Origin: a virus
Taxonomy: Duplodnaviria; Caudoviricetes
DNA length: 64,000 bases
IMG/VR virus record: IMGVR_UViG_3300026043_000014
Span: 6,588-70,587 of that record
Direction: 5' to 3' (one strand)
In this document: positions 1 through 64,000 of the stretch, in pieces
Layout of the letters: every line of letters begins with the position of its first letter
How positions within the stretch are numbered: position 1 is the first letter of the stretch
Translations under genes and position numbers: made by a program
Notes under the pieces: generated by a model
Database searches by the model: none
The model's input: the letters and a program-made list of their open reading frames with translations, nothing else
Told to the model about the DNA's origin: nothing

Positions 1-739
1 CGAGCGCGTTCGCCCATCGATCGAGCTCGACCCACGAAAGCGGCACGGGCGCACCCTCTTTCAAAGACCACGCTACAAGGTGCGCGTAGTCCCGGAGGGA
101 GCGCTTGATCAACGTGCCGCTCATTGGGAAAAACTTCGTGTCGGTGTGCCCCACGATGTATCGCGTCACTCGACGAGTCACGGCGGCTTTTGGGTTCTTC
201 AATCGGTGCGCTTCGTCTGCGACGATGACATCCGGCAGGTACACTTCCAAAAGCTTCGCGTGGTTCTTTCGTCCTAGCGTCTGGTAGCTGACGATTCGGA
301 GACCCGGATGAAGCCGCCAGTGAATCCGCAGCTTGACGATCTCACGCTCCGTCTTCTCGATCAGGTGCGCGGGCAAGAGAAGGATCGGCCGCACGGCGCC
401 CAGCAGCACGGGGAGGAGCAGACTCAGGATCGTCTTGCCCTTGCCAACGCCGAGCGGCGCCGTCACGCCGCCGAAGAGTGCTGCCTCTGTGAGTGCTTCA
501 GCCTGATGCGGCCAAAGCCTCATCGTGCCGCCGGGCGTCTTCAGCTTCTCGGTCAGAAAATCCGCCGCGGCCTGAGCCTCTTCGTCGGACCACTCACGCA
601 CGGGTAGTGCCGAGATCCGAAGGAACTCGCTCGAGCGCTCGACGCCACGGATCCGAAACGCTTGGCCCGCGTGTGAATTCGGCCGCGCTCGAGACGCGCG
701 ATTGAGCGCGTCAGCGAGGAGAGATTGAAAATCGATCAC
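1..739 (-). CDS. SNF2-family (SF2) helicase, N-terminal part; runs off the window start and is absent from the ORF track
   Basis: Manual translation from GTG at 739: Q-motif LWPHQAEAL, Walker A PLGVGKGKT, Walker B IVADEAH, motif III MSGT. The start overlaps (GTGA) the stop of the upstream 736..915 ORF. Confidence 0.85.
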   Translation of the reverse strand, partial: MIDFQSLLADALNRASRARPNSHAGQAFRIRGVERSSEFLRISALPVREWSDEEAQAAADFLTEKLKTPGGTMRLWPHQAEALTEAALFGGVTAPLGVGKGKTILSLLLPVLLGAVRPILLLPAHLIEKTEREIVKLRIHWRLHPGLRIVSYQTLGRKNHAKLLEVYLPDVIVADEAHRLKNPKAAVTRRVTRYIVGHTDTKFFPMSGTLIKRSLRDYAHLVAWSLKEGAPVPLSWVELDRWANAL

Positions 740-915
740 TCATCCCCGCAACAATCGATCGCCAAAAATGGCGTGTCGTCCTCATCGTGCGCATGCTCGA
801 CCTGCGCTGAAGTGATCGTTCCGCAATAGTCGTTGTTGTCGTCCCACGCACGGACGACAATTTCAAGATCGTCGCTCACGTCAACCAAAGCCTTGCGCAG
901 TTCGCCGACGGTCAT
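736..915 (-). CDS. small acidic hypothetical protein (59 aa)
   Basis: MTVGELRKALVDV...; ATGA/GTGA overlaps with both neighbours. Confidence 0.6.
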   Translation of the reverse strand: MTVGELRKALVDVSDDLEIVVRAWDDNNDYCGTITSAQVEHAHDEDDTPFLAIDCCGDE

Positions 916-1148
916 CCGACCTTGTGCCTCCCGTACTTCGCCAGCAGCTTCGATCGTTTCTTCTCGTCCGCCGCCGCAAAAGCCTCGAGCCCGATCCGCA
1001 TCCCGATGAGGCCGATCTTCCCTCGAGAAAGAATCGGTACGAGATCATGAACCTCGTCGAGGAGATCGGCGTCAGAGCCTCGGCGCACCGCGATGGACAC
1101 ATGGGGCGCGACGGCCGATCCTCGATCTTCGTTTTTCTTCTTTTTCAT
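912..1148 (-). CDS. hypothetical protein
   Basis: Coupled between the nuclease and 736..915. Confidence 0.5.
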   Translation of the reverse strand: MKKKKNEDRGSAVAPHVSIAVRRGSDADLLDEVHDLVPILSRGKIGLIGMRIGLEAFAAADEKKRSKLLAKYGRHKVG

Positions 1149-2543
1149 TCAGACCGCCCTCACCACGACTTCGGCGAACTTCTCGAACACCGGCGCGACG
1201 TCGGCGAATGCGAACGAGTCGCGCGCCAAGAAAACCGCCCGAGGCCGAAACTCCAGGATGATGCGCTCCAGATACACGGCGAGAAGCCCCGGGCCTTTGC
1301 CGAAGTCGACCAGCTTGTAGTGCGGAACCTTCTCGGCGGCGCAGAGCATCTCGTGCGCCGCCATCGCGAGCTCGGCGCCGTCCTGCCGCTCGAGCGCCGC
1401 GGGACCCCGGATCGGCATGCAGCCGACATAGACGATCGCGATCTGGTGGGGTCCCGTCGCGACTGCTGCGGCCGCCCCCGCCGGGGCCGCCTGCGGGGCC
1501 GCTGCATCAGCCTGGGGCGTCGGGGGCGCCTGCGGGGCCGGAGCCTGAACCGCTGCCTCAGCCTGACGTGCCGCGACGGCGGGGGCGAGCTGCCTCTTCT
1601 TTCGGCCTCCCTTCCCTTTCTTCGGCGCCTCGGGCGCCGCGGGAGGCTCCGCAACCGGCGGCGTGATCGGCACGGCCTGCGCGTACCCTCCGGCGCCGGG
1701 CGGCGCGACCGTCGTCTGAACGATTTCGACCGGCGGCGCCCCAGGCGGCGGGTAGACCTGCGCCCCCTCGGGCGGGTTGATCGCGACGGGGCTCGCCCCA
1801 TTTTGGGCCATCTTGGCGCGCAGTTGATCGAGGTAGCTTTGTGACATGATTGAGAAAAGCCTTTCGTTCGGGGTAGGAAAGCAATGGGTGCCGAGAAATG
1901 GGCAGCCGCCGTACTTGGCGCAACCGGAGAAATCCATCGGAACGCTCTCGACAGCCGCTCCGCGGAGGCTCACGATTTCAGTCGCGGGCGGCAGCACGCG
2001 TTCTTCGAACCCGCTGCCGATCTCTTCGCGAGAAAAAACGTGATGTTCCGGCTTCGCGCGCCGGCCGCTGCGTAGGTGGTAGGTCCACCGGAGTTCAACG
2101 TGCGTGGCCTCTGGATACTCGGCGAGCTCACTCACGCCGTAGATCAGCGCTTGAGGGTCTGTGGATAGCTCGGCGCGGCCCTTCGCCCACTTCAGATCGC
2201 CGGTCGTCTTGTGGTCGCCGACAACCGGAAGGTGGCGATGCGCATCGAAAAATCGGTAATCCTTGAATCCGTGGAATCCGACGCCCGCGTAGGAAAACGA
2301 GAAATGTTGCTCCGTTTCGACTCCCGGCGTACCAGGAGGCGGTAGATACTCGAGCCCAGATCGAACGATCTCCGACGTCGGCGCCGTGCCGTGAAGAAGC
2401 CAAGCTTCAAATTCCACGTGAGCATCGGTGCCGATCTGCGCGTAAGCATTCGGCGGCGTCTCGATTTCGCCGATGTACTTGAGCGCCCACTTCCGGGGAC
2501 ACGTCAGGTACGTATCGATCTGGCTAGGGCTGACGGGCTTCAC
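1149..2543 (-). CDS. PD-(D/E)XK exonuclease (RecB/AddB/Cas4-like, four-Cys cluster) with Ala/Pro-rich linker and extra C-terminal domain
   Basis: SPSQIDTYLTCPRKW, GTDAH, GFKD...DHKT, QALIY, CAKYGGCPFLGTHC. Confidence 0.85.
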   Translation of the reverse strand: MKPVSPSQIDTYLTCPRKWALKYIGEIETPPNAYAQIGTDAHVEFEAWLLHGTAPTSEIVRSGLEYLPPPGTPGVETEQHFSFSYAGVGFHGFKDYRFFDAHRHLPVVGDHKTTGDLKWAKGRAELSTDPQALIYGVSELAEYPEATHVELRWTYHLRSGRRAKPEHHVFSREEIGSGFEERVLPPATEIVSLRGAAVESVPMDFSGCAKYGGCPFLGTHCFPTPNERLFSIMSQSYLDQLRAKMAQNGASPVAINPPEGAQVYPPPGAPPVEIVQTTVAPPGAGGYAQAVPITPPVAEPPAAPEAPKKGKGGRKKRQLAPAVAARQAEAAVQAPAPQAPPTPQADAAAPQAAPAGAAAAVATGPHQIAIVYVGCMPIRGPAALERQDGAELAMAAHEMLCAAEKVPHYKLVDFGKGPGLLAVYLERIILEFRPRAVFLARDSFAFADVAPVFEKFAEVVVRAV

Positions 2544-2572
2544 GCCCGGGGAAGCTATCGCCCCCGACGCAT

Positions 2573-4969
2573 TTGATCAAGGGTGGATCACGAAAAACAA
2601 CTCTGCCAGGATGGCGGACTCCGTGTAGAGAACCCCTTCACCCGGCGACCTTCGGAGCAACCTTGCGCGTCTCACTATTCCCGAGCCTCGAAGACCCACA
2701 CGTACGCCCCCTCGAGACCGACTGGGGCGGCATCGCAGAAGAATTAACTAGCAAGCGCATCGTCACCGACGACAAGAAGGCCGTACCGCTCTTCTCGCCG
2801 GCTGAGTTTCGCGAAGACTATCGGACGAAAAAGAACGTCGAGCGCGTACACTTCTTGGTGCTCGACTACGACGCGCTCGATCTAGCGGGCGCGATCGCGT
2901 CGATGGAACGGATCGCGTCGTACCGACGCATCCTCTATTCGACGCATCGACACGATCCGCGAGAGCCTAACGGCCAACGCTTCCGTGCGCTCGTCGCGAT
3001 CGATCGTCCGGTACTCGGCCGAGAATGGCCGTCATTCTGGAGTGCCGCGCGAGCGGATCTCGCTCCTCTCTCAGACAGGAAAGATTCCGACGCTTCGCGC
3101 GCGTACTTCTTGCCTTCGTGCCCGGCGGATAGAGCTGAATTCGCGTTCGCCGAATCGCACGACGGCGCTGTGATCGAGGTCTCTAGGTACATCGGCGCCG
3201 ACGTCCCAGAGGCCCCCACGGACGGCGTGTTCCCCGTGACGCCGGAGTACCTACGCAAGCTCGGCACGTCGCTCAGCAAACGAAAATCACTCGGCGATTC
3301 GCAAATAGGGGAAATCCTTCTTCTCGTCGCGCAGGGGCTCCCCTACGCGACCGAAGGCGAGCGAGACGACGTCACGTGGAGACTCTGCGTCCGGCTCGCC
3401 AAGGAAATCCCCGAGGCGAACGCGGAATCTCTCGGCGCCGTCTTCGCGGCGTCGTTGTCACTCATGGGCGCCGAAGCGCCGACGCCCGCGATGGTCGTCG
3501 AGAAGTTCTCCCGCGCTCGCACGCAGAACGCCGAAAGATCGCATGCCGCGGAAGACTGGCGCAAGGCGCGCATCCGTTCGATCTTTTTCGGTAGTCGTGA
3601 AGAGCCATACACCGACGCCGAGATCGCCACATGGGGCATTCGCTCAGACGAATGGCTTCTCACGTTCGAAAAAGAGCTCTTCGTTGCCTTCGATGGTTCG
3701 TACGTCGGGCCTCTCGTGCGCGCGCACGAAGAAGCGCTCCAGTGGCTTGCCCCAGCTCCGTTTTCGATCGTTCGACTCAGAGAAGACGGCACGATCGTCT
3801 ATCGCACACTCAAGGAAATGCTCGTGGAACAAGGAAAGCAGATCACCAAGCGCGTCGTGTGGATCGGCGGCCAAGGCAACACCCGTTACGATCGCGACAC
3901 CGACACGCTTCACACGTTCGCCTGCCCACTCAGATCACTCGAGCCCGCGTACGATGCGAACGTCGATGCCTTCCTCGCAGGGATCGCGCGGAGCTCGAAA
4001 AGCAAGCTCGAGACGTGGCTCGCTGCGTGCATCGATCCAGAGATTGCACTGCCCATGCTCTGGCTCATGGGCGATCCGGGCGTGGGCAAGTCGCTGCTCG
4101 CCGCCGGAGTCGCGCGTCTGTGGACCAAAGACGGCCCCGGCGACGCTCACGCGGCACTTGGCACAGAGTACCAGGACGCGCTCTTGCGTTGCCCTCTACT
4201 GCTCGCTGACGAACACCTGCCCCGAGACTTCCGGGGTCACGTCGTGACGGAGAAGATTCGATCGCTGCTCACGAGCCCGACGCACCACGTCAACAAGAAG
4301 TACGGCATGCAAGGGCGGGTTACTGGTATGGTGCGGCTCATCGCAGCGACGAATGCCGGCGCACTATCAGGGCTCTCACTGGCGCTGAAACCGGAAGATT
4401 TTTCGGCCATTGCCGAGAGGATCCTCATGATCCGCTGCAAGGGGTCGCCGCGCATTGCCTCGGATCTCGCGGCGTCGTTCGTGAAAGACGATCGCATTGC
4501 CCGACACGTGCTCTGGCTTGCGTCGAAGTACGCACGATCGACCACCGATCGCTTCGCGGTCACAGGCGACGCCGAAGACCTGGTCACCGAGCTTTTCGTT
4601 CAGAGCGAATGGCGCGCGGAGGTTCTGGAATGGATCTTTCTCGCGTTGGCAGATCCGCAGCGGCACTTCATGAAGTGGAAGTACCCGGCAATCGTCGCGA
4701 AAGACGGCGTTGTGTATATACGTCGTAAAGACATCGGGAAGTGTTGGTCCGACTACTACAACGACAAACTCGATGCTGCGCAGCAACGGAAGGCCGCCGC
4801 GGCGGCGCGCGATCTAATCAACGGTGGACGGATGAAGTTCAAAGGGAACAAATACACCTCGGTGGATCCAAAAATGCTCGAGGCGTATGCGAAAGCCTCC
4901 GAAGAGGAGGTTCCGAGCACGGAAATGTTGGAGATCGTTTGTAAAAATTCCCCCTACGGGGCGAATTGA
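2573..4969 (+). CDS. primase-polymerase (AEP-like) fused to a D5/VirE-like P-loop helicase; true start may be about 30 codons downstream
   Basis: LVLDYD (DxD) and YSTHRH motifs N-terminally; Walker A GDPGVGKS and Walker B LLLADE C-terminally. Confidence 0.85.
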   Translation: MIKGGSRKTTLPGWRTPCREPLHPATFGATLRVSLFPSLEDPHVRPLETDWGGIAEELTSKRIVTDDKKAVPLFSPAEFREDYRTKKNVERVHFLVLDYDALDLAGAIASMERIASYRRILYSTHRHDPREPNGQRFRALVAIDRPVLGREWPSFWSAARADLAPLSDRKDSDASRAYFLPSCPADRAEFAFAESHDGAVIEVSRYIGADVPEAPTDGVFPVTPEYLRKLGTSLSKRKSLGDSQIGEILLLVAQGLPYATEGERDDVTWRLCVRLAKEIPEANAESLGAVFAASLSLMGAEAPTPAMVVEKFSRARTQNAERSHAAEDWRKARIRSIFFGSREEPYTDAEIATWGIRSDEWLLTFEKELFVAFDGSYVGPLVRAHEEALQWLAPAPFSIVRLREDGTIVYRTLKEMLVEQGKQITKRVVWIGGQGNTRYDRDTDTLHTFACPLRSLEPAYDANVDAFLAGIARSSKSKLETWLAACIDPEIALPMLWLMGDPGVGKSLLAAGVARLWTKDGPGDAHAALGTEYQDALLRCPLLLADEHLPRDFRGHVVTEKIRSLLTSPTHHVNKKYGMQGRVTGMVRLIAATNAGALSGLSLALKPEDFSAIAERILMIRCKGSPRIASDLAASFVKDDRIARHVLWLASKYARSTTDRFAVTGDAEDLVTELFVQSEWRAEVLEWIFLALADPQRHFMKWKYPAIVAKDGVVYIRRKDIGKCWSDYYNDKLDAAQQRKAAAAARDLINGGRMKFKGNKYTSVDPKMLEAYAKASEEEVPSTEMLEIVCKNSPYGAN

Positions 4970-4984
4970 GCACCAGCCATCCGG

Positions 4985-5515
4985 TAGTCTAGAGGATAGT
5001 CTACACTTCAGACGCCTGAGGGACGTCAAGACCCGGAAATTCGCAAAAAGGGGCAAAAGGGACAAAACTCGTTTGCCCCAACGATTTCAAGTACTTGAAA
5101 AATCGACTGATCCAAATAGTGTAGCAGTTTCAAATACTTAGATGGGGGACAAAACTCTGGTTCCCTATTTCTCTTTAGTAACGGAAAGTATGTGTATGTA
5201 TACCTCTACCTCTATCTCTCTACTGCATGATCTACCAAACAACCTACTCTAGCCTCGCACGCGCCCGTATATACGTATAGATAGGTAGAGGTAGAGGTAT
5301 ACATACACATACTTTCCGTTACTAAAGAGAAATAGGGAACCAGAGTTTTGTCCCCCATCTAAGTGTTTGAAACTGTTACACTATTTGGATCAGTCGATTT
5401 TTCAAGTACTTGAAATCGTTGGGGCAAACGAGTTTTGTCCCTTTTGCCCCTTTTTGCGAATTTCCGGGTCTTGACGTCCCTCAGGCGTCTGAAGTATAGA
5501 CTACCCTCTAGACTA
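4985..5515. repeat. 531-bp AT-rich inverted repeat (230-bp arms, 71-bp loop); candidate origin or end junction
   Basis: 4985-5214 is the reverse complement of 5286-5515 with 4 mismatches (4996/5504, 5004/5496, 5124/5376, 5135/5365). Each arm has GGGACAAAACTC twice (5059, 5146) and the palindrome TTTCAAGTACTTGAAA (5085-5100). Confidence 0.97.
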
Positions 5516-5790
5516 TGGCAGCCAAGGAAAAACAGTTCAACCTGCGGTTATCGCAGGAAACTCACGATCGCTGGCGTCAGGCCGCCGAAGCATCCGGGTG
5601 CTCACTGACCCTGTGGATCGAACGCGCGTGCAATGCCGCGGCGTTCGTTGCGCTCGAGCAAGCGGCCGCCTCGCGCGCCGACCGGCTCGAGGGTGTTCGA
5701 GTTCTGCTCCACGAAGCACAGGCCCGGTTGGACGCCCTTTCGGCAGAACAGCCCGAGGATGCCCCGCAGTCGCACGAGGATGCGCTGTGA
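5515..5790 (+). CDS. ribbon-helix-helix (Arc/CopG-like) DNA-binding protein
   Basis: KQFNLRLSQETHDRWRQAAEASGCSLTLWIERA. Confidence 0.7.
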   Translation: MAAKEKQFNLRLSQETHDRWRQAAEASGCSLTLWIERACNAAAFVALEQAAASRADRLEGVRVLLHEAQARLDALSAEQPEDAPQSHEDAL

Positions 5791-5862
5791 CGGCGTTTCG
5801 GTTCGAGAACGGGGTCGGGGTCGTCCGGGATCGAAAACGAAGCCACGGGGCTCTGAGAGGCC

Positions 5863-5892
5863 ACAGCCGCGCGGGGCTTCGAATGCCGCGAC
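5863..5892 (+). CRISPR. orphan CRISPR repeat (3' 30 nt of the array repeat)
   Basis: ACAGCCGCGCGGGGCTTCGAATGCCGCGAC, 29/30 to the array consensus; 37 nt upstream of a GTG at 5930. Confidence 0.9.
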
Positions 5893-5929
5893 ATCGCGAG
5901 GCCCGCGACGTCGAGGGGGCGCACGAGCC

Positions 5930-6079
5930 GTGACCTGCCGTTGGCACCGTCGCCGCAAAGCCGTCGTGATCGGCATTTGCTCGAAGCTCGGGTACTGCCG
6001 CGAGTGCTGGCCTTCAGACAAGAGGCTACCGCCGAGACTCGATCTACCTTTCGACAGCGCGATTTGGTTGGCGGCGTGA
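5930..6079 (+). CDS. small Cys-containing protein (49 aa)
   Basis: GAGGGG RBS upstream; CxxxxxCxxC; GTGA overlap with the next gene. Confidence 0.5.
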   Translation: MTCRWHRRRKAVVIGICSKLGYCRECWPSDKRLPPRLDLPFDSAIWLAA

Positions 6080-6330
6080 GCGTTGTTTGGCACCTCGTAG
6101 GCTGGCTCGCGTTCGCGCTGAATGTGTGGGGGAACGTGATGCTCACCACCAAATCAAAATCCGGTTGGATCGTCCGGCTCGTGTGTAACCTGTGCTGGCT
6201 TCCGTACGCGGCGCTGACCGGAGCGTGGGCGCTCTTCGCAAATCACGTCGTGTTCATCGGCGTCAACGTTCTCGGTTGGATCCGATGGAGCCGAGAAGAA
6301 GACGCATTCGAGAAACAGAGGTCCGCGTGA
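6076..6330 (+). CDS. short PnuC-like membrane protein
   Basis: About three hydrophobic helices; GWIVRLVCNLCWLPY...GWIRW pattern. Confidence 0.55.
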   Translation: MSVVWHLVGWLAFALNVWGNVMLTTKSKSGWIVRLVCNLCWLPYAALTGAWALFANHVVFIGVNVLGWIRWSREEDAFEKQRSA

Positions 6331-7341
6331 AGTGCATCTCTTGCGACACCTTTCTACAGGATGCGATTCCCGAAACATCCGAAGGTGATCCTCGACAGCA
6401 ACCGAACTACGGTCTCGTCTGCTACAGCCATGGCAACTTCGGCTCCGCGTTGTTCGATCCGATGGACGGCGCGTCGAGCCTCGAGTTCTACCTCTGCGAC
6501 GAGTGCGCGAAGAAGAAGGCCGAGATCATCTACTTCGTGGAGGCCCGCGCGACGAAAGCAGAGAACGTTTTCATGACGTTTGATGAATTTCTCAAGCGGA
6601 AGGCGGCTCAATGAGCCGCCCTTTTGAACGATACGTCAGTCTGCTTGAACAACTCTACCTCGCCCGAAGCAAGCAAGAGCTCACGATGCAGGAGGAGTAC
6701 ACATTCGCTTGCGACCTTGAGAGTCTTTGGGACGAGCTCACCGAAGCCGAACAGCAGCAAATCGAGGAGATCACCGAGACGCTCAGCGGGAAGAAGCAAT
6801 GAGTACGTGGATCGCAGTCGGTTAGACGAAGGAGAAGAGCTGTGAAGAAGCCACCTGAGACGAAAGCAAAACAGTCAGTTACTCTTCCTTTCGACGAAAT
6901 GCGAAAGAGGATCGAAGTTCGTGTCACCCAAAAAGCCGCAGTCAAGCTGCACGAAGAGTTGATGATTGCTCGTTCGATCGTTCGAGACATTTTTGGTGGA
7001 GGAGATCCCGATCTGATTCTCCAGGTTCGGAAACTTCTGCGCCAAGAAGAAGAGTACGGCGAATGAAGCGCGATCAGATTCGCATCGGTCCTGAAATCGG
7101 TCCAGGTGTCCGCACCGCGGTCATGCGCGACGTCGAAGGTGATCATGCCGTGCTCATGACCCAGGTGCGTGATGGCGTCCCCATTCCCGACGGATCCGAA
7201 ATCGTGGAGATTGATACGACGTGCCGCGAGGGGTGGCATGACGTGATCAGCCGCAGCGGTCCGGTGCAGGTTGCAACGCCCGCGTACCGTGAGGGGTACG
7301 ATCGGATCTTCGGCAAGAGAGTAGAAGTGGGGCAGGCGTGA
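6327..7341 (+). CDS. run of small hypothetical genes (6327-6614 Zn-finger-like, 6611-6802, 6842-7066, 7063-7341)
   Basis: Successive ATGA/GTGA overlaps; CxxC pairs in the first. Confidence 0.6.
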
Positions 7342-7979
7342 TCGATTGGTTTTTCATTTTCGTCGTTGTCGCGTTCGTAGCGATCGTTGCCTACAGCGCG
7401 GGGAGAGGCTCTGTTGCGCACATTAACTGTATCCAAATTTTGGCTGAGCAGCGTCGAAAGCTATGGATGCTTCTCGATCACATCGATACGCTCGACGACT
7501 CTTGCCGCGATGACGATTTGACTTTTCGTGCGCTTACACGAGTGTGCCAAAAGAAGCGTTTCGAAATTTGGGTGCCGGCTGACGACGCCGAAGTGAAGAC
7601 ACCCCAGCAGCGCGTAGCCGCATGGGTCGCCGAAGTTCTCGGCGCGGACGCGGCTCAGGACGGACCGGAACGCGTGCTCCGAACTGCCGAAGAGGTCGTC
7701 GAGCTCGCCCAAGCCGTCGGTCTTTCTTCGACGGTGCTTCATCGGCTCGTCGACTACGTCTACGCGCGCCCGGTCGGCGACGCCGCGCAAGAGATCGGCG
7801 GATCGCTCATCACGCTCTACTCGGCGGCGGAAGCGCTCGGCGTGGACGTCGAGACGCAGTTCGAAAAAGAGCTCGCGCGAGTTCGTCGACCGGAGGTCGT
7901 GGAGAGGGTTCGACGCCGGCAGCAAGAGAAACGAGAGGCGCTCGTGGGAGACGTAGGAGACGTGGGAGAAGAACGATGA
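7338..7979 (+). CDS. MazG-like NTP pyrophosphohydrolase domain protein with N-terminal TM helix
   Basis: ERVLRTAEEVVELAQAVG...YVYARPVGDAAQEIGG. Confidence 0.6.
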   Translation: MIDWFFIFVVVAFVAIVAYSAGRGSVAHINCIQILAEQRRKLWMLLDHIDTLDDSCRDDDLTFRALTRVCQKKRFEIWVPADDAEVKTPQQRVAAWVAEVLGADAAQDGPERVLRTAEEVVELAQAVGLSSTVLHRLVDYVYARPVGDAAQEIGGSLITLYSAAEALGVDVETQFEKELARVRRPEVVERVRRRQQEKREALVGDVGDVGEER

Positions 7980-8323
7980 CCAAACAAAACAAAATTCGCG
8001 CGGCGATCAACGAAGCCGCTCTCAAGGAAACGGTCCGATTGTACAACGAAGCCGCCACGGCGCTCGAAGAGGCGCAGGAGGAGTTTCAGCGCAAGCTCCA
8101 AAAGATCTCCGAAGATTCCAAACGGATCGTCGCAGAAGCACGTCGTGTCTACCGAGCGGACGCGGATGCCGGAGAGGCCGCGCTTTCGGACGCAACGGGA
8201 GGAGGCATCGACGATTTGCAGGACTCGCCCGAAGATCTTCTTGATGACATGCCCGAGCCGCTGACTGAAGAGCTCCTTCTCGATGAGATCGCCAGCTGGT
8301 TCGAGGGAGAAGAGGAAGAATAG
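7976..8323 (+). CDS. acidic coiled-coil hypothetical protein
   Basis: ATGA overlap; heptad-like helix, acidic C-terminus. Confidence 0.6.
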   Translation: MTKQNKIRAAINEAALKETVRLYNEAATALEEAQEEFQRKLQKISEDSKRIVAEARRVYRADADAGEAALSDATGGGIDDLQDSPEDLLDDMPEPLTEELLLDEIASWFEGEEEE

Positions 8324-8493
8324 CGTGGTCGATCGACCCAAGATCACGATCTCCTACAGCGTCGCGGAGATCCGACACCTCCATTCGGAGATCGGCGATC
8401 TGCCGAATTCCCGCCTGGGTCCGAAGCTTCGAGAATTCTACCGGCGGCTCGAAGCGTTGTTGAATCTCTATCCGACGAAAAAGGTGAAAAAGC

Positions 8494-8844
8494 ATGAGCA
8501 TGGAAGCGGACATTCGAAAGCATGAGCTCCTTCGTGAAGGCGTGCGCACGGGATTCAAGACCCTCCTGGTTCAGGCGCGGCAAATCTGGGGCGCCGACAA
8601 CCTCACGCTCGATCAGATCGTCGTGCGGCTCATGGTCGGCGTCGGCGACATCGCGCGTATGACCCGCGACGGAGGCATCAGCGGCACGAACCACGTGCGT
8701 TGCCTCGAACTCAAGAAGGAGCTCGGCAACGTGCTCTTCTCGACGATCCGATGGATCGACGATCTCGGACTGGATTTGATGGAGTGCCTCGACCTCGCCA
8801 TCAACGCGCAGGAGAAATTTGCCAAGAGCGGACGGCCGCGATGA
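8494..8844 (+). CDS. MazG/NTP-PPase-like protein
   Basis: VGVGDIAR...ELKKELGNVLFS helical motif. Confidence 0.45.
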   Translation: MSMEADIRKHELLREGVRTGFKTLLVQARQIWGADNLTLDQIVVRLMVGVGDIARMTRDGGISGTNHVRCLELKKELGNVLFSTIRWIDDLGLDLMECLDLAINAQEKFAKSGRPR

Positions 8845-9019
8845 CTCCGGGTGAAGCGGCCTACGCCAAGTGGTGCGAGAGGGTGAGCAACAAGCTGTCC
8901 GGTCTCTCTATCGCGAAGGACATTGTACTTCACTTGCCATGGCATCAACTGAAGCCGGCTCAGAAAGAAACGTGGGAAGCCATAGCTGCCGCCGCGATTG
9001 CGGCTGCTGGGAGACCGAG

Positions 9020-9394
9020 ATGAAACGTGTCATCGTTGAAAGCCCGTTCGCGGGAGACCGGAGAAGAAACCGGCGTTACCTCGAGAGCTGCCTCCGCGAC
9101 TGCGTCCTTCGAGGCGAGAGCCCGTACGCTTCGCACAAGATGCTCACCGATTGCCTCGACGACGAGGTCCCCGAAGAGAGAAAGCTTGGCATGGGGGGCG
9201 GCTATACCTGGTGGGTCGTGGCTGACGACATCGTCTTCTACGTCGATCTCGGCTGGAGCGGCGGTATGCAGAAGGCGCGAGAGCTTCTCGAGGCCGAGGG
9301 GCGATCGTACCTGACGCGGACTTTGCCGGAGGACGATCTCTTCTGGCTCGAAGAGAAGAGGCTGGCGGAAGCGAAGGAGAAAGCAGGACGATGA
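9020..9394 (+). CDS. conserved phage protein (nucleoside deoxyribosyltransferase-like fold)
   Basis: VIVESPFAGD...RGESPYASH...VFYVDLGWSGGM. Confidence 0.6.
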   Translation: MKRVIVESPFAGDRRRNRRYLESCLRDCVLRGESPYASHKMLTDCLDDEVPEERKLGMGGGYTWWVVADDIVFYVDLGWSGGMQKARELLEAEGRSYLTRTLPEDDLFWLEEKRLAEAKEKAGR

Positions 9395-10206
9395 TCGAAT
9401 TTCCCGAGGGTTCGGAGCTCCGCCACGAACAGGACGGACTCTACAGCGTGCTCGATTTCGGCTACCTGAAGATCGTGGAGTCGTGGGGTGGCGACGAAGA
9501 GATCATCGAATCGGCGAGAATGTCGACGGACAAAGGCTTCCTCGGCTGGGATCCGGGGCCGTGTCCGACGTGCGACGGCGCGGGTTGCGCTGTCTGCGGC
9601 GGCAAGGGCACTCACGCGGGCGATGCGAAGCTGCTCCGGTACCTCTACGAGAACAAGCATTCGACCCCGTTCGAATTCGCCGGGCTCATCGTCGAGGTGC
9701 AGGCGCCGATCATGGTCTTCCGGGAGTGGCACCGGCATCGGACGCAGAGCTACTCCGAGATGAGCGCCCGCTACGTCCAGATGCCGAACTTGCACTACGT
9801 GCCGAGCGTCGCGCGCATCATCGCGTCGGCGCAGAAGAGCGGCAACAGGCAAGCTTCGGGTAGCGGAGTACTACAGACGTACGACGGCGACAATAGGAGC
9901 GAAGCAAGAATCGCGCTCGAGATCCAGCAACTCATCCGGAGCGAGCAGCAGCGCATCTACGCGCAGTACGAACAGCTCCTCTCGTTCGGCGTCGCGAAAG
10001 AGATCGCGCGGCTCGACACGCCCGTCTCGCGCTACTCTCGGATGCGCGCGACGGCGAATCTCAGGAATTGGCTCGCATTCCTCACGCTTCGGACGGCGCC
10101 CGGTGCACAGTTCGAAATCCGTCAGTACGCTTGGTGCGTGGCCGACGTGATCGCTGTGTCTTTCCCTCGGACGTACGCGCTGTTTTCAGAAGGGAGACAG
10201 ACATGA
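9391..10206 (+). CDS. thyX: FAD-dependent thymidylate synthase
   Basis: HSTPFE and the signature REWHRHRTQSYSEMSARY; NLRNWLAFL. Confidence 0.95.
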   Translation: MIEFPEGSELRHEQDGLYSVLDFGYLKIVESWGGDEEIIESARMSTDKGFLGWDPGPCPTCDGAGCAVCGGKGTHAGDAKLLRYLYENKHSTPFEFAGLIVEVQAPIMVFREWHRHRTQSYSEMSARYVQMPNLHYVPSVARIIASAQKSGNRQASGSGVLQTYDGDNRSEARIALEIQQLIRSEQQRIYAQYEQLLSFGVAKEIARLDTPVSRYSRMRATANLRNWLAFLTLRTAPGAQFEIRQYAWCVADVIAVSFPRTYALFSEGRQT

Positions 10207-11107
10207 ACGTACAAACCATCCAAATGGATTCGAAAGTCGCGAGAGCTTACTATCGCGACTACCTCAAGGCAGTGCGCCGAAATCGTGAGAAGCGTGAGGA
10301 GGAGCGCGTAAAACGGGCGGTCGAGCTCGGCAAAGAGCTGAATCAGGTCAAGGTTCAGAAGACGCAGATGGAGAAAGAAGACGAAGAGCTTTTGTCGTCG
10401 TATCGTGCTCTGTTGCGAGGGCAGCGCCTTGTCGATGTGCACAAGACGATTTCGGCCGCCGGACTCGATGAACAGTTTCTCCCACGTCTCGCGATCGCAC
10501 CCGCCGAAGGCGAGTTCTGTTGGCTAGGAGGTGGAGACGGCCGCGTTTCGTTCCGTATCGCGGAGACTTCCTACTTGGCCCGTAAGCACGAACGGGTCGA
10601 AATCGCTTTTCGTCCGAAGCAAGCGAACTGGTTTGACAGGGTGTGGCGAAACAGCAACAGTCTGCCGTATTTGAATCGGGTGAAGGCGCTCGTGCCGGCG
10701 ATCCCGGCGCGTTTACGTCCCGACAAGCTCGACGGGTACTTCATCTTGTGGGAGGCCGAGTGGCGTGCGATGGCGCCTGTCGATCCGCTGCTCTTGAAGA
10801 AGGTCAACGATCGATTCTACACGATCGTTGCGCAGTGGGATCTCACCCCTCTCGAACAGTCGGTACTCGAAGGGCGCTTGTGAACGCGGTGAAACTGTCG
10901 CCTTACAGGTGGCACGCGGGATACGTGAGGGTCAACAGCGACGGTAGCTTGGACGTCGTTGTGGAAGACGACACCTATTCGGGAACCGTCAGTAGAGCGG
11001 ACGCGAGAAAACTGGCGGAGTCGATTCTGTTCGTTCACGGCGACAGCCGACAAGAGCTTCTCGAAGCATCGTTGGACGCGTTGTTTTCAGAAGGGAGACA
11101 GACATGA
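10175..11107 (+). repeat. 32-bp direct repeat (10175-10206 and 11076-11107) covering gene end, RBS and next start
   Basis: ACGCG(C/T)TGTTTTCAGAAGGGAGACAGACATGA, 31/32; both upstream proteins end ALFSEGRQT. Confidence 0.95.
10203..10883 (+). CDS. hypothetical protein
   Basis: Strong RBS, ATGA overlap, 226 aa. Confidence 0.75.
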   Translation: MNVQTIQMDSKVARAYYRDYLKAVRRNREKREEERVKRAVELGKELNQVKVQKTQMEKEDEELLSSYRALLRGQRLVDVHKTISAAGLDEQFLPRLAIAPAEGEFCWLGGGDGRVSFRIAETSYLARKHERVEIAFRPKQANWFDRVWRNSNSLPYLNRVKALVPAIPARLRPDKLDGYFILWEAEWRAMAPVDPLLLKKVNDRFYTIVAQWDLTPLEQSVLEGRL

Positions 11108-11459
11108 GCTTGCATTGCTTGGTTGAACCTAGTTACGAGTACCGTTGCGACGATCCTAACTGCAACGTCACCGCTTTAGACTCGGGCAAGCGCATTGACG
11201 GGTGGATTCGCATCACCATCGAGGAGTCGTATTTGCCCGCATATCAAATAGATCTGTGCCCTTCTTGCGCGGCCAAAAGACTGGACGGATTGCTCCGGTC
11301 GGTCGAACCTATCGGAAGGTCGTCGTGAACTTCGGCGTTGTCGAGCTCGACGCGCGCACCGCGCACGAGACCGCCATCGTCACCATGAACGACAACCGGC
11401 GGATCCGATCGCGCGAGGTGCGCGTGGCGCGAGCCCAAATGATTGTCGGGAAGCTTTAG
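10880..11459 (+). CDS. three small hypothetical genes (10880-11107, 11104-11328, 11325-11459)
   Basis: Overlapping start/stop chain. Confidence 0.55.
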
Positions 11460-11788
11460 CGAGAATTTATCGACAAGACCTCGCTGCGAGGCAATCGGTA
11501 GCTGCTGCGAGGCAGTCGACGGGGGAAAGCAATTCCGATTTCAGATTCCGCCTCTCGCGCGTCGTTACAGTGGGTGATGCACTGGGAGACATCGACTCCA
11601 CACCCGCCGAGATCTTCCAGATGCGAGCAAGCACTTGCACACGTTGCAGGCGGCGGAGGCAACGGTTCAGGTTCCGTTGTTGGATCGGTGTCGGGCTTCA
11701 TCGGGTAGTACCGCACACAAGCTCCGAGTAGGCAGCCCAGACCGATGTACGCGGCGTTTTTTGCGAACAGCAACATGAAGTGTTTCAT
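11456..11788 (-). CDS. Cys-rich lipoprotein, possibly frameshifted at the G5 run 11521-11525
   Basis: Lipobox-like LLGAC; CASACSHL..C...C...C; one G fewer gives ...FPVDCLAAATDCLAARSCR* ending at 11467. Confidence 0.6.
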   Translation of the reverse strand: MKHFMLLFAKNAAYIGLGCLLGACVRYYPMKPDTDPTTEPEPLPPPPATCASACSHLEDLGGCGVDVSQCITHCNDAREAESEIGIAFPRRLPRSSYRLPRSEVLSINSR

Positions 11789-12528
11789 GAAATCCTCGAA
11801 CAGAAGACGATCATCAAAGCCTGCTGAACGCGCGTAGCGGAGAGCCACGCTCCGCCTTGGTCGCCCCATAGACTCGACCACGAATTGACGATGCGGATCT
11901 GTCTCTCGCCTTTTACCGTGCGATAGCGGGTCGCTGGAACGATGTGGCCCCCTCTGGAAGGTCCCATGAGAGGTCCGATAGGTGCGGCGCTACGGCATCC
12001 GTCGAAAGCGGCGTCGACGTCGAGTGCGATTCCGATCGGATGACGCATCGACAGGTGTGTACACGCAGCCTCGACCAGAGCGTCCTCTCTTTCGTAGAGC
12101 ACTCCGCATTCGAGATTGCGGCTTTGTGCGTCGAGTCGATCGAGAGCCGATGGTAGTTCGTCACGACCGAAGCCTTCGACACCGGGGCGCCAGCGCTCAT
12201 CCAGACAACACCCGTTGGCGCTCCACGCTTCGAGAGCGGCACCCATACTGATTCCGGAATCGATCCGCCAAAGATCCGGACCGAACTCGCGAATGCGGCC
12301 GTAGGTCCATGGCATGTAGCCCGAGCATTTCTCTCCCGCGAGCAAGTACGGGAAGTAGCCGGCTGTTTGGCCCGTGCAGCTATCCCATAGCTGATCTCTC
12401 ACCCACTCTTCGGCATCGAAGCCCCCTTCGTCGGGAATGTGAGAAGGAATGTCGAGACCGAACGGGGGCACGAGGAGCGGCGAACCAGGGCGCTCGGGGC
12501 GCCAACCGAGCGGATGGATTTGACTCAT
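11785..12528 (-). CDS. papain-like (C1A) cysteine peptidase
   Basis: DQLWDSCTG (Gln/Cys), GGHIV (His), VNSWSSLWG (Asn). Confidence 0.9.
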   Translation of the reverse strand: MSQIHPLGWRPERPGSPLLVPPFGLDIPSHIPDEGGFDAEEWVRDQLWDSCTGQTAGYFPYLLAGEKCSGYMPWTYGRIREFGPDLWRIDSGISMGAALEAWSANGCCLDERWRPGVEGFGRDELPSALDRLDAQSRNLECGVLYEREDALVEAACTHLSMRHPIGIALDVDAAFDGCRSAAPIGPLMGPSRGGHIVPATRYRTVKGERQIRIVNSWSSLWGDQGGAWLSATRVQQALMIVFCSRIS

Positions 12529-12815
12529 TGCGCAGCTTCGATCTTCGCTCTGGCCGCGGAGAGGCCGGCAACTTCACCGCCTTCTTGCGCTTTTTTGAGT
12601 CGTAGGAGACATGCTTGACGAAAGACCAGGAGCAAGTCGTCGATACCGAGACCGACACGTTTCGATTCGGCTTCGAGCTCCGCGCGATGTGCTTCGGCTT
12701 TTTCACCGCAGAATTTCGCAGCGGCGTCTTCCAACGTCGGATCGCTGAAATGCAGGAAAGAGGAGCATCCGTACAGAGCAACGGAAGCCAACAGGACGAT
12801 CAATGCTGTTTTCAT
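12525..12815 (-). CDS. lipoprotein
   Basis: MKTALIVLLASVALYGC lipobox. Confidence 0.75.
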   Translation of the reverse strand: MKTALIVLLASVALYGCSSFLHFSDPTLEDAAAKFCGEKAEAHRAELEAESKRVGLGIDDLLLVFRQACLLRLKKAQEGGEVAGLSAARAKIEAAQ

Positions 12816-12825
12816 GGGTTCTCCT

Positions 12826-14322
12826 TCACGGCAGAAACGCGATCGCAGACGGGGTGACCGGCACTCCAGCAAGCGCCGTCTGAATCGTCTGTGTGAACAG
12901 ATCTGAGAGGAATGTCGGCGTCGGGATCGTTGCGGGAGAGAGCGGCGGAGGCGGCGGGGGTCCCGCGGTGGCCGGCGCGACGAATTGGCCGAGCGGCGCC
13001 GATGACTGCGCATTCGTCGGAATGGTCGCGGCTGCCGGATCGACCAAGAACGCGGCGGTCGCCTTTTTCAGGACCGACGATCCGATGTTCCCTTTCGTGC
13101 CCTTGTTGCTGTTCACGCCGACGTTGTTCGTGCCGGTGAAGTTGTCGTCGATGCCGTCGTACGCCTCGGTAAGCGTGATCGCGGTCGGCGTGACGACGTC
13201 GACCGTGTAGAGCCGCTGCTGTGTCTCGAAGAGCGTGTTGAGCGTGAACTGCGATGCGAAGCGGATGACGTCGCCCTGGGCAAGCACGGCGCTCTGATCG
13301 ACCGAAGTCGTCACGCGCGAGGAGCCCGTCGAGACGAAGAAGTCCCCCGCAAGCTGAGGAAAGCTCGTGCCTTGCTGAGCGAGCGTCAGGTACGACGGAG
13401 GCAGGTACGCCAGGTGCCGCTCGATGAGCAGTTGTCCCGCGTCGGTGGCGGGGCTCCGGAAGAAGTCCGGCGTCGGTGGCGGCTCTCCCGGCAGAGGCGC
13501 GAGCGCGCTCGAGAGCTCGACCAACGTGAGCTCGCCGACGTTGTTCTCGAATGTACCGGCGGTGGCGACGACCATGCTGATGATTTCGGCGATGTCGACG
13601 CTGCCGGCGTCAAGCGTGACGGGTGCCGGTCTCTTTCCTGTGAGGTTCACTGTGACAGTGAAAGGCCCCCCGCCGACGGAATCGTCGTAGGTGAGCTCGA
13701 TCGTTCGTGCTCCTGCGCCGGCTGCAATCGCGGGCGTTGTCGCGGCGACCGCATCGGTGTCGAGCTCCGAGGTCGAGTAGATTGCTGCGAGTGTCACGGG
13801 CGCGGGATCTGTGAAGAACGCTCCGGTGTTCGCCGTCGTGCCGGTGTACGCAGCGGTGAGTGTGAGCTCGGTGTCGGTGAGAGCCATGATCTCGTAGAAG
13901 ACGCCCAACTGAGAGAGGAATTGGATCTGACTGCCCACGCCGAGCGTCTGAAGCTGTGATTGCGTCGTCGGCACGGCGGCAAGTCCGTTCTGCGGAAAGA
14001 AAGATCCGCCGAGCGTGATCGACTCGACCAACGGATACGGCGGCACCGGCGGCGTCGACGTGTTTGGGTGGCACGGGAACACCGGCGGCGCCTCGGGAGC
14101 GTTCACTGAATTGAGATTGAGCGTTAACGTGCGCGTTGCAACGCCCACGCCGGCCGCGGTCACGTCGGAATCGACGGTGAGCCCGAAAAGCTGCCCGAGC
14201 ACTGGATCGTTGGTCGGATTTCGGTAGAGTGGCACCGCTCCGAGCGCGGTGGCGGCTCCCGCAGCGTCGAGAATGCTTCCAGCGACGTCAACGGTCCACT
14301 CGAGCACGATTTGATCAGCCAT
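12826..14322 (-). CDS. Thr/Ala/Val-rich beta protein, putative virion spike or fibre
   Basis: 498 aa from MADQIVLEW; repeated TLTAAYTG/TLTEAYDG units; lies in the structural block. Confidence 0.6.
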   Translation of the reverse strand: MADQIVLEWTVDVAGSILDAAGAATALGAVPLYRNPTNDPVLGQLFGLTVDSDVTAAGVGVATRTLTLNLNSVNAPEAPPVFPCHPNTSTPPVPPYPLVESITLGGSFFPQNGLAAVPTTQSQLQTLGVGSQIQFLSQLGVFYEIMALTDTELTLTAAYTGTTANTGAFFTDPAPVTLAAIYSTSELDTDAVAATTPAIAAGAGARTIELTYDDSVGGGPFTVTVNLTGKRPAPVTLDAGSVDIAEIISMVVATAGTFENNVGELTLVELSSALAPLPGEPPPTPDFFRSPATDAGQLLIERHLAYLPPSYLTLAQQGTSFPQLAGDFFVSTGSSRVTTSVDQSAVLAQGDVIRFASQFTLNTLFETQQRLYTVDVVTPTAITLTEAYDGIDDNFTGTNNVGVNSNKGTKGNIGSSVLKKATAAFLVDPAAATIPTNAQSSAPLGQFVAPATAGPPPPPPLSPATIPTPTFLSDLFTQTIQTALAGVPVTPSAIAFLP

Positions 14323-14565
14323 GAGCCTGAGAGTACCAGGGACGGCGCTCTCGCGAGGTCTTGAAAGCCGCGACGGTGCCCGACTCCACAGACGCCGCAT
14401 ACGGACCCGTATGCGGGCCTCGTACGGACCGCCGAAAGCACCGTGGGTTGCGGAAAAGCCGGGCATTGCGAGGGAGTTGAAGGGGCGGCGTCCGACGGCG
14501 GCTGCGCGGGGGTCGATCGCCCTTGTTTCTTTGTCCGAGAAGGGGGTATTATTGGACACACTATC

Positions 14566-16296
14566 GTGAGTTCCGATGATACTGTAATTCTTTGCGAGGC
14601 GGAGGTCGTCGAGACCGGCACAGAGCTTGCCAAAGCGCCTTCCGCCGCGCTGGTGGCCGCTTTAGAGCGCGCCGACGAGTATCGACGCCACACGAAGGCA
14701 GAGGCCACGGAGGCGGCGTACGCGAGCGACTGGAGGCGTTTTCTGACCTGGGCGGCCTCGGCCGGTGCCGCCCCGCTCCCGGCGACGCCGGAGATCGTCA
14801 GCGCGCACCTGAGTTGGCTCGCGGAGGAGGGGTACAGCGTCGCGACGCTGGAACGCTTTTTGGCGGCCGGGAGCCACTTCCATCGCGCCGCCGGGTCCGA
14901 CTTTCCGCGTAACGCCTACGCGGTTTCGGAGACGTTGAAAGGCATTCGGCGACGGGTAGGCGTAAAGCGCACCAAAAAAGCGCCCCTGGGGCTCACGGCG
15001 CTCTCCGAAGCGTGCACACGCGTTCTTCGGGAGAGCGACGGCGCCGAGGCCCCCGAGCGACGGCTGGCTCTTCGAAACCGAGCCATGTTGACCGTCGGTT
15101 GGTTCTGCATGCTCAGGAGCGCCAATCTGGTTGCGATCCGCCGAGAGCACGTACGTTTGGTGCGCTTCGACGGAGACGGCTGGATCGACGACGAGGATCG
15201 ACCAACTGGATTGATCGTGCACCTACCTGAGAGCAAGACAGATCAGTTGAAAGAAGGGCGCGACGTCGCAGTACACGCCCAAGCGGATGAGACGGTGTGC
15301 CCGGTACGCGCGCTCAAAGACTATTTGAGCGCTGCGTCGATCGGTCCCGAAGATCGGATCTTTCCCGTGAGTGAGCGCACGGTGTCGCGCCTTATCAAAC
15401 GTCTGGCGGCGAACCCGGAGCACGGGCACAAATCGTTGAAAGAGATCGCGCGCTGCGATTCATGCGCTACGGCTGCGAAGCGATTTGCGAGTCACAGCCT
15501 TCGTCGAGGTGCGGCGACTGCGCAAGCTCAGAGAGGTATCTCGGAGCGCGAGATCATGCGGCAAGGGGGTTGGAAGAACGAGCGTGTGATGCGCGGTTAC
15601 ATCGAGCACGCGACGCTTTTTCAAAACAACCCGACAAAGGATCTCTCAGGCGTCGTTGAAGAAAGAGGACGAATGGTCGCAGGACATGAGCAAGCACTTG
15701 AAAATCACTTCGACAAAATCACGAAGAAGAATCCCGAGTGGGTGAATGTCGTGAGCGAGATCCGCACGAAACTTTTCGACGGCGCCTATCATCAATGGCT
15801 CGTAGACGCTTTCTTTCAGAAGTGGAGAGGAAATCCGTCGCTCGCAGAGGTGTATTGTTTCAGCCAGCTGTACTCTAGCTATTTGAAAGGTGAAATCGGA
15901 ATCTTTTCCGTAGGAACGTCGTCATGTCCGTTGCCGGACAAGAACAAGAGCGGCAATCAAGCCGTTCTCGACGGTCTCCCCGATCTGTTTGAAGCTCAGT
16001 TCTTCGGCGGAATTGGGGACAACGACGGGAAGTTCGAGTGGAAACGTCCAGTGAAAATCACACGCTGTTTCGCCAATGCGGACGGTACGCAACGCGAAGA
16101 ACCTTGGGAGTGTCCTCCGACTTGGCTTCCGTTGGAAGTCGGGTACACAGCTGTCAGCAAAACGTTCGAGCACGTGGTCTCAGAGTTCGGAGTTGCTCGG
16201 TGGCCTTACGACTACGAAATGATCATCGTGCTCGTTACACACCCTTCTCTCCGCGAACGGAGACGAGAAAAATTGCGTCAGATGGGGTTTGCATGA
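14566..16296 (+). CDS. Cre-like tyrosine recombinase/integrase with an approx. 200-aa C-terminal extra domain
   Basis: SAM-like N-domain (AYASDWRRF); catalytic R (MLRSANL), K (SKTDQ), HSLRRG, GGWK, VMRGY; likely start GTG at 14566. Confidence 0.92.
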   Translation: MSSDDTVILCEAEVVETGTELAKAPSAALVAALERADEYRRHTKAEATEAAYASDWRRFLTWAASAGAAPLPATPEIVSAHLSWLAEEGYSVATLERFLAAGSHFHRAAGSDFPRNAYAVSETLKGIRRRVGVKRTKKAPLGLTALSEACTRVLRESDGAEAPERRLALRNRAMLTVGWFCMLRSANLVAIRREHVRLVRFDGDGWIDDEDRPTGLIVHLPESKTDQLKEGRDVAVHAQADETVCPVRALKDYLSAASIGPEDRIFPVSERTVSRLIKRLAANPEHGHKSLKEIARCDSCATAAKRFASHSLRRGAATAQAQRGISEREIMRQGGWKNERVMRGYIEHATLFQNNPTKDLSGVVEERGRMVAGHEQALENHFDKITKKNPEWVNVVSEIRTKLFDGAYHQWLVDAFFQKWRGNPSLAEVYCFSQLYSSYLKGEIGIFSVGTSSCPLPDKNKSGNQAVLDGLPDLFEAQFFGGIGDNDGKFEWKRPVKITRCFANADGTQREEPWECPPTWLPLEVGYTAVSKTFEHVVSEFGVARWPYDYEMIIVLVTHPSLRERRREKLRQMGFA

Positions 16297-16720
16297 AGCT
16301 CCGACTCGTCGATGCTCTCCGAAATCCTCGGACGCTCGCCGCCGCGCTCAAGTCGCGTCCGGGCGCCGAGCTCGAGCATCTGTCTGGTGACACGTACCGG
16401 CGGAATTTCACGGGCGACGTCGCGCAGTGCGGATGCCGCTGGGAGCGCGTCGCCGGATTTGGGAACGTTCTGCGGCTGTGCCTGATCCACCAGGCCGCGA
16501 CCGACGCGGCCGTCGAACGCGAGAGGAGCCGAAAATGACGAGAGAGCGATCGATCTGTCGTAGGTGCCACAGGTTCCGCATCGTCGATGAGGTGCGCTAC
16601 TGCCCGAGCTGCGCCGATGAGATTGCGGAAATGAAGAAACCAAAGAGGCGCGCCGTCGAACAGGACCGCGAGCAGTCCCGCGACGGGGGAAATGCGGTCA
16701 CCGCTCGAAAAACGGACTAA
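16293..16720 (+). CDS. two small genes (16293-16538; 16535-16720 Zn-ribbon CxxC...CxxC)
   Basis: ATGA overlaps after the integrase. Confidence 0.6.
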
Positions 16721-16858
16721 ATGTGCGTACCCTCGAAGGAAGAGTGGGATCCGAGTGCCGCTACGAAGGCCGGCGGAGTCGAGAAAAGACCGCGATGCAA
16801 GGAAGTGCTCGCAAACCGCGATGCAAGATCGCGATATCGTTACGGGCTCAGGAGAGAG

Positions 16859-17594
16859 CCAGCAACAGCCGCGCGGGGCTCCGAATGCCGCGACCCCCGC
16901 ATACCGGGTCAGCGTGTACGGGTTGCCCCCCAGCAACAGCCGCGCGGGGCTCCGAATGCCGCGACATCGAGGTCGCGAAGTACATCGGCGCCGACGTCCC
17001 CCAGCAACAGCCGCGCGGGGCTCCGAATGCCGCGACGAGGACGACGACGGCGAGGGCGGCGAGGGCTGCGGGCCAGCAACAGCCGCGCGGGGCTCCGAAT
17101 GCCGCGACGCATGCGATCGGTCGCGGGCGAAAAAAATGTAATCGACCAGCAACAGCCGCGCGGGGCTCCGAATGCCGCGACCGCCGGATGGGGTGTCGCG
17201 TTCACCACGGGCACGACAGCCAGCAACAGCCGCGCGGGGCTCCGAATGCCGCGACGAGACGTCCCAAGCGATGCTTCAAGCCGAACTCGAGCCAGCAACA
17301 GCCGCGCGGGGCTCCGAATGCCGCGACGTACTCAGCACGGCTAGTACGTCATGCGGGGGCACACAGCCAGCAACAGCCGCGCGGGGCTCCGAATGCCGCG
17401 ACGATTCCGTCTTCTCTGCGTCGGACAGCCTCCGCATCCCCAGCAACAGCCGCGCGGGGCTTCGAATGCCGCGACCAGAAGAGGCCAGATCACGAGCCAG
17501 CAACAGCCGCGCGGGGCTCCGAATGCCGCGACGGCCGAAGGCCTGCGTCGATAGTCATCCAGCAACAGCCGCGCGGGGCTCCGAATGCCGCGAT
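16859..17594 (+). CRISPR. CRISPR array, 11 repeats and 10 spacers, type V-like repeat
   Basis: 36-bp CCAGCAACAGCCGCGCGGGGCTCCGAATGCCGCGAC at 16859, 16930, 17001, 17073, 17146, 17220, 17292, 17367, 17440, 17497, 17559. Spacers are 35, 35, 36, 37, 38, 36, 39, 37, 21, 26 nt. Last repeat ends GAT; a partial remnant ends at 17629. Confidence 0.98.
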
Positions 17595-17662
17595 GAGATG
17601 GGCGGACGCCGACTCCGCCATGCCGCGACCAGAAGTGACCATCGCGAAATCGGACCGTGACA

Positions 17663-19120
17663 TCAAGGATAGGGTCCGATCACAGCGGGAGACACGATCT
17701 GAGGACTCGATGTTTGCACGGACTTCTGTGCCGGTTTCGGCGCGGGGGTTCCCGGCGCTTTGCTGGTTCTGAGCGTGGGGGGTTTTCGGGGTGCGGGAAC
17801 GGCCGCGGGGGCTGTCCCCGTGCGCAGTGTCGGCGGTCGGCGAATGGCCGCGGGAGCTGTCCCCGTGCGCAGTGTCGGCGGTCGGCGAACGGCCACAGAG
17901 GTCAGCTCTTTTGCCGAGGGGAGCCAAGGGATGTTTTTCTTCTGCGATGCCAGTGCGAGATCGAACCCGGCTTGGGCTTGTGGCGACAGCTTGCTTCGCA
18001 AGATCGCGAGCGCTTGCGGGCTGATCCCTTCGTGTCCGAGAGCCCCCATTGCGAGCGCGTACCCTGGCGCCACATCTTTGGGAATTGCGGAGAACGCTTT
18101 CAGCACGTCGGGTTTGGAGACGACGGCCTTGATCCAATCGCCGGCAACACTTCGCAGCTGATCAGCCCCCATTTTCGCGAACCCCTGCACCAGAGCTTGT
18201 TGAATGTTCTGCCCGGATGCGACGGCAAGCCCGATATCGAACGCTTTTCGTGCCAAACCTTCAGGCACGAGGTTACGTGCGCTCTCGAGTGCGGCTTTTC
18301 CTACGTTCTCTCCTTTTGCCACTTTCATTGCGGCATCGAATCCGGCTGCGGCTATCGGCCCCCCAGGCAAAGCACTGCGAACAGCCGCCTTCGCAGCTTC
18401 GTCGATCCCTTTGCCTTCGGCGAGAGCAACGCCCGCACCGATTGCAGCGGAAACACCGCTACCTACTCCGGGAACCATCGACACTACGGCTTGCGCGTAG
18501 GGAGCGGCTTCTTTCGCGATGCGAACTTGATCTTTGATGGACTTTAGCAGCGCTCTGTCAAGCCTGGCGCCTGAAGCGATGTCCTTCGCTAACTTGAGCG
18601 GGCCCGTAGCCGCTTCTCCGACAATGCGTGTCACGTCACCGAGGACGGGAATACTCCCGGCTACGTCGGCAATCGCGTTCGCTGCATCGATCGGTGCTTT
18701 GATAATGTGTCCGGCGATTTTCAACCCCTGGCCAGCAATCTCCAGAGGGTTGTAGGTTGTGTGCTGTGTGCGCCAGAAAGGAGGGTGAGCGAGCGCATTG
18801 TTGCGATCTCGCTGGCGCTGCGGGTAGTTCGGATCCTTCCAGAAAGGGTGATCCCAATCATAGAGAATGCCGACATAGGCAGGAGTCTTCGTGCTGTCGG
18901 TGCCTGTTACGGGAGTGAGCCCGTAGGACGGATCACGCCCGTAACCTTTCATCCACATCGACGCCGCGAACGCACGACGAGCTACTGTGCGAGGTTTTTC
19001 GGCGTCGTGGATTGCAGAGGACAACCATCTCGGGATGGTCTTTCGCATAGTCGCAGGGACTTTGTTGCGATCGAACCCCACACCGATTGAAGTGAGTTGT
19101 TCGCCCAGAAAGACCGTCAT
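17663..19120 (-). CDS. Ala/Gly-rich putative virion or membrane protein with three C-terminal R(R/K)PPTLRT repeats
   Basis: Amphipathic Gly/Ala core; tandem repeats at about 17780-17890. Confidence 0.65.
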   Translation of the reverse strand: MTVFLGEQLTSIGVGFDRNKVPATMRKTIPRWLSSAIHDAEKPRTVARRAFAASMWMKGYGRDPSYGLTPVTGTDSTKTPAYVGILYDWDHPFWKDPNYPQRQRDRNNALAHPPFWRTQHTTYNPLEIAGQGLKIAGHIIKAPIDAANAIADVAGSIPVLGDVTRIVGEAATGPLKLAKDIASGARLDRALLKSIKDQVRIAKEAAPYAQAVVSMVPGVGSGVSAAIGAGVALAEGKGIDEAAKAAVRSALPGGPIAAAGFDAAMKVAKGENVGKAALESARNLVPEGLARKAFDIGLAVASGQNIQQALVQGFAKMGADQLRSVAGDWIKAVVSKPDVLKAFSAIPKDVAPGYALAMGALGHEGISPQALAILRSKLSPQAQAGFDLALASQKKNIPWLPSAKELTSVAVRRPPTLRTGTAPAAIRRPPTLRTGTAPAAVPAPRKPPTLRTSKAPGTPAPKPAQKSVQTSSPQIVSPAVIGPYP

Positions 19121-19133
19121 GGTTGTTTCCTCT

Positions 19134-21008
19134 TCAGGGTGACGCGCAGAAGCTCGGAGTGGCGGACCAGAGGCCGTCAACCGAGCCGAAGGGGTTCGGG
19201 AAGCTGGCGCCCGCCTTGTACGCGGATAGTCCGGTGCCCTCGACGTTGAGATAATGGCCCGCGCCCGCACCGTCGTTGGCAATGGCGATCCAGTATTGAA
19301 CGCCCGCGGCCACACCCACCGAGCTCGCGAGGCTGCACTCGTTCCACGCGCCGTTCTGAGGAGAGGTCACCGAGCAGTCCCCGAACTTCACGTCCGGGCC
19401 CGAGCTGTCGTCGTAGAGCGCGAGCTTCACCGTCGTGGCCGTGTTGCTGGCCGCCACGAAGGCCCGAAGCCGCGAGACGGTCCCGGCGGCGACGGAGGTG
19501 AACCGCGCGGTCTCCGTGTAGCCGGTGCCGTACAGGTTGTCGTTTGTGCCGATCGCGTCGGTACCGATCAAGCACTGCACGGGGAGGCCGCCGTCGCCCG
19601 CGCCGGCGCCAGCGTCGAACAGGCCCGCATCGCTCATGGCATCGAGCAGGGTCGCATCGCTCGCCGCATCGCCGGCGCCGCCGGCGCCGCCGTCGAACGC
19701 TACCGCTGCGTCACTCGCCCCATCGGTTCCAGGCGCCGCGTCGCTTCCCGCGTCACTGACGACGCCGGCGTCGCTCGCGCCGTCGGGACCTGCATCGGTC
19801 GGAGGAGGCAGCACCATCGTCGTCGAGCGCCAGAGGCGCGCGCCGTACGGTCCGTCGATGAAGTTCGCACCGAAGATGTCGAGAAAGCCGTCGTGGTCGA
19901 CGTCCGCGACGACGCCGTTGTGGATCCCCTCACCCGAGTCCACCAGCTGAGGCGTCCATGCTGTCCCATCGCCGCCGTTGAGGTAGAGCCATACCTGCTT
20001 CGCAGTCGAGATGTGGAGCTGCGCAAATACGACATCGAGCACGCCGTCGCCGTCGAAATCGCCGGCTTGGAGCGTATGTGCCCGCTCGATGCTCGCCGCG
20101 ATCACGTGGCGCGTCCACGTGCCGCCGCGTGGGTTCGACGTTCCGAACCATTCGACGTCCGCGGTATTCTCCGAGCTCGAGAAGAGGACCTCGGCCCCGG
20201 GCTGCCCATCGACGTTCGCGACGAGCGCCTTGAAGTCGGCGTTGACGGTGCCACCGGTATCGATCGTGTAGGTCTGCCACGTGTCCGTGCGCGCCCGGAG
20301 GCTGCCCGGGTTTCGGAACCACGCCCCCTGGCCGATCAGGTCGACAAAGCCGTCGTCGTCGACGTCGCCTGCTCCAGCGCCTTCGTGGCCCAGGTTGTTC
20401 TGCGTGATCTCGGTGCGCGTCCAGGAGTCTCCGGCGTCCTGGAAGAATACGAGCATGAAGTCGACGGGTGGCAGGCCATTGAAATGTCCGCTGCGGATCG
20501 CAACGTCCATCCGCCCGTCCGCATCGTAGTCGGCCGGCAACACGTCCTTGCCGAATCCGCCGATGGTTCCGATCACGTGACGGCTCCACGTGGTGGTCGC
20601 GCTGGCTGCCGGCAGCGGGTTCTCGAGCCAGACGGCGTCGCCACCGTCCGCCGTCATGAAGTCCAGATCCCCGTCGTGGTCGACGTCGGCCACGGTCCCG
20701 AAGGTAGTAAACTGATCGGCGGCCGTCGCGACCACGTGCTTCGTCCAGGTCGGCGCCTCGTACCACGTGAGCGAGGCGCCTGCGATCAGCAGGTCCGTGC
20801 GAAAGTCGCCGTCGACGTCGCCCACCGCCTTGCAGTCCCCGGACGCAGTGGCGTCGACGACCGTCTTTTGGAACGAGAGCGTGAGCGCCTCCGCGCGCTG
20901 ACCGACGAGCGGCCTTCCGGAGTGTTCCGAGGAACATGCAAAAAGCAGACAGAAGGAAATGATCCAGATCAGGAATCTCATACGGCACATCCTATCAAAT
21001 CTTGGCAA
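19134..21008 (-). CDS. FG-GAP/VCBS-repeat lipoprotein with DAG-rich linker and C-terminal beta domain
   Basis: Lipobox LLFAC; repeated (G/A)D(V/F/Y)DxDGxxD motifs; DAGxD linker. Confidence 0.85.
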   Translation of the reverse strand: MPRFDRMCRMRFLIWIISFCLLFACSSEHSGRPLVGQRAEALTLSFQKTVVDATASGDCKAVGDVDGDFRTDLLIAGASLTWYEAPTWTKHVVATAADQFTTFGTVADVDHDGDLDFMTADGGDAVWLENPLPAASATTTWSRHVIGTIGGFGKDVLPADYDADGRMDVAIRSGHFNGLPPVDFMLVFFQDAGDSWTRTEITQNNLGHEGAGAGDVDDDGFVDLIGQGAWFRNPGSLRARTDTWQTYTIDTGGTVNADFKALVANVDGQPGAEVLFSSSENTADVEWFGTSNPRGGTWTRHVIAASIERAHTLQAGDFDGDGVLDVVFAQLHISTAKQVWLYLNGGDGTAWTPQLVDSGEGIHNGVVADVDHDGFLDIFGANFIDGPYGARLWRSTTMVLPPPTDAGPDGASDAGVVSDAGSDAAPGTDGASDAAVAFDGGAGGAGDAASDATLLDAMSDAGLFDAGAGAGDGGLPVQCLIGTDAIGTNDNLYGTGYTETARFTSVAAGTVSRLRAFVAASNTATTVKLALYDDSSGPDVKFGDCSVTSPQNGAWNECSLASSVGVAAGVQYWIAIANDGAGAGHYLNVEGTGLSAYKAGASFPNPFGSVDGLWSATPSFCASP

Positions 21009-21132
21009 GCACTGTCACCCCGTGGTGGAGACCCCACGGTTTTATTGCCCCTCCAGGTTCGTGATAGTGCTGCTCGATCCAGATCGCGCGCGACGCCATC
21101 CGACGGGAACAGCCAAAGCGATTTTTGTTCTT

Positions 21133-21945
21133 TCACTGTACACGAGAGAGAACCTTCAGTTTGCTGGCGCCAAAAGCTGCTGCTGCGACCATGGCGATCA
21201 CGCCCGTTGCCGCGAAGAGTCCTCCTGTTTTCGGTAGAGGCACAGGCGCAGGCGGAAGGATCAATTCCATCGGCGGTCGATCTCCAAAATCTGTTCCGTA
21301 CACAGGATCGAAAGGACGCTCCCCAGGACGCATCGAATACGCGCGAGCGATGAGGTCTCTCACATCCACGCTTCGAGCTCTCGGTGAAAGCGCGTTCGCC
21401 AAATCCTGGACCGTGATGTACCCTTTTCTTGATGTGTCGAAGCCAGAGTTAGCTGAATATTCGGTACTTGGTGCGGCGAACACGATGCTGTCGAGAGCCG
21501 GCGCCGTTCGCAGAAGTCGCTGTGAGAGTTGAGCCAAGAGCAGCTTTACTGCGGAATGTATGGGTGCGATTCGTGTTGCGTCGCGCCAGTAGTTGAAGAT
21601 CGGTCCTGCCAATTGCCGACTGGCCGGCCACGCGCGATACTGCGCTACAGGAACGGACACGTATCGCGAGTAGGTTGAAGGGCAGAACTGGTTGAGTCCG
21701 ACGCAACCGCCGGGATTCGTGATCGCTGGGTCGAACGTGCCGGCAGTTTCGAGACTGATCACGGGCAGCTGCCATTCAGGACGAATGCCCAACTGATCGC
21801 TCACCTTCCACAGAGCGTCGCCGAAGAAAGGCCAGTCAAGCACGGAGCACCTCCGCGATCTCTCGGGCCCACGGCGCATAGGACAGCGGATGTAGCCCGT
21901 CAGAACGGAGTGGCGAACGGGTTGCCGGAATCGTCGGAACACCAA
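21133..21945 (-). CDS. lytic transglycosylase (lysozyme-like) with C-terminal TM anchor
   Basis: VISLETAGTFDPAITN...VGLNQF motif; hydrophobic C-terminal helix. Confidence 0.7.
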   Translation of the reverse strand: MVFRRFRQPVRHSVLTGYIRCPMRRGPERSRRCSVLDWPFFGDALWKVSDQLGIRPEWQLPVISLETAGTFDPAITNPGGCVGLNQFCPSTYSRYVSVPVAQYRAWPASRQLAGPIFNYWRDATRIAPIHSAVKLLLAQLSQRLLRTAPALDSIVFAAPSTEYSANSGFDTSRKGYITVQDLANALSPRARSVDVRDLIARAYSMRPGERPFDPVYGTDFGDRPPMELILPPAPVPLPKTGGLFAATGVIAMVAAAAFGASKLKVLSRVQ

Positions 21946-22393
21946 GCGATGCGATCACGGCTCGCGATGGGGTGTTCACGGCAGCAGGAGGATCAATCCA
22001 GACGACTTTCGCGCCGATGCTCTCGAGGCCTCGCACGATCCTCTGGTAGTAGACGGGATTCGGCGCCGAACCATCGTTCACTCCGAGTGAGACGAGAACG
22101 ACATCGGGCCGAAATGCCGTCAGCCAATCGCCGCACTGTCCGCATGCGGACGAATGCTGCGCCCATTGCGAGGTGTTCGTGCCGACGTACCCTTCGTGTC
22201 GGAAGTCTGGAAGAAGCTTTTCAAGCTCCGGACCGAGACCCACGGCGTAGGAGTCGCCGATGAGCGCCACGCGCCCGAGAGGTTGTCGAACAGGAATGGG
22301 CGGTGAGGCTCGGGTCGAAGCGGCAATCGCGCCGACGACGCCGAGCGCGGCTCCGCCTGCGACGAGAGCTCTCCACGGGAAGCGTTGCCGCAT
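21836..22393 (-). CDS. SGNH/GDSL hydrolase with N-terminal TM helix
   Basis: IGDSY, SLGVND, DGLHP blocks. Confidence 0.9.
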   Translation of the reverse strand: MRQRFPWRALVAGGAALGVVGAIAASTRASPPIPVRQPLGRVALIGDSYAVGLGPELEKLLPDFRHEGYVGTNTSQWAQHSSACGQCGDWLTAFRPDVVLVSLGVNDGSAPNPVYYQRIVRGLESIGAKVVWIDPPAAVNTPSRAVIASLGVPTIPATRSPLRSDGLHPLSYAPWAREIAEVLRA

Positions 22394-22623
22394 CAGGCGT
22401 ATACCTTTGTCGGCGGAGAGCCCGCAAGCAGCTGCCGATCGTCACGGACATCCGGATTCCAAACCAGCCAACCCGGCTGCCAGACGAAGCGCGTGAGACG
22501 GGCTCCAAGATAGCGACTCCGGATAGAGTTCTCCAGCCGCCACGCATCGTAATCGGAAAGAGGCTCGGGACCGTAGGACGTGAACTGTCCTTGATGATCG
22601 ATGTACCAGAAGAACCAACGCAT
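22393..22623 (-). CDS. Trp-rich small hypothetical protein
   Basis: Coupled to the SGNH gene. Confidence 0.5.
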   Translation of the reverse strand: MRWFFWYIDHQGQFTSYGPEPLSDYDAWRLENSIRSRYLGARLTRFVWQPGWLVWNPDVRDDRQLLAGSPPTKVYA

Positions 22624-22633
22624 GGGGATCGAT

Positions 22634-23287
22634 TCACAAAGTGTGCGCCAGCAAAAACAAGCTAACGAAGTCCAGACTTGCGGTGTCGATTACGTTTGAA
22701 ATCGTTACTTGCAATTGATCTCCGTTGGCTAGCGGCGAAATGGCCGAAGACATCGCTTCGACGGGAGCGCCGTTTGCGGATTCGATCGAAATCGTAGAAC
22801 CCGCTATCTGGGTACCGTTTAGAGCGATGCCGATACGGCATGTCCTACCGAGAGCAGGGTTCGTCGGTGTCATCGACAGTCCGGCGGAAAGTGCGAAATT
22901 TCCTGGATCAGCGCCGTCGTACTGGAGGACGCCTGCACTCGGGGAGCTGAAGTCGACGGCGGTGGCTCCGAGAGCCCCGGTCGTGATCAACACGGGCGTT
23001 CCGGCAGCGGCTATTGGAACGGTGACGTTGGCTCCGTCGTAGAAGAGCCAACCCCCTTGAGGGGCAGCTGGCGTTGGTATGGGCGACCAAACAGGCGCGC
23101 CTCCCGCCATGGTGAGGACGGTGCCGTCTGCGCCGAGAACCAGGCCGACGGTGACGATGGGACCTGCTCCGTCGACGATGAAAATTCCCGGGTCAGCGAT
23201 GACTTGTTCGATCGCACCGCCGGCCGCCGTTTTCGGAGTTGGGTAGACTTCTCGGGCGTATCTACCTCTGCCTAGGATGTAGGTCAT
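22634..23287 (-). CDS. putative spike/fibre protein (GRGR-ExYP N-terminal family)
   Basis: MTYILGRGRYAREVYP; C1q/TNF-like beta C-terminus. Confidence 0.6.
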   Translation of the reverse strand: MTYILGRGRYAREVYPTPKTAAGGAIEQVIADPGIFIVDGAGPIVTVGLVLGADGTVLTMAGGAPVWSPIPTPAAPQGGWLFYDGANVTVPIAAAGTPVLITTGALGATAVDFSSPSAGVLQYDGADPGNFALSAGLSMTPTNPALGRTCRIGIALNGTQIAGSTISIESANGAPVEAMSSAISPLANGDQLQVTISNVIDTASLDFVSLFLLAHTL

Positions 23288-23302
23288 TCGTTTGTCCTTC
23301 TT

Positions 23303-24319
23303 TTACGGGTCATTCACCACAGGCAAAGGGATCTGATTGGTCACATTGCTTTCTTGGTAGCAGCGAACGATATCCGGTATATTGCCTTTCCAGTGGATGG
23401 ATCCGTAACCAGATCCATTGAAAGCGCTAGAACAACCATCAAGTATAGTAGAACGACAACCGTATATACGATAAGCGACTCCCGGATTACCCCCCGGCAC
23501 TACTCTAGCGGCACGTACATCCGTATTTGAGCAGTTATCGAGATAGAGTGAATCTGCTGTGTTGGCGGGTAAGAAGTACACTCCCCACATACGAACTTCC
23601 GCGGTTCCGCGACACCGTATTTGCGCTGTTCCGTTGAGTGAGAGCTGTCGTGTATTGGCAATAACCATGGCGGCAGCACTGACAGTCGGATCGAAAATCT
23701 GACCGAAGATGTCGATTCCCGGACCACCATTGCTATTGGCCGCAATGGCCGTCAGCACAGATCCGTTAGAACCTCCGATTTCTATACCCGCACTGCCGTT
23801 GCTAGAAGCACGGCAAGATTGGATGATAGCATCGTTGCATTGTCGTACGGCGATACCTCTATTGGTGCCACTGTGAGCCCAGATGTGTTCAAGGTAGAGA
23901 TCGTTTACACTTGTGGCGTTGATGCAGTCATCGGCTACACCCCCACCATCGAACTCGATACCTATAGCGCTGAATCTGGCGCCCGAAGCTGCTGTAAGCA
24001 ACGCTCCTGCACCGCCAGTAGCAATAATTTTAGAGTTCTGTACGGTCGTACCTGTGAAGTCACCGAAGACGGAGATACCTTGTCCGGCTGCAACGGTCAG
24101 TACTCCGGCTTGAATCGCATAGTTACCCTTCGGAACGTACAAGAGACCCTGCGCATCAGATGCGGCAAAAGCGTTGACGAACGCATTCGTATCATCGGTT
24201 ACACCGTTGCCAGTGGCCCCGAATTGGCGCACGTTGAGCAGACCGTCGAATACGGTAGGGAGTTGCCGGATCGCGTAGCTCTCTCGTGCGAAACGGCCTC
24301 TGCCGATGATATGAACCAT
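23303..24319 (-). CDS. pectate-lyase-like right-handed beta-helix protein (putative depolymerase), lower GC
   Basis: NVRQFGATGNGVTDDTNAF motif and Asn-rich parallel beta-helix repeats; starts MVHIIGRGRFARESY. Confidence 0.85.
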   Translation of the reverse strand: MVHIIGRGRFARESYAIRQLPTVFDGLLNVRQFGATGNGVTDDTNAFVNAFAASDAQGLLYVPKGNYAIQAGVLTVAAGQGISVFGDFTGTTVQNSKIIATGGAGALLTAASGARFSAIGIEFDGGGVADDCINATSVNDLYLEHIWAHSGTNRGIAVRQCNDAIIQSCRASSNGSAGIEIGGSNGSVLTAIAANSNGGPGIDIFGQIFDPTVSAAAMVIANTRQLSLNGTAQIRCRGTAEVRMWGVYFLPANTADSLYLDNCSNTDVRAARVVPGGNPGVAYRIYGCRSTILDGCSSAFNGSGYGSIHWKGNIPDIVRCYQESNVTNQIPLPVVNDP

Positions 24320-24550
24320 GGCGATTCCCCTAGAACCGCAGCAAGGTTCAGTTCCGGTTGACGTTCACGGGCCGGAGGCTGACGGCCTGATCGCGCGGTC
24401 TCGAAGCGTTGCTCCATCCGGAGTATTCGCTGTCGTAGCGGTGCGCGGCGTCGACCGTCAGTGCGGCCGTGTGTTCTCGGTAGAGCGCTTCGTCGAGGAG
24501 CTGCCGGGGGGCGCCGTTCTCCGAATGGCCGCTCTTGTTCTTCAGGTTTT

Positions 24551-24838
24551 TCAGCTTTCGTCGCATGGATCGGCCTCCTTCGGGTCGCCCAATAAGTGTA
24601 TCAGCACGGCGTCGACCGCGAGAGAGGAAACACTTGTCGCGCCACTGAGAAAAACGGCGTCTAAAACGGCCCCATGGCCCAATGGCAAGAGACCGGCGCC
24701 GCCTGCTGCCGCGCCGATCCACGTACCGGTGCACTGCGCGCAGCCGAGAAGCGCTGGCCACAGGCGACGTACGGGCCCGAAGATCGTCCCCCGTACGATG
24801 ATGAGGGTGATCCCGACGAGCCCGATGAGCTCGAGCAT
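24551..24838 (-). CDS. DUF1360-like small membrane protein
   Basis: TM helices and LLGCAQCTGTW motif. Confidence 0.55.
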   Translation of the reverse strand: MLELIGLVGITLIIVRGTIFGPVRRLWPALLGCAQCTGTWIGAAAGGAGLLPLGHGAVLDAVFLSGATSVSSLAVDAVLIHLLGDPKEADPCDES

Positions 24839-24841
24839 GAG

Positions 24842-25375
24842 CTACGGGAGCTCGTAGATGGAGGCGATCAGACCGGCGCAAGTGATCTGTGTCGGTCCTG
24901 CGGTGACTTCAGTGATCCAGATCGTGCCGGCACCCGCGGGAAGTGGAGTGCTGTTGACTCCTGTCAGCACTACGGTCCTTCCCAGTTCGCCAGCGGATAC
25001 CTGAAATAGACTCAGCCCCAAGACGGTCAAAGCGGCGCCCGGAACTACGAGAGGGGTCCCGTCGTCGATGAGCCAATCCTCGTAGGCAGTACCGCCTCCG
25101 GTAGTGCCCGCTGCGCCGAGCGCTTCGAAACCGACTTGCGCGTCCGCACCCGCGAGCGTGATCGGAATCATCAGATTCAGCTGGAAGAACCCGCTTGCGC
25201 GACGGGTGAAGTTGACAGCTGCGATCGGATAAGGTGCTGCCGGCGATTGGACCGCTGGCACGCCTGTTTGGTCGCCGACGAGGAAACGGTTCGTGAGCGC
25301 CGCCACCGCCCCTGTGGGATTGCCTCGGGGGTAGGTTTCTCCGAGGGTGCCTCTTCTTCCGGTGATGCGCATCAC
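24842..25375 (-). CDS. putative virion beta protein (GRGR-ExYP family variant)
   Basis: MMRITGRRGTLGETYP. Confidence 0.6.
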   Translation of the reverse strand: MMRITGRRGTLGETYPRGNPTGAVAALTNRFLVGDQTGVPAVQSPAAPYPIAAVNFTRRASGFFQLNLMIPITLAGADAQVGFEALGAAGTTGGGTAYEDWLIDDGTPLVVPGAALTVLGLSLFQVSAGELGRTVVLTGVNSTPLPAGAGTIWITEVTAGPTQITCAGLIASIYELP

Positions 25376-25568
25376 TCCATCCTTTCCGATAGCAGCTCGA
25401 CCAAACGGTCGGCTGTCCGAGGTTTCAATTTGATCGTGCCCACGGATCCTTCCTGGGGATCATCATCACTGATCTCCACGGAGCCGTCCTCGAAGATGCG
25501 GATCTTCGGGCACCGCTTGTATCCGCAGCACATGGTCTCTTCATGGATCAGCTTCATGACGGCTCCTT

Positions 25569-26207
25569 TCAGCCCGTGGCCTCGATCACTTCGTGCACTT
25601 CGACGACGCTGGCATTGCCGTCGAGTGCCGTGGTCGTGATGCCCGCGGCGGCTGTCAGTACGATGGCAATTCCCTCAGTGATACCGATGGAAAGACCCGT
25701 GATTTCTGCCACGAACGTGACGAGATTGTCGTCAACGTTCAACGTCGCGACAGGCGAGTTCACAGGAAAAACCGTGCCGCTCTGAAGGATGCCGATCGCT
25801 ACCGTTTGTTCTGTGGCTTCGCCGTTGTCGATGGAGAGCGATCCCGTGACGACCACGACACCCGAGCTGCGAGGCGTGATCGGAATCGCGGTGTTCTGTG
25901 CCCAGAACGCCGTGGGCCCCGCGCCTTCCAGCGGGGGGGAGTTGTTGAGGTTCCCCGCCTGAAGTGAGATCCATGTCGTGCCGTCGAAAGACACGATGTC
26001 ATTGATCCCGTACGTGACCGTGGCATCCCAGGCGTCCACGCTTTCGATGAAGCCCCAAGGGATCTGGGTTCCGGCGTCGGATATAGGAACGGTGACTTTT
26101 TCCGCTTGCGCGAAGTTTCGCGCGAGACTTAGTACACCTGCTCCGCCGCGCTGCGCTTCCGGGTAGGAGTGCTGCGCACGTGTACGTCCGATTCGAAACT
26201 CACCCAT
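25569..26207 (-). CDS. putative virion protein with a CBM5/12-like carbohydrate-binding insert
   Basis: MGEFRIGRTRAQHSYP; AWDATVTYGINDIVSFDGTTW...NSPP...FW. Confidence 0.7.
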   Translation of the reverse strand: MGEFRIGRTRAQHSYPEAQRGGAGVLSLARNFAQAEKVTVPISDAGTQIPWGFIESVDAWDATVTYGINDIVSFDGTTWISLQAGNLNNSPPLEGAGPTAFWAQNTAIPITPRSSGVVVVTGSLSIDNGEATEQTVAIGILQSGTVFPVNSPVATLNVDDNLVTFVAEITGLSIGITEGIAIVLTAAAGITTTALDGNASVVEVHEVIEATG

Positions 26208-26490
26208 TGATCTGCTCCTCGGGCACCGCTATCGCTGCCTGTTTTTCTCGTCGGAGAGTTCGGAATTCGATTCGCGACATCGGTACCAGACGTTTCCCGA
26301 CGAGATAGCCGAGCCGACCAAGTCCGGCCTGTGTCGATGAAAGTCGCGCCACCGTCGCTTCCCAGTCCGAGTAGACGAGCGCTCCTGTGCCTTCGTTGTG
26401 CTCCGCATCCCATTCGGGCGATCGCAGATACACGTCACAGGCGCCGGCAGCTTCGAGCTGATCTCTCGTGATGATGACTTCCATGGTCAC
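26200..26490 (-). CDS. hypothetical protein
   Basis: Overlaps both neighbours. Confidence 0.55.
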   Translation of the reverse strand: MTMEVIITRDQLEAAGACDVYLRSPEWDAEHNEGTGALVYSDWEATVARLSSTQAGLGRLGYLVGKRLVPMSRIEFRTLRREKQAAIAVPEEQING

Positions 26491-27992
26491 TTCTTCCTTC
26501 GCTTTGAGGGCTTGCGCCGTTTCGTCGGTGCGCGTCGTTTTGCCGGCGCTCGCCGTTTCGCAGGCGCCCTGCGCGTGGTCGTTCGAGACGTCGTGGTCGT
26601 TTTGGTCGAACCTTTCGATGCTGCGAGTGCCATGACGCCCACGAGCGCCGCAATACCAACCGATCCGGCGACGATTGCGCCGGTGGAGAGCTTCTTCTCA
26701 CTCGGGGGCGTGACGACTTCGACGTTTGTACCGCCGCCGGGGGCCGGGGCGACTTCGCCGCCTCCGCCGGGGGCCGGGGGGACTCCGCCACCCCCACCGG
26801 GGGCCGGCGCGGGGGCCGGGGCGACTCCGCCACCCCCACCGGGGGCCGGGGCGACTCCGCCGGGGGCCGGGGCGACTCCGCCGCCTCCGCCGGGAGCCGG
26901 CGTGACTTCGCCACCGGGAAACGGACGAGGCGCCGCGGAGACCCACGACGCCGGGATGTTGATCGTCTTGCCGGCGTACAGCCGGATCCCGTACTTCGGA
27001 TCTTTGAGCGTCCGGTTGACGGTCAAAAGCTCTCGCCAGCGGTTCTTGTCACCGGTGAAAGCGGCTGCGATTTTTTCGCCAGTGTCTCCCGATTTGACCA
27101 CATACGTAGTGCCAGTCGATCCGGTCGGAGGCGGGGGCGGCGGGGGCGGCGCGACAGGCGACGGCGGGGGCGGCGCGACGGGCGATGGCGCGGGCGGCGG
27201 GGGCGGCGCGACCGGCGGGGGCGGCGCGACCGGCGACGGCACGGGGGCCGGCTGGCTCCCTCCTGACGGAGGGTACGCTGTACCGGGGCAGTTGCTCTTG
27301 CCGGCGGGAGCCCACCAGGCCGGCCGGGGGGAGCAGCCCGGAGGAGCATTCGGCACAAGACGACGGACTTCCGCGGCGGTACCGCTGCCGTACTTGCCAT
27401 CGAGCCCCGAGCCATCCGTTTTGCCGAGGGCCGCTTGCGCCTGGCAGACGTATCGCACGTTGGCGGGATCACACGGATCGATACCGACGAGCGCGAGCAG
27501 CGCGGGATGCACACTGCCGCTCGGGGCCGGCGACGGAGAAGGAGCCGGAGAAGGTGCCGATGGCGCGGTGATGCGGGGATCGCACGCGCTCTGCCCCTTC
27601 ACCCACCACGATTGGGTCGAACAGGCAGCAGGCGCTCCACTGTAGACTTTTCGGGCTGCGGCGGCTGTTCCGGATCCGTACTTGCCATCGGGTGTGACGC
27701 CGAGAAGCTTTTGCATTGCGCAAACGACCTGTGCGTTCGCCTGCGAGCACGGGCCGCCCGTGTTCATGAGCACGGTGACCAAGTTGCGGAACGAATCGCT
27801 GAATTCGTCGCCCACACGACCACCGACGGGGACAACGATCCGTTCACCCGGCGTGATCGATCGCCACGTACGCGTTCTCGCTACGACCGTAGTCGTCTTT
27901 TGCGGGTTCGCAGCGATGAGCGCACTCATCGACACTCCGTACTTTCTGGCGATTTTCGCGGGCGAATCGCCCCACTGCACTTGATAGAGCAT
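26487..27992 (-). CDS. two-LysM, two PG-binding-like, Pro-rich, C-terminally membrane-anchored protein
   Basis: YQVQWGDSPAKIARKYGV...ANP and YVVKSGDTGEKIA; DGKYGSGT twice; KKLSTGAIV-TM-basic tail. Confidence 0.88.
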   Translation of the reverse strand: MLYQVQWGDSPAKIARKYGVSMSALIAANPQKTTTVVARTRTWRSITPGERIVVPVGGRVGDEFSDSFRNLVTVLMNTGGPCSQANAQVVCAMQKLLGVTPDGKYGSGTAAAARKVYSGAPAACSTQSWWVKGQSACDPRITAPSAPSPAPSPSPAPSGSVHPALLALVGIDPCDPANVRYVCQAQAALGKTDGSGLDGKYGSGTAAEVRRLVPNAPPGCSPRPAWWAPAGKSNCPGTAYPPSGGSQPAPVPSPVAPPPPVAPPPPPAPSPVAPPPPSPVAPPPPPPPPTGSTGTTYVVKSGDTGEKIAAAFTGDKNRWRELLTVNRTLKDPKYGIRLYAGKTINIPASWVSAAPRPFPGGEVTPAPGGGGGVAPAPGGVAPAPGGGGGVAPAPAPAPGGGGGVPPAPGGGGEVAPAPGGGTNVEVVTPPSEKKLSTGAIVAGSVGIAALVGVMALAASKGSTKTTTTSRTTTRRAPAKRRAPAKRRAPTKRRKPSKRRKK

Positions 27993-28945
27993 CAGTGTCT
28001 CCGAGTCCTTCGGGACTTCTTTCGGGTGGCGACCCAGACGACTCCGCCGAGTACGGCGGCGCCGGCTGCGCTGATACCGACGATTGCGCCCGTGGAGAGC
28101 TTCTTTTTCTCTTCAGCGGGAGCCGTGCCCGGCAGTTCGGTACCCGGCATCGGTGTGGGGAAATTCTTGGGATCGAGCGCCGCGACCGTGCGCAGGCCGT
28201 CGAGCGTGTCCTGATCGAAAACGCCGTCCGTACGAAGTACCTTCGCCGCCGGATTGATCGGTAAGAAATTCTTGTTGTACCAGCCCTGAAAGCAACCTCC
28301 CGCGGCGGTAATCGAAGGACCGAACGTCGCGCAGCTTGTGCCGGTTGTTGCTTTGATCAAGCCGTCGAGCTTGACGAGCGTTTGCATCACCCACGTCTGC
28401 TGCGCAGGCGAGAGGGTCGACCACACATCGGGATCTCCCGGGGCTGCCAGTGCGTACCCGCCGACGACTCGGCCACCGAATGAGACGAGCTCACCTACTC
28501 CTGATTGTCGTGCCCACATGGGAATCGTTCCTCCGCTACAGTCTGCGCACGCAGGGCGTGCTGGGATTCGGTTCTCTGCGAACCAGCAGTCGGTGGCTCG
28601 CATCTGTTCGTTGGTCGGCCCTTGCACGGGAACATCCGTGACGAAATCGAAGCCGGGGCTGCTTTGTGCGGGAGTCCCTCCGAGCGAGAGGTTCTCCCCG
28701 AGAAAAGCGCCGACGCCGACAGGTTCGCAATCGCTGAGGTGCCCTGCGCCGATGGCGCCTCCCACGGCGGCTCCGAGGACGGCGCCCACTGCGCCACCGA
28801 TCAACGCATTGTCCTTCTGTTCTTGCGTCATCGGACCGAAATAGCCGGAACCGATTTCGCTCCATTCGGAACCCGCAAATGCTCCGGCGGCTCCGCCGAA
28901 AATCGCACCGAGACCTGCCCCGAAAGCTCCAGAAACTCGAGTCAT
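27992..28945 (-). CDS. Gly-zipper, PG-binding-like protein with C-terminal TM anchor
   Basis: GAGLGAIFGGAAG, DGVFDQDT, KKKLSTGAIV-TM-RKKSRR. Confidence 0.75.
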   Translation of the reverse strand: MTRVSGAFGAGLGAIFGGAAGAFAGSEWSEIGSGYFGPMTQEQKDNALIGGAVGAVLGAAVGGAIGAGHLSDCEPVGVGAFLGENLSLGGTPAQSSPGFDFVTDVPVQGPTNEQMRATDCWFAENRIPARPACADCSGGTIPMWARQSGVGELVSFGGRVVGGYALAAPGDPDVWSTLSPAQQTWVMQTLVKLDGLIKATTGTSCATFGPSITAAGGCFQGWYNKNFLPINPAAKVLRTDGVFDQDTLDGLRTVAALDPKNFPTPMPGTELPGTAPAEEKKKLSTGAIVGISAAGAAVLGGVVWVATRKKSRRTRRH

Positions 28946-29787
28946 GGCGTCCCCGCTCCGATGTTCTGATCGAAGACCAGCGATCCGGCGATCGTGCCGT
29001 ACTGGGCGGTCGGGTAGGCGAGGAGAAATCGATCCTCATCGCTGACAGCGGAGAACTGATCTGCTGTCTGAGACGGGGGATTCAGCGCCGGATCGTTCTG
29101 CCGTACGCTCGCGAAGAAAGCGACGTCGCACGGCACCGGTAGTGGGATGTCGAGGATGTACTCGTTGGCATCTGTACGCCACTTGTACCGGAGCTCGTGC
29201 ATGTTGCCGAGGCTCGACGCCAAAGGGCGCCCCCACGGACGACCACCGTTCGGCGGTGTGTAGGGACCAAGCGTTTGATAGAGCAGCGCAGGCGACAGAG
29301 CGTCCTGAAAGATGATGCCGTCGGTGTTCGCCGGATTTCTCGTGTCTCGATGGCCCTTGACGAGGATCATCACGTGCCAGGAGATGTTGCCGTCGGGCGG
29401 ATGCCACAGTGGGCTCACGATCTCTCGACGGAACGTGACGAGACTCGGATCTTCGACGCTTCTCGCGACTCTCGCCGCGAGCTCGGCGTATTGACGGATG
29501 CCGACGAGCCGCACGCCTCGATTTTCGGGGCCTTGTTCACCAACGCCGAAGCTTGCTCTCGCCAGGAGGAAAAGGTAGCGAGCGCCGCCGATGCTTGCGC
29601 TGGGCGCCGCGGGTACGACAAGACCTGTGTAGGCGTTGGTGTTGTACGGATCGCTGCCGATGAATCCGAATTCGGGATTGGGACCGTTCGAGACGATTTC
29701 GCTACGGCCTTCGAGAAGCGTTGAACGGATCCCCGCCGACACCCCACCGGGGTAGGATTGGAGCTGGATCACGTTCTGATGGGACAT
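28942..29787 (-). CDS. 281-aa beta-rich structural protein (capsid candidate)
   Basis: Position in the coupled structural operon; no TM; alternating hydrophobic strands. Confidence 0.5.
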   Translation of the reverse strand: MSHQNVIQLQSYPGGVSAGIRSTLLEGRSEIVSNGPNPEFGFIGSDPYNTNAYTGLVVPAAPSASIGGARYLFLLARASFGVGEQGPENRGVRLVGIRQYAELAARVARSVEDPSLVTFRREIVSPLWHPPDGNISWHVMILVKGHRDTRNPANTDGIIFQDALSPALLYQTLGPYTPPNGGRPWGRPLASSLGNMHELRYKWRTDANEYILDIPLPVPCDVAFFASVRQNDPALNPPSQTADQFSAVSDEDRFLLAYPTAQYGTIAGSLVFDQNIGAGTP

Positions 29788-29793
29788 TGCAGA

Positions 29794-30396
29794 TCAGGCT
29801 TTGAGGAGTGACGCCACTTCGGGCGTTTCGATGCCGAGCTTCCGGAGCCTTGCACGGCAGTCTTCGTCGCTGAGATCGTCGATCGACTTGTCCAGGAATT
29901 GCCACCCGAGAAAGGTGATCAGGATGTTGAACGGTACACTCGTTGGTGTCTGCGTGAGGATCGCACGCACCCGAACATTGCTCTGCCTGGCGAGTGGCCA
30001 ACCTTCGGGCCACGTCGTGGCGAACACATCGACCAGATTCCCCAGATCGGTGAAGCCGTCGTTGATCGCATACTTCGGGCCGCCGAACACTTGCATGTTG
30101 ATGCCCACGCCGGTTTGCCCCGACTGCTTCAGCTGGTTGAAGTAGAGGCTCTGAAACGGGCTGCCCGGGAAGCTGTTTTGCTGGAACAGATTGAAGCTCA
30201 CGCGCTCGATCATCGTGTCCTGCGTGAGGTTGTTGTCGAAGCTCGCTTCGACGGGAGGCGCGTTCACCGTACTAGAGGAGAACTGGATCGGCACGTCGAC
30301 CACGACGGGCACGCGCGGCACTCCCACGATCATTCCGTACGCGATGCGCGGCGAGTAGATCGCGAGGTTTTTCACGTTCTGATTTTTCGGCTGCAT
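29794..30396 (-). CDS. 200-aa beta-rich structural protein (single jelly-roll candidate)
   Basis: VDVPIQF, VSFNLF, VRVRAIL, ILITFLGW strands. Confidence 0.5.
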   Translation of the reverse strand: MQPKNQNVKNLAIYSPRIAYGMIVGVPRVPVVVDVPIQFSSSTVNAPPVEASFDNNLTQDTMIERVSFNLFQQNSFPGSPFQSLYFNQLKQSGQTGVGINMQVFGGPKYAINDGFTDLGNLVDVFATTWPEGWPLARQSNVRVRAILTQTPTSVPFNILITFLGWQFLDKSIDDLSDEDCRARLRKLGIETPEVASLLKA

Positions 30397-30477
30397 CCGG
30401 GGCTTCTCCTACAAAGACGACGAGCGGCGCGGCGCTTTTCGGCCGCGCCGCTCGAGGCTGCTTCGGGGGTTTGAAGA

Positions 30478-31767
30478 TCAGGCCGACGCGGGCGCCGGGG
30501 AAAGAACCTGCGGCATGTTTTGCGCGCAGTACGCCTTCCAGCCGCCGGGCATCTCCCAGCCCTTGATCTTGATCGCGATCTTCAGGATGCCGCCCTTGAA
30601 GATCTGCCTGTCGACGTTGACGATCTGTGGCGCGTAGACGGGCACCGCGTCGAGGGTCTGCTCGAGCATGGTTGCAGTGCCTCCACCGCCGCTCGTCGCG
30701 CCGCCGACGTTCTCGTCGGGCGAAACGTTCGTACCGAATGGCTCGTTGTCGATCGTCAGGGCTTCCATCATCTGGGCCTGATGCACGGCGTCCTGGCTGT
30801 TGAAGAGCATCCCGATCGGAATGCCGCGCTCGAGAAAGCAGGGGCTCTCCACGGGGCGGTACATCTGACCGCGGCAACCGTAGCCCTGCCACCGGAGACC
30901 GCCCCAGGTGACCGGCGCGAGATCGAAATCGCGCGTCGGGTGGAAGATGCCGACGTTGGTGCCTCCCGCCACGGGGTTGTCCGTCGTGACGCTGCCCACG
31001 CGACGGAAGGAGACGGGCAGGAAGATCGTACCCGATCCCTTCGAGCGGTAGACCGCGTTCACGAGCGCCACGAACTCGATGATCGGCACCTCCGAGGTGC
31101 CGCTCGCCATCGCATCGGCGAACGAACCGAAGTAGCTCACGTCGGCGGCCAGTTCGTTCAAGACGAGCTCACGCTGCGACGTCTTCCACTGGAATTGGTA
31201 GGCGTTGATGAAGTTCCAACCGGCGCGCCACACGGGGCCACCGAACTCGAACACCGCGGGGAAGAAGTTCGGATCGTTCGCATCGGTGTTGATGTCGGGA
31301 CCGAGCGCACCCGCGGCGATATCGAAGAGTGTGAACACATCCGGCGACGGCGGCGAACTGCCGAGCGGTGCGTTCGGCGCGTTGAAGGCGTTGCCAATCG
31401 TGGAAAAGCTCATCGGCTCACAGAAGACGTGCACGCCGATCCCCTGAGCGAGGATGTCCGTCTGCAAGATGCCGTTGATGAGGAACGTCGAGTCGATGCT
31501 GGCGACGCCGGGCACGCTCGAGCTACCCGAGAGCAGGTTCACCGTCTCGCCGAACGTGGCGAGCGCTTCGCTGGCGGTCAGAGGGAGCGGGATGGTCCAC
31601 ACGACCTCCTCGACCACCGGGATGTTTCCGAAGCTGCAACGGAGACACTTCTCCGCGGCGCCAACGGTGCCGGGGGCTTCTCCGAGACCGAACGGAACGC
31701 GACGCACCTTGGCTTGGCTGTCGCCGTATCGGTGCTGGGGCTTGCTGACAATGCTGGTTCTGGCCAT
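30478..31767 (-). CDS. 429-aa major capsid protein candidate
   Basis: Strong RBS (AAGGAAAA); strongly C-ending codons; beta-strand pattern ending ILKIAIKIKGW. No HK97 hallmark recognised. Confidence 0.5.
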   Translation of the reverse strand: MARTSIVSKPQHRYGDSQAKVRRVPFGLGEAPGTVGAAEKCLRCSFGNIPVVEEVVWTIPLPLTASEALATFGETVNLLSGSSSVPGVASIDSTFLINGILQTDILAQGIGVHVFCEPMSFSTIGNAFNAPNAPLGSSPPSPDVFTLFDIAAGALGPDINTDANDPNFFPAVFEFGGPVWRAGWNFINAYQFQWKTSQRELVLNELAADVSYFGSFADAMASGTSEVPIIEFVALVNAVYRSKGSGTIFLPVSFRRVGSVTTDNPVAGGTNVGIFHPTRDFDLAPVTWGGLRWQGYGCRGQMYRPVESPCFLERGIPIGMLFNSQDAVHQAQMMEALTIDNEPFGTNVSPDENVGGATSGGGGTATMLEQTLDAVPVYAPQIVNVDRQIFKGGILKIAIKIKGWEMPGGWKAYCAQNMPQVLSPAPASA

Positions 31768-31881
31768 TTGATTTTCCTTTGTTCCCGCCGTGTCTTTGGG
31801 CCGACGCGGGGTGGGTCCTTGCAATGCCTCGACCCCGGGGCTCGAAGCCTACCGGGGCGAAGCGATGTGGGTGAATCAGAT

Positions 31882-33426
31882 TCACCCGGTGAGCGGGAAC
31901 ACCTTGTCGTCGCCTTCGTCACCGACGAAGCCGAGGAACTGGTTGCTCTCACCGATGCAACCGCATGCGGGATCCTCACCCGGCGCGGCTTGCGGTCCGG
32001 GGCCGGGGAGCGGCGGGGGCCCCGGCTCCCAATCGGCGCCGACCACACCTTCCTTCTTGTAGAGAGCTTGCTGGGCGGTCGGATAGCTCTCTTCTCCGGT
32101 ACCCCACGTGTTCTGAACCGTGGGGAAACCGTTTCCGGGGGTCCCACGGACACCCGTTGCGGCTCGGAGAGCCTCTGCCGCGTTCGGATACGACTCCGGA
32201 CCTTGGAGTGCGAACGGTCCGACGTCCCCTGCGCCCGAGAGTGCTCCGGCACCTCCGCCGCTCGAGACGGCGGTCTGCTTCGCCTCGCGATTGATCGCGG
32301 CCGAGACCTCCGCGGGGTAGAGCCGCGCGATGTAGCTCTTCCGCATCGCTGCCGCCGAAGTGTCCTTCGGCTTTAGCATCGGCATGACGACGTTGTTCCA
32401 GAGCATCTTGAAGAGGGATGCACCGGAGCCGATCGCGACTCCTTCGAGGGAACGACGCATGTAGGGGCCCTTGGAGTACATGGCCGCCACTGCGGGGAGT
32501 GCGGTCATGCCGATACCCGCCGCGACGCGCGCGATGCCCGGAGGCGAAGCGACGTTGAGCGTGTTCGCGAGCGTGCCGGCGCCGTCGGACGTGAACTTGT
32601 CCTTGGGCAGTTCACCTTCGGCGCTCGGGTTGTACGTCGCGAGGAATCGATCGAGACCATCGGCGACGACGAAGCCGAAACCACCGGAGACCAGTGAGAT
32701 CGCCAGCTCCGCGACACCCATGCCGTCACCGCTTCGACGAGCGGCGCGCATCGACGGCTCACGAGTCCGCCTCCGCCGCTTCGGCGAACGTCGGCGGCCA
32801 CGCCAACCTTTCTTGGCTGCACGAGAATGCCCGGCGCTGTCGCCGTACCATGACTCTTCTCGAGTCCGCCTGGGCGCTCGGCGTCGACGCCTACGCGGGG
32901 CTGCGGCTGCGGCTGTTCGGCGACGTCGGCGTTTCACCGGCCGCTTCTTCGCGGCCTTCCGACGTTTGCGGCGAGGCGCCTCCATTACGGTGCTCGACCG
33001 ACGCTTGCGACGGCGAGGCGCCGCTGCGCGGGCCGTTCGCCGCTTGCGCCGCTTGGGCGCCTTCTTGGTGGTTCGACGACGAGCTTCTTTCGTTCTGGGA
33101 GCAGCCATTCTTTCCTCTCGTGCCACTACGGCGCGGATACCCCGGCCGAGCGTGATGGTGCGTTTGACTTTGGTGCCTTTCGGCGAGAACTGACGAAGGC
33201 GGACGTACTGATCGGTGACGTCCACTTTGCCGTACCGGTATCCGTGAGACTTCGCCCACGCTTTGGCCTTCGTTGTCGTCCAATCACTCTTCGAGAAGAG
33301 CAATGACTGGACGGCCATAGACTTCGAAGCTTCTCGACCGATCGGGTACGCACGTTGTGCACGACTACCCGCCGCGGAAGTTCGCGGTTCACTGAGGGCA
33401 GCCAAGCGATCGTCGTAAAGGCCCAT
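31882..33426 (-). CDS. multidomain core/membrane protein with a protamine-like Arg tract
   Basis: RRRKRR/RRRRRR runs, central hydrophobic helices, repeated xREx motifs. Confidence 0.7.
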   Translation of the reverse strand: MGLYDDRLAALSEPRTSAAGSRAQRAYPIGREASKSMAVQSLLFSKSDWTTTKAKAWAKSHGYRYGKVDVTDQYVRLRQFSPKGTKVKRTITLGRGIRAVVAREERMAAPRTKEARRRTTKKAPKRRKRRTARAAAPRRRKRRSSTVMEAPRRKRRKAAKKRPVKRRRRRTAAAAAPRRRRRRAPRRTREESWYGDSAGHSRAAKKGWRGRRRSPKRRRRTREPSMRAARRSGDGMGVAELAISLVSGGFGFVVADGLDRFLATYNPSAEGELPKDKFTSDGAGTLANTLNVASPPGIARVAAGIGMTALPAVAAMYSKGPYMRRSLEGVAIGSGASLFKMLWNNVVMPMLKPKDTSAAAMRKSYIARLYPAEVSAAINREAKQTAVSSGGGAGALSGAGDVGPFALQGPESYPNAAEALRAATGVRGTPGNGFPTVQNTWGTGEESYPTAQQALYKKEGVVGADWEPGPPPLPGPGPQAAPGEDPACGCIGESNQFLGFVGDEGDDKVFPLTG

Positions 33427-33650
33427 GTCACGTCGGCTTGATAAGACTTTCCGTGCGAATTCGGCGGGTCAACGGATTACCTCCTTCGCGTCTGTACGAA
33501 GAATGGCGTGCGCTCCGCGACGCAACCGAGAAATGCGTAAAAAGTCAGCGATAGCGGCCAATTACGAGAACGAATATCCGAACAACAGCAACGGCAGTTG
33601 TTCGTCGTCGTTCTTTGTTCTAGTGCGCCGCACGTCTGCCGTACGGCGGA

Positions 33651-34301
33651 CTAGCGGATCCCAGGATAGCGCAAATCGAACGTTGTCGATGGTCCATTGA
33701 GATCGCCGCTGCCGCTCATCCCAACGAAGTCGCCTTCGCCACTCGCTTTCGCTTCTTCACCCGGTTCGACCCACCACTCTCGAGAATGCGGAGGCGTTCG
33801 TCCCACTGGCAACTTAGTGGTTCCGTCGAGACGGACCCAAGATCCGAGATCGTCTTCAAAGGCTCCGAACACGTGTGTCGGTACATCGTACGGCTCGCGA
33901 TGGCTGCTACCTACAACCTTCGTGGGGATACCGATCGACATGAGCGCTGCGAGAAGCGTCACGGTCGCATCGTCACAATCACCGCCCACGATACAGAGAC
34001 CGCCTTCGTCGAGGCAGAGCGTCTGATTCGGAGTCGCGATGAATTCACCCATCACGGGATCGGCGATGTAGGGGACCTTGGCCCGGAAAGCGTCGAGCAG
34101 AGCTTGAGCTTTTTCCCGTCTCCCTCCGCGAGAAACTTTTTTCTCGTGTAAGACTTGTGTCGCCCACGCTCGGAGGCGCGGACTCATACGCGCTTTCCAC
34201 GCTCTCTTTGCAACTTCTTCGAGCGACAGGCGAGCACCTTTCGCTCCCGCAGGATGCGGTCGTGCATCCGTTGTCACCCCTTCGACTGGTCGATCGATCA
34301 C
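33651..34301 (-). CDS. transglutaminase-like cysteine protease
   Basis: GGDCDD (Cys), PTHVF (His), WVRLDGT (Asp). Confidence 0.85.
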   Translation of the reverse strand: MIDRPVEGVTTDARPHPAGAKGARLSLEEVAKRAWKARMSPRLRAWATQVLHEKKVSRGGRREKAQALLDAFRAKVPYIADPVMGEFIATPNQTLCLDEGGLCIVGGDCDDATVTLLAALMSIGIPTKVVGSSHREPYDVPTHVFGAFEDDLGSWVRLDGTTKLPVGRTPPHSREWWVEPGEEAKASGEGDFVGMSGSGDLNGPSTTFDLRYPGIR

Positions 34302-35236
34302 AAGTCGTTCTCCTCTTCTTTGAATACCCGTCGAATCGAATGCTTGAAGGGTGTTTCGAGGACGAGGTAGATCGCGCCGGCCACAGCACCGGCCCCGAGC
34401 AAGCCGATCCCGAGAATCCCTCCTGTGCTCAACCCCTGTTTTTGAGGCGGTGATACGGTTTCCGCAACAGGCGCGGGCGGCGGCGCGGGCGGCGGCGCGG
34501 GCGGCGGCGGCGCGGGCGGCGGCGGCGCGGGCGGCGGCGGCGCGGGCGGCGGCGCGGGCGGCGGCGCGGGCGGCGGCGCGGGCGGCGGCGCGGGCGGCGG
34601 CGCGGGCGGCGGCGCGGGTTCCAAAGTGCTGTAGTAGGCTTCGAGAGCGATGCGCGCAGCACCGAGCGCCGTCGACAGCGAATTTTGAGTGTCCAGACGC
34701 GCTTTCGTTATCGCAGCGTCATTTCCCGCTTCAATGGCGGCGCCGAGTTCTTTGTTGCTCTGCCGAGCGTCGTCAGCGGCTCCATGGGCGTTCGTGGTCG
34801 GCCAAGAAACGACAGGATTCGCGTTGCCGTCCGCTTCGCTGATCGCTGAATCGATGAGGGCCGCTACCCCATCGGCTTCGTCATGGAATTGTTGATTGCT
34901 TCGTGATGCGAGTGCGTTCACTTTCGTGCCGGCGCGATCGAGCGCGTCGTAATCGCCGAGCGCGCCTACACGTCCCGGAGTTTGACCATCCGGATGAGGA
35001 AGTGCAGCGAAGTAGCCGGGAGAAAGCCGGTCGAGTTCGCCGGAGAACCATTTGTTCGGCAGTACCAGAGTCTCCCCGACACGCAGATTTCGAAATGTTT
35101 CGAACCCATTGGGGTGGACTACGGCTTCCTTCTGCGGGTTTGCACGAACCAAGTCGCGTGCGCACTTGGGGCACCCCGCAAACCGGATCGCAATCTTTGC
35201 GGGGCTGTCTCCGGATTGGACGACGTAGGTTTGCAC
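34298..35236 (-). CDS. LysM protein with (PPPA)n linker and C-terminal TM anchor
   Basis: YVVQSGDSPAKIA...ANPQK; GLSTGGIL-TM. Confidence 0.85.
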   Translation of the reverse strand: MQTYVVQSGDSPAKIAIRFAGCPKCARDLVRANPQKEAVVHPNGFETFRNLRVGETLVLPNKWFSGELDRLSPGYFAALPHPDGQTPGRVGALGDYDALDRAGTKVNALASRSNQQFHDEADGVAALIDSAISEADGNANPVVSWPTTNAHGAADDARQSNKELGAAIEAGNDAAITKARLDTQNSLSTALGAARIALEAYYSTLEPAPPPAPPPAPPPAPPPAPPPAPPPAPPPPAPPPPAPPPPAPPPAPPPAPVAETVSPPQKQGLSTGGILGIGLLGAGAVAGAIYLVLETPFKHSIRRVFKEEENDL

Positions 35237-35269
35237 CCTTGGCAGCGTACGCGGCCTATCGGGGGGCGT

Positions 35270-35440
35270 CTAGGCTTCTCGTTGCGGCTGGTGCACTACC
35301 GGACGGCCATCGCCGCACAGCCGGATCCCTTCGGCTTCAACAGCCATTTTCACGAGAGGCGATCTCAGTAGGCCCGCGAGCTTCTTTGCGTTCTCGATGG
35401 CCTCTCGGTCGTTTTGCGCCTCCACTGCGACGCTCATCAT
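35270..35440 (-). CDS. small hypothetical protein
   Basis: MMSVAVEAQNDREAIENAKKL. Confidence 0.5.
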   Translation of the reverse strand: MMSVAVEAQNDREAIENAKKLAGLLRSPLVKMAVEAEGIRLCGDGRPVVHQPQREA

Positions 35441-35451
35441 GACGCGGTATC

Positions 35452-37020
35452 TCACCCGTTTTCTCCATCGGGCATCACGGGGGGCTCCCAAGATCTCGGC
35501 TGTAGAGGAGGCGGGGCTTGCTCGGGAGGTGGCGGGAGATCGTCGGACCTCGGGAGATCGACGGGCACCGCGACGAACCCCGGTGGCGGCTCGTACCCTT
35601 CGGTGACTTCGACGTACCCGGGCGGCAGTTGTCGTTGCTGAGTCGGAGCTTGACTCCGTGCGTTCGCCCGTTGGATCTCTTCTCGTTGGTCGGCTACCCA
35701 CTTGAGCATTTTGTCCATGTTCGCCCAGCCGGTCTCCCAACCACGGAGAGATCCCGTCTTTTTGTCGACGACGAGGCGTCCGGCGCCTGTGTCGATGATT
35801 TTGACCGGGCTCTCTTCGTCGGGTTCGTATGCCGCGGTCTCTGCTTCGCTGCTGTGCTGTTGCGGCACGAGGCTGTTCAGCTCTCGCGTAGCATCGACCG
35901 CTGTACGGACGACGCTGATCGCATCACGAAACTGTTCGGCTGCGGTCGGTTGCCGCTGTGGCGGCACGAAAGGACGATCAGCGGGAGGAAAGTACGGCCG
36001 ACGAGGCGGCTCTTCGCGAGGCGGCTGCATCGCCTGCATCATCTCCTGGTAGTCCCGAAACATATCGAACATCTGACGCATCATCGCCATCGGATCGATT
36101 TGGGGCGTCGGCGCGGGCTGAGGAGGTTGCGGGATCGGTGCCGGAGTCGGAGCCGCTTGCTGTTGCGTGCCGGGCTGCGGTTGCGGTTGCATCTGCTGGA
36201 GCAGCTGAAACATTTGCTGCATCATCGCCATGGGATCTTGAGTGGCGCCCGGCGGGGACGTCGGCATCGGGGGCATTTGCGGCGCGGGCGGCTGCTGCGC
36301 TTGAAACGAATCGCGCATCTGCTGGAGCATTTGAAATGCCTGCTGCATCATCGCCATGGGATCCGGCGAGGCACCGGAGGACGCGGTCGGCGTCTGTGGC
36401 GGAGCCTGCGGTTGCGGCGGCGCTTGCTGAGGATACTGCGGGGGGTACTGAGGTTGCGGTTGCGGCGGGTAGTAAGGAGGGGGCATCGGGTATCCTTGCT
36501 GCCCCGCGGGGCGAGTGTCGGGCATCGTGATGCGCCCGTTGCAGCGGTACTCTTTGCTTGTATGATCGGCGACCTTAACCGAATATTCGGCTTCGGCGTG
36601 CTGTCCGTGTATCGCCTTCAAGGCTTCGTAGAGCTCCGCTCCTGATCGAGGACAGTTCGTAATGAACTGAAGCAGCGGACCGCCGCCGGCCAACCGCTGA
36701 ACCTTGATCTCGAAGGTGTTCGGCGACCAGCATTGCACGGTGACGTCGTATTTCGTGAGCAAGTCGTCGGCATTGATGACGATGCCCTTCTCGCCGTCGC
36801 GCTTTCGACGAATCGTCTCTTTTAGCCGGCGATTTTCGCGAACGCTTTCGACGTCGACGGCGCCCAAGGCGCGCACGGATTCTTGATCGGTCAGAAATTC
36901 TCCGCGATCTTCGTTGAATTCCGCACCTGCCTCCGCGAGGATGTCGGCATCACCCTCCTGAGTCGGCGTCGTGGGGCCTCGGGCGTTGCTGTACCGCCCC
37001 TTTTTCTTCTTTTCGGCCAT
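35452..37020 (-). CDS. Pro/Gln/Met-rich protein with repeated DPMAMMQQ helices (scaffold-like)
   Basis: DPMAMM(Q/R)Q three times; low complexity. Confidence 0.7.
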   Translation of the reverse strand: MAEKKKKGRYSNARGPTTPTQEGDADILAEAGAEFNEDRGEFLTDQESVRALGAVDVESVRENRRLKETIRRKRDGEKGIVINADDLLTKYDVTVQCWSPNTFEIKVQRLAGGGPLLQFITNCPRSGAELYEALKAIHGQHAEAEYSVKVADHTSKEYRCNGRITMPDTRPAGQQGYPMPPPYYPPQPQPQYPPQYPQQAPPQPQAPPQTPTASSGASPDPMAMMQQAFQMLQQMRDSFQAQQPPAPQMPPMPTSPPGATQDPMAMMQQMFQLLQQMQPQPQPGTQQQAAPTPAPIPQPPQPAPTPQIDPMAMMRQMFDMFRDYQEMMQAMQPPREEPPRRPYFPPADRPFVPPQRQPTAAEQFRDAISVVRTAVDATRELNSLVPQQHSSEAETAAYEPDEESPVKIIDTGAGRLVVDKKTGSLRGWETGWANMDKMLKWVADQREEIQRANARSQAPTQQRQLPPGYVEVTEGYEPPPGFVAVPVDLPRSDDLPPPPEQAPPPLQPRSWEPPVMPDGENG

Positions 37021-37021
37021 C

Positions 37022-37489
37022 TTACGAAGAAGTCTGTCCGTTCGGAGGAGTCGGCACGGCGACCGGTCCGACGGGTGCGACGTTCGCAGGCGGTTGTTCC
37101 GGCAATTCGTCGTCGGATTCGTCATCGAATCCGTCAGAACCGTCGTCGGATTCCGCAGCGGAGAGCTCTTCGATGAAAACGTCGAGAGGCATCGCTTCTT
37201 CGATGATCAGCACAGAGCGCATGGGGATCGTCGTGCGTACGCACGGACTCTCCTTCTCGGGATCCGGATTCGGATTCGCTGCTACTGAGTACACTTCGAT
37301 CCCGGCACCTCCGAGGATCAATCGAATTACCTTCTGATCAGGAAGCCTTGGATGCGCTCGAGAGAGGAGCCACGCAATGGGGGCGGAGCCGTCCTCGGGA
37401 TAGACCGGGCTCGACAAGACCCGCGTGATGAGTGGGTACTGAGGAGGCGGTAGCTGAACGATCCGCATGTTCGGCGCGGGCATGGTCAT
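37022..37489 (-). CDS. hypothetical protein with acidic tail
   Basis: Coupled to the JAB gene. Confidence 0.6.
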   Translation of the reverse strand: MTMPAPNMRIVQLPPPQYPLITRVLSSPVYPEDGSAPIAWLLSRAHPRLPDQKVIRLILGGAGIEVYSVAANPNPDPEKESPCVRTTIPMRSVLIIEEAMPLDVFIEELSAAESDDGSDGFDDESDDELPEQPPANVAPVGPVAVPTPPNGQTSS

Positions 37490-38085
37490 AGTCGATTGTC
37501 CTCGGCGAAAGAGTAGTAGCTGCGACGTCGCGAATCACCGCCGACGATCACGTGGTCGAGAAGTTTGACTCCGGCGGCGTCGAAGGCGCGAACGAATTCG
37601 TCCGTCGTGTCGATGTCGGCCTGGCTGGGTCGAGCTTTCACGCCGCTCGGGTGCACGTGATAGATGATGCACGAGTCGGCTCCGGCAGCGATCGCGGCTT
37701 GCAGCGTCGGCAGGATCGGAGCCATGACGCTCGCGGGTTCACCTCGACCTGTTTCGGCCATCCCCTTGTAGCGGAGATGGATGTCGAACATCATCACGCC
37801 GAACACCTCGTTGACCTCGTCTCCGATCGAGGAAGCCAAGATCTTGAACGCCTTTTTCGGTTCGTTGAGCGGACCGAGCTCGTCAGCGAGAGCGTTGCAC
37901 GCGGCGAAAGCTTCAGCGTCCTTCTGAACGGTCAGGCACGGTTTGCAACGTGTGCCGGGGCTCGTTTCGATCACGACGGGCTCCGTGCCGTCTTGCGGAA
38001 CGGGCGCGAGACGATCTTCGCGCATGCCGCGCCGTGAGGGGCGACCGTAGACGCGTTCTCGCATCTTCCCGACGAGGCGATTCAC
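37486..38085 (-). CDS. RadC-like JAB/MPN domain protein
   Basis: EVFGV...HVHPSG...PSQADIDTT...LLDHVIVG. Confidence 0.9.
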   Translation of the reverse strand: MNRLVGKMRERVYGRPSRRGMREDRLAPVPQDGTEPVVIETSPGTRCKPCLTVQKDAEAFAACNALADELGPLNEPKKAFKILASSIGDEVNEVFGVMMFDIHLRYKGMAETGRGEPASVMAPILPTLQAAIAAGADSCIIYHVHPSGVKARPSQADIDTTDEFVRAFDAAGVKLLDHVIVGGDSRRRSYYSFAEDNRL

Positions 38086-38411
38086 GGAGCCGTCGCTTCC
38101 CGCGATCCGTTGGTGGCGACGACTTCTTCACCTCCGATGGAAAGCTGGTTGCGCGATACCTCGACGACCCCCAAGATTTCGGTGTCGGAGAAGATCACGC
38201 GGTGGAAGCCTCCACGCACGTAGATGTGGTTCATTTTGGCGGGCAAGACAATGTTGCCTACCGCGTACTCAGTGACATCAGGACCGACAGCATCGACGAT
38301 CGCGAACACGGTCGCGTTGTTTTGCGCCGTAGGCAGCGCGAGACCGCTTTCGGTCCGAACGACGTCGACGATGCGTCCGAGGATCTGATTCTTCTTCGGG
38401 ATGACTTTCAC
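38082..38411 (-). CDS. GroES/Cpn10-like co-chaperonin
   Basis: MKVIP...ILGRIVD...SGLALP...IVDAVGPDV...GNIVL. Confidence 0.75.
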   Translation of the reverse strand: MKVIPKKNQILGRIVDVVRTESGLALPTAQNNATVFAIVDAVGPDVTEYAVGNIVLPAKMNHIYVRGGFHRVIFSDTEILGVVEVSRNQLSIGGEEVVATNGSREATAP

Positions 38412-38875
38412 GACGTGACCTCTTCAAGTTGGGGCGTAGGCGCGACGCCAGCGGGTACAGCGATGCCGGCCTGCCGCATCACTTCGCGTAACACTTCGTT
38501 CTCGACTTGCGCCGCAGCGAGTGCCGCCATCACTTCGCTGAAGTACTCACGGCTGGGTGCGTAGTACGGTTCTGCGGGTTTGCGAGCATCGGCCGGCGCG
38601 AGCTGCCTCGCGGCGTTGAGGATCACGAGCGCGCTCATGCGAGTCTCACGATCCGGGCACTCGGCTACGCACGATTCGGTTTCGTTCATGATCCCGGGAC
38701 AGCGGCGCTCATGTCGGCAGAGGTTCAAGATCAGCTCCGCCTCTCGCGCGGCAATCGTCGCCAGTTCTCGACTCTTCCAGAGCGCGAGCTTTTGCGCGTT
38801 CCAGTCGCGCACGGGCACCGGAACCTTTTCGTCGCCGGGGATCTCGTAGCCCATCATCTTTTGCTGTGCGGTCAC
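38408..38875 (-). CDS. Cys-containing hypothetical protein
   Basis: GTGA overlap with the upstream RHH gene. Confidence 0.55.
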   Translation of the reverse strand: MTAQQKMMGYEIPGDEKVPVPVRDWNAQKLALWKSRELATIAAREAELILNLCRHERRCPGIMNETESCVAECPDRETRMSALVILNAARQLAPADARKPAEPYYAPSREYFSEVMAALAAAQVENEVLREVMRQAGIAVPAGVAPTPQLEEVTS

Positions 38876-39078
38876 GAAATGGCTCCGTCCGGTTCGTGGA
38901 TCCTCAGGAATCGCCCGTTGCGCGGCGCGCGAGCCGCCTGGAGCAAGATGATGCGCGTCCACGTGCTGACCGGCAGCCCCCGTAGAGCGGCTCGTTCCTC
39001 GAGCAGGGCATACTGCTCCGGCGTCAACTTGGTGGTCAAGGCCTTGGTTTTGAGTGTAAGCGCCTTGGTTTTCGCCAT
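38872..39078 (-). CDS. ribbon-helix-helix regulator
   Basis: LTTKLTPEQYALLEERAALRGLPVSTWTR. Confidence 0.65.
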   Translation of the reverse strand: MAKTKALTLKTKALTTKLTPEQYALLEERAALRGLPVSTWTRIILLQAARAPRNGRFLRIHEPDGAIS

Positions 39079-39174
39079 CGGTTAGTTTTCCGCCGTACTC
39101 CGGCGGTGTTCCGAATAGCATACTCGCGGCAAAAACTAGACCTGTCAAGCCGGTGCGCGTAAACTCGATGTGAG

Positions 39175-41282
39175 ATGGCCTTCGGCGCTGGACCCGAGCT
39201 GGCGGCGCAATGTCCGCGTGTCCCTCCGCCGGATGGTTGGCGAGCCTGGACAGCTGCGGACGGTCCTGTACCTCCTGAGCTTTCTCGACGTGCCGAGGCT
39301 CTGGTCGGCGATCAAACCCTGCCGCTAGGCACAACCGAGAGCTTCCCTCTCCCTGGAGTAACGACGCTCCTTCGGCTCGAGCCGCACGTATGGCAGACCA
39401 ACGAAAGCGGCACTCCGGTGCAAGGATGCTTTCGAGCCTCGAGCATCTACCTGCCGAGTCAGGTCGTAGTCGCCCCGGAAGAAAAAAGTTCGTCAGACAA
39501 GCTGATCACGGGTCTGACGATAGCGTCACTCGGCGTCGGCATCGTCGCGACCGTCGCGACGTTCAAATTCAGGAAGAGGCGATCGTGAACGAGCGTCTCT
39601 TCTTGGGTGACGTTTCGGCAGACGGCTTCGGCAGCGAACGGATCGTCTTGCCAGCCACGACGGGATCTCCGTGGGGCATGGCCGTGGCGACGAGCATGCT
39701 GTCCGCCGTCACAGGTTGGGCTCTCGACGGCGTGTGGCGAAGCCTCCGGGAGAAGAAATGATGGTGAACGAACAGCTCTTCCTCGGCGGCTGTCCGGTGA
39801 TCCGACCCGAAGGGATCTATCTCGACGGGCAGCGGGTCATCCGACTTGGAGTTGGCTTCGGTCTCGGTGATGTCGGCGATTTGATCGCGTACCGTCGCAT
39901 GTGGGATCCATTCATCGAAGCGCACTTGAACATCTGGCGAAACGTGAACGCTCTGCTCGAGAGCATCCCGACGGCGAAGAAGTGTCCTGCCGGGATCTTC
40001 GACGCGGAGGAGCTGAAGGATCTGGGATCGACGGAGCGAGCACTCTGTTCGTCTCTTTCACTCTCCCGCGCGCGGGTCTCCTCTACGGATCCTTCGGGCA
40101 TCCTGCCGCAATGGAACGCTTGGGCGGGTAAATCGAGTTCAGAGATCCTCGCAGGCGCGAAGGACATGCTTGAGTGGCACCAGAGCGTCGTCTTTCGCGT
40201 CGGCACGACGTACAAGGACGATCTCGTGAAGATCGGGGAGCTCTGGAACATCGAGATCGACTTGCCTGATGTTCCGAGTTTTTCCGAGCAACAGGACATC
40301 AGAGCCCGAATCGAAGGGGCGTACATCGCAACGAAGGGGGTCTTGCAGATCATTGGCTACGGTATCGGTCGAACGTTGGTGCTCGTCGGCAGCGTCGCCG
40401 AAGCCGTGGGCGAAGGGCTCACGCAAACTGCGAAAGCTCTGCCGTCGGCGCTACCGACGCCGAATACCTGGATCGGTATCGCAGCCGTTGCGGCCGTCGT
40501 CGGTGCGGGAGTGCTCATCTACTACGTGCCGAGAAAGCCCCGACTACAGAAGGAACGTGCTACATGACCCACGACATCCGCGATGACGCCGATACAGAGC
40601 CCCCCGAGCCGAAGAACGTCCACGAGATGACGGATCACGAAATTCTCCTCAATATCTACGAGCGGATCGAACGGATCGAAAAACGGCTCGGTGACGGTGA
40701 CAGCCGCATGGGTCGCATCGAAGCGAACATCGGTCTCATCGGCAACGCGGCGGTCGTGGCACTGAACCGTTCAGGTCACACGGAAGTGGCGGAGAGATTT
40801 TCTGATCTCGTGGAGAAGATGTACGCAGCGAACGGGGGCTTTCAGGACGAGCCGACGAACCCCGGTCGCGATCGAATGTGACTTCGGAAGAAGCCAAAGG
40901 TTGGATCGGCGTCATTCTGTCCGCCATCGGCGGTCTTCTGGCGCTGGCGAGTCCGGGTATTGCCAAATGGATCCGCCAGCGACGAGATGATCGACAGTTC
41001 GTTCTGACCGAGAAACGAGACGCGACTGCGCTGTTCATCGCCAGCTTGCAGAAACGGATCGAGGATCTAGAAAATGATCTCGACGAAGAGCGGGAGTGGC
41101 GGCGATTATCGGAAGAGCACAGGATCTCCGAGCTGCAAGAAAGACTCCGCCGACACGAGAGCATCGCGCGAGACGAACATGAGGGAGCCGTCGCGCGTGA
41201 CAGGGCCGCTGCTATCGCCCGAGAAGTCTCGAGTTACTTGGCTGACGTCACGAGTGATCGTCCGCCGCCACGTCGGCGATGA
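39175..41282 (+). CDS. plus-strand membrane-protein cluster (39175-39588, 39585-39761, 39758-40567, 40564-40881, 40878-41282); holin/hemolysin-like candidates
   Basis: Coupled starts and stops; terminal TM helices with basic tails; coiled coils. Confidence 0.6.
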
Positions 41283-41289
41283 TCTCGCA

Positions 41290-42275
41290 TCAAGGCAACT
41301 GCTTCGGGGGCGGCGGCTCTTCACCGGCCGCGGTGCCGCCGATGAACGCACCGACGACAGCTCCTGCCGCGCCGCCGACGACCATCGCGTCCTCTACTTG
41401 CTGGGGGCCGGACGTTTTCGGTCGGTACTCGGCCGCGTACTTTCCAGCCGCGGCTCCTGCGGCCCCGCCGAGCAGCGCGCCGAGAGCGCTGAAGAGTCCG
41501 GTTTTTGCGTTGCTCATTTTGCCTCCCAAGGACCTTCGAAATGCTCGTCCCAACAGATGCCGCATGGGCACGAGAAGTGCCCACATCCGCGATGGCACTC
41601 GCGCATCAGAGAATGATCGCAGTAGGCGCCGCGAGGTACCGGATCGAGACGTTTCGCCGCTTTCATGCAATCAGCCTACGCCGAATGGCGTCGACCGTCC
41701 ATCCGATCGCGGCCCCTGCGACGGCGCCCGGGTAGCCCCAGACGGCCTTGCCGATCCCCGTACTCGCCGCGATGATCGTGACAGATTTCCGGCACATCGG
41801 CGCCGCCGGCTTCGCGTCGGGCGGTTTGACGTCCTCACTCTGGGCGAGATCCAGGACGGGATCCTTACCCTGCGACGGCTCCATCGGTCTCCTCGACCTC
41901 GTAGGGCACTCCGTAGAGTACGCACATGACGGGCACAGCGGAGGGGCCGCGCGCGACGACAAACCACATCGCATCCGACTCGAAAGGCATCTCCATCACG
42001 GCTTGAGCCGACTGACGCACGAGCCCCTGCAAGAGGAGCGGCATCGGCCTGTCACCGAGGAGATCCTTGGCCTTCTTGATGTATCCCGTGCGCGTGTCGG
42101 CCTGGAAACCCGAAGGATCCTGTTCGGAAACGGTGAGCACCAGATCCCCGGTACCAAACTGCCTCCGTGCCATCCGGTATGCGTTCAGCAGCTCGGTCGG
42201 CGTGAAGAGCTTGCCGATCAGGCGCTTGCTTTCCTTCGAGGTACCCGGGGCGAAATCCAGTGCTGTCTTCTTCAT
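41290..42275 (-). CDS. two Gly-zipper membrane proteins (41290-41517, 41663-41884) and a hypothetical protein (41865-42275)
   Basis: GALLGGAAGAAAG and GAVAGAAIGW motifs. Confidence 0.55.
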
Positions 42276-42295
42276 GGGGGGAGAGTACCACGTCG

Positions 42296-43075
42296 TCAGG
42301 CCAACAGCGCCTCGAGCTGCTTTTTCGTCCCGCGAAAGACGTTCAGATCGCAATCTCCCGAGATCCCTCGCACAGATCCGGTACTCGTGTACTGCCAGAA
42401 GAGCCACGGCCAGCCGGGGAAGTCGGTGGGCGTGTCCGGCGGAGATCGCCGGTAGTCCGCGAGCCACAGAGGGTACCCCGACAAGCGGGAATAGCCTCCG
42501 AGTTCCAAATGCAAGAAACCGGAATACGTGTAGATGATCGACTGCCGACCTGTCCGATCCGACACACGCTCGCACCAACACGCGCACCAATCGATTAGTT
42601 CTGCCGGTTTCGGCAGATTCGGATGATCGTCTTCGATGTCCAACACCGGCGGCAAGAGTTTGCCGAATTTTTCGTGTGCGGTTTCCCAGACTTTCAGAAA
42701 ATGATCAGCCTCTCGAGCAGATCCGCCACTCGGATTGTTGCTCGGCCGAGCGAAATGGTAGATGCCCAAGAGAGACGTCACAGTACTCAGTCGATCCAAA
42801 TGATGCATAGTCATCGGATCGCTATACGTCGTCCCTTCGGTGGCTTTCACGAAGGCAAATTCCACGCTATCAAAACCTGATCCAAGCGTCTGGTGATGCG
42901 AGACGTCGATGCCTCGCGGCCATGGTCCCGCAAAGGGGAGAACCATGCGGACGGCATCGAGCGTTTTCGGACCGAACTTCCCGTCGACAACCAGATCGTT
43001 CTGCTTCTGGAAGGCACGTACTAGATCGATGAGATCCGGAGTCGTCCTTTCGTGAATGTACTCTTCGGGTGTCAT
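42296..43075 (-). CDS. endolysin: PG-binding domain plus GH25 muramidase
   Basis: VRAFQKQNDLVVDGKFGPKT; GIDVSHHQ, FVKATEG, GIYHF, VLDIE, FWQY, CDLN. Confidence 0.93.
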   Translation of the reverse strand: MTPEEYIHERTTPDLIDLVRAFQKQNDLVVDGKFGPKTLDAVRMVLPFAGPWPRGIDVSHHQTLGSGFDSVEFAFVKATEGTTYSDPMTMHHLDRLSTVTSLLGIYHFARPSNNPSGGSAREADHFLKVWETAHEKFGKLLPPVLDIEDDHPNLPKPAELIDWCACWCERVSDRTGRQSIIYTYSGFLHLELGGYSRLSGYPLWLADYRRSPPDTPTDFPGWPWLFWQYTSTGSVRGISGDCDLNVFRGTKKQLEALLA

Positions 43076-43113
43076 GCATTTACTTTAGCAGGGGGTAGGC
43101 GCTTCGGACATCC

Positions 43114-43301
43114 GTCGCAGCATTCGAAGCCCCACGCGGCTGTTATGGAAATCGTCCGCCGGTCGCGGCTGTCGTGGAAATCCATCCGTGACTTCTTCTT
43201 GTCGCGGCGTTCGGAGCCCCGCGCGGCTGTTGAGCGGTGCTCACGTGACTCAACCGGCTCGCGGCGTCGCGGCATTCGCAGCCCCGCGCGGCTCACGGAC
43301 A
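43114..43301 (-). CRISPR. degenerate mini-array: three repeats (43266-43301, 43201-43236, 43114-43149)
   Basis: Cores match the main repeat with 1-3 substitutions; gaps of 29 and 51 nt; the 51-nt gap holds a collapsed repeat remnant (ACAGCCGCGAC). Confidence 0.85.
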
Positions 43302-44030
43302 CACAGCAATGCTACCGGAAAAACCGGTGGTACCGCAGGCTTTACCGATTTCGCATTGACTCAAATCTGTGCAGGTCCCCACCTGCGTGGCCCCTTCCCA
43401 GCAGGTCCACAGATTGGCGGAATCGCACGGCTGAAAAACCACGGCGTTGCCTTTGCAACAAATACCGTAGCACTCTCCGTCGCCGCACCACGGCTTGTCT
43501 CCCCCGCAGGTCACACCAAGCGACCACGATCCCGAGGCGTCGCAGATCGTCTGTTGCCTTGCTGTTGAGCACGATCGATCGCCCGGTTTACACTCGACGC
43601 ACGCGCCATCGAGGCACCAACCTTCGCACGGCGCGCCGTTGTCGAGCCACGAGCCGCCGACGCACTTCTGTCGCTGCGCGCCGATGCACTGAGTCTCGGC
43701 GGTCGTGCAATCGCCCGCGGCCCCGCCGGTCGATGCGCCGCCGGTCGATGCACCGCCGGTCGATGCACCGCCGGTCGATGCACCGCCGGTCGATGCGCCG
43801 CCGGTGCCTCTTCCCGAGGTCCCGCCGGTCGATGCCCCGCCGGTCGATGCTCCGCCGGTCGATGCGCCGCCGGTCGACGGGGCGTCAACGTCTTCCGTCG
43901 AGACGCCTCCGTCGATCTGAACATCTGCAAGCGGAGGCCCCGCATCGGCCGTACCATAAAGCCCTACGCGGAAAGCATCTCCATTCCCACAGCCGACGAG
44001 CAAAAGACCCAAGACGATTCCCATTTTCAT
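43293..44030 (-). CDS. myxobacterial-type lipoprotein with STGGA repeats and Cys-rich C-terminus
   Basis: LLLVGC lipobox; (STGG[A/T])n; repeated Cys motifs. Confidence 0.85.
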   Translation of the reverse strand: MKMGIVLGLLLVGCGNGDAFRVGLYGTADAGPPLADVQIDGGVSTEDVDAPSTGGASTGGASTGGASTGGTSGRGTGGASTGGASTGGASTGGASTGGASTGGAAGDCTTAETQCIGAQRQKCVGGSWLDNGAPCEGWCLDGACVECKPGDRSCSTARQQTICDASGSWSLGVTCGGDKPWCGDGECYGICCKGNAVVFQPCDSANLWTCWEGATQVGTCTDLSQCEIGKACGTTGFSGSIAVCP

Positions 44031-44857
44031 GATGCGTTCCTTCCGGAAATCAGAAGCTCCGTCACATTGCCCCGTTTGTTGCCCTTCGAATTCACTCGAC
44101 GAGGTGCAGAGACCTCCTCGATCTTGAATCCTTTGTAGAGCTCGCGCACGAACGGCGTATCGCTATTCGACAGGAGGACGTGAACCCCTCGCGAATCGAG
44201 CTCGAGAAAGAGGTCCCGGAGGCGGGTGTGATCGGCCTCACCGAAACCGCCTGCGGAGTACGCAGTGAAGTTTGACGTCCTGTTGAACGGCACGTACGGC
44301 GGATCGAAGTAGACGGCGTCTCCGGGTCCGGCGCTGTAAAAGACTTCGCCGAAGTCGCAGGAGAGAAGCCGCACTTTCTCGAGCGCGTCGTGCACTGCCA
44401 AAAGGTTCTGCTTGTCCAAGATCTTCGGATTCGCGTACTCCCCCATGGGCACGTTGAACTTGCCGGAGCGGTTCACGCGGTAGAGGCCGTTGAAGCATGT
44501 GCGGTTCAAGTAGATGAATCGCGCCGCACACTCTTTCCGTTTCGACGGCTCCTGTGCTCGGACCGCGTAGTAGAAGACCTCGCGGTGTTCTCGAGCGAAT
44601 TCTTCGAGCAACGCGACGACGGGAAATGGATCCTCCTGAAGCGCTTTGTAGGTCCGCATCAGCTCCACGTTGGCGTCAAAGAGCTCTGCGTGATCGAACC
44701 TCCGCTCGTTCGCAAGCGCAAAGAAGACGGCGCCCCCTCCTAGGAAGGGTTCGAAGTACGTTCCAATCCTCTTGGGGAGCCTCGGAAGGATCTCGGGCAA
44801 GAGCACGGTCTTGCCTCCCGCCCACTTGAGAAACGGCTTGGGGGTAGGTTGGCTCAC
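44027..44857 (-). CDS. D12-class (Dam family) N6-adenine DNA methyltransferase
   Basis: KPFLKWAGGK, EPFLGGG, FIYLNRTCFNGLYRVN, YFDPPY. Confidence 0.93.
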   Translation of the reverse strand: MSQPTPKPFLKWAGGKTVLLPEILPRLPKRIGTYFEPFLGGGAVFFALANERRFDHAELFDANVELMRTYKALQEDPFPVVALLEEFAREHREVFYYAVRAQEPSKRKECAARFIYLNRTCFNGLYRVNRSGKFNVPMGEYANPKILDKQNLLAVHDALEKVRLLSCDFGEVFYSAGPGDAVYFDPPYVPFNRTSNFTAYSAGGFGEADHTRLRDLFLELDSRGVHVLLSNSDTPFVRELYKGFKIEEVSAPRRVNSKGNKRGNVTELLISGRNAS

Positions 44858-45828
44858 GAACCCCCCTTGTGGCGTTCGAGCATGGCCTTCGCTACCGTAC
44901 CCAGATCGAAGAGCACCTTCCGGAGTTCGTCTCGCTCTCTCGCCAGCCGTTCAGATTTGTCGAAGAGCTCTTTGATGGCGGTTCTGGCAGCGAGTGGCGA
45001 CGGTATGGCGCCGAACGCGACGGATTCGATCGCGGCTCGCCATTCGTTGCACTCATTACGGAGACGAATGTTTTCCTTCTCGAACGCATCGGCGCGCTGC
45101 GACTGTTTGGCCAGGATGTCACGCAAGGTGTTGTCGTCCATTTCTGCGCGTCTCATTTCCTTTTTACCTTCAGACGTTCGTGCAAGGCGCCGATGGGATC
45201 GACGATCAAAGCCGCCGCGGTCTTCATCGCGTCAGGCAAATCCGACGCTTCGATGGCCTGTCGCGCCTCCGTTCGCTCACGTTGCTCTTCAAGATGCTGC
45301 TCTAGCTTCTGTGCCGATTGTGCGAACCTCGAAAACCGACGCACTTGCCGTCGTCTCATTGCCGCCTTGCGTTGCCTCTTCGCTCGGCTCATTTCGAGAA
45401 CCCGCCTTCCGCCTTCTCGATGCGATCGATCAGCACCAAGACGATTCGTATCAGTTCTTGGACTCGTCGCGCTATCTCGGCGTCGTTCACCAAGAACGGC
45501 TCGTGCCGGTGCACCTGAGTGTACGGCCCAAGCCGACGCATCGTCTCTTTCAGGTCAGCGCGAAGGCCGTCCAAGTCGTCTTTCACTTTTTGCCTCGCGT
45601 AATCTCCGCGGAAAGGACGCTCAGAGAAGTGCCTACGCCGCCGAGCCTGTCCGCGATCTCCTCCAGCAGAGAGTCACGTTGGGCGATTTCGTTTCTTAAT
45701 CGTTCGACTTCAGCGGCGTGCGCCTTGATGAGTCGGTCGACTTCCTCTTTCCGAGAGAGTCGTTCGGCTTCTACAGCGCGCTCGTTGGCTTCGTCGCGCT
45801 CACGTTTCAGATCGGCGTACTTCATCAT
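44854..45828 (-). CDS. four small coiled-coil hypothetical genes (44854-45156, 45153-45392, 45389-45586, 45583-45828)
   Basis: Coupled ATGA/GTGA overlaps. Confidence 0.6.
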
Positions 45829-45865
45829 TTCCTCTTTCTTCGGCTACGCTGCTGGTTGCTGCGCT

Positions 45866-45893
45866 GTCGCGGCGTTCGAAGCCCCGCGCGGCT
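45866..45893 (-). CRISPR. orphan repeat core fused to the cas12 stop codon
   Basis: TAG-CCGCGCGGGGCTTCGAACGCCGCGAC, 26/28 to consensus; followed by 37 nt, then the ATG at 45828. Confidence 0.88.
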
Positions 45894-47685
45894 ATGCGAC
45901 CTTCCTCTTCTTCGCGCGATCGAGGATCACCTGGCGCGCGCCGTAGTCCTTGTCTCGGGCGCGTCCGCACTTCGGACAGACGACGATGAGCTCCGGTCCG
46001 TTCACTTCGAGAAGGCCGTCGCAATTCTTTTCCGGGCACTCTCGCGTCGAATTGTGTGCCGAGACCTCGACGACGGTGCCGAAACGCTTGCAGATAGACA
46101 CGAACTCGTACCGGGCCGTGAGATCGCGATTGGCCCTCTGCCGGCGCTTGCGCTCCTCTTTGATCTGCACCTGCTGGATCTGCTTCACGTTCTCCGCCTC
46201 GAACGCGAAGGTCGAGTAGCGTTGACGAAGCTCTCGGACGACCCCGATGTAGAGCTCCTTTCGGAGGTTCTGGAACCGCTTCCGTCGCTGTTCGACACGT
46301 CGTTCGTAGCGCATCTCCCAGCGGAGCCACGCGGTCTCCTCCTCGGTCTTCACGCCGCTGCGCATGAGCATCCGTCGGTAACCCCAACGATTCATCTTGT
46401 GCGGCAGCTTGAGCGCTGCTTTTCGTCGATCGAACATCTCGTCCATGCGACCCTTCAGTTCATCGATCTCGTCGAGCGCCTTGCGGCAGGCATTCGGGAT
46501 CAGGACTTCGCCGACCTGACCGTCGTCCCCGATCCATGCGAACGCACGGATCCCCTCGCGCCATCGATCGTGGCCGTGCTCACGGTGGCCCCAATCGAAC
46601 GCAACCGTTCCTCCGGACTTCGTCGGGACGAAATTCTTGCTCTTCGATTTCTCGATGTCGAAAGTAAGGCTCAGGCTGTACGACCAGCGCTCACCGTCGA
46701 TGCGCCGCGTGAGCTTCGCAGTCGTCGGCTTTTTCCCCTCAGGGATTTCGTGCCAGTTGTTGCACTCGGCCTTGAGTCGCACCCATTCGTCCTCGAGCCC
46801 GATGCGCAGCTCGATCGTCCACCACGGGGACGTGCGCTTGACGAGATTGATGGCAGCCCCGGGAGGTAGCTTGTGCCCCTGGAGCTTCTCCGAGGGGAAG
46901 CAGTCGACCACACGGTCGTCAACGCGGACCTCGGCAGCGGACCACGGCTCGCCACGACTGAGGATGCGAATGCCGACGGGATCCATCGCGAGAGACGTCG
47001 GATGGCGGAACTTCGGCCGGCGGATCTCCGCGGGCATCCCTTTCGCACGAAGCGATATCACGTCCCGACGGGCCTGATCGACGCTCTTGCAGAGCGCGTT
47101 CCACGTGCCCCAATAGATCCGCCTCTCGGGGGAGTTGTAGAGCTCCGTTCGATACTTCTCGCGACGAGACCGCCGTGGCGCCTTCGCGACCTTCGCCGCG
47201 TAGTGCTCGTCGGATTCGTCAGTCGTCAAAAGCGTGAACCTCTTCTCCCACGCCTCGTCCGTTTCACCTTTGCGGCGCTTCACTTTCGCCGCCGGCTTCG
47301 CGCGACGTCGGCGAACGGCCTTCGGTTCACCGACTTCTTCGTCGGCCCACTTGAGAGCCTCCTTCCAGCGGGGATCAGCGTTGCGGATCTTCCGGGCTTC
47401 TTCGAGCCGAATCTTGAGCTTCGCGGCGAGCTCCGGCTTGGGATCGGGGGCCCAGCGACCTTCTGGGGTGTGTTCGACCCTTTTCACTCGGCGCGCGAGT
47501 TGCGCAAGGATGCGCCCCGTGCGCACGATCCCCGGCGCGATCTCGTCAGCGGCCGCGTCGAGGATCTTTTGGTGCTCGGCTTCGAAGTCGAGGAGCCGAT
47601 GGTAGATCCATCGTGCGTTTCGGTATTCCTCGCCGAGACGATCTTCGTCTGAGAGGATCCTGGCCGGTCTGCTGAGTGTGATCAT
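45892..47685 (-). CDS. cas12m: compact type V CRISPR effector, Cas12m (V-M/V-U1)-like
   Basis: IYWGTWNAL...RAKGMPAEIRRPKF resembles Cas12m as I recall it (LYWASFN...RASGKPATLRHHRF). RuvC-I TVAFDWGHR, RuvC-II FAFEAEN, Zn finger and RuvC-III CPKCGRARDKDYGA; Arg/Lys-rich insertion; adjacent repeat. Confidence 0.8.
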   Translation of the reverse strand: MITLSRPARILSDEDRLGEEYRNARWIYHRLLDFEAEHQKILDAAADEIAPGIVRTGRILAQLARRVKRVEHTPEGRWAPDPKPELAAKLKIRLEEARKIRNADPRWKEALKWADEEVGEPKAVRRRRAKPAAKVKRRKGETDEAWEKRFTLLTTDESDEHYAAKVAKAPRRSRREKYRTELYNSPERRIYWGTWNALCKSVDQARRDVISLRAKGMPAEIRRPKFRHPTSLAMDPVGIRILSRGEPWSAAEVRVDDRVVDCFPSEKLQGHKLPPGAAINLVKRTSPWWTIELRIGLEDEWVRLKAECNNWHEIPEGKKPTTAKLTRRIDGERWSYSLSLTFDIEKSKSKNFVPTKSGGTVAFDWGHREHGHDRWREGIRAFAWIGDDGQVGEVLIPNACRKALDEIDELKGRMDEMFDRRKAALKLPHKMNRWGYRRMLMRSGVKTEEETAWLRWEMRYERRVEQRRKRFQNLRKELYIGVVRELRQRYSTFAFEAENVKQIQQVQIKEERKRRQRANRDLTARYEFVSICKRFGTVVEVSAHNSTRECPEKNCDGLLEVNGPELIVVCPKCGRARDKDYGARQVILDRAKKRKVA

Positions 47686-47704
47686 TTTCCTTCTCCTTTG
47701 AGTT

Positions 47705-48245
47705 TCATCGAATCCTCCCGCCGCGAAGCCACCGCCGCGCGTCTCCCATACCGATCTTTCCGGCGGCTTCCGAAGCCTCCCGGCGGATCGAATCGAGATG
47801 CGCTACGGCGTCGATGTCGCCATCGGCCCATGCGGCTCGCGCATCACGCCGAGCGAGCTCGGCTACGGCGCCGTGGATCCACAGAGGCAGCTCCGTGCGG
47901 AGATCCGCATCGATCGTTTCGAGGATTTGCCGTTCAGTCATCGTACGGCCTTCCTTCGACTGACGACCACGGCCGGCGGAGGACGCCGAAGCTCTCGGCT
48001 GATCCTCTGGCAGCGCTCTGCCGCGGTCTCGGCCTGGATGACGACCGCCGGCAAGTCCACGGGCGTCAAAGCGCCTTGAGCGTCCGTACGAAGGCGATAG
48101 CGGCCGGTCATGCCTCCCCCATTCGTGCTCGACCGACGAGGACATCGAGAAGGAGGTTCACCTCGGCCAAGACTGTGGGATCCGGCAGTTCGCCTTGCGA
48201 GACGATGTGCGGCGACAGATCGCGAAGCTTCTTTGTTCGTGTCAT
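47705..48245 (-). CDS. three small genes upstream of cas12 (47705-47941, 47938-48111, 48108-48245)
   Basis: Coupled overlaps. Confidence 0.5.
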
Positions 48246-48688
48246 GCTTCTTCCATTTCCCGAAGCCGCCGCGAGACACGGAGCAAGATCAAGTACCCGA
48301 GGAGATCGAGCTCGACGTCCTCCCCGGCGGCGCTCCCCCTCGCAAGGCGCGACAGTTTGTCGTCCAGCCGAACGCGGATCTGCTCCTCTGGATCGGCCCG
48401 AGAAAAAATCCGCACCGGATCGAGCGCAGAGTTTCCGTACGCGGCGTTCTTCTCGAGCAGTAGATTGCACAGGTCCCGGCACTCTTGGACGATGGCCTTC
48501 CGTTCGGGGAAAGAATCGATTTCTAGAGCCGCATCGAGAGCGCGCGCGACAAATCGTTTCGCTTCTTTGCTCCAGAGATAACTCTCCAGCCGGTGCTCGA
48601 CCTCCCAGCAAGCGTTGCACCTTTTGGTGCCGGTCTGGTGCGTATCGATGCCGCACGTTTCGCAGGGGACAGTTTCGACGTCAGCCAT
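48242..48688 (-). CDS. Zn-ribbon plus DUF1599/Nmad1-like nucleotide-modification-associated domain
   Basis: LLLEKNAAYGNSA...RVRLDDKLSRL. Confidence 0.7.
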   Translation of the reverse strand: MADVETVPCETCGIDTHQTGTKRCNACWEVEHRLESYLWSKEAKRFVARALDAALEIDSFPERKAIVQECRDLCNLLLEKNAAYGNSALDPVRIFSRADPEEQIRVRLDDKLSRLARGSAAGEDVELDLLGYLILLRVSRRLREMEEA

Positions 48689-49857
48689 CAGAAGCTCGAC
48701 TCTCCGCCCCGGCCGTGTCGATCGCCTGGAGGAGCGCTGACAGGTTCTTCATGCCCGTTGCGTTTCGTCGGTCCGCTGGAGCAAGGAGTTTGAAACGCAC
48801 CTTGTGCGCCACGTGGGGGTTCTTGTGCTTCGCGAGCTCGAGAAGCGTCGCCTCGTCGCTGGTGCGCACCACGAGTCTTTCGGCCTGCGCGCGGGTCAAT
48901 TTCTTCGTTTTCATCGTAGGGTCCTTCCTGGCCGAAGCCATTCGTTCACGTTAGAAGCTCGACTCCCCGCCAGCGGCCTTGAAAGCGCGCCACTCTCCTG
49001 AGTCGAGCACGCGGGTATCTTCGCGCCGCGCGTAGACTCGCCGGTATTCGTTGGCTGCACGGCTTTGTGCATCCTGCATGATCCGACGGTACGCTTCGGG
49101 CGAAGCTCTTCGGAGAGCGTCCAAACCGGAGAGGCCTGGAGGCAATCGCACGATCGTGCGGTTTTTGCTTGAGACGGATTTGTAGCCCGCCTCGATGAGA
49201 TCGCGTGCGAACGCCAGGTCGTCTTCGTCTTCTTGCTCAGGTGTATACTCGAAATTCATGCTTCTCCTCCGGGAGCGGTCACGGGATGTTGATCCATCGG
49301 CCATTCGTGCCCGCACATGGTGCATACCCACAGATCCCCTCTGGGTGTGCCGGCTTCCGTCAAGCCGCCGGCAACAGGGACAACGCTGTCCGCCGACGAG
49401 CATTTAGGGCACAGGGGCTTCTCGACGTTCATCCTTCGACTCCTCCGTCGCAAAACGGACACGACGGTTTCTCGGGCGTCCCCCAAGACATGACCGCGGA
49501 GCAATTTGGGCACATCGAAAGCAGCGACAAAACGTCAGGCACATCGACGTCAGACACATCAAAGAGAGGCCACAACCGATCGCGGTCGTCCCAATCGAGC
49601 GCGAACGGGATCAGCTCTTTCGCGATCCATCGCATCGATTCTTGCATCCCTCGCAAGAGGGCACGGACCGCGGAGACGGCCGCCTGCTGCCCCGCGGCGT
49701 CACCGCAGGCATACAGCTCGTAGCACGCGACGATCGCATCGAGCGCGCGCGAGTCCTGCCCCGTGAGCGCCGCGAGGGAGCCCTTCTCGAGCTTCGACGG
49801 GCTCGAGGGATCTCGGCCCGCGATGATCGCCCACTGGCGCCAGGTCTGCTTCTTCAT
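48681..49857 (-). CDS. small hypothetical genes (48681-48914, 48951-49259, about 49256-49455, 49429-49857)
   Basis: Overlap chain; CxxC motifs. Confidence 0.5.
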
Positions 49858-50060
49858 TTGCCCCTCTCCCTCTCCAGCTCTTTCTCACTGTGCGCCTTCG
49901 CGGCGGCGATCGCGCGCAACGCTTCGAGCACAGTCGGGCGATCCTTGATCAACCACTCGACACACTCGAGCGTCGCGATCCGGACTGCGAGCTCATCGGC
50001 TTTCGTCATGCTCCCAGTATGCACCCTAATGCCGACTGGTCAAGCACCAAATCGCGCCGT

Positions 50061-50309
50061 CTACGCAGATCGTGATTTCTGGGCGCATTTCTGGGCGCGG
50101 GCCGCGGCCCCGGCGCGTCCGAGCCTTGGGACCCCCCTCAGCGCCGGCAGCTCGAGCCAGCCGTGAAGCGCCCGGACCGAGACTCCGAGACGTTCGGCCG
50201 CCGGCCGGATGGCGCCTCCAGTGGCCTTCATGGCCGCCCGGACGTGCTTCACAGCCCGGGCGTCGCCAGCGCGCAAGAGGACCGAAAGCGTTCGGGCGTC
50301 GAAGGTCAC
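50061..50309 (-). CDS. Fis-like helix-turn-helix protein
   Basis: TGGAIRPAAERLGVSVRALHGWL. Confidence 0.7.
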   Translation of the reverse strand: MTFDARTLSVLLRAGDARAVKHVRAAMKATGGAIRPAAERLGVSVRALHGWLELPALRGVPRLGRAGAAARAQKCAQKSRSA

Positions 50310-50395
50310 GTGACCCCAGTGTGCACGAAAACGCCGACTCGGTCAAACGGGACTTGACGCGACCCCCTTCGGAGCCCGAGACTGATCAGGACAAG

Positions 50396-51764
50396 ATGAA
50401 CGATCCTCGCCCCGCGCGTCGCCGCGTCGTGGAGGTCCCCCGAAAGCCGCCCGTGGAGCTCTTGGCTATCCGCGTGGTGGTCGAAGAGGACCCCGATCCG
50501 GACGTCTCGTACCTCGATCAAGAAGGTCTCGAGGGGCGCCGCGCCGAGTACCGGCGGGGTAAGTTCGGCTACGTCGGCGTGCGCGCTGAAGCCGACGTGT
50601 CGATCGCGAGCACGACGCAGACGCTTTCGAGCCCCGGTCTTTGGGGGATCGAAAACGACGCCCCGACAGAAGAGATCGAAGAGATCGCCGCCGAAGAGTG
50701 GCGCGCGCTCCGCGACGTTCTCTTGGCCGTGGGGGTACCGACGAAGGATTTACCGCTCGAGATCCCGAGCGAACAAATTGAATGGATAAGGAGAACATGA
50801 TGGCGAGAGCGAAGACACACAAGGACGTCGAATACGCCGTCGAAGACGGCAGCGGACAGGAACGCATTTTCAAAAGCTTCGATGAAGCAGCTGGATTTGC
50901 TCTCGGCATGGCCGTGAGTCGCGGCGAGTCCGATCTGGACGTGCTCGTCTTTAGCAAAGCCGGCGCACGATTCTACGGAGGCGACGACGCCGTAGAGCAG
51001 TACGAAGAAGATCCGGAGGCAAGTGTCTTCGAGCGCTTCGAGATCCGTGTCAACGCGGTCGGGAGGATTGCATGAAACGGCATTTTCAAACGGAAGAAAC
51101 ACGCGAAGCGACACATCGAGAAGGCGAAGAAATCGGCCACATCGGCGACGTGCACTGGGCCGAGTATGGCGGCGGTCCCGTCTTCTGCCGATCACAGCCC
51201 GACCAGACCGACATCTTCGGCGACTGCTATCTAGAGTATGTCGAACCGCCGACGGATGACGTCGAATTCGGCGATCCTGAAGCACGTTGGACCGTCTACA
51301 GCGTCGAGCTCACTCCGGAAGTGCCGTCGTGGGGCAGCATCACGGACGTCGCCCGCTCCGCGGGTCAAGATCCACGAGAGCTCCGCGAAGCTTTCGTGAG
51401 CCCCGACCCGATGCAACGCGCGTGGGCGTACGAAACGTGGGCCGGGCACTACGGCTGGCACGAGTTCGACTCTTACGCACTTCAGCTCACGTGCGTCGAA
51501 ATGAACGAGAGGTACGACGCCGATCTCGATTGCGGTGGGGACGATGAAGAGGACGAAGAGGAAGACGACCTCGAAGAATCGGTCGACGACGGTTTCTACA
51601 TCGTTCAGGGGGCGTACAACAATGGAAGAGTCACTACCGAGATCCATTTCGATGATGAAGAAGAAGCTGTCCGAGAGGCGAAGCGGCTCCTGCGCTCAAA
51701 CTACTTCGAAGGCGACAACGTGCGCGTGATCACCGTCGATGGTGAACTCGTGTGGGAAGGCTGA
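50396..51764 (+). CDS. three acidic hypothetical genes (50396-50800, 50797-51075, 51072-51764)
   Basis: Coupled; strongly acidic. Confidence 0.7.
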
Positions 51765-51769
51765 AACCA

Positions 51770-53218
51770 ATGGCACGAAAGCAAATCCAAATGGCTGACA
51801 ACGAACGCGATGAACGCTGGATCGACTTCTACGACGACGAAGCGCTCAAGCTCATGCAAGGCTGGACAGGCGGCGAAAACGATCCGCTCTACGCCATCTC
51901 CTCAAGCGGGGGGAACTACGCCTGGGTCTTCAGCGACGCGATCGAAAATCTCGACGCAGACATCGAGAGCGTGAAGAAAATCGGGCGGAACAAGTATCAA
52001 CTCGGCAAGGGCACCTTCACGAAGCAGGAGATCGACGAGCTTCGAACGATTCGCGACGCCTTGGCGATGGCGCTCGAGTCCGGCGGAATGGAGGAGACGC
52101 GCGAATCGCGCGGCGGCATGCGGCTCATCTACCTTCCGGCGAATTCCGCGTGGGCCTTCGTGTTCGGCGATTCCCCGACGCGAATGGCCGGAGACGAGAT
52201 GTTCTTCCGGAATCGCCGCGATGCTGTGGCGTCGGCGAAACGGCACGGCCTCGCCGTCGACAGGAAGGGGAACGTCACGCCGATCGGCGGTGACTACGAT
52301 GACGTCGGCCGTCATTCGTGGAAGCCCGGAGAGGCGCGCGAAGGGCGTCGAAGCGAACCGGTCGATGAGCACGCCGTGACCGATCTGGTGCTCTACATCG
52401 ACAACACGTCAGACCTGTCACCAGACGGACCGAGCGGGCAAGGGAAAACCACGCTCCTCAATGCGCTTCGCAAGTGGCGCAAGGGCACCTACGATCCGGA
52501 ACGAGCCGTGCAGCTGTTCGAGTATCTCACCGAAGCCGGAGCGAGACGGTACGCGAAAGAGTTTAGCATCGGAACGGACTGGAACACGATCTTCAGCAAA
52601 GCGACCCGTAGAGAGGCGGCGCGGCAGCTGGAAGCGAGCTTTCGCAATCGTGCCGAAAACGGCGAGTACGATGATGTCGACATCCGGCGGGGCGCCAGTG
52701 AGGCGCGGGATCCATACCCGTACCCAACATCCCACACGGGACAGTACAGGCTGACCCGCGACGGCAAAGAAGTCTTGCGCGGATCTGAGGGAGAGATTTG
52801 GAAATGGATGCATCGGCACGAAAGCTCGAGCATCGAACACGCGCTGCGTTACGAGGGCTACAAGATCGAGCCCATCTCTCAACATGGCACCCGAGAAGGG
52901 CGCTCCTCCCGCGTTGCCGACTTCAACACTCTTCACGATCTGATCGCCCACGCAGCGAACGAGCTCGGCGCTACGCACGTCGCGGGCCACGACGCGAACA
53001 CCAGGATCTACTTCCCCCGTGGCGGTCAATGGCCGTACGAAGAAGCTCAGGTGCGGCGCAAAGCTGGCTACTGGCACGCCGATGGTCCGCACGCGCGCAC
53101 GGGCGTGGCGTCTCTGCCGAGCGACGCGAAACCGATCGGGAGAAGCCGCCGAGCGGCGGAGCCACGCCAAATCTCAACTCGCGACGCGCGACGCCCGAGG
53201 CGGCGGAGAGCACGATGA
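51770..53218 (+). CDS. modular polyprotein-like protein (about five modules)
   Basis: Modules separated by TRESR, AREGR, SEARD, TREGR. Confidence 0.75.
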   Translation: MARKQIQMADNERDERWIDFYDDEALKLMQGWTGGENDPLYAISSSGGNYAWVFSDAIENLDADIESVKKIGRNKYQLGKGTFTKQEIDELRTIRDALAMALESGGMEETRESRGGMRLIYLPANSAWAFVFGDSPTRMAGDEMFFRNRRDAVASAKRHGLAVDRKGNVTPIGGDYDDVGRHSWKPGEAREGRRSEPVDEHAVTDLVLYIDNTSDLSPDGPSGQGKTTLLNALRKWRKGTYDPERAVQLFEYLTEAGARRYAKEFSIGTDWNTIFSKATRREAARQLEASFRNRAENGEYDDVDIRRGASEARDPYPYPTSHTGQYRLTRDGKEVLRGSEGEIWKWMHRHESSSIEHALRYEGYKIEPISQHGTREGRSSRVADFNTLHDLIAHAANELGATHVAGHDANTRIYFPRGGQWPYEEAQVRRKAGYWHADGPHARTGVASLPSDAKPIGRSRRAAEPRQISTRDARRPRRRRAR

Positions 53219-53985
53219 CCGAATGGGGGATCTGGGACGAGGCGTCTCTTTCCTGGATGACGGATCCCCTCACCGGCTCGTTCGGCCCTGCGCGCTTCAA
53301 GACGCGACAGGACGCCGAACGAGCCGCCGATCGCGACTGGCGGGAACTGAATCCCGATCGCGTCTTCAAGGTGAGAAAGATCCCTTTCGGGGTTCGGGAG
53401 GCGCGACACGATCCGAACAAGCCTCGCAGCGGAACCTTCGACATCGCCACGCGCGGCGGGGGGCGCGAGACGGTCACCGGGTACGTGCTTGGCGACTACG
53501 GTATGAAGAAAGTACGGTGGTTCTGGGAGTTCACGCATCTACCTACGGGCGTGCGGCTTCTGACGACACCGCCGTTCGAAACACTCGCTAGCGCGATCGA
53601 TCACTTGAAAGATCTCGCTGAGAACGGCCCCTCTCGACCGACAGAACGCGACCTCATCGAGAGGTACGGCGATCAGTGGGGCATGGGGATGAAGGAAAGC
53701 GGCGGCGCCGTCGGCGAAGCTCGAAGAATCGAACCGGAAATCTCAACGATCAAACTCGACAACGATCTAGCGGCCCGTCTGATCGGTACAAGCGTCAGCA
53801 AAACGATGCGAGGGGCGCCAACGGAAACGTGGGTGGTCCACCCTCTCGACGATCCAGGTGCCGCTGTCTTGCAGGTGCAGCTCTTCAAATCCGGCGGAGA
53901 ATGGTCCGCATGGACAGGCAATTTCACGCGCGCTCGTGACCGCGATCTCGCGAAGAGTCTCGCAACGGCTCGGAACGGACGCTGA
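53215..53985 (+). CDS. modular hypothetical protein
   Basis: VREARH and MKESG/VGEARR linkers. Confidence 0.7.
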   Translation: MTEWGIWDEASLSWMTDPLTGSFGPARFKTRQDAERAADRDWRELNPDRVFKVRKIPFGVREARHDPNKPRSGTFDIATRGGGRETVTGYVLGDYGMKKVRWFWEFTHLPTGVRLLTTPPFETLASAIDHLKDLAENGPSRPTERDLIERYGDQWGMGMKESGGAVGEARRIEPEISTIKLDNDLAARLIGTSVSKTMRGAPTETWVVHPLDDPGAAVLQVQLFKSGGEWSAWTGNFTRARDRDLAKSLATARNGR

Positions 53986-54380
53986 TGAGCCACGTGATCG
54001 ACATCGTTGGCACTGCTCGTGTCAACACCTTCTACCGCCGCGTCGTGTACACGGGCGATCTCTCACAGCTCGTCGTGATGGCCCTTCGCCCCCACGAGAG
54101 TATCGGGGCAGAGCGCCATCGCGCCGTCGAACAGACGCTCATCATCGTCGAGGGTTCAGGCAAAGCTATTCTAGACGAACGCAGATTCCCGGTGCGGGCG
54201 GGCGACGCGGTTGTCATCACGCCGGGCACGAGGCACAATCTGATCGCGGGAGCCGACGGCATGAAGCTCTACACAGTCTACACGCCTCCGAATCACATCG
54301 ACGGTACGATTCACCGAACAAAAGCAGACGCGAAAGCGGACGAAGAGGATCGAGCGTTCGGTCAGAGAGTAGGCTACTGA
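53985..54380 (+). CDS. cupin-domain protein
   Basis: IGAERH...EQTLIIVEGSG...GDAVVITPGTRHN. Confidence 0.9.
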   Translation: MSHVIDIVGTARVNTFYRRVVYTGDLSQLVVMALRPHESIGAERHRAVEQTLIIVEGSGKAILDERRFPVRAGDAVVITPGTRHNLIAGADGMKLYTVYTPPNHIDGTIHRTKADAKADEEDRAFGQRVGY

Positions 54381-54999
54381 TGCCAGTGCGTCACGTCGGA
54401 GGAGGCTGCTATCAATGGGGGCATCACGGCAAGGTGTACTGCGGCCCTGGCGCCAAGGAGAAAGCGGAACGTCAAGGCAGAGCCGCCTACTCACACGGCT
54501 ACCGCGGCGCTCGTGAAGCGCCGCAACGTCTGACACCCACTCGAGCTACCCACGACGCGCTGATCTTGTTGCCTCTGCGGATCCGAGAATGGGCAACTTC
54601 GGACCCTCGTGTTCTTCGAACTTTCAACGCGATGGCGAGAAGCTTGCGGCGCAACAGCAGACAACCATTTTCCGAGCAAGCGGAATATCTCGCTACCGAA
54701 ATCTTCAACGCCTACACGCGGAGACGATGATGTTCCTCGCCGACGAAACCCTCACGAGCCGCCCGGAGTGCTCCGCAGCGCTTCCTTCCGGCACGAGCGC
54801 CTACAGGCTGATGAGCGGCGACCCTGCGGGGCTCATGGGCGTCGTCGGGCACACGCTCGGTCGATCCGTGCTCGTCGGCGTGGGCATGGCAGTCGCCGGA
54901 GAGCGGCAACATCTCATCCGCAACGCGACGGCCGGAGCGCTCGGCATCGAGGCGTTCGTCTTGGCGTGGGCCGCTTGGAAGGTGCATCAGGATCGCTAA
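54380..54999 (+). CDS. two-module small protein (54380-54730) and a membrane protein (54727-54999)
   Basis: MPV...YQWG..GKVY...KAERQGRA module, then AREAP linker. Confidence 0.6.
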
Positions 55000-55184
55000 C
55001 GCACCCGAAGCGTCGGACCTCCCTGGAGCAATCCAAAGGCTTCGAGCAGCCAGAGACAAACGGCGAGGATGACGATCACGTTGATGATCGTCTTGATCTT
55101 CGCGTCCATCGGAATGAGCGTGTTCACGAGCCAGAGCGCGACACCGACCACTACGAGAAAAACGAGCAGAGAGATGAGCGACAT
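54996..55184 (-). CDS. small two-TM membrane protein
   Basis: MSLISLLVFLVVVGVALWLVNTLIPMD. Confidence 0.8.
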   Translation of the reverse strand: MSLISLLVFLVVVGVALWLVNTLIPMDAKIKTIINVIVILAVCLWLLEAFGLLQGGPTLRVR

Positions 55185-55214
55185 TCTCGGATCGTAGGCC
55201 CCCTCTCAACGCGG

Positions 55215-56998
55215 TCAAGTCGGCTTCTTCTTCCCTTGAGCGAACTCTACGCTCGCGTCGAACGCGGCCTTGATGTCCGTCCTCGACGGCGGTCGAGTCG
55301 GCGTCAGATCGGGATCCAATTCACGAAGCCGCCGCTCGAGCGCCGTGAACTCGATGCGGAGTCGTCCTGCTTCTCGACAGAATTCGACCGTGCGCTGAAT
55401 CTCCCGAAAAGCCTCTTTCTCGGTTTCGGGCAACCGAAGTTCGAGCGTCCGGAGAGGGAATCGAAACTTCGCGAGACCATCACACACGGCCGAGAGCCGA
55501 GCCACCTCCCTGAGGAGGGCTCTAAACTCCGCCCGCGGGATCGTGATGTCCGACACCCCCGGAGTCTATCACCGCTCTACCTCACGCCACATCTTGGCGA
55601 ATCGCGCCGCCTTGGCGCGACCGGATGCCGTCGAGGCGCATCCGCCTCCCCCCAGACCGCTGAACATCGGCACCAGAACATCTTGGAGTCTTGTTTTGTC
55701 GCCTCGGCAGTATCCTGCCATCCGCGTCAAAGCGCGTGCCGTCCAAAGCGCGCAGCGGCGCGTTGCCGCCTCATCAAGACCGGCTAGGCGCTGCCATTCG
55801 TACTCCGGCACGAGACCCACGTGTAGCTGCCCGAGGCAGCGCGCACGGCCCTTGTCCTGGGTCCAAACGGGGTGCTCGATCCCTTCATGGACTTCGAGCG
55901 CGAAGCGGCTCTCCTCGTACCAGTGCGCGAGCACGGCGACAGCGAGCGCTTTGCGTCCCCAGCGCCATTCGGGAGGCTTGTCTCGGTCTGTCGCCAGCGC
56001 GAGCTCGCGCGTGGCCATCGTGACGCGCTCGGCGTACTGATCCGGCGTCTCGAGAGCCCCAAGCGCCGTCGAACCAGGCTCGTACCATGGGCTCGGTTGC
56101 GAAAGCGCGACGTCGCGGAGTCTCTCTTCGAACGTTCCGCGGGAAGTCGATCCGATCAACAGTAGGGCGAAGAGGCCGACGAGGGTTCGATGCATGACGG
56201 GGACCTTCGTCGGCTACGTGGGGCCTGTCAAGACAGTCGCCTCGGAATGGTGGGCGATGACCGTGCCGCCATTGATGAGATCAACCTTCAAATACGGACC
56301 TTTTAGGTCACCGAAACGTTCTCGCTGTACAGGTGACAAGAAGTCTCGGCCGAAGACAGCTCGGACCGTACCGATGCCCTGCGGCACCTGCACGAGATCG
56401 AAAATGGTCGGGGTCATCCTGCCTCTATCGCGATCACCGTCGCCGCCTGAGCCAAAGCGTCGCCGAAAGTCTCTCCATGGAACGTTTCTCGTCCTGTGTC
56501 GGCATCGAGCACGACGTTGATATCGCCGCAGTAACTCATATACACTTTGAGCTCTCGATCCGCACCTCCGAGAAGCCATTTCTCGAGCAATGCGATGCTT
56601 GCGCGGTCACGTTTCTCTCTAGCACGTTCGACGTCGATCATTTCGAACCCCCTGGCACGCACCGGAACGTCCACGCGCCGGGATTCTCCGGTATCGGATT
56701 CACCCAGACGACCGCGTCTTTCTCGGCACAAGAAACAGGCGCGATGCCGTGCTTCTCCGTGGCCTGATCGCCAAAGAATCCCCATACGGTCTCACATCTC
56801 TTGTTGGGCAAGTCTCCGCAACCCATGCCGTAGTAGATGTCGTTTAGCTGCTCTTCTTTCTCTCGGAGCCGCGCTTGGAGCTCGCGCTTGTCGAACAGGA
56901 GGATCGTCAAACCTCCGAGAAGAGAAGCGGCGACGATACCGAGTAAAATTGCGAGCGACAAATCTGATCGTTTCATCATGATCCTCCTTGTGACGGAT
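55215..56998 (-). CDS. hypothetical genes (55215-55556, 55569-56195 with signal peptide, about 56192-56389, 56414-56785, about 56782-56998)
   Basis: Coupled chain. Confidence 0.5.
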
Positions 56999-59080
56999 GA
57001 CGCCAAGCCACATCAGCGATGTCCTCGTCCATCTCCCGAAGCTGCCGGACGTACAGCCTGAGGGTCATCTCCACGAGGCGGTAGGTCTCGTCCGAAACGA
57101 AGCCGCCAGCCATGTCGATCCAGTGCATCACGGCGGCGTCCGGCTTGTTGAAACCAGCGCCGTCGCGCGTTTCGGCGCCGTCACATCGAGCGATCATCCA
57201 GTCGAACGCGCAGCGAATCGAAGCGCGTTTGGCGTCGTCGAGCTCGAGTTCCGTGTCGTCGTGACCAGCGGCGCCGACGCGGGCGCGGACCTTCTCGATC
57301 TGGCCGCCGATCTTGTCGAGCCAGAAGCCGCGCTCGGCCTTCTCGGCTTCCTCTCGGGCCGCTGCGAGCCGGGCAGCCAGCTCTTCATCGGTCTCCTCGA
57401 TAAGAGCCACGCCGTTCACGGGCGTTGTCACGGTCTTCGGTAGCCGAGCCGTCATCGCGTCGCGGAACCGAGTCGTCTTTTCCTCGAGTAATTCCTGGAC
57501 GCGACGATCGATCGGATGCGCCGACGTCAGTACGACGCACCGGAGGCTCGCCGCGGTCTGCCCGATGCGGCGGATCCGGTCCTCCGCCTGGCAGTTGTTC
57601 GCCGGAGTCCAATCGCGGTCGACGAAGAGGACCGTTGCGGCCCGCGTGAGTGTGATACCGACGCCACCCGCGGCGATCGTGAGTCCGACTCCTTTGAGCT
57701 CGCCGGCCTGGAACCGCGCGACGATCGCGGTCCGATCCTCGGGCTTTGTGTCGCCCGTGATCGTCGCCCAGCCGTCGCGCCCGGCGAGAGCGTCGATCGG
57801 CGCTCGGTGCGCCGAGAAGACGACGAGCGGCTCTCCGCTCTCCTCGTAGTCTTCGACCATTTCGAGCATCGCGGGGATCCGCGACTCGGCGAGCTCCGCG
57901 CGAACCGCGGACATGCGCTCGAACGGAGGCAGGACGCCTGCGTCGAGCTCGGCGCCGAACTCTTCACCGAAGGCGTCGAGCGCCTTGCGCGTCGCGCTCG
58001 AAATCCCGTTGACTTCGATCGTCTGGAAGCGGAACGACGGCAAATCCGGCAGCACCTCTTCGAGCGTCCGGCGGATCATGACCCGCCGGAGACGCTCACC
58101 GACTTGGGGATCGACCGCGCCGAACTCGTAGCCGCCCCATTGGCCAGGCACGCCGTTGAAGAGCCGGAGAAAAGTCTTCCAGCCGCCGAATACGGCCTTG
58201 GCCAAGCCGGCGGTCGAGAGGACCGTCCAGAGATCGAACGGTTTGTTGATCATCGGCGTGCCGGAGAGGAGCCAGACCCTCTCGGCCGTCTCACAGAGAG
58301 CCGCTGCGCCTTGCGGTTCTTGCAGGCGTGCGCCTCGTCCAGGACGATCGTGACGCCGGCCGCGCTCGGAACGTCCTTGGGAAGGATGTCGTAGTTCACG
58401 ATCACGATTTCGCCCGGCTCGGGGAGCCGGAACGACTTTCGGCCCTCAATCACGATCGCGCGGTAGTCCGGGCGCCACTTCTGAGCTTCCGCGGACCAGT
58501 TGAATTTCACGACCGCCGGGGCGATCACGAGGACCCGTGCGCCTTCCGGCAGGGCCACCAAGGTCTGGATCGTCTTGCCGGCGCCCATTCCGTCAGCGAG
58601 CAGGGCCCGATCGTGAAGCGCGAGGAACCGAACCCCCTCGCGCTGGAAATCGTAGAGCCCCTCGCGTGCGGCGCGGACATCGGCCTCGCGACTCTCGGCG
58701 GTGCCCTCAGCCGCCACGGCGCGAAGCTCGGGAGCGACTTCGAGCCCCGCGCGCTCGGCGAGCTCGAGAACACGTGGGAGATCCGCGGGCGCTGTCGAGA
58801 CGGTCCAGTATTTCCCATCAGGCTGCCACCGGGCGCCCGGCATCACACGGACCAGGGCGACCCGATCGGCGTCGTAGGGGAATCGGACGACGCCGCGGGC
58901 ATCGATCCCGGCCGGCCTTGAAGGGACAGCGGAAGCCGCCGGAGCCGGCGCCACGGCGCGGTGACAGGCGGCCGAACGGCAGAGGCACTGCCAACGGCCG
59001 TCGATTTTCTTCGCCTCGCCGGCTCCCGCGGGGACGCGGCGGCCACAAGAGGCACATTTTCCGGGGTACTTGTTGACCAT
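56976..59080 (-). pseudogene. HARP/SMARCAL1-like SNF2 helicase split by a frameshift near 58300
   Basis: 5' ORF has a Zn ribbon, HARP-like FPYD...GARW...W, DGMGAGKT and LDEAH. The shifted frame continues AALCETAERVWLLSGTPMINKP into the 3' ORF (GGVGITLTRA, QAEDRIRRIGQ). Confidence 0.85.
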
Positions 59081-59097
59081 GCCCAGTTAGACGCCTA

Positions 59098-59778
59098 GGG
59101 ACCCGTTGGGATTCACCGAATCTCGATCTTTTTTCTCGGGGGTACCGGGCCCCAACGAAATTCGGTGGGTCCCGGTGAATATCAACGGGTCCCGGTGCGT
59201 CTCACTAGGCATGGCCACCACGACCGCCCCGATGACGTCCGCCCTGGCTGTAACAACCCTCGGAGCCTACGGCTTCGAGCTCGCCGGGGGCGGCATGGCC
59301 GTGTGCGAGGCGTACGGGCTCGTCCCGGCGGCTCCGACCCTGGGGACGGCTCTTTCGAGCCTCTTCCTTCACGACCCCACAGGGTGGGGTCATCTTGTGG
59401 GGAACCTCACATGTATGGTCATTTTCGGTGCCGTGGTCGAGCGGGAGATTGGCTCCTGGCGTCTCCTGGCCCTCTATCTGGCCGCGGGCGTCTTGGGGGC
59501 CCTCCTTCACGTTGTGGTCGACCCTTCGAGCGCGATCCCCCTCGTGGGCGCCTCGGGCGCCATCTTCGGCCTGATGGCCGTCGCTGGAGCCCTCCGGCCG
59601 CGCCTCCTCGGCTTCGTCGTCGCCTTCGCCGGCTTCGAGATCTGGCGGGCGTTCACGAACGACGCCGGAGGGGCTTCGTTCGGCTGCCACTTGGGAGGCC
59701 TCGCCGCGGGGGCGATTTTCGCGGCATTTTGGGGGTCCGGAAGAAAAAATCGAAATTCGGTGAATCCCAACGGGTCCC
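59098..59778. repeat. 21-24-bp element in three copies around the rhomboid gene
   Basis: CGGTGAATCCCAACGGGTCCC at 59758-59778 (+) and 59098-59118 (-, identical; 24/24 when extended); 59173-59193 (+, 19/21). Confidence 0.9.
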
Positions 59779-59789
59779 CGATCATCTAA
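59211..59789 (+). CDS. rhomboid-family intramembrane serine protease
   Basis: FLH...WGHLVGN, GASGAIFG (Ser), CHLGG (His). Confidence 0.93.
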   Translation: MATTTAPMTSALAVTTLGAYGFELAGGGMAVCEAYGLVPAAPTLGTALSSLFLHDPTGWGHLVGNLTCMVIFGAVVEREIGSWRLLALYLAAGVLGALLHVVVDPSSAIPLVGASGAIFGLMAVAGALRPRLLGFVVAFAGFEIWRAFTNDAGGASFGCHLGGLAAGAIFAAFWGSGRKNRNSVNPNGSPII

Positions 59790-59848
59790 CATGACGCACC
59801 CCTGAGAAGACACGGACCCCGGCCGAACCGGGGAGGAAGAGTGGAGAC

Positions 59849-61845
59849 ATGAAAACGAGCTACCGCTACGCAGTAACCGGCGATTTCGATCGCATGGTGT
59901 ACAGCCGCCACCGCACGCTAGCGGCGGCCGAGCGTGCATGCCGTGCGCTCGCCGCCAGGTGGGGCCGCAGTCACCCTGGGTCGGAGCCTCGGGTTATTCC
60001 GCTGGCAGCGGAAGCGCACCGTTGCCCGAGCGAGGTGGCGTCGTGAGCGCGCACGCATTTTTTCACCGCGGCACCGCTATCCTGGCGGTAGCGATCCGGA
60101 CCGACAGAGACCCTGCCGTCGTCGCGGCCGAGTACGGCGTGGACGTCTCGGGGCTGGACATGCGTGGGTCGGTCCAGGTAGCCGCTGCCCCTAGCTCGCC
60201 GGAGGCCGCCACGGCGGCCGCGAAAGCGGATGCTGAGACGCGCGCCATAGCGCGCCTCCCATGCCCGAACGACGCCTGGACCATGAGCGACCGACGGTGG
60301 CTCGATCGCGAGCGAGCGCGCGTCTCGCGCGAGGCACGCGAGTCCGTCGCCCCGTTTCAGGGCCCCGAAGCCGAATGGCTTCGGGACTTTCGCTGACCAC
60401 CTGACCACCCCCGCGCTGGACGCCCGTCCCCGCCCGACTCGGCACGTCGGGCAGCGCGCCAAGACACCCGGGAGAGACCGGGAGGAAGGAGCATCGACCA
60501 ATGACCACGGCCACATCCACCCCCGACCTCCGTGCCGTCGTGCGCTACGCGATCGAATGCGCTGGCCTAGCCGCGTGGTGCGCAGGTCTTGACCTGAGCG
60601 AATACCTTTGGCCGGCGGCCGAGGCCGCGGACCGTGGCGACTTCGATGCCGCCGCCATCGCCGCCTTTGGCGCCTTCCGCGCTTCTCGCACCGACGGCGG
60701 CCTCTGTGCCCACGCCTCTTGCGCCGCCGCCCGCGCCTCTCTCGCCGCTGACCGAGGAGACTACGCCGCCGCCAACGCCGCCGCCCGCGCCGCCTTCTAC
60801 GCCGCCGACGCCGCCGCCTACGCCGCCTACGCCGCCTTCTACGCCGCCTTCTACGCCGCCGACGCCGCCGCCGCCAGCGCCCGCGCGCGGGCGCTACTCA
60901 TACCTGACGCGCCGGACGCCCGCGCGCTTCGAACCCGTGTCGCTGAGCACATCGCGGCTCACCCCGAGACGCACGACCCATCGACGTGGGGCACCGGCGC
61001 ACCCGAGTGCGGTACCGCGCAGTGCGCCGCAGGATGGATCTGCTCACTCGGTGGCGGCACGCGCGGTCTTCCCGTCGAGCTCGTAGCGCGTGCTCTGTCG
61101 CACGTGGACGGCGCGGAGCGGGTCGTGTTCGATCCGGACGCTTCGCGCGGTGAGGTCCTCGCGTCGCTTCGAGTGCCCGAGGATGACTAGAGAAGGGACC
61201 CCATGACCACGAAACAAATCCAAATCGCCATCCGGCTGCCCGAGACGCTTCTCACGAGGCTCGACAAGATCGCCGCGCGAATGAGCGCTTCCGGCGTCCC
61301 GGTGACGCGCGCCGAAGTGCTTCGTCTCGCGGCGACCAAGGGTGTGGAACGGCTCGAGAAAAAACGATGAAGCCGCCCCGAGGTCTCCCCGATCGCGTCT
61401 GGGTTGTCGTGCTCCCTACGGGAGAACGGCACATCATCGACAAGCCGTTCCTCGACGGGATCACCAAGTGGGCCGAAGGCATGGACGTGACGATCGCGGA
61501 GTACGTCTTCATCGAGATCGTTCATCGACCTCCGGACACCGATCTGTGACGGGAGCAATCGCCATCGGTGCTTGGATACTCGCGGGTCTGCTTTCCCTCC
61601 TCGATGCTGCGCTCACTGTCCGACGCTTCGAACGAGTACTCGAACGCTACGTAGTCATCGACATGATTGCTACGCTGTGCCTCTTCCTCGGAGGTCCCAT
61701 CTCGCTGATCAACATCGTGTTGTACAGAGACGGAGCCGTTGCGGAACTGATCAATGACTTCGAATTTCGCCGTGTGATCTCCACCACGGAAGCGATCGAT
61801 CTTCGCCGGGAGTTCGGGCTCCGGCCCTCCGAAACCAAGGAATAG
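59849..61845 (+). CDS. small early-type genes (59849-60046, 60043-60396, 60501-61190 with AAxYAA repeats, 61203-61370 RHH, 61367-61549, 61546-61845)
   Basis: GGAGG RBSs, overlaps, QIAIRLPETLLTRLD RHH motif. Confidence 0.6.
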
Positions 61846-61900
61846 CCCGCGATTTTCTCCGGACGTAGACCCGTCTCGGAAGAGCCGATAAGCTTCTCCC

Positions 61901-62881
61901 ATGTCGCACCTGATTGGCCGTGGCCGTTCGCCCGAAACCTACCCTCGAAAGGTCGTCGGTACTTCGACACCTCAGACCATCAATCCATTGACGGCGACCT
62001 GGTTCGTCGACGGTAGTTTCGGGGCAGCCACGCCAGATGGCAGCATCAACGCCCCATACCCGTCGCTTCAGGCCGCCTTCGACGCAGCTGTCGCTCAGGC
62101 GATCCCTCTGCTGACGCTTCTTCTCGTGGCCCCCGACGCCACGCCGTTCGTCCGACAAGCCGCGGGCAACGCAATCGCTCTTCGCATCGTAGGGCTGGGG
62201 CCCTACCTGGCCGGCGTCGTCACGGCGATGAGCATCGACTGTGCGAACGCAGGACCGATCACCCTACTGGAAAATCTGGCGATCGATACGCTGCTCTCCG
62301 CCGACAATCCGGTCACGCTGAGACGCTGCATCATCAACAGTGAAATCACCACGACGGGAGGGGCTACGATCCTCTTCCAAGACGACAGCATCATCGGAGG
62401 CAACGTGGTCGCCAACGTTGCCGGTCAGCTCCAATTCCAGAACACGACCTTCAAGCCGCCACAGAACATGACGGCAGACGTGTTCACTTTCGACTCGCAA
62501 AGTGAAGAATCGTTTTTCAACGGAGGCTCGGGAGCGATTACTCCAGTTGCCGACGGCCAAATCGGTACCTTCGAAGTCGATCTACCGCCGACCTCTCGCA
62601 TCGCAACCGACTCGAATCTCACGGACACCGCCGAGACGAACGGTCGCATCATCTATCCCGAGGCTACGCTCACTGTCGGACGTACGCTCACCTTGCAGGT
62701 CGGAACAGGAGTAGCCAACAAATCGATGCTGATCGATGTGTGGCCGCAAGGAAGTAACCTCTCTGTGGTCGATCAAACCAGCGCAGCGACGATCTACACG
62801 ACCAATGGAGGAGATCGTCTAGTCGCCTCGTTCGACGCGGGCACGAGCGTGTGGTCGATTCTGTTGCGATCGATCCTGTAG
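61901..62881 (+). CDS. putative spike/adhesin of the GRGR-ExYP family, outside the structural block
   Basis: MSHLIGRGRSPETYP; WFVDGS...DGSINAPYPSLQAA motif; beta-helix-like body. Confidence 0.7.
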   Translation: MSHLIGRGRSPETYPRKVVGTSTPQTINPLTATWFVDGSFGAATPDGSINAPYPSLQAAFDAAVAQAIPLLTLLLVAPDATPFVRQAAGNAIALRIVGLGPYLAGVVTAMSIDCANAGPITLLENLAIDTLLSADNPVTLRRCIINSEITTTGGATILFQDDSIIGGNVVANVAGQLQFQNTTFKPPQNMTADVFTFDSQSEESFFNGGSGAITPVADGQIGTFEVDLPPTSRIATDSNLTDTAETNGRIIYPEATLTVGRTLTLQVGTGVANKSMLIDVWPQGSNLSVVDQTSAATIYTTNGGDRLVASFDAGTSVWSILLRSIL

Positions 62882-62884
62882 ATC

Positions 62885-62940
62885 GTTGCGGCATTCGGTG
62901 CTCCGTCACGGCATTCGAAGCCCCGCGCGGCTGTTGTGCA
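62885..62940 (-). CRISPR. orphan repeat (62905-62940) plus an abutting half-repeat (62885-62904)
   Basis: CAACAGCCGCGCGGGGCTTCGAATGCCGTGAC directly after the TAA of 62941..63207, then GGAGCACCGAATGCCGCAAC (17/20 to the repeat 3' end). Confidence 0.85.
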
Positions 62941-63764
62941 TTACCGTCGACGTCGAAAGCGATTGGCGATTCGTTCCACATCCTTACGGAGCTTCGGATC
63001 CGTGAGCGTTTCGAAAATCGAGTGCGCGGCCTTTACCGTCTCGTCCTCGCTGTCGATGAGCCCATCGAGAGGGCTCGCGAGCAGATCGTGCTTCCGGATC
63101 AGCTTGATGGCCTGCATCGCAGCAGCGAGTCGTTCCTTGTCCGTCGTGCTGTCGTCGACTGCGAGTTCGATCAGGTCTTTGGCCTTCCGGCGTAGTTTGG
63201 CGCTCATTCCGGATCCTCCTCTTCGCTTCTGCGCTTCTTTCGTCGCTTCTTCTTCCGGCCGGGGCTTGCATCGAAGCGATCTGTGTACTCATCCATCATC
63301 GCGTCGGCGTACTCCGTAGCGACGTCTACCATGTCGTCAATGAGCTCTTCGGCGTCCTCGACGCTGTCGGGCTTCTCGTACACGCCGAGCGCGTCGTGTG
63401 TCCAGCCGACCCAGAGCTCGGCCTCTAGTTTGTTCGTTGCCATTCACGTACCTCCGTTGTCGCGGATCCACTCCGCTGTCTCTTTTCTGTTCAGCACGGT
63501 GACGGGAACGTCGATCTCTTCCGGATCGATCTCAGCGTCTTCCGCCCAAACGGCCATGCCGGCCGTTCGGTGAACACCGTCGAGAATGTCCGCCCCGTAG
63601 AAGCCACTCCCGATTAAGATCTTTCCCGGCAGCTCTTCGGGATCGAGTGGTTCGACGTTCGCAAGATACTCTTCCCACTCGGATGCTCCGCCGCCGAGAG
63701 AGTCGGGGGCAAGATCGACCAGATCACTCAACGTCATCGTCTCCTGCGTCATCCCCATCTCCAT
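62941..63764 (-). CDS. three small genes (62941-63207, 63204-63443, 63444-63764)
   Basis: Coupled; the last has a ParB-like LDGVHR motif. Confidence 0.6.
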
Positions 63765-64000
63765 CGGTGCAGTGCGTACCTCAGAGCCCAGCTTCGGATC
63801 TCACCGGCTCGGCGAAAAATCCGATAGGCGTTGAAGGCGAGTAGCGGGTGACGACGGATCGTCAGGCCGCGCCGAAGCTCTCGAAGCGCTTCGCGGATCA
63901 ACTCTTCTGCTTCTGAAAGTTTCAATGGATGGCCCTCGGCTCTTGTTCTTCGTGATCGTCCCGCTCGCAATCATCGAGATCATCGAGCACATCTTCAACA

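Follow-up and report, generated by a model that had tools for sequence, protein, structure and literature searches.

A spacer of a phage-borne CRISPR array with a Cas12m-family effector nearly matches the phage's own primase-helicase gene and may be directed against close kin

The second spacer of a CRISPR array carried by a complete phage genome differs at three positions from a site in the same phage's primase-helicase gene. This spacer is most likely a copy of the lineage's own ancestral primase-helicase allele, and we give a probability of about 0.55 to the reading that it excludes kin that keep this ancestral allele, with the three mismatches sparing the resident copy.

Results

The phage genome and its features

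The DNA analysed here (the window) is a stretch of 64,000 nucleotides, positions 6,588 to 70,587 of IMG/VR record IMGVR_UViG_3300026043_000014, and makes up the greater part of a complete 70.6-kb phage genome; the record is 70,587 bp long with a 127-bp direct terminal repeat and an estimated completeness of 100%. The features referred to below are as follows (window coordinates):

2573..4969, + strand: primase-helicase gene (798 aa as the longest open reading frame, 768 aa in public gene calls, which start at 2663)
3173..3207, + strand: mismatched protospacer, codons 171-182 of the 768-aa primase-helicase call
14566..16296, + strand: tyrosine integrase gene, directly upstream of the array (context only)
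16859..17594, + strand: CRISPR array, 11 repeats of 36 nt and 10 spacers, transcription left to right
16966..17000, + strand: spacer 2, second from the leader-proximal end, which keeps the GCG AAG allele
45866..45894, - strand: solitary repeat core that starts at the cas12m stop codon, in the gene's own orientation
45892..47685, - strand: cas12m-family effector gene, 597 aa, 28 kb from the array

The primase-helicase gene product matches the PHROG DNA primase and DNA helicase families (E values of 1e-8 to 1e-9); its DUF5906 match is slightly below the Pfam cut-off, and its PDB profile match to a chain named Primase is weak. The integrase suggests a temperate lifestyle. A 577-aa open reading frame that adjoins it (12826-14559) was considered as a candidate effector and rejected because Cas features are absent from it. 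A search of the complete genome for Cas1 and Cas2 found neither, and there are no Rfam families anywhere in the window.

Spacer 2 matches the resident primase-helicase gene

Spacer 2 and the site at 3173-3207, both read on the + strand, are identical at 32 of 35 positions and differ only at guide positions 10, 12 and 14 (window positions 3182, 3184 and 3186), where the resident gene has the codons TCT AGG and the spacer has GCG AAG; the reading frame is shared (IEVAKYIGADVP in the spacer and IEVSRYIGADVP in the gene). The 5′ flank of the site is GTG (context ..GCGCTGTG). An initial annotation of this DNA had described the 32/35 match to the phage's own primase gene, the three mismatch positions in a common frame and the GTG flank, and all of these were confirmed, the mismatches and frame by sequence comparison and the match by shuffling as well: the spacer 2 pattern with up to 3 mismatches has two matches in the window, and 0.00 are expected from 100 dinucleotide-preserving shuffles. 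Spacer 2 is the only one of the 10 spacers that matches the phage itself (up to 25% mismatches, both strands, the whole 70.6-kb genome). By our own count, the probability that all three mismatches fall inside a 5-nt span of the 35 is 190/6545 = 0.029.

Could the match nonetheless be a chance resemblance or an assembly artefact? We regard this as having next to no probability. None of the 100 shuffles gave a match, and the same primase-helicase sequence and an identical array recur in independent assemblies (JGI 3300014314, 3300014256 and 3300026040 and two Logan runs), so assembly error is excluded. The known copies of this phage are all nearly identical and all have the resident TCT AGG allele, and their arrays show no signs of turnover.

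The array, its repeats and the effector

The spacers are 35-39 nt long except at the distal end of the array, where two of 21 and 26 nt follow the eight full-length ones. Ten of the 11 repeats have 0 or 1 substitution, including all of those upstream of spacer 2, which are intact; the last, distal repeat is degenerate, and a truncated repeat is present after the array. The repeat can form an H-type pseudoknot that is 98.8% paired over 54 distinct repeats, with changes on both sides in 7 of 9 pairs and with G-U pairs on this strand, values that were reached by 0 of 500 shuffles; minimum-free-energy folding of the repeat is uninformative, since pseudoknots are beyond such folding. Two related phage loci (L017 and L018) carry the array downstream of cas12m and on the strand of that gene, with the repeats oriented as in this phage. 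The covarying pseudoknot and these related loci together fix the repeat orientation, and the PAM side is therefore the 5′ flank, GTG. The pseudoknot agrees with the Cas12m2 scaffold described in PMC10442227, and the guide would, as judged from the sequence, lie 3′ of a 36-nt repeat with a pseudoknot scaffold and a dispensable 5′ end, as is characteristic of Cas12m.

Solitary repeats occur at six other places in the genome, co-directional with the local genes, so that the minus-strand copies are in the sense orientation of theirs; in these solitary units conservation does not extend to the first 7 nt. No sigma-70-like promoter was found for the array, in a scan that says little for this kind of host. 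When the repeat was searched for as one degenerate pattern, it had 0 matches in 185,579 species genomes, and in IMG/VR the same search matched only a related 109-kb phage (G001).

That the system is of type V, as the initial annotation had it, proved right. The effector matches the PADLOC model Cas12u1 with an E value of 6e-28 over model positions 73-532 of 533, a name that belongs to the former V-U1 group, now Cas12m (PMC11013384). A profile of the effector's clade places five Cas12m structures at the top of the PDB (2.6e-23 to 1.7e-11), and its matches to TnpB-like proteins (2.8e-10) and Cas12f (3e-3) are far weaker than the best Cas12m match; a Pfam Cas12f1-like TNB match of the effector (2e-4) is under that family's cut-off. 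The protein has RuvC-like residues D364, E496 and D578 (also D580) and a CxxC..CxxC zinc finger (C550, C555, C570 and C573). Judged by whole-protein similarity, size and the RuvC-like domain with its zinc finger, it is a member of the Cas12m family (type V-M), and it belongs to a new, apparently phage-associated clade of that family. The tested Cas12m proteins with a D-E-D triad bind without cutting (PMC11013384); from these distant proteins we assume that the present effector would likewise bind without cleavage despite its own D-E-D triad.

Polarity of the two alleles

Which allele is the older? The only outgroup found is one phage, in run ERR13373958, whose primase is 65% identical, and its site reads GTC GCG AAG TAC, as in spacer 2; what it shares with the spacer is limited to the two discriminating codons, GCG AAG. 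The resident codons are among the rarest of the gene (TCT is 2 of its 50 Ser codons and AGG 3 of its 63 Arg codons), and GCG and AAG are its commonest Ala and Lys codons. The resident site thus looks derived, as the outgroup carries the spacer's codons and the resident codons are rare. By parsimony with this single and rather distant outgroup, the resident TCT AGG is most likely derived and the allele in spacer 2 ancestral. A change of GCG to TCG alone would have given Ser by its preferred codon; the further synonymous step to TCT adds a mismatch and nothing else. The derived motif has no second copy in the genome, and we therefore reject a templated origin for it.

Search for the targeted virus

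The check proposed in the initial annotation, a search for a 35/35 protospacer in IMG/VR, was run and extended to JGI metagenomes, GTDB species genomes and 5.8 billion protein clusters; none of these collections gave one, in searches from which records very close to this genome may have been hidden. No perfect protospacer was returned by a degenerate nucleotide pattern of spacer 2 (IMG/VR), by two codon-degenerate patterns, one anchored on the conserved peptide upstream (JGI metagenomes and IMG/VR) and one made from the peptide of the spacer (GTDB species genomes and IMG/VR), by a protein search for primase relatives in IMG/VR, or by short primase fragments against the 5.8 billion protein clusters. 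Three metagenome matches to the anchored pattern belong to an unrelated protein family and were set aside. The sibling virus from which the spacer was said to come thus stays hypothetical; the part of that claim that stands is that GCG AAG belongs to the lineage, as the outgroup indicates.

The other spacers were no more informative. The whole array gave only low-complexity chance matches among GenBank phages and PLSDB plasmids, and spacers 1 and 7 gave nothing in IMG/VR when searched with their first 20 nt. This phage's spacers have no match in G001, and the spacers of G001 and L017 have none in this phage genome; because there are no such matches, the PAM could not be inferred from them. An outside protospacer was found for none of the 10 spacers, the sole related site being the one flanked by GTG. 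With the other nine lacking an identifiable target, the theme of targeting relatives rests on one spacer.

Mismatches, guide length and flank

The Cas12m2 heteroduplex is 17 bp long (PMC10442227), and the mismatches at 10, 12 and 14 are all within the ~17-nt guide of characterised Cas12m, which leaves 14 of 17 positions paired at the self site. Shuffled guides have on average 0.33 such 14/17 sites by chance, and spacer 2 has a second one at about 48826, so the self site does not stand out from chance sites in this genome. The activity of PmCas12m is abolished by single mismatches up to 12 nt, or double mismatches up to 14 nt, from the PAM (bioRxiv 10.64898/2026.03.26.714355). By analogy with these published Cas12m data (bioRxiv 10.64898/2026.03.26.714355, PMC10442227), the idea that the mismatches would spare the phage itself is supported.

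The companion idea in the initial annotation, that self is protected in part by a flank that is not a PAM, fails. The resident gene and the 65% identical outgroup agree in all 12 nt that lie upstream of the site, so the spacer most likely came from a copy that was also flanked by GTG, and self and kin cannot be told apart by this flank. The PAMs of characterised Cas12m are T-rich or C-rich (PMC11013384), and GTG is outside these. If GTG is truly no PAM for this effector (for example, if it needs YTN), the kin would escape targeting too.

Discussion

How might spacer 2 act against kin? The array would be transcribed on the + strand, and the phage's own Cas12m would cut the transcript into crRNAs, each with about 29-33 nt of repeat pseudoknot and roughly the first 17-20 nt of a spacer. 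The Cas12m-crRNA complex would bind double-stranded DNA that matches the guide, pair with the gene's template strand, and stay bound as a roadblock to transcription or replication. Kin with GCG AAG that enter a cell or lysogen with this phage would then have an essential replication gene silenced, and the resident copy would escape through its substitutions at 10, 12 and 14, which leave 14 of 17 guide positions paired; the flank would play no part. In this scheme we infer that the array is expressed, that binding takes place without cutting, how long the guide is, how the mismatches act and that target phages exist. Cas12m interferes only if aimed at essential genes or origins (PMC11013384), a need that the primase-helicase as target fits.

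The same allele history could have left a functionless relic, the spacer having been taken from the phage's own or an identical co-infecting primase gene and the resident gene having since escaped. The ancestral look of the spacer allele and the derived, rare-codon look of the resident site are what this would predict, as are the lack of a perfect target in any collection searched, an array that is identical in all samples and a flank that is not among reported Cas12m PAMs. An escape history is, however, compatible with a spacer that still acts against kin of the ancestral type, little can be concluded from absence in databases when a phage family has a single known relative, and spacer 2 is near the leader end behind intact repeats; we consider the relic rather unlikely. 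Less probable still is an array that is no longer used for DNA targeting and decays while Cas12m mainly processes the phage's own mRNAs at the dispersed repeats. The 28 kb between the array and cas12m (in relatives the array directly follows the gene), the short distal spacers and truncated repeat, and the six solitary repeats running with their local genes all point that way. However, ten near-perfect repeats and eight full-length spacers are unexpected for decay, which also leaves unexplained why the sole spacer whose source can be recognised matches a gene essential to the lineage.

The initial annotation had also offered the alternative that a binding-only effector tunes the phage's own replication gene, and from the mismatch positions this is unlikely. 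In such self-regulation, for instance in lysogeny, a partly matching crRNA would direct weak Cas12m binding to the resident site; Cas12m does bind without cutting (PMC11013384), repeat units within the phage's own operons may indicate housekeeping roles of the effector, and in other systems cas genes are under the control of partly matching cr-like RNAs (bioRxiv 10.1101/2023.03.03.530964). Those known regulators, however, keep a PAM-proximal match and a valid PAM, and here the flank is GTG. Moreover, 10, 12 and 14 are where PmCas12m tolerates no mismatches (bioRxiv 10.64898/2026.03.26.714355), pairing over the 17-nt guide is no better than chance would give, crRNA and mRNA are of the same sense and so cannot pair, and a target that appears derived argues for pairing that was lost, not maintained. 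We therefore hold self-regulation to be very improbable, and exclusion of kin with the ancestral allele remains our preferred reading.

A more specific form of kin exclusion is that the spacer derives from the primase-helicase gene of the lineage itself, that the resident gene was afterwards forced into a resistant form, and that spacer and resistant allele make up a poison-antidote pair, so that kin with the old allele are silenced in mixed infection and the lineage splits; this we put forward tentatively and as rather doubtful. If true, such a pair would displace its ancestors as it spreads and would amount to a CRISPR-based incompatibility system in a bacterial virus that needs no more than DNA binding. 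More generally, the finding points to competition among closest kin and not to defence against unrelated elements.

The idea has a published precedent: virus-borne spacers directed at siblings, together with point mutations in the carrier, were described in 2019 (PMC6858448). The Saccharolobus portogloboviruses SPV1 and SPV2 carry mini-CRISPR arrays in which, as here, a spacer matches very close kin, the carrier's own orthologous locus having point mutations that keep it from being targeted, and heterotypic superinfection exclusion was proposed (Medvedeva et al. 2019, PMC6858448). Those viruses are archaeal and have 1-2 spacers, host-type repeats and host Cas proteins, whereas here a bacterial virus has its own effector and 10 spacers; in addition, both partners were observed there, whereas the present case is known from the carrier alone and the partner is hypothetical. 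Two marks of interviral conflict are present in this phage, namely a spacer on a complete virus genome and a mutated orthologous site in the carrier; a further one, a perfect or near-perfect protospacer in a close virus, was absent from IMG/VR, JGI, GTDB and the protein clusters. Compact type V effectors with an array and without adaptation genes are also reportedly found in huge phages (Cas-phi, or Cas12j, and others); these effectors cut DNA, and their spacers are proposed to strike competing phages. The reports in question (Al-Shayeb 2020, Pausch 2020) did not, to our knowledge, centre on a spacer close to self whose resident site is mutated.

Subtype V-M Cas12m systems of bacteria, plasmids and prophages (PMC11013384, PMC10442227, PMC11656645) resemble this one in an effector of ~600 aa, a 36-nt pseudoknot repeat and the lack of an adaptation module, and the spacer on an essential replication gene is what a binding-only effector requires. 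The characterised V-M proteins are, however, distant from this effector (profile E values of 1e-11 to 1e-23), and here the array is not beside the gene. MvCas12m of myxophage MV-1 (bioRxiv 10.64898/2026.09.14.751636), compared by its description, is likewise phage-encoded, keeps D-E-D and has an array of similar size, and both phages are without cas1 and cas2 (MV-1 also without cas4). In MV-1 the effector has 610 aa, the array is adjacent and a protospacer was found for none of the spacers, whereas here one spacer has an identifiable source in the phage's own lineage. As this one published phage example had no known target, that of spacer 2 would be the first to be identified for a Cas12m array carried by a phage. 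The locus provides a natural pair of target alleles, 3 bases apart in the guide window, with which mismatch tolerance, PAM need and silencing can be tested.

Spacer 2 and its match in the primase-helicase gene

Spacer 2 of the phage's CRISPR array (35 nt, 16966-17000) matches, on the same strand, positions 3173-3207 of the phage's own primase-helicase gene, with mismatches at guide positions 10, 12 and 14 only. The initial annotation had claimed this match, and it is confirmed: at three or fewer mismatches nothing matched in 100 dinucleotide-preserving shuffles of the window, and among the ten spacers spacer 2 alone has a self-match (whole genome, both strands, 25% mismatches allowed). The virus record is 70,587 bp long with a 127-bp terminal repeat and is rated complete (the window is its bases 6588-70587). 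Three JGI samples and two Logan runs, assembled independently, yield the same gene and array, with a single-base difference across 21.5 kb in one JGI assembly; this agreement shows the match to be real, and an assembly artefact is rejected as its source. The elements concerned are:

2573-4969, + strand: primase-helicase open reading frame (public calls start at 2663 and give 768 aa), from PHROG, Pfam and PDB profile matches
14566-16296: tyrosine integrase, adjoining the array
16859-17594: CRISPR array, 11 copies of a 36-nt repeat, the last degenerate
45892-47685, - strand: Cas12m-family effector, 597 aa, 28 kb from the array, from PADLOC, PDB and clade profile matches

The primase-helicase has PHROG hits to families whose names are DNA primase and DNA helicase (E 1e-8 to 1e-9) and a hit to DUF5906 slightly below the Pfam cut-off, and its profile finds a PDB chain named Primase. 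The self site encodes residues 171-182, the tail of a conserved block next to a variable linker.

The effector and the orientation of its guides

The effector matches the PADLOC Cas12u1 model over almost its full length (6e-28), and its top hit in the PDB is the chain UnCas12m4a. A profile of its clade (15 members) has five Cas12m entries as top matches (2.6e-23 to 1.7e-11), TnpB-like and Cas12f chains scoring much more weakly. D364, E496, D578/D580 and the four cysteines of a zinc finger are conserved. The complete genome has no match to Pfam models of Cas1 or Cas2, and a second ORF beside the array encodes a protein without Cas features. Homologues sharing 40-61% identity number more than 100, nearly all of them metagenomic; the five neighbourhoods examined are phage- or prophage-like, one being carried by a contig from a genome bin of Polyangiaceae.

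The first eight spacers of the array measure 35-39 nt, and the last two are shorter, at 21 and 26 nt. In two related phage loci (L017, L018) an array starts ~40 nt past the cas12m stop on the gene strand, with repeats oriented as on the + strand of the window. An alignment of 54 distinct repeat units, taken from four phages, was examined for an H-type pseudoknot that pairs columns 9-12 with 19-22 and columns 14-18 with 30-34: 98.8% of cells are paired and 7 of 9 pairs have two-sided changes, values not approached in any of 500 shuffles or in any slid register. The alignment contains G-U pairs, which are sensible on the + strand only and so support this orientation. The Cas12m2 scaffold has the same length of 36 nt; its 5' heptamer is disordered and its pseudoknot stops two nucleotides short of the guide (PMC10442227), and it is exactly the first seven positions that are unconserved in the phage's solitary repeat units. 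The co-directional arrays and the pseudoknot together point to a crRNA in which, on the + strand, the repeat would precede the spacer; the guide would then be sense to the primase transcript, with the template strand of the DNA as its pairing partner, and a type V PAM would be expected on the 5' side of 3173, a flank that reads GTG.

Repeat cores also occur outside the array, as four solitary units and a degenerate three-unit mini-array:

5864-5892, + strand: repeat core
43114-43142, 43201-43229 and 43266-43294, - strand: repeat cores
45866-45894, - strand: repeat core starting at the cas12m stop codon
62905-62933, - strand: repeat core
locus L009, 3779-3807, - strand: repeat core

Only their 29-nt pseudoknot part is conserved, the first 7 nt being variable, and the 20 nt 3' of each are matched nowhere else in the genome. 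Cas12m could process mRNAs at these units, or the units could act as fixed guides. In a related phage (G001, IMG/VR, 109,321 bp, 23064-25596; L036, 3057-5596), ~33 repeat units lie immediately 3' of cas12m; they have compensatory differences in both pseudoknot stems within a single array, and the spacers of this phage (17 to 58 nt) have no near-match in its genome. Past the last repeat of the window's array, 17595-17641 holds a truncated repeat end and then 91% identity to the repeat-to-spacer-9 junction (17466-17487), which looks like a partial duplication at a decaying array end. Three tandem 45-nt G+C-rich units lie closely downstream (17774-17908), the motif ACCGCGATGCAAG is present twice ahead of the first repeat (16780-16835), and a scan of 16200-17900 found no sigma-70-like promoter.

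Polarity of the two alleles

Among 5.8 billion protein clusters one relative of the primase-helicase exceeds 30% identity; this protein of 774 aa is 65% identical and is encoded on a Logan contig of 48.9 kb. At the self site this outgroup has the codons GTC GCG AAG TAC, as does the spacer, and the resident gene has GTC TCT AGG TAC; because the outgroup shares the spacer's codons, parsimony with this single relative suggests that spacer 2 keeps the ancestral state and that the resident gene is derived. The three differences span 5 nt (P = 190/6545 = 0.029 for such clustering at random positions), and the remaining 32 positions are identical, including all synonymous sites outside the two codons. 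TCT (2/50) and AGG (3/63) are among the rarest codons that the gene uses for Ser and Arg; for Ala and Lys it uses GCG and AAG most often. A single step from GCG to TCG, the codon preferred for Ser, would have changed Ala to Ser; the extra synonymous step to TCT has no effect beyond an added mismatch at guide position 12. Clustering, rare codons and this extra step are consistent with a recent change whose driver was loss of pairing and not drift. The derived motif is single-copy in the genome, which makes templated conversion from within the genome unlikely.

Proposed exclusion of kin and its alternatives

Are three mismatches enough to spare the carrier? Cas12m2 forms a 17-bp heteroduplex (PMC10442227), GoCas12m reads 18 bp (PMC11013384), and PmCas12m, whose optimum guide is 17 nt, is wholly inactivated by one mismatch up to 12 nt or a double mismatch up to 14 nt from the PAM (bioRxiv 10.64898/2026.03.26.714355). 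All three mismatches fall inside that guide window, leaving 14/17 paired. Shuffled 17-mers have 0.33 sites at 14/17 or better in this genome and spacer 2 has a further such site near 48826, so to the effector the resident site would look like background; identity at positions 18-35 records ancestry and probably adds nothing to binding.

We consider it most likely (probability roughly 0.55) that spacer 2 serves to exclude kin: the phage's own Cas12m, guided by it, would silence the replication gene of relatives keeping the ancestral allele, the carrier being shielded by its three substitutions. The Cas12m proteins tested, D-E-D variants included, bind without cutting, and interference requires an essential gene or origin as target (PMC11013384), a need that the primase-helicase fits. 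Of the initial annotation's sibling targeting, the lineage origin of the spacer allele and the probable sparing of self by the mismatches are supported. Its proposal that a non-PAM flank helps to spare self fails, since the 12 nt upstream do not differ between resident gene and outgroup and so cannot separate self from kin. No phage with a 35/35 protospacer was found in IMG/VR, JGI metagenomes, GTDB species genomes or 5.8 billion protein clusters, in a search that may miss the records closest to this genome. This is one weakness of kin exclusion; the main one is that, should the effector require a PAM of the YTN type, kin of the ancestral type, with their GTG flank, would escape binding too and spacer 2 would be the relic of an old self-targeting event. 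The relic reading, the main rival, which we think doubtful, has the same history as kin exclusion and differs solely in whether a target still exists. Searches with the spacers of this phage and two related phages gave no target from which to read the PAM of the clade. Self-regulation of the primase-helicase through spacer 2 is unlikely, as the positions of the mismatches speak against it.

The closest precedent for kin exclusion is the portogloboviruses SPV1 and SPV2, which carry mutual spacers and have point mutations or deletions in their own orthologous loci (PMC6858448), exactly the logic of spacer 2 and its mutated self site. V-M systems of phages or prophages have been noted (PMC11656645), and a 2026 preprint describes a myxophage Cas12m without a findable target (bioRxiv 10.64898/2026.09.14.751636), whereas spacer 2 has an identifiable one. 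The system is thus known in kind, and the additions are two: the first target that can be identified for the array of a phage Cas12m, and a pair of natural alleles with which to test it.

Other features

An FAD-dependent thymidylate synthase, ThyX, is encoded at 9391-10206 (+ strand; TIGR02170, 2.7e-38), and Thy1 (PF02511) genes are present in the phage with the 65% identical primase-helicase and beside the cas12m homologue of L018. A 425-aa protein (56976-58253, - strand) has PADLOC matches to the helicase C-terminal part of DpdE, ZorD and DrmD (E 1e-13 to 4e-17) and is probably a phage SNF2-type helicase, not a defence gene. Loci of another phage group (L019, L020, L021) have no array within 6 kb of their cas12m homologue and one repeat unit after it (7709-7737, + strand), a layout reminiscent of TnpB and its omega RNA, which may represent an intermediate on the way from TnpB to a CRISPR system.

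Follow-up and report, generated by a model that had tools for sequence, protein, structure and literature searches.

A soil phage with a complete genome of 70,587 bp carries, in addition to a CRISPR array, seven intact copies of the 3' part of its repeat that are dispersed outside the array and retain the fold of a Cas12m crRNA scaffold. We consider it possible, at somewhat below even odds (a probability of about 0.45), that these dispersed copies are putative Cas12m-binding modules kept in mRNAs and acting in cis. The window, that is, the whole stretch of DNA that was analysed, comprises 64,000 nt of this genome, and positions refer to it unless a genome position is named.

Repeat copies and their fold

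Allowing up to three mismatches, the 28-nt repeat core AGCCGCGCGGGGCTCCGAATGCCGCGAC matched the window 17 times, with 0 matches expected. Eleven of these matches make up the array at 16859-17594(+), and the remaining six are dispersed, at 5865(+), 43266(-), 43201(-), 43114(-), 45866(-) and 62905(-); repeat cores were thus present at all the orphan positions listed in the original prediction, where chance would place none. When the whole genome was searched, a seventh intact orphan core was found beyond the window, at genome 3779-3806(-), giving a small sample of seven intact orphan copies at five loci. Rfam families, including CRISPR-DR, gave 0 matches at the gathering score in the window. The copies and the genes that they adjoin are as follows.

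5861..5892, +, solitary scaffold, 70 nt downstream of a 91-aa HicB-like gene and 48 nt upstream of TTG 5941
16859..17594, +, main CRISPR array of 11 repeats (36 nt each), the spacers being 35-39 nt long except for two short ones (21 and 26 nt); it closes the integrase operon and converges with the following gene
17613..17629, +, degenerate remnant of a twelfth repeat (3' half) where the array ends, from direct reading of the sequence
42296..43075, -, GH25 endolysin gene that follows the mini-array
43114..43145, -, mini-array scaffold 3, carrying three C-to-T changes that are compatible with the fold and located 38 nt upstream of the endolysin ATG 43075
43162..43172, -, collapsed repeat ACAGCCGCGAC, from direct sequence reading
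43201..43232, -, mini-array scaffold 2, 32 nt including CAAC
43266..43293, -, mini-array scaffold 1, its first base being the A of the TGA stop of a 245-aa ORF
45866..45893, -, solitary scaffold, overlapping the cas12m TAG by 2 nt and 37 nt before ATG 45828
45892..47685, -, cas12m, 597 aa
62885..62900, -, partial duplicate of the repeat 3' half, mismatched at 2 of 16 positions
62905..62940, -, solitary repeat that immediately follows the TAA stop of an 88-aa gene; the convergent genes on either side are 59 nt apart

The orphans retain repeat positions 9-36 and lose positions 1-8, the form of a V-M crRNA scaffold. The 28 nt that are kept form a pseudoknot, in which stem I pairs positions 9-12 with 19-22 and stem II pairs 14-18 with 30-34. 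Among 45 variants of the repeat, drawn from four relatives as well as this phage, this pairing holds in 98.8% of cells and six of the nine pseudoknot pairs change on both sides, whereas slid controls pair at 29-46%. In a covariance-model search all orphans scored 41-53 bits, against 21.6 bits for the next match. The conserved segment corresponds to what is ordered in the solved scaffold of Cas12m2, where the 5' 7 nt of 36 are disordered and the 29 ordered nt consist of the pseudoknot and a stem (PMC10442227).

In agreement with the claim that the 3' 28 nt are kept while the 5' end decays, 11 of 196 core positions differ from the consensus (5.6%), compared with 31 of 56 positions in the 5' 8 nt (55%; Fisher p = 1.3e-15). 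The core substitutions also fall where they had been noted, in the loop or as stem changes that keep G-U pairs: seven affect loop positions 23 and 28, which are the variable loop positions family-wide too, and four are C-to-T changes in the stems, at positions 14, 16, 31 and 33. None of the 11 disrupts the fold (P about 2e-4 to 5e-3), and each of the four stem changes retains pairing, as G-U, on the sense strand only. As C-to-T on the sense strand is a known mutational bias, the argument from the stem substitutions is weakened. The contrast between core and flank together with the fold-compatible changes argues against random decay.

The same data bear on an unlikely explanation, in which the copies are functionless leftovers of an ancestral cas12m-adjacent array that was broken by inversions, insertions and module exchange, and are intact because they are recent or have been gene-converted with the main array. 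Under neutrality, neither the core/flank contrast nor an exclusively fold-compatible set of changes would be expected. Moreover, position 23 is T in four orphans, as it commonly is in relatives, but C in the array, which means that the orphans were not copied recently from the present array and have not been homogenised with it. What speaks for leftovers is that decayed copies are also present. There are three: the 16-nt 3' half at 62885-62900(-), the collapsed repeat at 43162-43172(-), which is consistent with a deletion between two CCGCG direct repeats within one repeat, and a copy with a deleted loop at genome 261-286(-). From this partial copy, collapse and loop loss, maintenance does not extend to every copy.

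Placement between genes

According to self-trained gene calls, which give a coding density of 90%, all dispersed copies are intergenic and in sense orientation, co-directional with the flanking genes, as had been proposed. This orientation is weaker, non-independent evidence, since inversions preserve it automatically. The proposal that three copies start at stop codons also held: TGA 43293-43295 overlaps the first core base of the 43266 copy, TAG 45892-45894, the stop of cas12m, shares the first two core bases of the 45866 copy, and TAA 62941-62943 directly precedes the 36-nt repeat equivalent at 62905. The upstream ORFs have overrun the dispensable 5' 8 nt and yet end exactly at the pseudoknot, which is a further point against functionless leftovers.

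For start codons, the picture is less uniform. Of the three copies said to lie one spacer-length before a start, two do so, 37 nt before ATG 45828, which opens an 81-aa gene, and 38 nt before the endolysin ATG. The third start, GTG 5930, was rejected, as it opens a frame of only 50 codons that overlaps, out of frame, a Pfam-supported PnuC-like ORF whose first possible start is TTG 5941. The distances from an orphan to the next start (37, 38, 48, 48 or more, and none) are not uniform, which counts against a role in cis. Convergent genes flank the 62905 copy, since a 326-aa gene on the + strand ends at 62881; with no co-directional gene downstream, this copy cannot be a 5' UTR element.

A consensus scan of the orphan strand found no sigma-70-type promoter beside the orphans, although host promoter types may differ, and no intrinsic terminator (a GC-rich hairpin followed by a U run) was found at the orphans on their own strand; the repeat ends in GAC and is followed by varied sequence. 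Given the lack of a promoter or terminator beside them, the orphans appear to sit inside operon transcripts.

The effector and its relatives

The cas12m product aligns with its homologues at candidate acidic RuvC residues (D364, E496 and D578/D580) and at a CxxC...CxxC zinc finger, with these residues and the four Cys invariant or nearly so in 31 homologues. A weak Pfam match to Cas12f1-like_TNB covers residues 536-583. A phmmer search with the effector reached UnCas12m4a at 1.9e-14, and a profile of the effector and 30 homologues had solved Cas12m structures as its top matches, ahead of TnpB and Cas12f (UnCas12m4a, 23vu, 1.7e-23; Cas12m 23vw, 3.4e-21; Cas12m2, 8hhl, 6.5e-13; GoCas12m, 8pm4, 5e-12). 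The 23vw match spans profile positions 81-533 of 546, nearly the full length. With kinship over most of its length, and about 600 aa with a C-terminal RuvC and zinc-finger (TNB) module, the effector is by sequence a Cas12m-family protein (type V-M), and the phmmer and profile matches bear out the Cas12m-type assignment made earlier. No match to cas1 or cas2 was found in the complete genome. Tested Cas12m proteins cleave their own pre-crRNA within the repeat, unaided, and, D-E-D variants included, bind DNA without cutting it (PMC11013384).

In the Cas12m-bearing relatives with whole records (G001, G002, G003 and two MAG genomes), scaffolds occur only in or beside the cas12m-adjacent array; the phage of L003 has a single scaffold within 40 kb, and in 33 kb of the closest backbone relative there is none. 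The check for conservation in related genomes, which the original prediction had called for, thus found positional conservation only immediately after cas12m, where the 45866 scaffold takes the position of the first repeat of the relatives' array. Since relatives lack dispersed copies, the layout is young or lineage-confined and does not represent a conserved regulon. The same lack favours leftovers.

Gene order also speaks for leftovers. G003 and G002 share an unsplit block of cas12m, array, Dam, a 577-aa gene, integrase and a 485-aa homologue, whereas here that block is split, with the main array, 28 kb from cas12m, beside the integrase and the mini-array after Dam. A single inversion from about 16.86 kb to about 43.08 kb would bring the mini-array back to the main array, both in one orientation. 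Comparison with L020/L036 places synteny breakpoints at the 5865 copy and at the main array, and the 5861..5892 scaffold forms the left edge of a 2.7-kb block missing in the closest backbone relative. On this comparison, at least the 45866 copy, the mini-array at 43.1-43.3 kb and the main array are probably parts of a single ancestral array next to cas12m that rearrangement has broken up. Against a general origin as leftovers, the copies at genome 3779, 5865 and 62905 lie tens of kb away from the nearest array, and two other phage contigs share a solitary layout: in L032 a stop is followed by 21 nt, a solitary scaffold, 38 nt with a GAGGAA Shine-Dalgarno, and an ATG, and in L033 a stop by 6 nt, a scaffold, 32 nt and a GTG.

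The breakpoints could alternatively mean that the copies provide short homology or recombinase sites for module exchange or inversion, a little like integron attC sites, which come after cassette stop codons. The 5865 copy and the main array sit exactly at the breakpoints, a tyrosine integrase precedes the main array, the inferred inversion could have run between inverted copies, and the collapsed repeat represents recombination within a repeat. We nevertheless regard this as extremely unlikely: substitutions compatible with G-U pairing on one strand point to selection on RNA and not on duplex DNA, stems of 4-5 bp are nothing like the architecture of attC, the breakpoints are defined by one close relative only, and we know of no recombinase that uses CRISPR repeats.

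Other phage contigs have nearly the same scaffold and an array of a Sorangium MAG has a similar one, and effector homologues are labelled as coming from Polyangiaceae and Sorangium MAGs. Myxobacteria are the probable host group.

Guides, known systems and a possible role on mRNA

The downstream segments could serve as guides in trans, as in crlRNA, CreR and Cracr, with the scaffold and 17-20 nt excised to send the DNA-binding Cas12m to a promoter or gene of the host or of a rival phage. Silencing by binding, as Cas12m does (PMC11013384), would be ideal for regulatory guides, and Cas12a and type I systems are known to have crlRNAs built on a single repeat, with a seed of about 10 complementary nt (10.1101/2024.10.29.618823, 10.1101/2024.12.27.630466). 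Spacer 2 of the array has a near-protospacer in the phage's own primase/helicase gene at 3173..3207(+), matching 32 of 35 positions with mismatches at spacer positions 10, 12 and 14, which would suit a system aimed at siblings, and in the G002 and L003 phages the system works with no more than 1-3 repeat units. However, the best 5'-anchored matches of the pseudo-spacers to the phage's own genome were of 9-11 nt, all in coding sequence and no better than array-spacer controls; none reached 17/20, and none cross-matched the relatives' loci that were compared. Nor was a PAM-proximal seed match to a promoter, as in crlRNAs, found within the phage's own genome. The pseudo-guides are merely the leaders of the next genes, or in the 62905 copy a partial repeat. 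The suggestion of single guides made from 5' UTRs has accordingly no detectable target within this genome, and we judge trans-acting guides to be distinctly unlikely.

As in the type V-M systems of TtCas12m2 (PMC10442227) and of GoCas12m and MsCas12m (PMC11013384), an effector of about 600 aa with RuvC and zinc finger is combined here with a 36-nt repeat, whose 3' 28-29 nt form a pseudoknot and stem and whose 5' end is dispensable, and with a co-oriented array, the handle before the spacer, and no cas1, cas2 or cas4. Unlike in the described V-M systems, where repeats occur in arrays only, the handle here also stands alone in intergenic gaps of the same element that carries the effector gene. 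The clade is distant from the solved proteins (profile E-values of 1e-12 to 1e-23). A further likeness is to MvCas12m (610 aa) of myxophage MV-1 (10.64898/2026.09.14.751636), which is likewise phage-encoded, with a D-E-D triad, no adaptation genes, no identified spacer targets and myxobacteria as the probable host group. MV-1, however, has one eight-spacer array beside the effector and no solitary repeats, whereas here the array is far from cas12m and seven scaffolds are scattered.

Viral solitary repeat units (SRUs/Racr; PMC10651486) are also single CRISPR repeats in viral intergenic regions that keep the Cas-binding fold, as the orphans do. The orphans might correspondingly be decoys or sponges that soak up Cas12m, buffering the phage's own effector or disarming a similar Cas12m of rival phages or the host. 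Sequestration of Cas proteins by viral units that mimic CRISPR repeats is established (PMC10651486), and the near-identical scaffolds in other phage contigs and the similar one in the Sorangium MAG make cross-binding plausible. This is nonetheless very unlikely in our view. Racr are host-repeat mimics that usually have their own promoter, produce small RNAs and are not linked to cas genes, whereas the orphans match the phage's own array and effector, which would be inhibited equally, have no promoter that we could find and lie within operons at stop and start codons, a placement or spacing that decoys would not need.

CreA/CreR of hosts and Cracr of phages, which turn a Cas effector into a regulator, resemble the orphans in combining one repeat-like unit with one spacer-like segment (10.1101/2024.12.27.630466, 10.1101/2024.10.29.618823). 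Their action is in trans, on DNA, and needs a PAM-flanked seed match of at least about 10 nt to a promoter, which the orphans lack in their own genome; the action proposed here would be in cis on RNA. Endoribonuclease cuts at intercistronic sites are known to separate polycistronic transcripts and to alter the stability and translation of the pieces. The RNase III sites of T7, cut by a host enzyme at long hairpins, are structured intercistronic elements of this kind, and the orphans resemble them as short structured elements between cistrons on the sense strand. Cas6/Csy4 or Cas12a repeats have been used to split engineered mRNAs, these Cas-based versions being synthetic.

For a role of the orphans as binding modules in cis, we propose that they are intact Cas12m crRNA scaffolds, that is, 28-nt pseudoknotted handles gripped by the effector, and that selection would retain them as RNA, in sense, within the intergenic gaps of phage operons. 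We infer that the scaffolds are transcribed within operons, that Cas12m binds or cuts there and that this has a regulatory effect. Once an operon is transcribed, the phage Cas12m would recognise the scaffold like a pre-crRNA repeat, dock on the handle, thread the next 17-20 nt as a pseudo-guide and, by analogy with the tested Cas12m proteins, cut the transcript just upstream of the handle. With three handles at stops and several 37-48 nt before starts, docking or cutting would separate neighbouring cistrons. Cas12m would be left at the 5' end of the downstream message, beside the ribosome-binding site, where it might tune the stability or translation of the messages for DNA polymerase, the endolysin and the gene that follows cas12m; the cas12m message might in addition be trimmed at its own 3' end. 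Array fragments left after rearrangement may thus have been kept because they were useful.

In the literature searched, we found no paper describing dispersed Cas12m handles in a phage's own operons, and a natural phage system that splits mRNAs with its own Cas12 is not described in searchable papers. The arrangement suggests that this phage may use a CRISPR protein on its own mRNAs as well as against rival phages.

Dispersed repeat copies and their placement

The viral record (70,587 bp, GC 62%) has a 127-bp terminal overlap and is classed as complete with direct terminal repeats; the window covers 64 kb of it. The original prediction held that repeat cores are dispersed outside the main CRISPR array, always in sense orientation and tied to gene boundaries. 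A search for the 3' 28-nt core of the repeat, allowing up to three mismatches, returned 17 matches in the window against 0 expected. Eleven of these are the main-array repeats and six lie outside the array (hereafter orphans), and the same search of the full genome added a seventh intact orphan. A covariance model of the repeat family scored the array and the seven orphan copies at 41-56 bits, the next-best match (21.6 bits) being a loop-deleted copy.

Repeat copies and the effector gene (window coordinates unless marked as genome)
16859-17594, plus strand: main array, 11 repeats of 36 nt (CCAGCAACAGCCGCGCGGGGCTCCGAATGCCGCGAC), spacers mostly 35-39 nt
5865, plus: orphan, 70 nt after a HicB-like gene and 48 nt before TTG 5941, the earliest start of a PnuC-like ORF
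43266, 43201 and 43114, minus: degenerate mini-array of three orphans (43.1-43.3 kb), beginning on the A of a TGA stop and ending 38 nt before the ATG of a GH25 endolysin
43162-43172, minus: collapsed repeat, decayed
45866, minus: orphan sharing two bases with the cas12m TAG stop, 37 nt from its end to the ATG of an 81-aa gene
45892-47685, minus: cas12m, 597 aa
62885-62900, minus: duplicated 3' half of a repeat, decayed
62905, minus: orphan directly after a TAA stop, within a 59-nt gap between convergent genes
Genome 261-286, minus: loop-deleted copy, 11 nt upstream of a small membrane-protein ORF
Genome 3779-3806, minus: seventh intact orphan, 16 nt past the stop of a DHH phosphoesterase and 48 nt ahead of the GTG of a family-A DNA polymerase (Shine-Dalgarno GGAGGAG)

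On a gene map made with a codon model trained on the genome's own long ORFs (coding density 90%), all copies are intergenic and sense relative to their neighbouring genes, as had been predicted, and all three copies said to start at a stop codon do so. Three copies had also been placed one spacer length before a start codon. This is correct for two of them, at 37 nt (45866) and 38 nt (43114), whereas the third placement relied on a GTG at 5930 that is out of frame with the Pfam-supported PnuC-like ORF and is not its start. The 62905 copy lies between convergent genes and has no downstream gene, so it cannot act as a 5' UTR element. We rejected the copies as promoters or terminators, since neither a sigma-70-type promoter (by consensus scan; host promoter types may differ) nor an intrinsic terminator was found on the copies' strand beside any of them. 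An Rfam scan of the window matched no family, and a tRNA scan found nothing.

Two other repetitive elements were observed near the arrays. Upstream of the mini-array, a stretch of about ten repeats of 15 bp (window 43723-43892; consensus CCGCCGGTCGATGCA) lies within a 245-aa ORF, which has a low coding score yet is present in the JGI gene calls too. Beyond the main array and near the integrase module, a 45-bp unit in 2.2 copies at 94% identity (window 17797-17894) precedes a convergent 485-aa gene and is a possible attachment or binding site. The identical effector also occurs on five contigs from other samples; all are 100% identical to the window and thus uninformative on micro-diversity.

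The effector itself gave weak Pfam and PHROG matches. By phmmer it matched a solved Cas12m, and in a profile search built on 31 homologues, Cas12m structures (four to five) ranked ahead of TnpB and Cas12f. No cas1 or cas2 was found in the genome, and tblastn against the phage collection gave no match to the effector. Its more than 100 homologues (34-61% identity) include many on phage-like contigs of 45-113 kb and some labelled as Polyangiaceae or Sorangium MAGs, which point to myxobacterial hosts. Cas12m proteins cut pre-crRNA unaided within the repeat and bind DNA without cutting it, D-E-D variants included (PMC11013384).

Fold of the scaffold and changes in the orphan copies

In the 36-nt scaffold of Cas12m2, the 5' 7 nt are disordered and are followed by a pseudoknot and a stem, and the same kind of fold is possible for the repeat described here (PMC10442227). 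Stem I would pair AGCC (positions 9-12) with GGCU (19-22), and stem II CGCGG (14-18) with CCGCG (30-34). In a set of 45 distinct repeat variants (this phage plus four relatives), many of them from shared arrays and hence related, pairing is kept in 98.8% of cells and falls to 29-46% in slid-partner controls. Changes on both sides were seen at all five stem II pairs and at one stem I pair, with numerous compensatory types (CG, UA, AU and UG at single pairs). A plain RNA fold of one repeat (z = 0.95) is uninformative because the structure is a pseudoknot. The 28 nt kept by the orphans are exactly this pseudoknot fold.

Departures of the seven intact orphans from the array consensus are few in the core (11 of 196 positions) and many in the 5' 8 nt (31 of 56; Fisher p = 1.3e-15). 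This contrast is partly expected, as the first four nucleotides also vary among repeats of the relatives' arrays. CAAC at positions 5-8 is well conserved family-wide and is lost at 43266 and 45866, where the upstream ORF intrudes. Positions 23 and 28, the loop positions that vary family-wide, account for seven of the core changes, and the remaining four turn C to T in a stem and leave G-U pairs; the claim that substitutions sit in the loop or turn G-C into G-U therefore holds. The chance of all changes being fold-compatible is about 2e-4 to 5e-3; restricted to the four stem changes, it is 8e-4 to 2.6e-2 according to the transition bias assumed. Since sense-strand C-to-T change is a known mutational bias, a caveat already raised with the original prediction, we take this argument as supportive and not decisive. 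At position 23, four orphans and one array repeat have T, the other array repeats having C. As relatives and nine other metagenomic loci commonly have T, the orphans are not recent copies of the present array.

Relatives and the history of dispersal

In three complete viral records and two MAG genomes, scaffolds were found only in arrays adjoining cas12m. One of these Cas12m-bearing relatives (G001) has 16 scaffolds plus one copy 420 nt past the array, a second (G002) has two to three repeats, and another (G005) has a second array too, on another contig. The 2.5-kb array of G003 (L002:11739-14278, equivalent to G003:C1:23063-25596) contains at least 35 very heterogeneous repeats. Its stem II changes from repeat to repeat in a compensatory manner (CGTGG/CCACG, CGCGG/CCGCG, CGCAG/CTGCG, CACGG/CCGTG), a heterogeneity unusual for one effector. 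Another Cas12m phage (L003) has one intact and one decayed scaffold after cas12m (L003:11706-11808) and no other in 40 kb. This 78-kb phage (with L034 and L035) is present on at least 24 contigs from many samples, and its effector may run on a single fixed guide. Two further candidates were discarded: L003:1343-1385 is a chance or collapsed-repeat-like match inside a beta-clamp gene, and L001:13193 overlaps a small ORF at its 5' end and departs from the 37-38-nt pattern.

No scaffold was seen in 33 kb of the closest backbone relative (L020; primase 65%, integrase 71% and other genes 50-77% identical). Its 91-aa HicB-like gene is directly followed by the next genes, where here a 2.7-kb block starting with the 5865 orphan intervenes, and small genes follow its integrase, where this phage has the main array. 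It carries a different CRISPR-like array (L020:5431-5693) with at least four repeats of about 35 nt ending GGAAGTGGAG and spacers of 36-39 nt, about 2 kb downstream of the primase; the 33 kb yielded no effector. Given that scaffolds are confined to cas12m-side arrays in relatives and absent from the closest backbone relative, this lineage is, within its clade, derived in having dispersed scaffolds. Position is conserved at the cas12m-proximal site only.

In G003 and G002 (loci L002 and L009), the order cas12m, array, Dam, 577-aa gene, integrase and 485-aa homologue is contiguous. Here this block is split between window 12826-19120 and 42296-47685, about 25 kb apart, an arrangement consistent with an inversion whose ends are the main array and the mini-array. 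In the simplest history suggested by these gene orders, the 45866 copy would be the vestigial first repeat of a cas12m-adjacent array, and the main array (plus strand) and mini-array (minus strand) would once have been continuous and then parted by an inversion from about 16.86 to 43.08 kb. Because such an inversion flips repeats and genes together, the sense orientation would be partly inherited. That the solitary copies are no more than array debris we consider unlikely. That they serve as recombination sites seems very improbable.

A metagenome scan for this scaffold variant returned the nine loci, all from other samples and most of them arrays or mini-arrays. Two are solitary copies with a matching layout, on contigs having no genes in common with this phage except one protein at 35% identity. 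On L032 the scaffold begins 21 nt after a stop codon and ends 38 nt before the ATG that opens a three-gene operon, with a GAGGAA Shine-Dalgarno at the end of the 38-nt gap. On L033 it lies 6 nt past a stop and 32 nt ahead of a GTG, the start of an ORF of only 25 codons. For the 45866, 43114 and L032 scaffolds, the distance from their end to a well-supported start codon is thus 37-38 nt, equal to the modal spacer length. This gap could be a functional spacing between bound Cas12m and the ribosome-binding site or, just as readily, the trace left by a repeat-spacer unit at the edge of an array. Separately, on two metagenomic contigs (L025:3059-3238 and L031:4891-5070) three repeats of this scaffold family form a mini-array with a clear terminator (hairpin plus T run) behind it. 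Such a unit resembles a stand-alone guide gene, in contrast to the copies here, which are embedded in operons.

Guide targets and a possible role in cis

A comparison of pseudo-spacers and array spacers against the whole genome gave a match for array spacer 2 alone. This spacer (window 16966-17000) agrees at 32 of 35 positions, in frame, with the phage's own primase/helicase gene (3173-3207; 5' flank CTGTG), and the mismatches at spacer positions 10, 12 and 14 change Ala-Lys to Ser-Arg in the protein. Judging from this match, spacer 2 is likely aimed at a sibling phage allele, of which this phage would carry an escape version; no exact target was found in viral contigs. Nor did spacers of this phage and its relatives show a convincing match to any of the loci compared.

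The orphans might instead encode trans-acting solo guides, their flanks serving as spacers. Orphan flanks had no target in a search limited to the phage's own genome, where the best matches (15-16 of 20, or 9-11 nt 5'-anchored, all coding) were no better than those of array-spacer controls. Regulation of the phage's own promoters in the manner of CreR and other crlRNAs (single-repeat trans guides) is therefore unsupported, and we judge solo guides to be quite unlikely. Published viral solitary repeat units (SRUs or Racrs) are described as lying mostly behind their own promoter and as unlinked to cas genes (PMC10651486), whereas the copies here have no promoter that we could find and belong to a phage that encodes its own cas12m. 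As both usual features fail, a role as decoys appears very unlikely.

We favour, at a probability of a little under one half, a cis-acting role, in which the phage's own mRNAs have retained the solitary copies as binding modules for Cas12m. Processing or occupancy by Cas12m would take place beside stop codons and ribosome-binding sites. More tentatively, the phage's own Cas12m may have become a factor that binds and processes the phage's transcripts in a sequence-specific manner, with solitary crRNA handles between cistrons marking candidate docking or cutting sites.

To our knowledge, CRISPR effectors redirected by single repeat-like units (crlRNAs, Racrs) always act in trans, usually by or against a host system. 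Operon punctuation by Cas effectors has been engineered by synthetic biologists with Cas6 and Cas12a. If the phage Cas12m acts on handles in its own mRNAs, it would be a natural class 2 effector serving as an operon-punctuating RNA factor, of which we found no report in the searchable literature. The accessible part of the full-text literature likewise yielded no paper on solitary repeats of a Cas12m system, and the one report of a phage Cas12m that we found, from myxophage MV-1, describes an adjacent array only (bioRxiv 10.64898/2026.09.14.751636).

With a genome of 70 kb and seven copies, the phage is a small and tractable case in which the endolysin, DNA polymerase and cas12m are clear candidate readouts, and the derived state is visible thanks to relatives without dispersal. 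Even if the copies are array debris, they document array fragmentation seeding solitary repeats at phage module junctions. If the cis-acting reading is true, the phage would have a CRISPR-derived post-transcriptional layer over replication genes, cas12m itself and lysis, while its array would still be directed against sibling phages.

Follow-up and report, generated by a model that had tools for sequence, protein, structure and literature searches.

A complete 70.6-kb bacterial virus was found to encode a Cas12m (type V-M, formerly V-U1) effector. What is unusual in this virus is that guide-RNA repeats are scattered at the ends of its genes, one of them being fused to the stop codon of cas12m itself. 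The reading that we prefer, with a probability of roughly 0.68, is that of a type V-M effector that processes its own guides, binds double-stranded DNA without cutting it, and acts against sibling viruses from a locus whose ancestral layout was rearranged.

The window analyzed here is a 64,000-nt stretch of a 70,587-bp virus record that has a 127-bp DTR and is rated 100% complete. Further assemblies of the same virus were 100% identical around cas12m. As the first-pass annotation had supposed, no matches to Cas1, Cas2 or a Y1 transposase (Y1-TnpA) were obtained across the whole record. Zero Rfam families were matched in the window, and the promoter and terminator scans gave signal no higher than in shuffled sequence.

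Family assignment

PADLOC and a profile search of the PDB were needed to place the protein; Pfam and NCBIfam were uninformative, the former returning a sub-threshold TNB match only (PF07282, Cas12f1-like TNB, E 2.3e-4, under the curated cut-off for this protein) and the latter nothing. PF07282 is recorded for most homologues. The best HMM in PADLOC was Cas12u1 (6.2e-28), spanning residues 123-593. In the PDB profile search the top five matches were all Cas12m; the E-values were 2.2e-22 for UnCas12m4a, 1.1e-18 for Cas12m 23vw, 4e-13 for Cas12m2 and 1.2e-12 for GoCas12m, against 0.07 for TnpB. UnCas12m4a thus has the best E-value among the solved relatives, as judged by profile search. The AF2 model of the whole protein (pLDDT 88.6) is bilobed, with a TnpB-like core that bears the REC insertions of Cas12m. 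In Foldseek the top matches were Cas12m2 and GoCas12m (E about 1e-19), and VIA gave Z-scores of 19.9 for GoCas12m (487 residues aligned), 19.5 for Cas12m2 (488) and 17.2 for TnpB (340). The earlier identification of a virus-encoded Cas12m-like effector is therefore borne out by HMM, profile, fold, the CRISPR association of the clade and the complete DTR record. Structure-based identity to the tested Cas12m proteins is only about 17-18%, so the behavior of those proteins may not transfer to this clade.

The relatives of this cas12m lie mainly on phage-like contigs, some of which are binned with Polyangiales genomes. When viral contigs were searched with the single protein, there were no matches; an alignment-based query recovered five loci. 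One homologue (L003) was suspected of being broken and proved intact.

The gene and its features in the protein are as follows:

45892..47685 (-): cas12m gene, 597 aa, with the TAG stop included in the span (ORF and translation)
47140..47334 (-): Arg/Lys-rich REC segment, residues 118-182 (approximate), a conserved family feature
46834..46953 (-): protein-specific insertion, residues 245-284, a gap in >60% of homologues
46594..46596 (-): D364 codon, RuvC-I AFDWG; D in 120/120 homologues
46198..46200 (-): E496 codon, RuvC-II FAFEAEN; E in 115/115 homologues with a residue there
45967..46038 (-): Zn-ribbon/TNB segment, C550/C555/C570/C573, cysteines conserved
45952..45954 (-): D578 codon, RuvC-III RDKD, read in the sequence; D in 117/117 homologues with a residue there

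The start at 45866 given previously corresponds to the end of the gene plus 26 nt of repeat beyond the stop codon. The open reading frame described there, with RuvC motifs AFDWG, FEAEN and RDKD and a Zn finger, was present as stated, and its proposed Cas12m-like block YWGTWN...GMPAEIRRPKF aligned with the equivalent block in Cas12m2 and GoCas12m. D364 aligned with D in UnCas12m4a and 23vw and with H in Cas12m2 and GoCas12m; E496 aligned with E in UnCas12m4a and with D in Cas12m2. The Arg/Lys-rich stretch had been taken for an insertion. It is instead of the same length (65 aa) in 120 homologues, its K+R fraction (0.32) is close to the family median (0.31), and its counterpart in Cas12m2 and GoCas12m is their Arg-rich REC region, as the alignment shows; the AF2 model has a pLDDT of 95-97 there. 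The sole large insertion specific to this protein relative to the 120 homologues comprises residues 245-284, which are predicted to be disordered (AF2 pLDDT <50 at residues 252-282).

Repeats, array and scattered units

Repeats were located on both strands of the virus:

16859..17594 (+): main CRISPR array with 11 repeats (36 nt each) separated by 10 spacers (21-39 nt)
5857..5892 (+): solitary repeat unit downstream of the primase-helicase gene
43114..43301 (-): degenerate three-repeat mini-array, 2.6 kb downstream of cas12m on the same strand
45829..45865 (-): guide-like segment of 37 nt, from the repeat to the ATG of the next gene, holding the ribosome-binding site of that gene
45866..45901 (-): solitary repeat unit overlapping the cas12m stop codon (28-nt core, 45866-45893)
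62905..62940 (-): solitary repeat unit immediately following the TAA that ends an 88-aa ORF (62941-63207)
genome 3779-3806 (-): solitary repeat unit just outside the window

The main array lies 28.3 kb from cas12m on the opposite strand, in agreement with the 28 kb previously noted; that account of the array is incomplete, as there are seven further repeat units, the stop-fused one among them, distributed over five loci. For the main array, 0 matches were expected in shuffled sequence. The link between gene and repeat is shown by seven related loci (L002, L003, L004, L007, L008, L034 and L035) in which homologous repeats adjoin the cas12m homologue downstream on the same strand. The main array was identical in a second 70-kb assembly, the sole one that spans it, and there is thus no sign of ongoing spacer uptake across independent assemblies; nothing was learned from the other assemblies on selection or spacer turnover.

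The fusion of a repeat to the stop codon, also proposed in the first pass, was evident in the sequence. The cas12m stop codon begins 1 nt ahead of the repeat core, which itself starts at the AG of the TAG (...gcaTAGCCGCGCGGGGCTTCGAACGCCGCGAC). This unit has two mismatches with the array core, both in loop positions, and its pseudoknot pairs are consequently intact. The repeat RNA forms a pseudoknot in which 98.8% of cells were paired and compensatory changes occurred in 6/9 pairs, and the covariation score was reached by 0/500 shuffles. All repeat copies found are co-directional with the surrounding genes; an anti-repeat RNA is still compatible with this arrangement.

The scattered units follow a pattern of stop codon, repeat, a gap of 37-48 nt and the next start, always on the sense strand. 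Their contexts include a DHH protein followed by a unit and DNA polymerase A, cas12m followed by a unit and an 81-aa gene, and a lipoprotein-like ORF followed by the mini-array and a GH25 endolysin. The mini-array opens with a repeat that overlaps the TGA stop of the ORF at 43293-44030 and closes with one whose end lies 38 nt ahead of the endolysin ATG. Among relatives, solitary units were found in L034 (two), in L035 (a single unit after the gene) and in L006 (three, flanking an ORF); none was found in G001-G003.

On the preferred reading, the array ancestrally came right after the gene. This order was rearranged here: the stop codon keeps one fused repeat, the main array now lies 28 kb off on the opposite strand, and further units occupy short gaps between co-directional genes. 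On that history the scattered units, the one at the stop codon included, might be no more than inert leftovers of the recombination that broke up a gene-adjacent array, with guides supplied by the 11-repeat array only. This is a serious possibility, although we consider it the less probable one. In relatives the order is cas12m, array and Dam methylase; in this virus, four small ORFs stand between cas12m and the methylase in place of the array, and the blocks around cas12m are inverted with respect to L004. The C-terminal tail also departs from the family consensus (...RAKKRKVA vs. ...RAKEALANRAA), a change that a deletion reaching into the first repeat would be expected to leave, and one repeat of the mini-array has collapsed. 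Mere debris is harder to reconcile with the preservation of the pseudoknot pairs in every scattered unit, with their invariable sense orientation at gene boundaries and with the recurrence of such units in other phages of the clade. The guides of the scattered units had no detectable targets in the virus's own genome or in related virus genomes and loci, which is in keeping with inert remnants. For the unit at the cas12m stop codon, the guide-like segment had no second match in the virus genome, and its 20-nt guide, searched with ≤1 mismatch against 401 Polyangiales genomes, gave 4 matches vs. 9 for the reversed control, i.e. chance.

Spacers and targets

Only one spacer, spacer 2, gave any lead to a target:

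3173..3207 (+): match to spacer 2 (32/35, blastn-short E 2.8e-8) within the virus's own primase-helicase gene (2573-4969)

The gene matches PHROG primase and helicase families. The three mismatches are clustered at guide positions 10, 12 and 14 and are non-synonymous, changing AK to SR; the 5' flank is GTG, which is non-T-rich. This near-match to the virus's own gene suggests the targeting of sibling viruses.

No exact protospacer was found in the searches of viral contigs, metagenome contigs, related viruses and Polyangiales genomes. Viral contigs contained no exact match to a 23-mer of spacer 2. An exact 20-mer of the same spacer had one match in metagenome contigs (L026), which was treated as chance because identity stops after 23 nt and the site is in no open frame and is not homologous to the virus. 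When the array was compared to 301 Polyangiales genomes, only the low-complexity spacer 3 (a GAC/GGC repeat) matched, and those matches are not meaningful; one genome of this sample is unpublished, and none of the conclusions depends on it. All 95 spacers and guide-like segments from related arrays were compared to the virus genomes G000-G003 and the loci L005-L008, and no credible cross-target was obtained except the spacer 2 self match.

Proposed mechanism and the question of cleavage

Published Cas12m proteins use a single crRNA of 50-60 nt, need no tracrRNA and process it independently of RuvC (PMC11013384); the crRNA core of GoCas12m is a triplex-pseudoknot (PMC11013384), which the pseudoknot of the present repeat matches. 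Because analogous proteins behave in this way, the present effector probably needs no tracrRNA to excise its own guide RNAs from longer transcripts. Its most likely binding site is the final ~30 nt of each 36-nt repeat, folded as the pseudoknot, and the next ~17-20 nt would serve as the guide for PAM-dependent binding of double-stranded DNA. Most probably it would help the virus to compete with its relatives, whose essential genes it would keep from being transcribed or replicated. The analysis shows the family assignment, the RNA pseudoknot, the tie of gene to repeat, the arrangement of the loci and the lack of cas1, cas2 and tnpA; we infer the processing of guides by the effector itself, its binding without cutting and its action against siblings.

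The same protein could in principle be a catalytically competent dsDNA nuclease, either an active V-M relative or an intermediate between TnpB and Cas12m, that cuts the DNA of competitors or the host. The first-pass annotation had favored this from the D-E-D residues; we regard it as unlikely. The D364/E496/D578 triad is invariant in all 115 homologues that cover the three positions, and DNA cutting would arm the virus well against rival phages. A 2026 myxophage preprint also suggests nuclease activity for the D-E-D protein MvCas12m, from its residues alone (bioRxiv 10.64898/2026.09.14.751636). However, the triad types of the Cas12m clades are HEK/HQK, HDD, DED/NED and DED/DND/NED; the protein carries D-E-D, which is the normal triad for clades 3 and 4 and differs from the HDD of clade 2 (PMC10442227). 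The published D-E-D proteins bind DNA without cutting it: dsDNA nuclease activity was absent from four D-E-D variants, and no cleavage, whether of the target or collateral, was seen with purified MsCas12m, also D-E-D (PMC11013384). Cas12m2 did not regain cleavage when its HDD triad was changed to DED (PMC10442227), and 23vw, a solved D-E-D protein, was named a "DNA-binding protein" by its depositors. The Arg-rich REC segment for tight binding is also retained. A claim of catalytic competence from D-E-D is therefore unsupported, since this triad is normal in clades 3 and 4 and the published members that carry it do not cut. The accompanying description of characterized Cas12m proteins as non-cutting binders with non-canonical RuvC residues was incomplete, D-E-D members having been characterized as well, with no cutting (PMC11013384).

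An intermediate position between TnpB and Cas12m is not supported, given the full Cas12m architecture (487-488 residues aligned to Cas12m, including the REC insertions, vs. 340 to TnpB), the profile E-values (2e-22 for Cas12m4a vs. 0.07) and the relatives with ordinary arrays.

In the Cas12m family, a strictly conserved D-E-D triad is consistent with the non-target strand being bound through metal ions; cutting is neither shown nor excluded. Such strict conservation (115/115) would also fit an active nuclease, and it counts against a binder-only reading.

Possible action on the virus's own RNA

A further possibility is that the virus's own transcripts are acted on as well: the effector might bind or cut the repeat pseudoknots that separate co-directional genes, splitting polycistronic mRNAs or masking the next ribosome-binding site. 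Besides being a weapon, Cas12m would then be an RNA-processing and regulatory factor that times or tunes the GH25 endolysin, DNA polymerase A and the gene that follows cas12m, and cas12m would be autoregulated: cutting of the stop-overlapping repeat would yield a stop-less cas12m mRNA and hence negative feedback. We think this quite improbable. The position of the units between a stop codon and the next start, always in the sense direction, speaks for it, as does the presence of two stop codons within the repeat core. Cas12m cleaves a few nucleotides into the repeat, no terminator-like site was found by the scan between cas12m and the next gene, and solitary units recur in L034, L035 and L006. 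Each of the four substitutions that fall in stems of the scattered units yields a G-U pair, which forms in the sense RNA only; the statistics of four out of four are weak (about 1 in 16 if all four are transitions). The units could be debris of recombination, and they are not needed for the system, because relatives G001-G003 have none.

Comparison with known systems

The effector is most like the Cas12m proteins of clades 3 and 4 (UnCas12m4a, PDB 23vu/23vv; 23vw; MsCas12m), which provide the best profile matches (2e-22 and 1e-18), have D-E-D at the aligned positions, a Zn ribbon and a size of 577-614 aa, and are CRISPR-associated without adaptation genes. It differs in its distant identity, in the location of its clade on phage-like contigs and in the partly scattered repeat units, one fused to a stop codon. 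With the clade 2 proteins MmCas12m2 (8HHL) and GoCas12m (8PM4) it shares the full-length fold, the Arg-rich REC and a short crRNA with a pseudoknot core; those proteins have H-D-D at RuvC and are encoded on Actinomycetota chromosomes, with arrays of the ordinary adjacent kind.

Virus-encoded D-E-D Cas12m has already been reported, by computation only. One study listed 21 viral Cas12m candidates, 43% of them D-E-D (PMC11576732), and MvCas12m of myxophage MV-1, also D-E-D, has a probable Polyangiales host (bioRxiv 10.64898/2026.09.14.751636). These likewise reside on viruses and keep D-E-D; they lack cas1/2/4, and no tracrRNA was found. They differ in size (610-999 aa), in residue numbering (D305/E463/D555) and in arrays described as gene-adjacent; scattered or stop-fused repeats and a self-like spacer are not described in either report (PMC11576732 and the MvCas12m preprint).

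TnpB with its omega RNA, and TldR, share the RuvC/WED/TNB core, a pseudoknotted scaffold beginning where the gene ends (3') and single-guide layouts such as that of L035; the present clade has no transposon features, a much shorter scaffold, true arrays and about 200 extra residues in REC. That the protein is an IS200/IS605-type TnpB whose omega RNA overlaps the 3' end of its gene, as the scaffold beginning at the stop codon, the common fold (Z 17.2) and a Pfam signal limited to the shared TNB domain might recall, is extremely improbable and is contradicted by the lack of a Y1 transposase in the genome, the 597-aa length with Cas12m REC insertions, a handle of about 30 nt rather than about 150 nt, multi-spacer arrays throughout the clade and the profile E-value of 0.07, against 2e-22 for Cas12m4a.

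Mobile elements without adaptation genes are known to carry solitary repeat-plus-guide units or mini-arrays away from the main array, and type V-K systems have a delocalized crRNA. Here, by contrast, the same virus also encodes the effector, and the units lie on the sense strand at the stops, or before the starts, of virus genes.

Implications

For genome editing, the effector has no advantage over the Cas12m proteins that are used today; it had been put forward as a compact candidate, and 597 aa is the usual Cas12m size. For the family, it adds a well-populated, phage-borne branch of at least 120 relatives, all D-E-D. If one member of the clade were shown to cut DNA, the nuclease question for clades 3 and 4 would be settled and the retention of the triad explained. 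The near-match of spacer 2 points cleanly to one virus targeting another by means of an effector that binds DNA. The least ordinary feature is the placement of scattered units at gene boundaries, which could bring to light a regulatory function for CRISPR repeats; action on the virus's own RNA, if true, would mean that CRISPR repeats have been recruited in nature as cis-regulatory elements of mRNA.

Family assignment of the effector

The gene under study was the following:

45892-47685, - strand, cas12m ORF, 597 aa

No match to the protein was obtained in NCBIfam, and Pfam returned only a sub-threshold TNB domain. The top PADLOC model was Cas12u1 (6.2e-28, residues 123-593), i.e. type V-U1, the former name of V-M/Cas12m (PMC11013384). 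More than 120 relatives (34-61% identity) were found in a large protein collection, and a profile built from 48 relatives was used to search the PDB sequences. All top-ranked entries were Cas12m proteins, among them UnCas12m4a (PDB 23vu/23vv; 2.2e-22), a 577-aa “CRISPR-associated DNA-binding protein Cas12m” (1.1e-18), Cas12m2 (8HHL; 4e-13), and GoCas12m (8PM4; 1.2e-12); ISDra2 TnpB scored only 0.07. The AlphaFold2 model of the effector was confident (pLDDT 88.6). Cas12m2 and GoCas12m ranked first in Foldseek (~1e-19), and in VIA-align GoCas12m (Z = 19.9) and Cas12m2 (Z = 19.5) were aligned with the model over 487-488 residues, compared to 340 residues for TnpB (Z = 17.2). The Cas12m-like assignment of the first-pass annotation was thus favored by PADLOC, the PDB profile, Foldseek, and VIA-align alike. 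The accompanying proposal of a TnpB-to-Cas12m intermediate was not borne out; the family-model, profile, and fold matches indicate a complete Cas12m architecture with REC additions, not a protein half-way to TnpB.

A stretch rich in Arg and Lys (residues ~118-182) had been taken for a long insertion. Its length and charge are constant across the family, and by alignment its counterpart in Cas12m2 and GoCas12m is the Arg-rich REC region; it is therefore a Cas12m family feature. The extra length of the protein is located at residues 245-284, which are absent from most relatives and disordered in the model. The C-terminal tail departs from the family consensus, which is consistent with a deletion joining cas12m to the first repeat.

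RuvC residues and cleavage

The listed motifs AFDWG (D364), FEAEN (E496), and RDKD (D578) were all present, as were four Zn-ribbon cysteines. D364 was unchanged in 120 aligned homologues, E496 and D578 were unchanged wherever covered, and the triad was D-E-D in 115 of the 115 homologues with all three positions. In the profile alignments, UnCas12m4a and 23vw (the PDB entry of a D-E-D Cas12m protein) featured D-E-D at the equivalent positions, whereas the first residue is H in both Cas12m2 and GoCas12m and the second is D in Cas12m2. This distribution agrees with the four published Cas12m clades, of which clades 3 and 4 normally have D-E-D (PMC10442227).

Catalytic competence had been deduced from the intact triad, a deduction that published experiments do not support. 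dsDNA nuclease activity was absent from four D-E-D variants (Bigelyte et al.), and purified MsCas12m, also D-E-D, was without target or collateral cleavage (PMC11013384); conversion of Cas12m2 from HDD to DED did not regain cutting (PMC10442227). An intact triad is therefore no evidence of cutting in Cas12m, and its strict conservation is also compatible with metal-mediated binding of the non-target strand. The chance that the effector is an active dsDNA cleaver was put at about one in four. Overall, the first-pass observation was confirmed in part.

The virus and its repeats

The IMG/VR record (70,587 bp, of which the window is bases 6588-70587) has a completeness rating of 100%, and its ends were checked in this analysis and are direct terminal repeats of 127 bp. 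Matches to PHROG (exonuclease, primase-helicase, and helicase families) and Pfam (GH25 endolysin, DNA polymerase A, Dam-type methylase) fit a phage. Models of Cas1, Cas2, and the Y1 transposase had no match in the whole virus record; control genomes gave matches. The virus occurs in five samples, with 100% identity in the region of cas12m.

With the 3'-terminal 24-28 nt of the repeat as the query, seven further units were found in the virus record besides the main array:

16859-17594, + strand, main CRISPR array, 11 repeats of 36 nt
45866-45893 (core), - strand, repeat unit at the cas12m stop codon
43114-43301, - strand, mini-array of three repeats
5857-5892, + strand, single repeat unit
62905-62940, - strand, single repeat unit
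genome 3779-3806, - strand, repeat unit beyond the window

A 576-aa protein with a phage-integrase (tyrosine recombinase) domain is encoded at 14566-16296 (+), two small genes upstream of the main array. This gene was taken from the gene calls of identical contigs and is absent from the composition-based call; the virus may be temperate, or the gene may be relevant to how the array moved. At 17595-17640, past the last main-array repeat, a remnant of the repeat 3' end, ATGCCGCGAC, is followed by CAGAAG..., which is like the start of spacer 9; this suggests a decayed duplicated unit. The 51-nt gap in the mini-array (43150-43200) contains a collapsed repeat, ACAGCCGCGAC, and probably once held two spacers and one repeat before an internal deletion. 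Three contigs from other samples (L042, L043, L044) are short assemblies of the same virus that end inside or just before the array, and these ends may be ordinary assembly breaks caused by the repeats, or the array may be heterogeneous in the samples concerned.

Repeat structure and its link to the effector

In related loci, the homologous gene is immediately followed by a same-strand array of homologous repeats: this was seen in three viruses from IMG/VR, in one MAG contig each from Sorangium and Acidobacteria, and in a phage-like contig binned in a Polyangiaceae MAG. This arrangement links the repeat to the effector and establishes in which direction it is transcribed. The two pseudoknot helices (positions 9-12/19-22 and 14-18/30-34) were paired in 98.8% of cells among 45 distinct variants of the repeat, with compensatory changes in six of nine pairs; none of 500 shuffles reached the observed covariation score. 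The pseudoknot agrees with the triplex-pseudoknot crRNA core of the GoCas12m structure (PMC11013384). At L004:11688-14089 (virus genome G003), more than 30 repeats follow a cas12m homologue; nearly all are distinct sequence variants, with many differences compensatory in the pseudoknot stems, making this array unusually heterogeneous.

Spacers

The virus's own primase-helicase gene contains a near match to spacer 2, identical at 32 of 35 positions (E = 2.8e-8) and preceded by a GTG flank; the mismatches fall at guide positions 10, 12, and 14 and alter two amino acids. The simplest reading of these sequences is that the spacer was taken from the essential replication gene of a sibling virus and that the carrier's copy has since diverged. 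Searches of viral contigs, metagenome contigs, and related viruses yielded no exact protospacer, and matches in Polyangiales genomes were low-complexity or chance-level only. Spacer 3 (17037-17072) is low-complexity and GAC/GGC-rich, and it has hits to repeats coding for acidic or glycine-rich stretches in 237 of 301 Polyangiales genomes and in the virus itself; it is thus unusable for host or target inference. All ten spacers were identical in the one other assembly spanning the array, and hence no spacer turnover is apparent.

Scattered repeat units

The gene order at L004 is cas12m, array, Dam methylase. In the present virus, one repeat and then four small ORFs separate cas12m from the methylase, after which come a lipoprotein-like ORF, the mini-array, and the endolysin; the main-array block is inverted relative to L004 and lies 28 kb from cas12m. 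The scattered units are located between co-directional genes. The repeat core overlaps two stop codons (TAG of cas12m and TGA of the ORF at 43293-44030), a TAA stop at 62941 immediately precedes a repeat, and in three cases the next start codon is 37-48 nt past the repeat. All four stem-position substitutions in these units yield G-U pairs, such that pairing is kept in the sense RNA only.

Among loci with cas12m homologues, solitary units were found at L034 (two), L035 (one, alone after the gene), and L006 (three, around an ORF); none were found in virus genomes G001-G003. The L035 unit (9702-9737, on a 78-kb phage-like Logan contig) is the only one within 8 kb after the homologue P0009 (59% identity), a single-guide layout that recalls TnpB or TldR. 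At L006:10475-11250 (virus genome G005, 152,857 bp), a homologue with 26% identity is followed by three units of a distinct 27-nt repeat, which flank a gene: one lies right after the homologue and two after the next ORF. The scattered units may be functional guides, may act in cis as RNA elements, or may be debris.

A computational study of 2024 (PMC11576732) reported virus-encoded Cas12m homologues, many of them D-E-D, and a Polyangiales phage with a D-E-D Cas12m was described in a 2026 preprint (bioRxiv 10.64898/2026.09.14.751636); the effector therefore belongs to an already known kind. What is unusual is the repeat fused to a stop codon, the placement of repeats at gene boundaries, and the self-like spacer. 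The interest of this system rests mainly on its scattered repeat units, not on its active-site residues.
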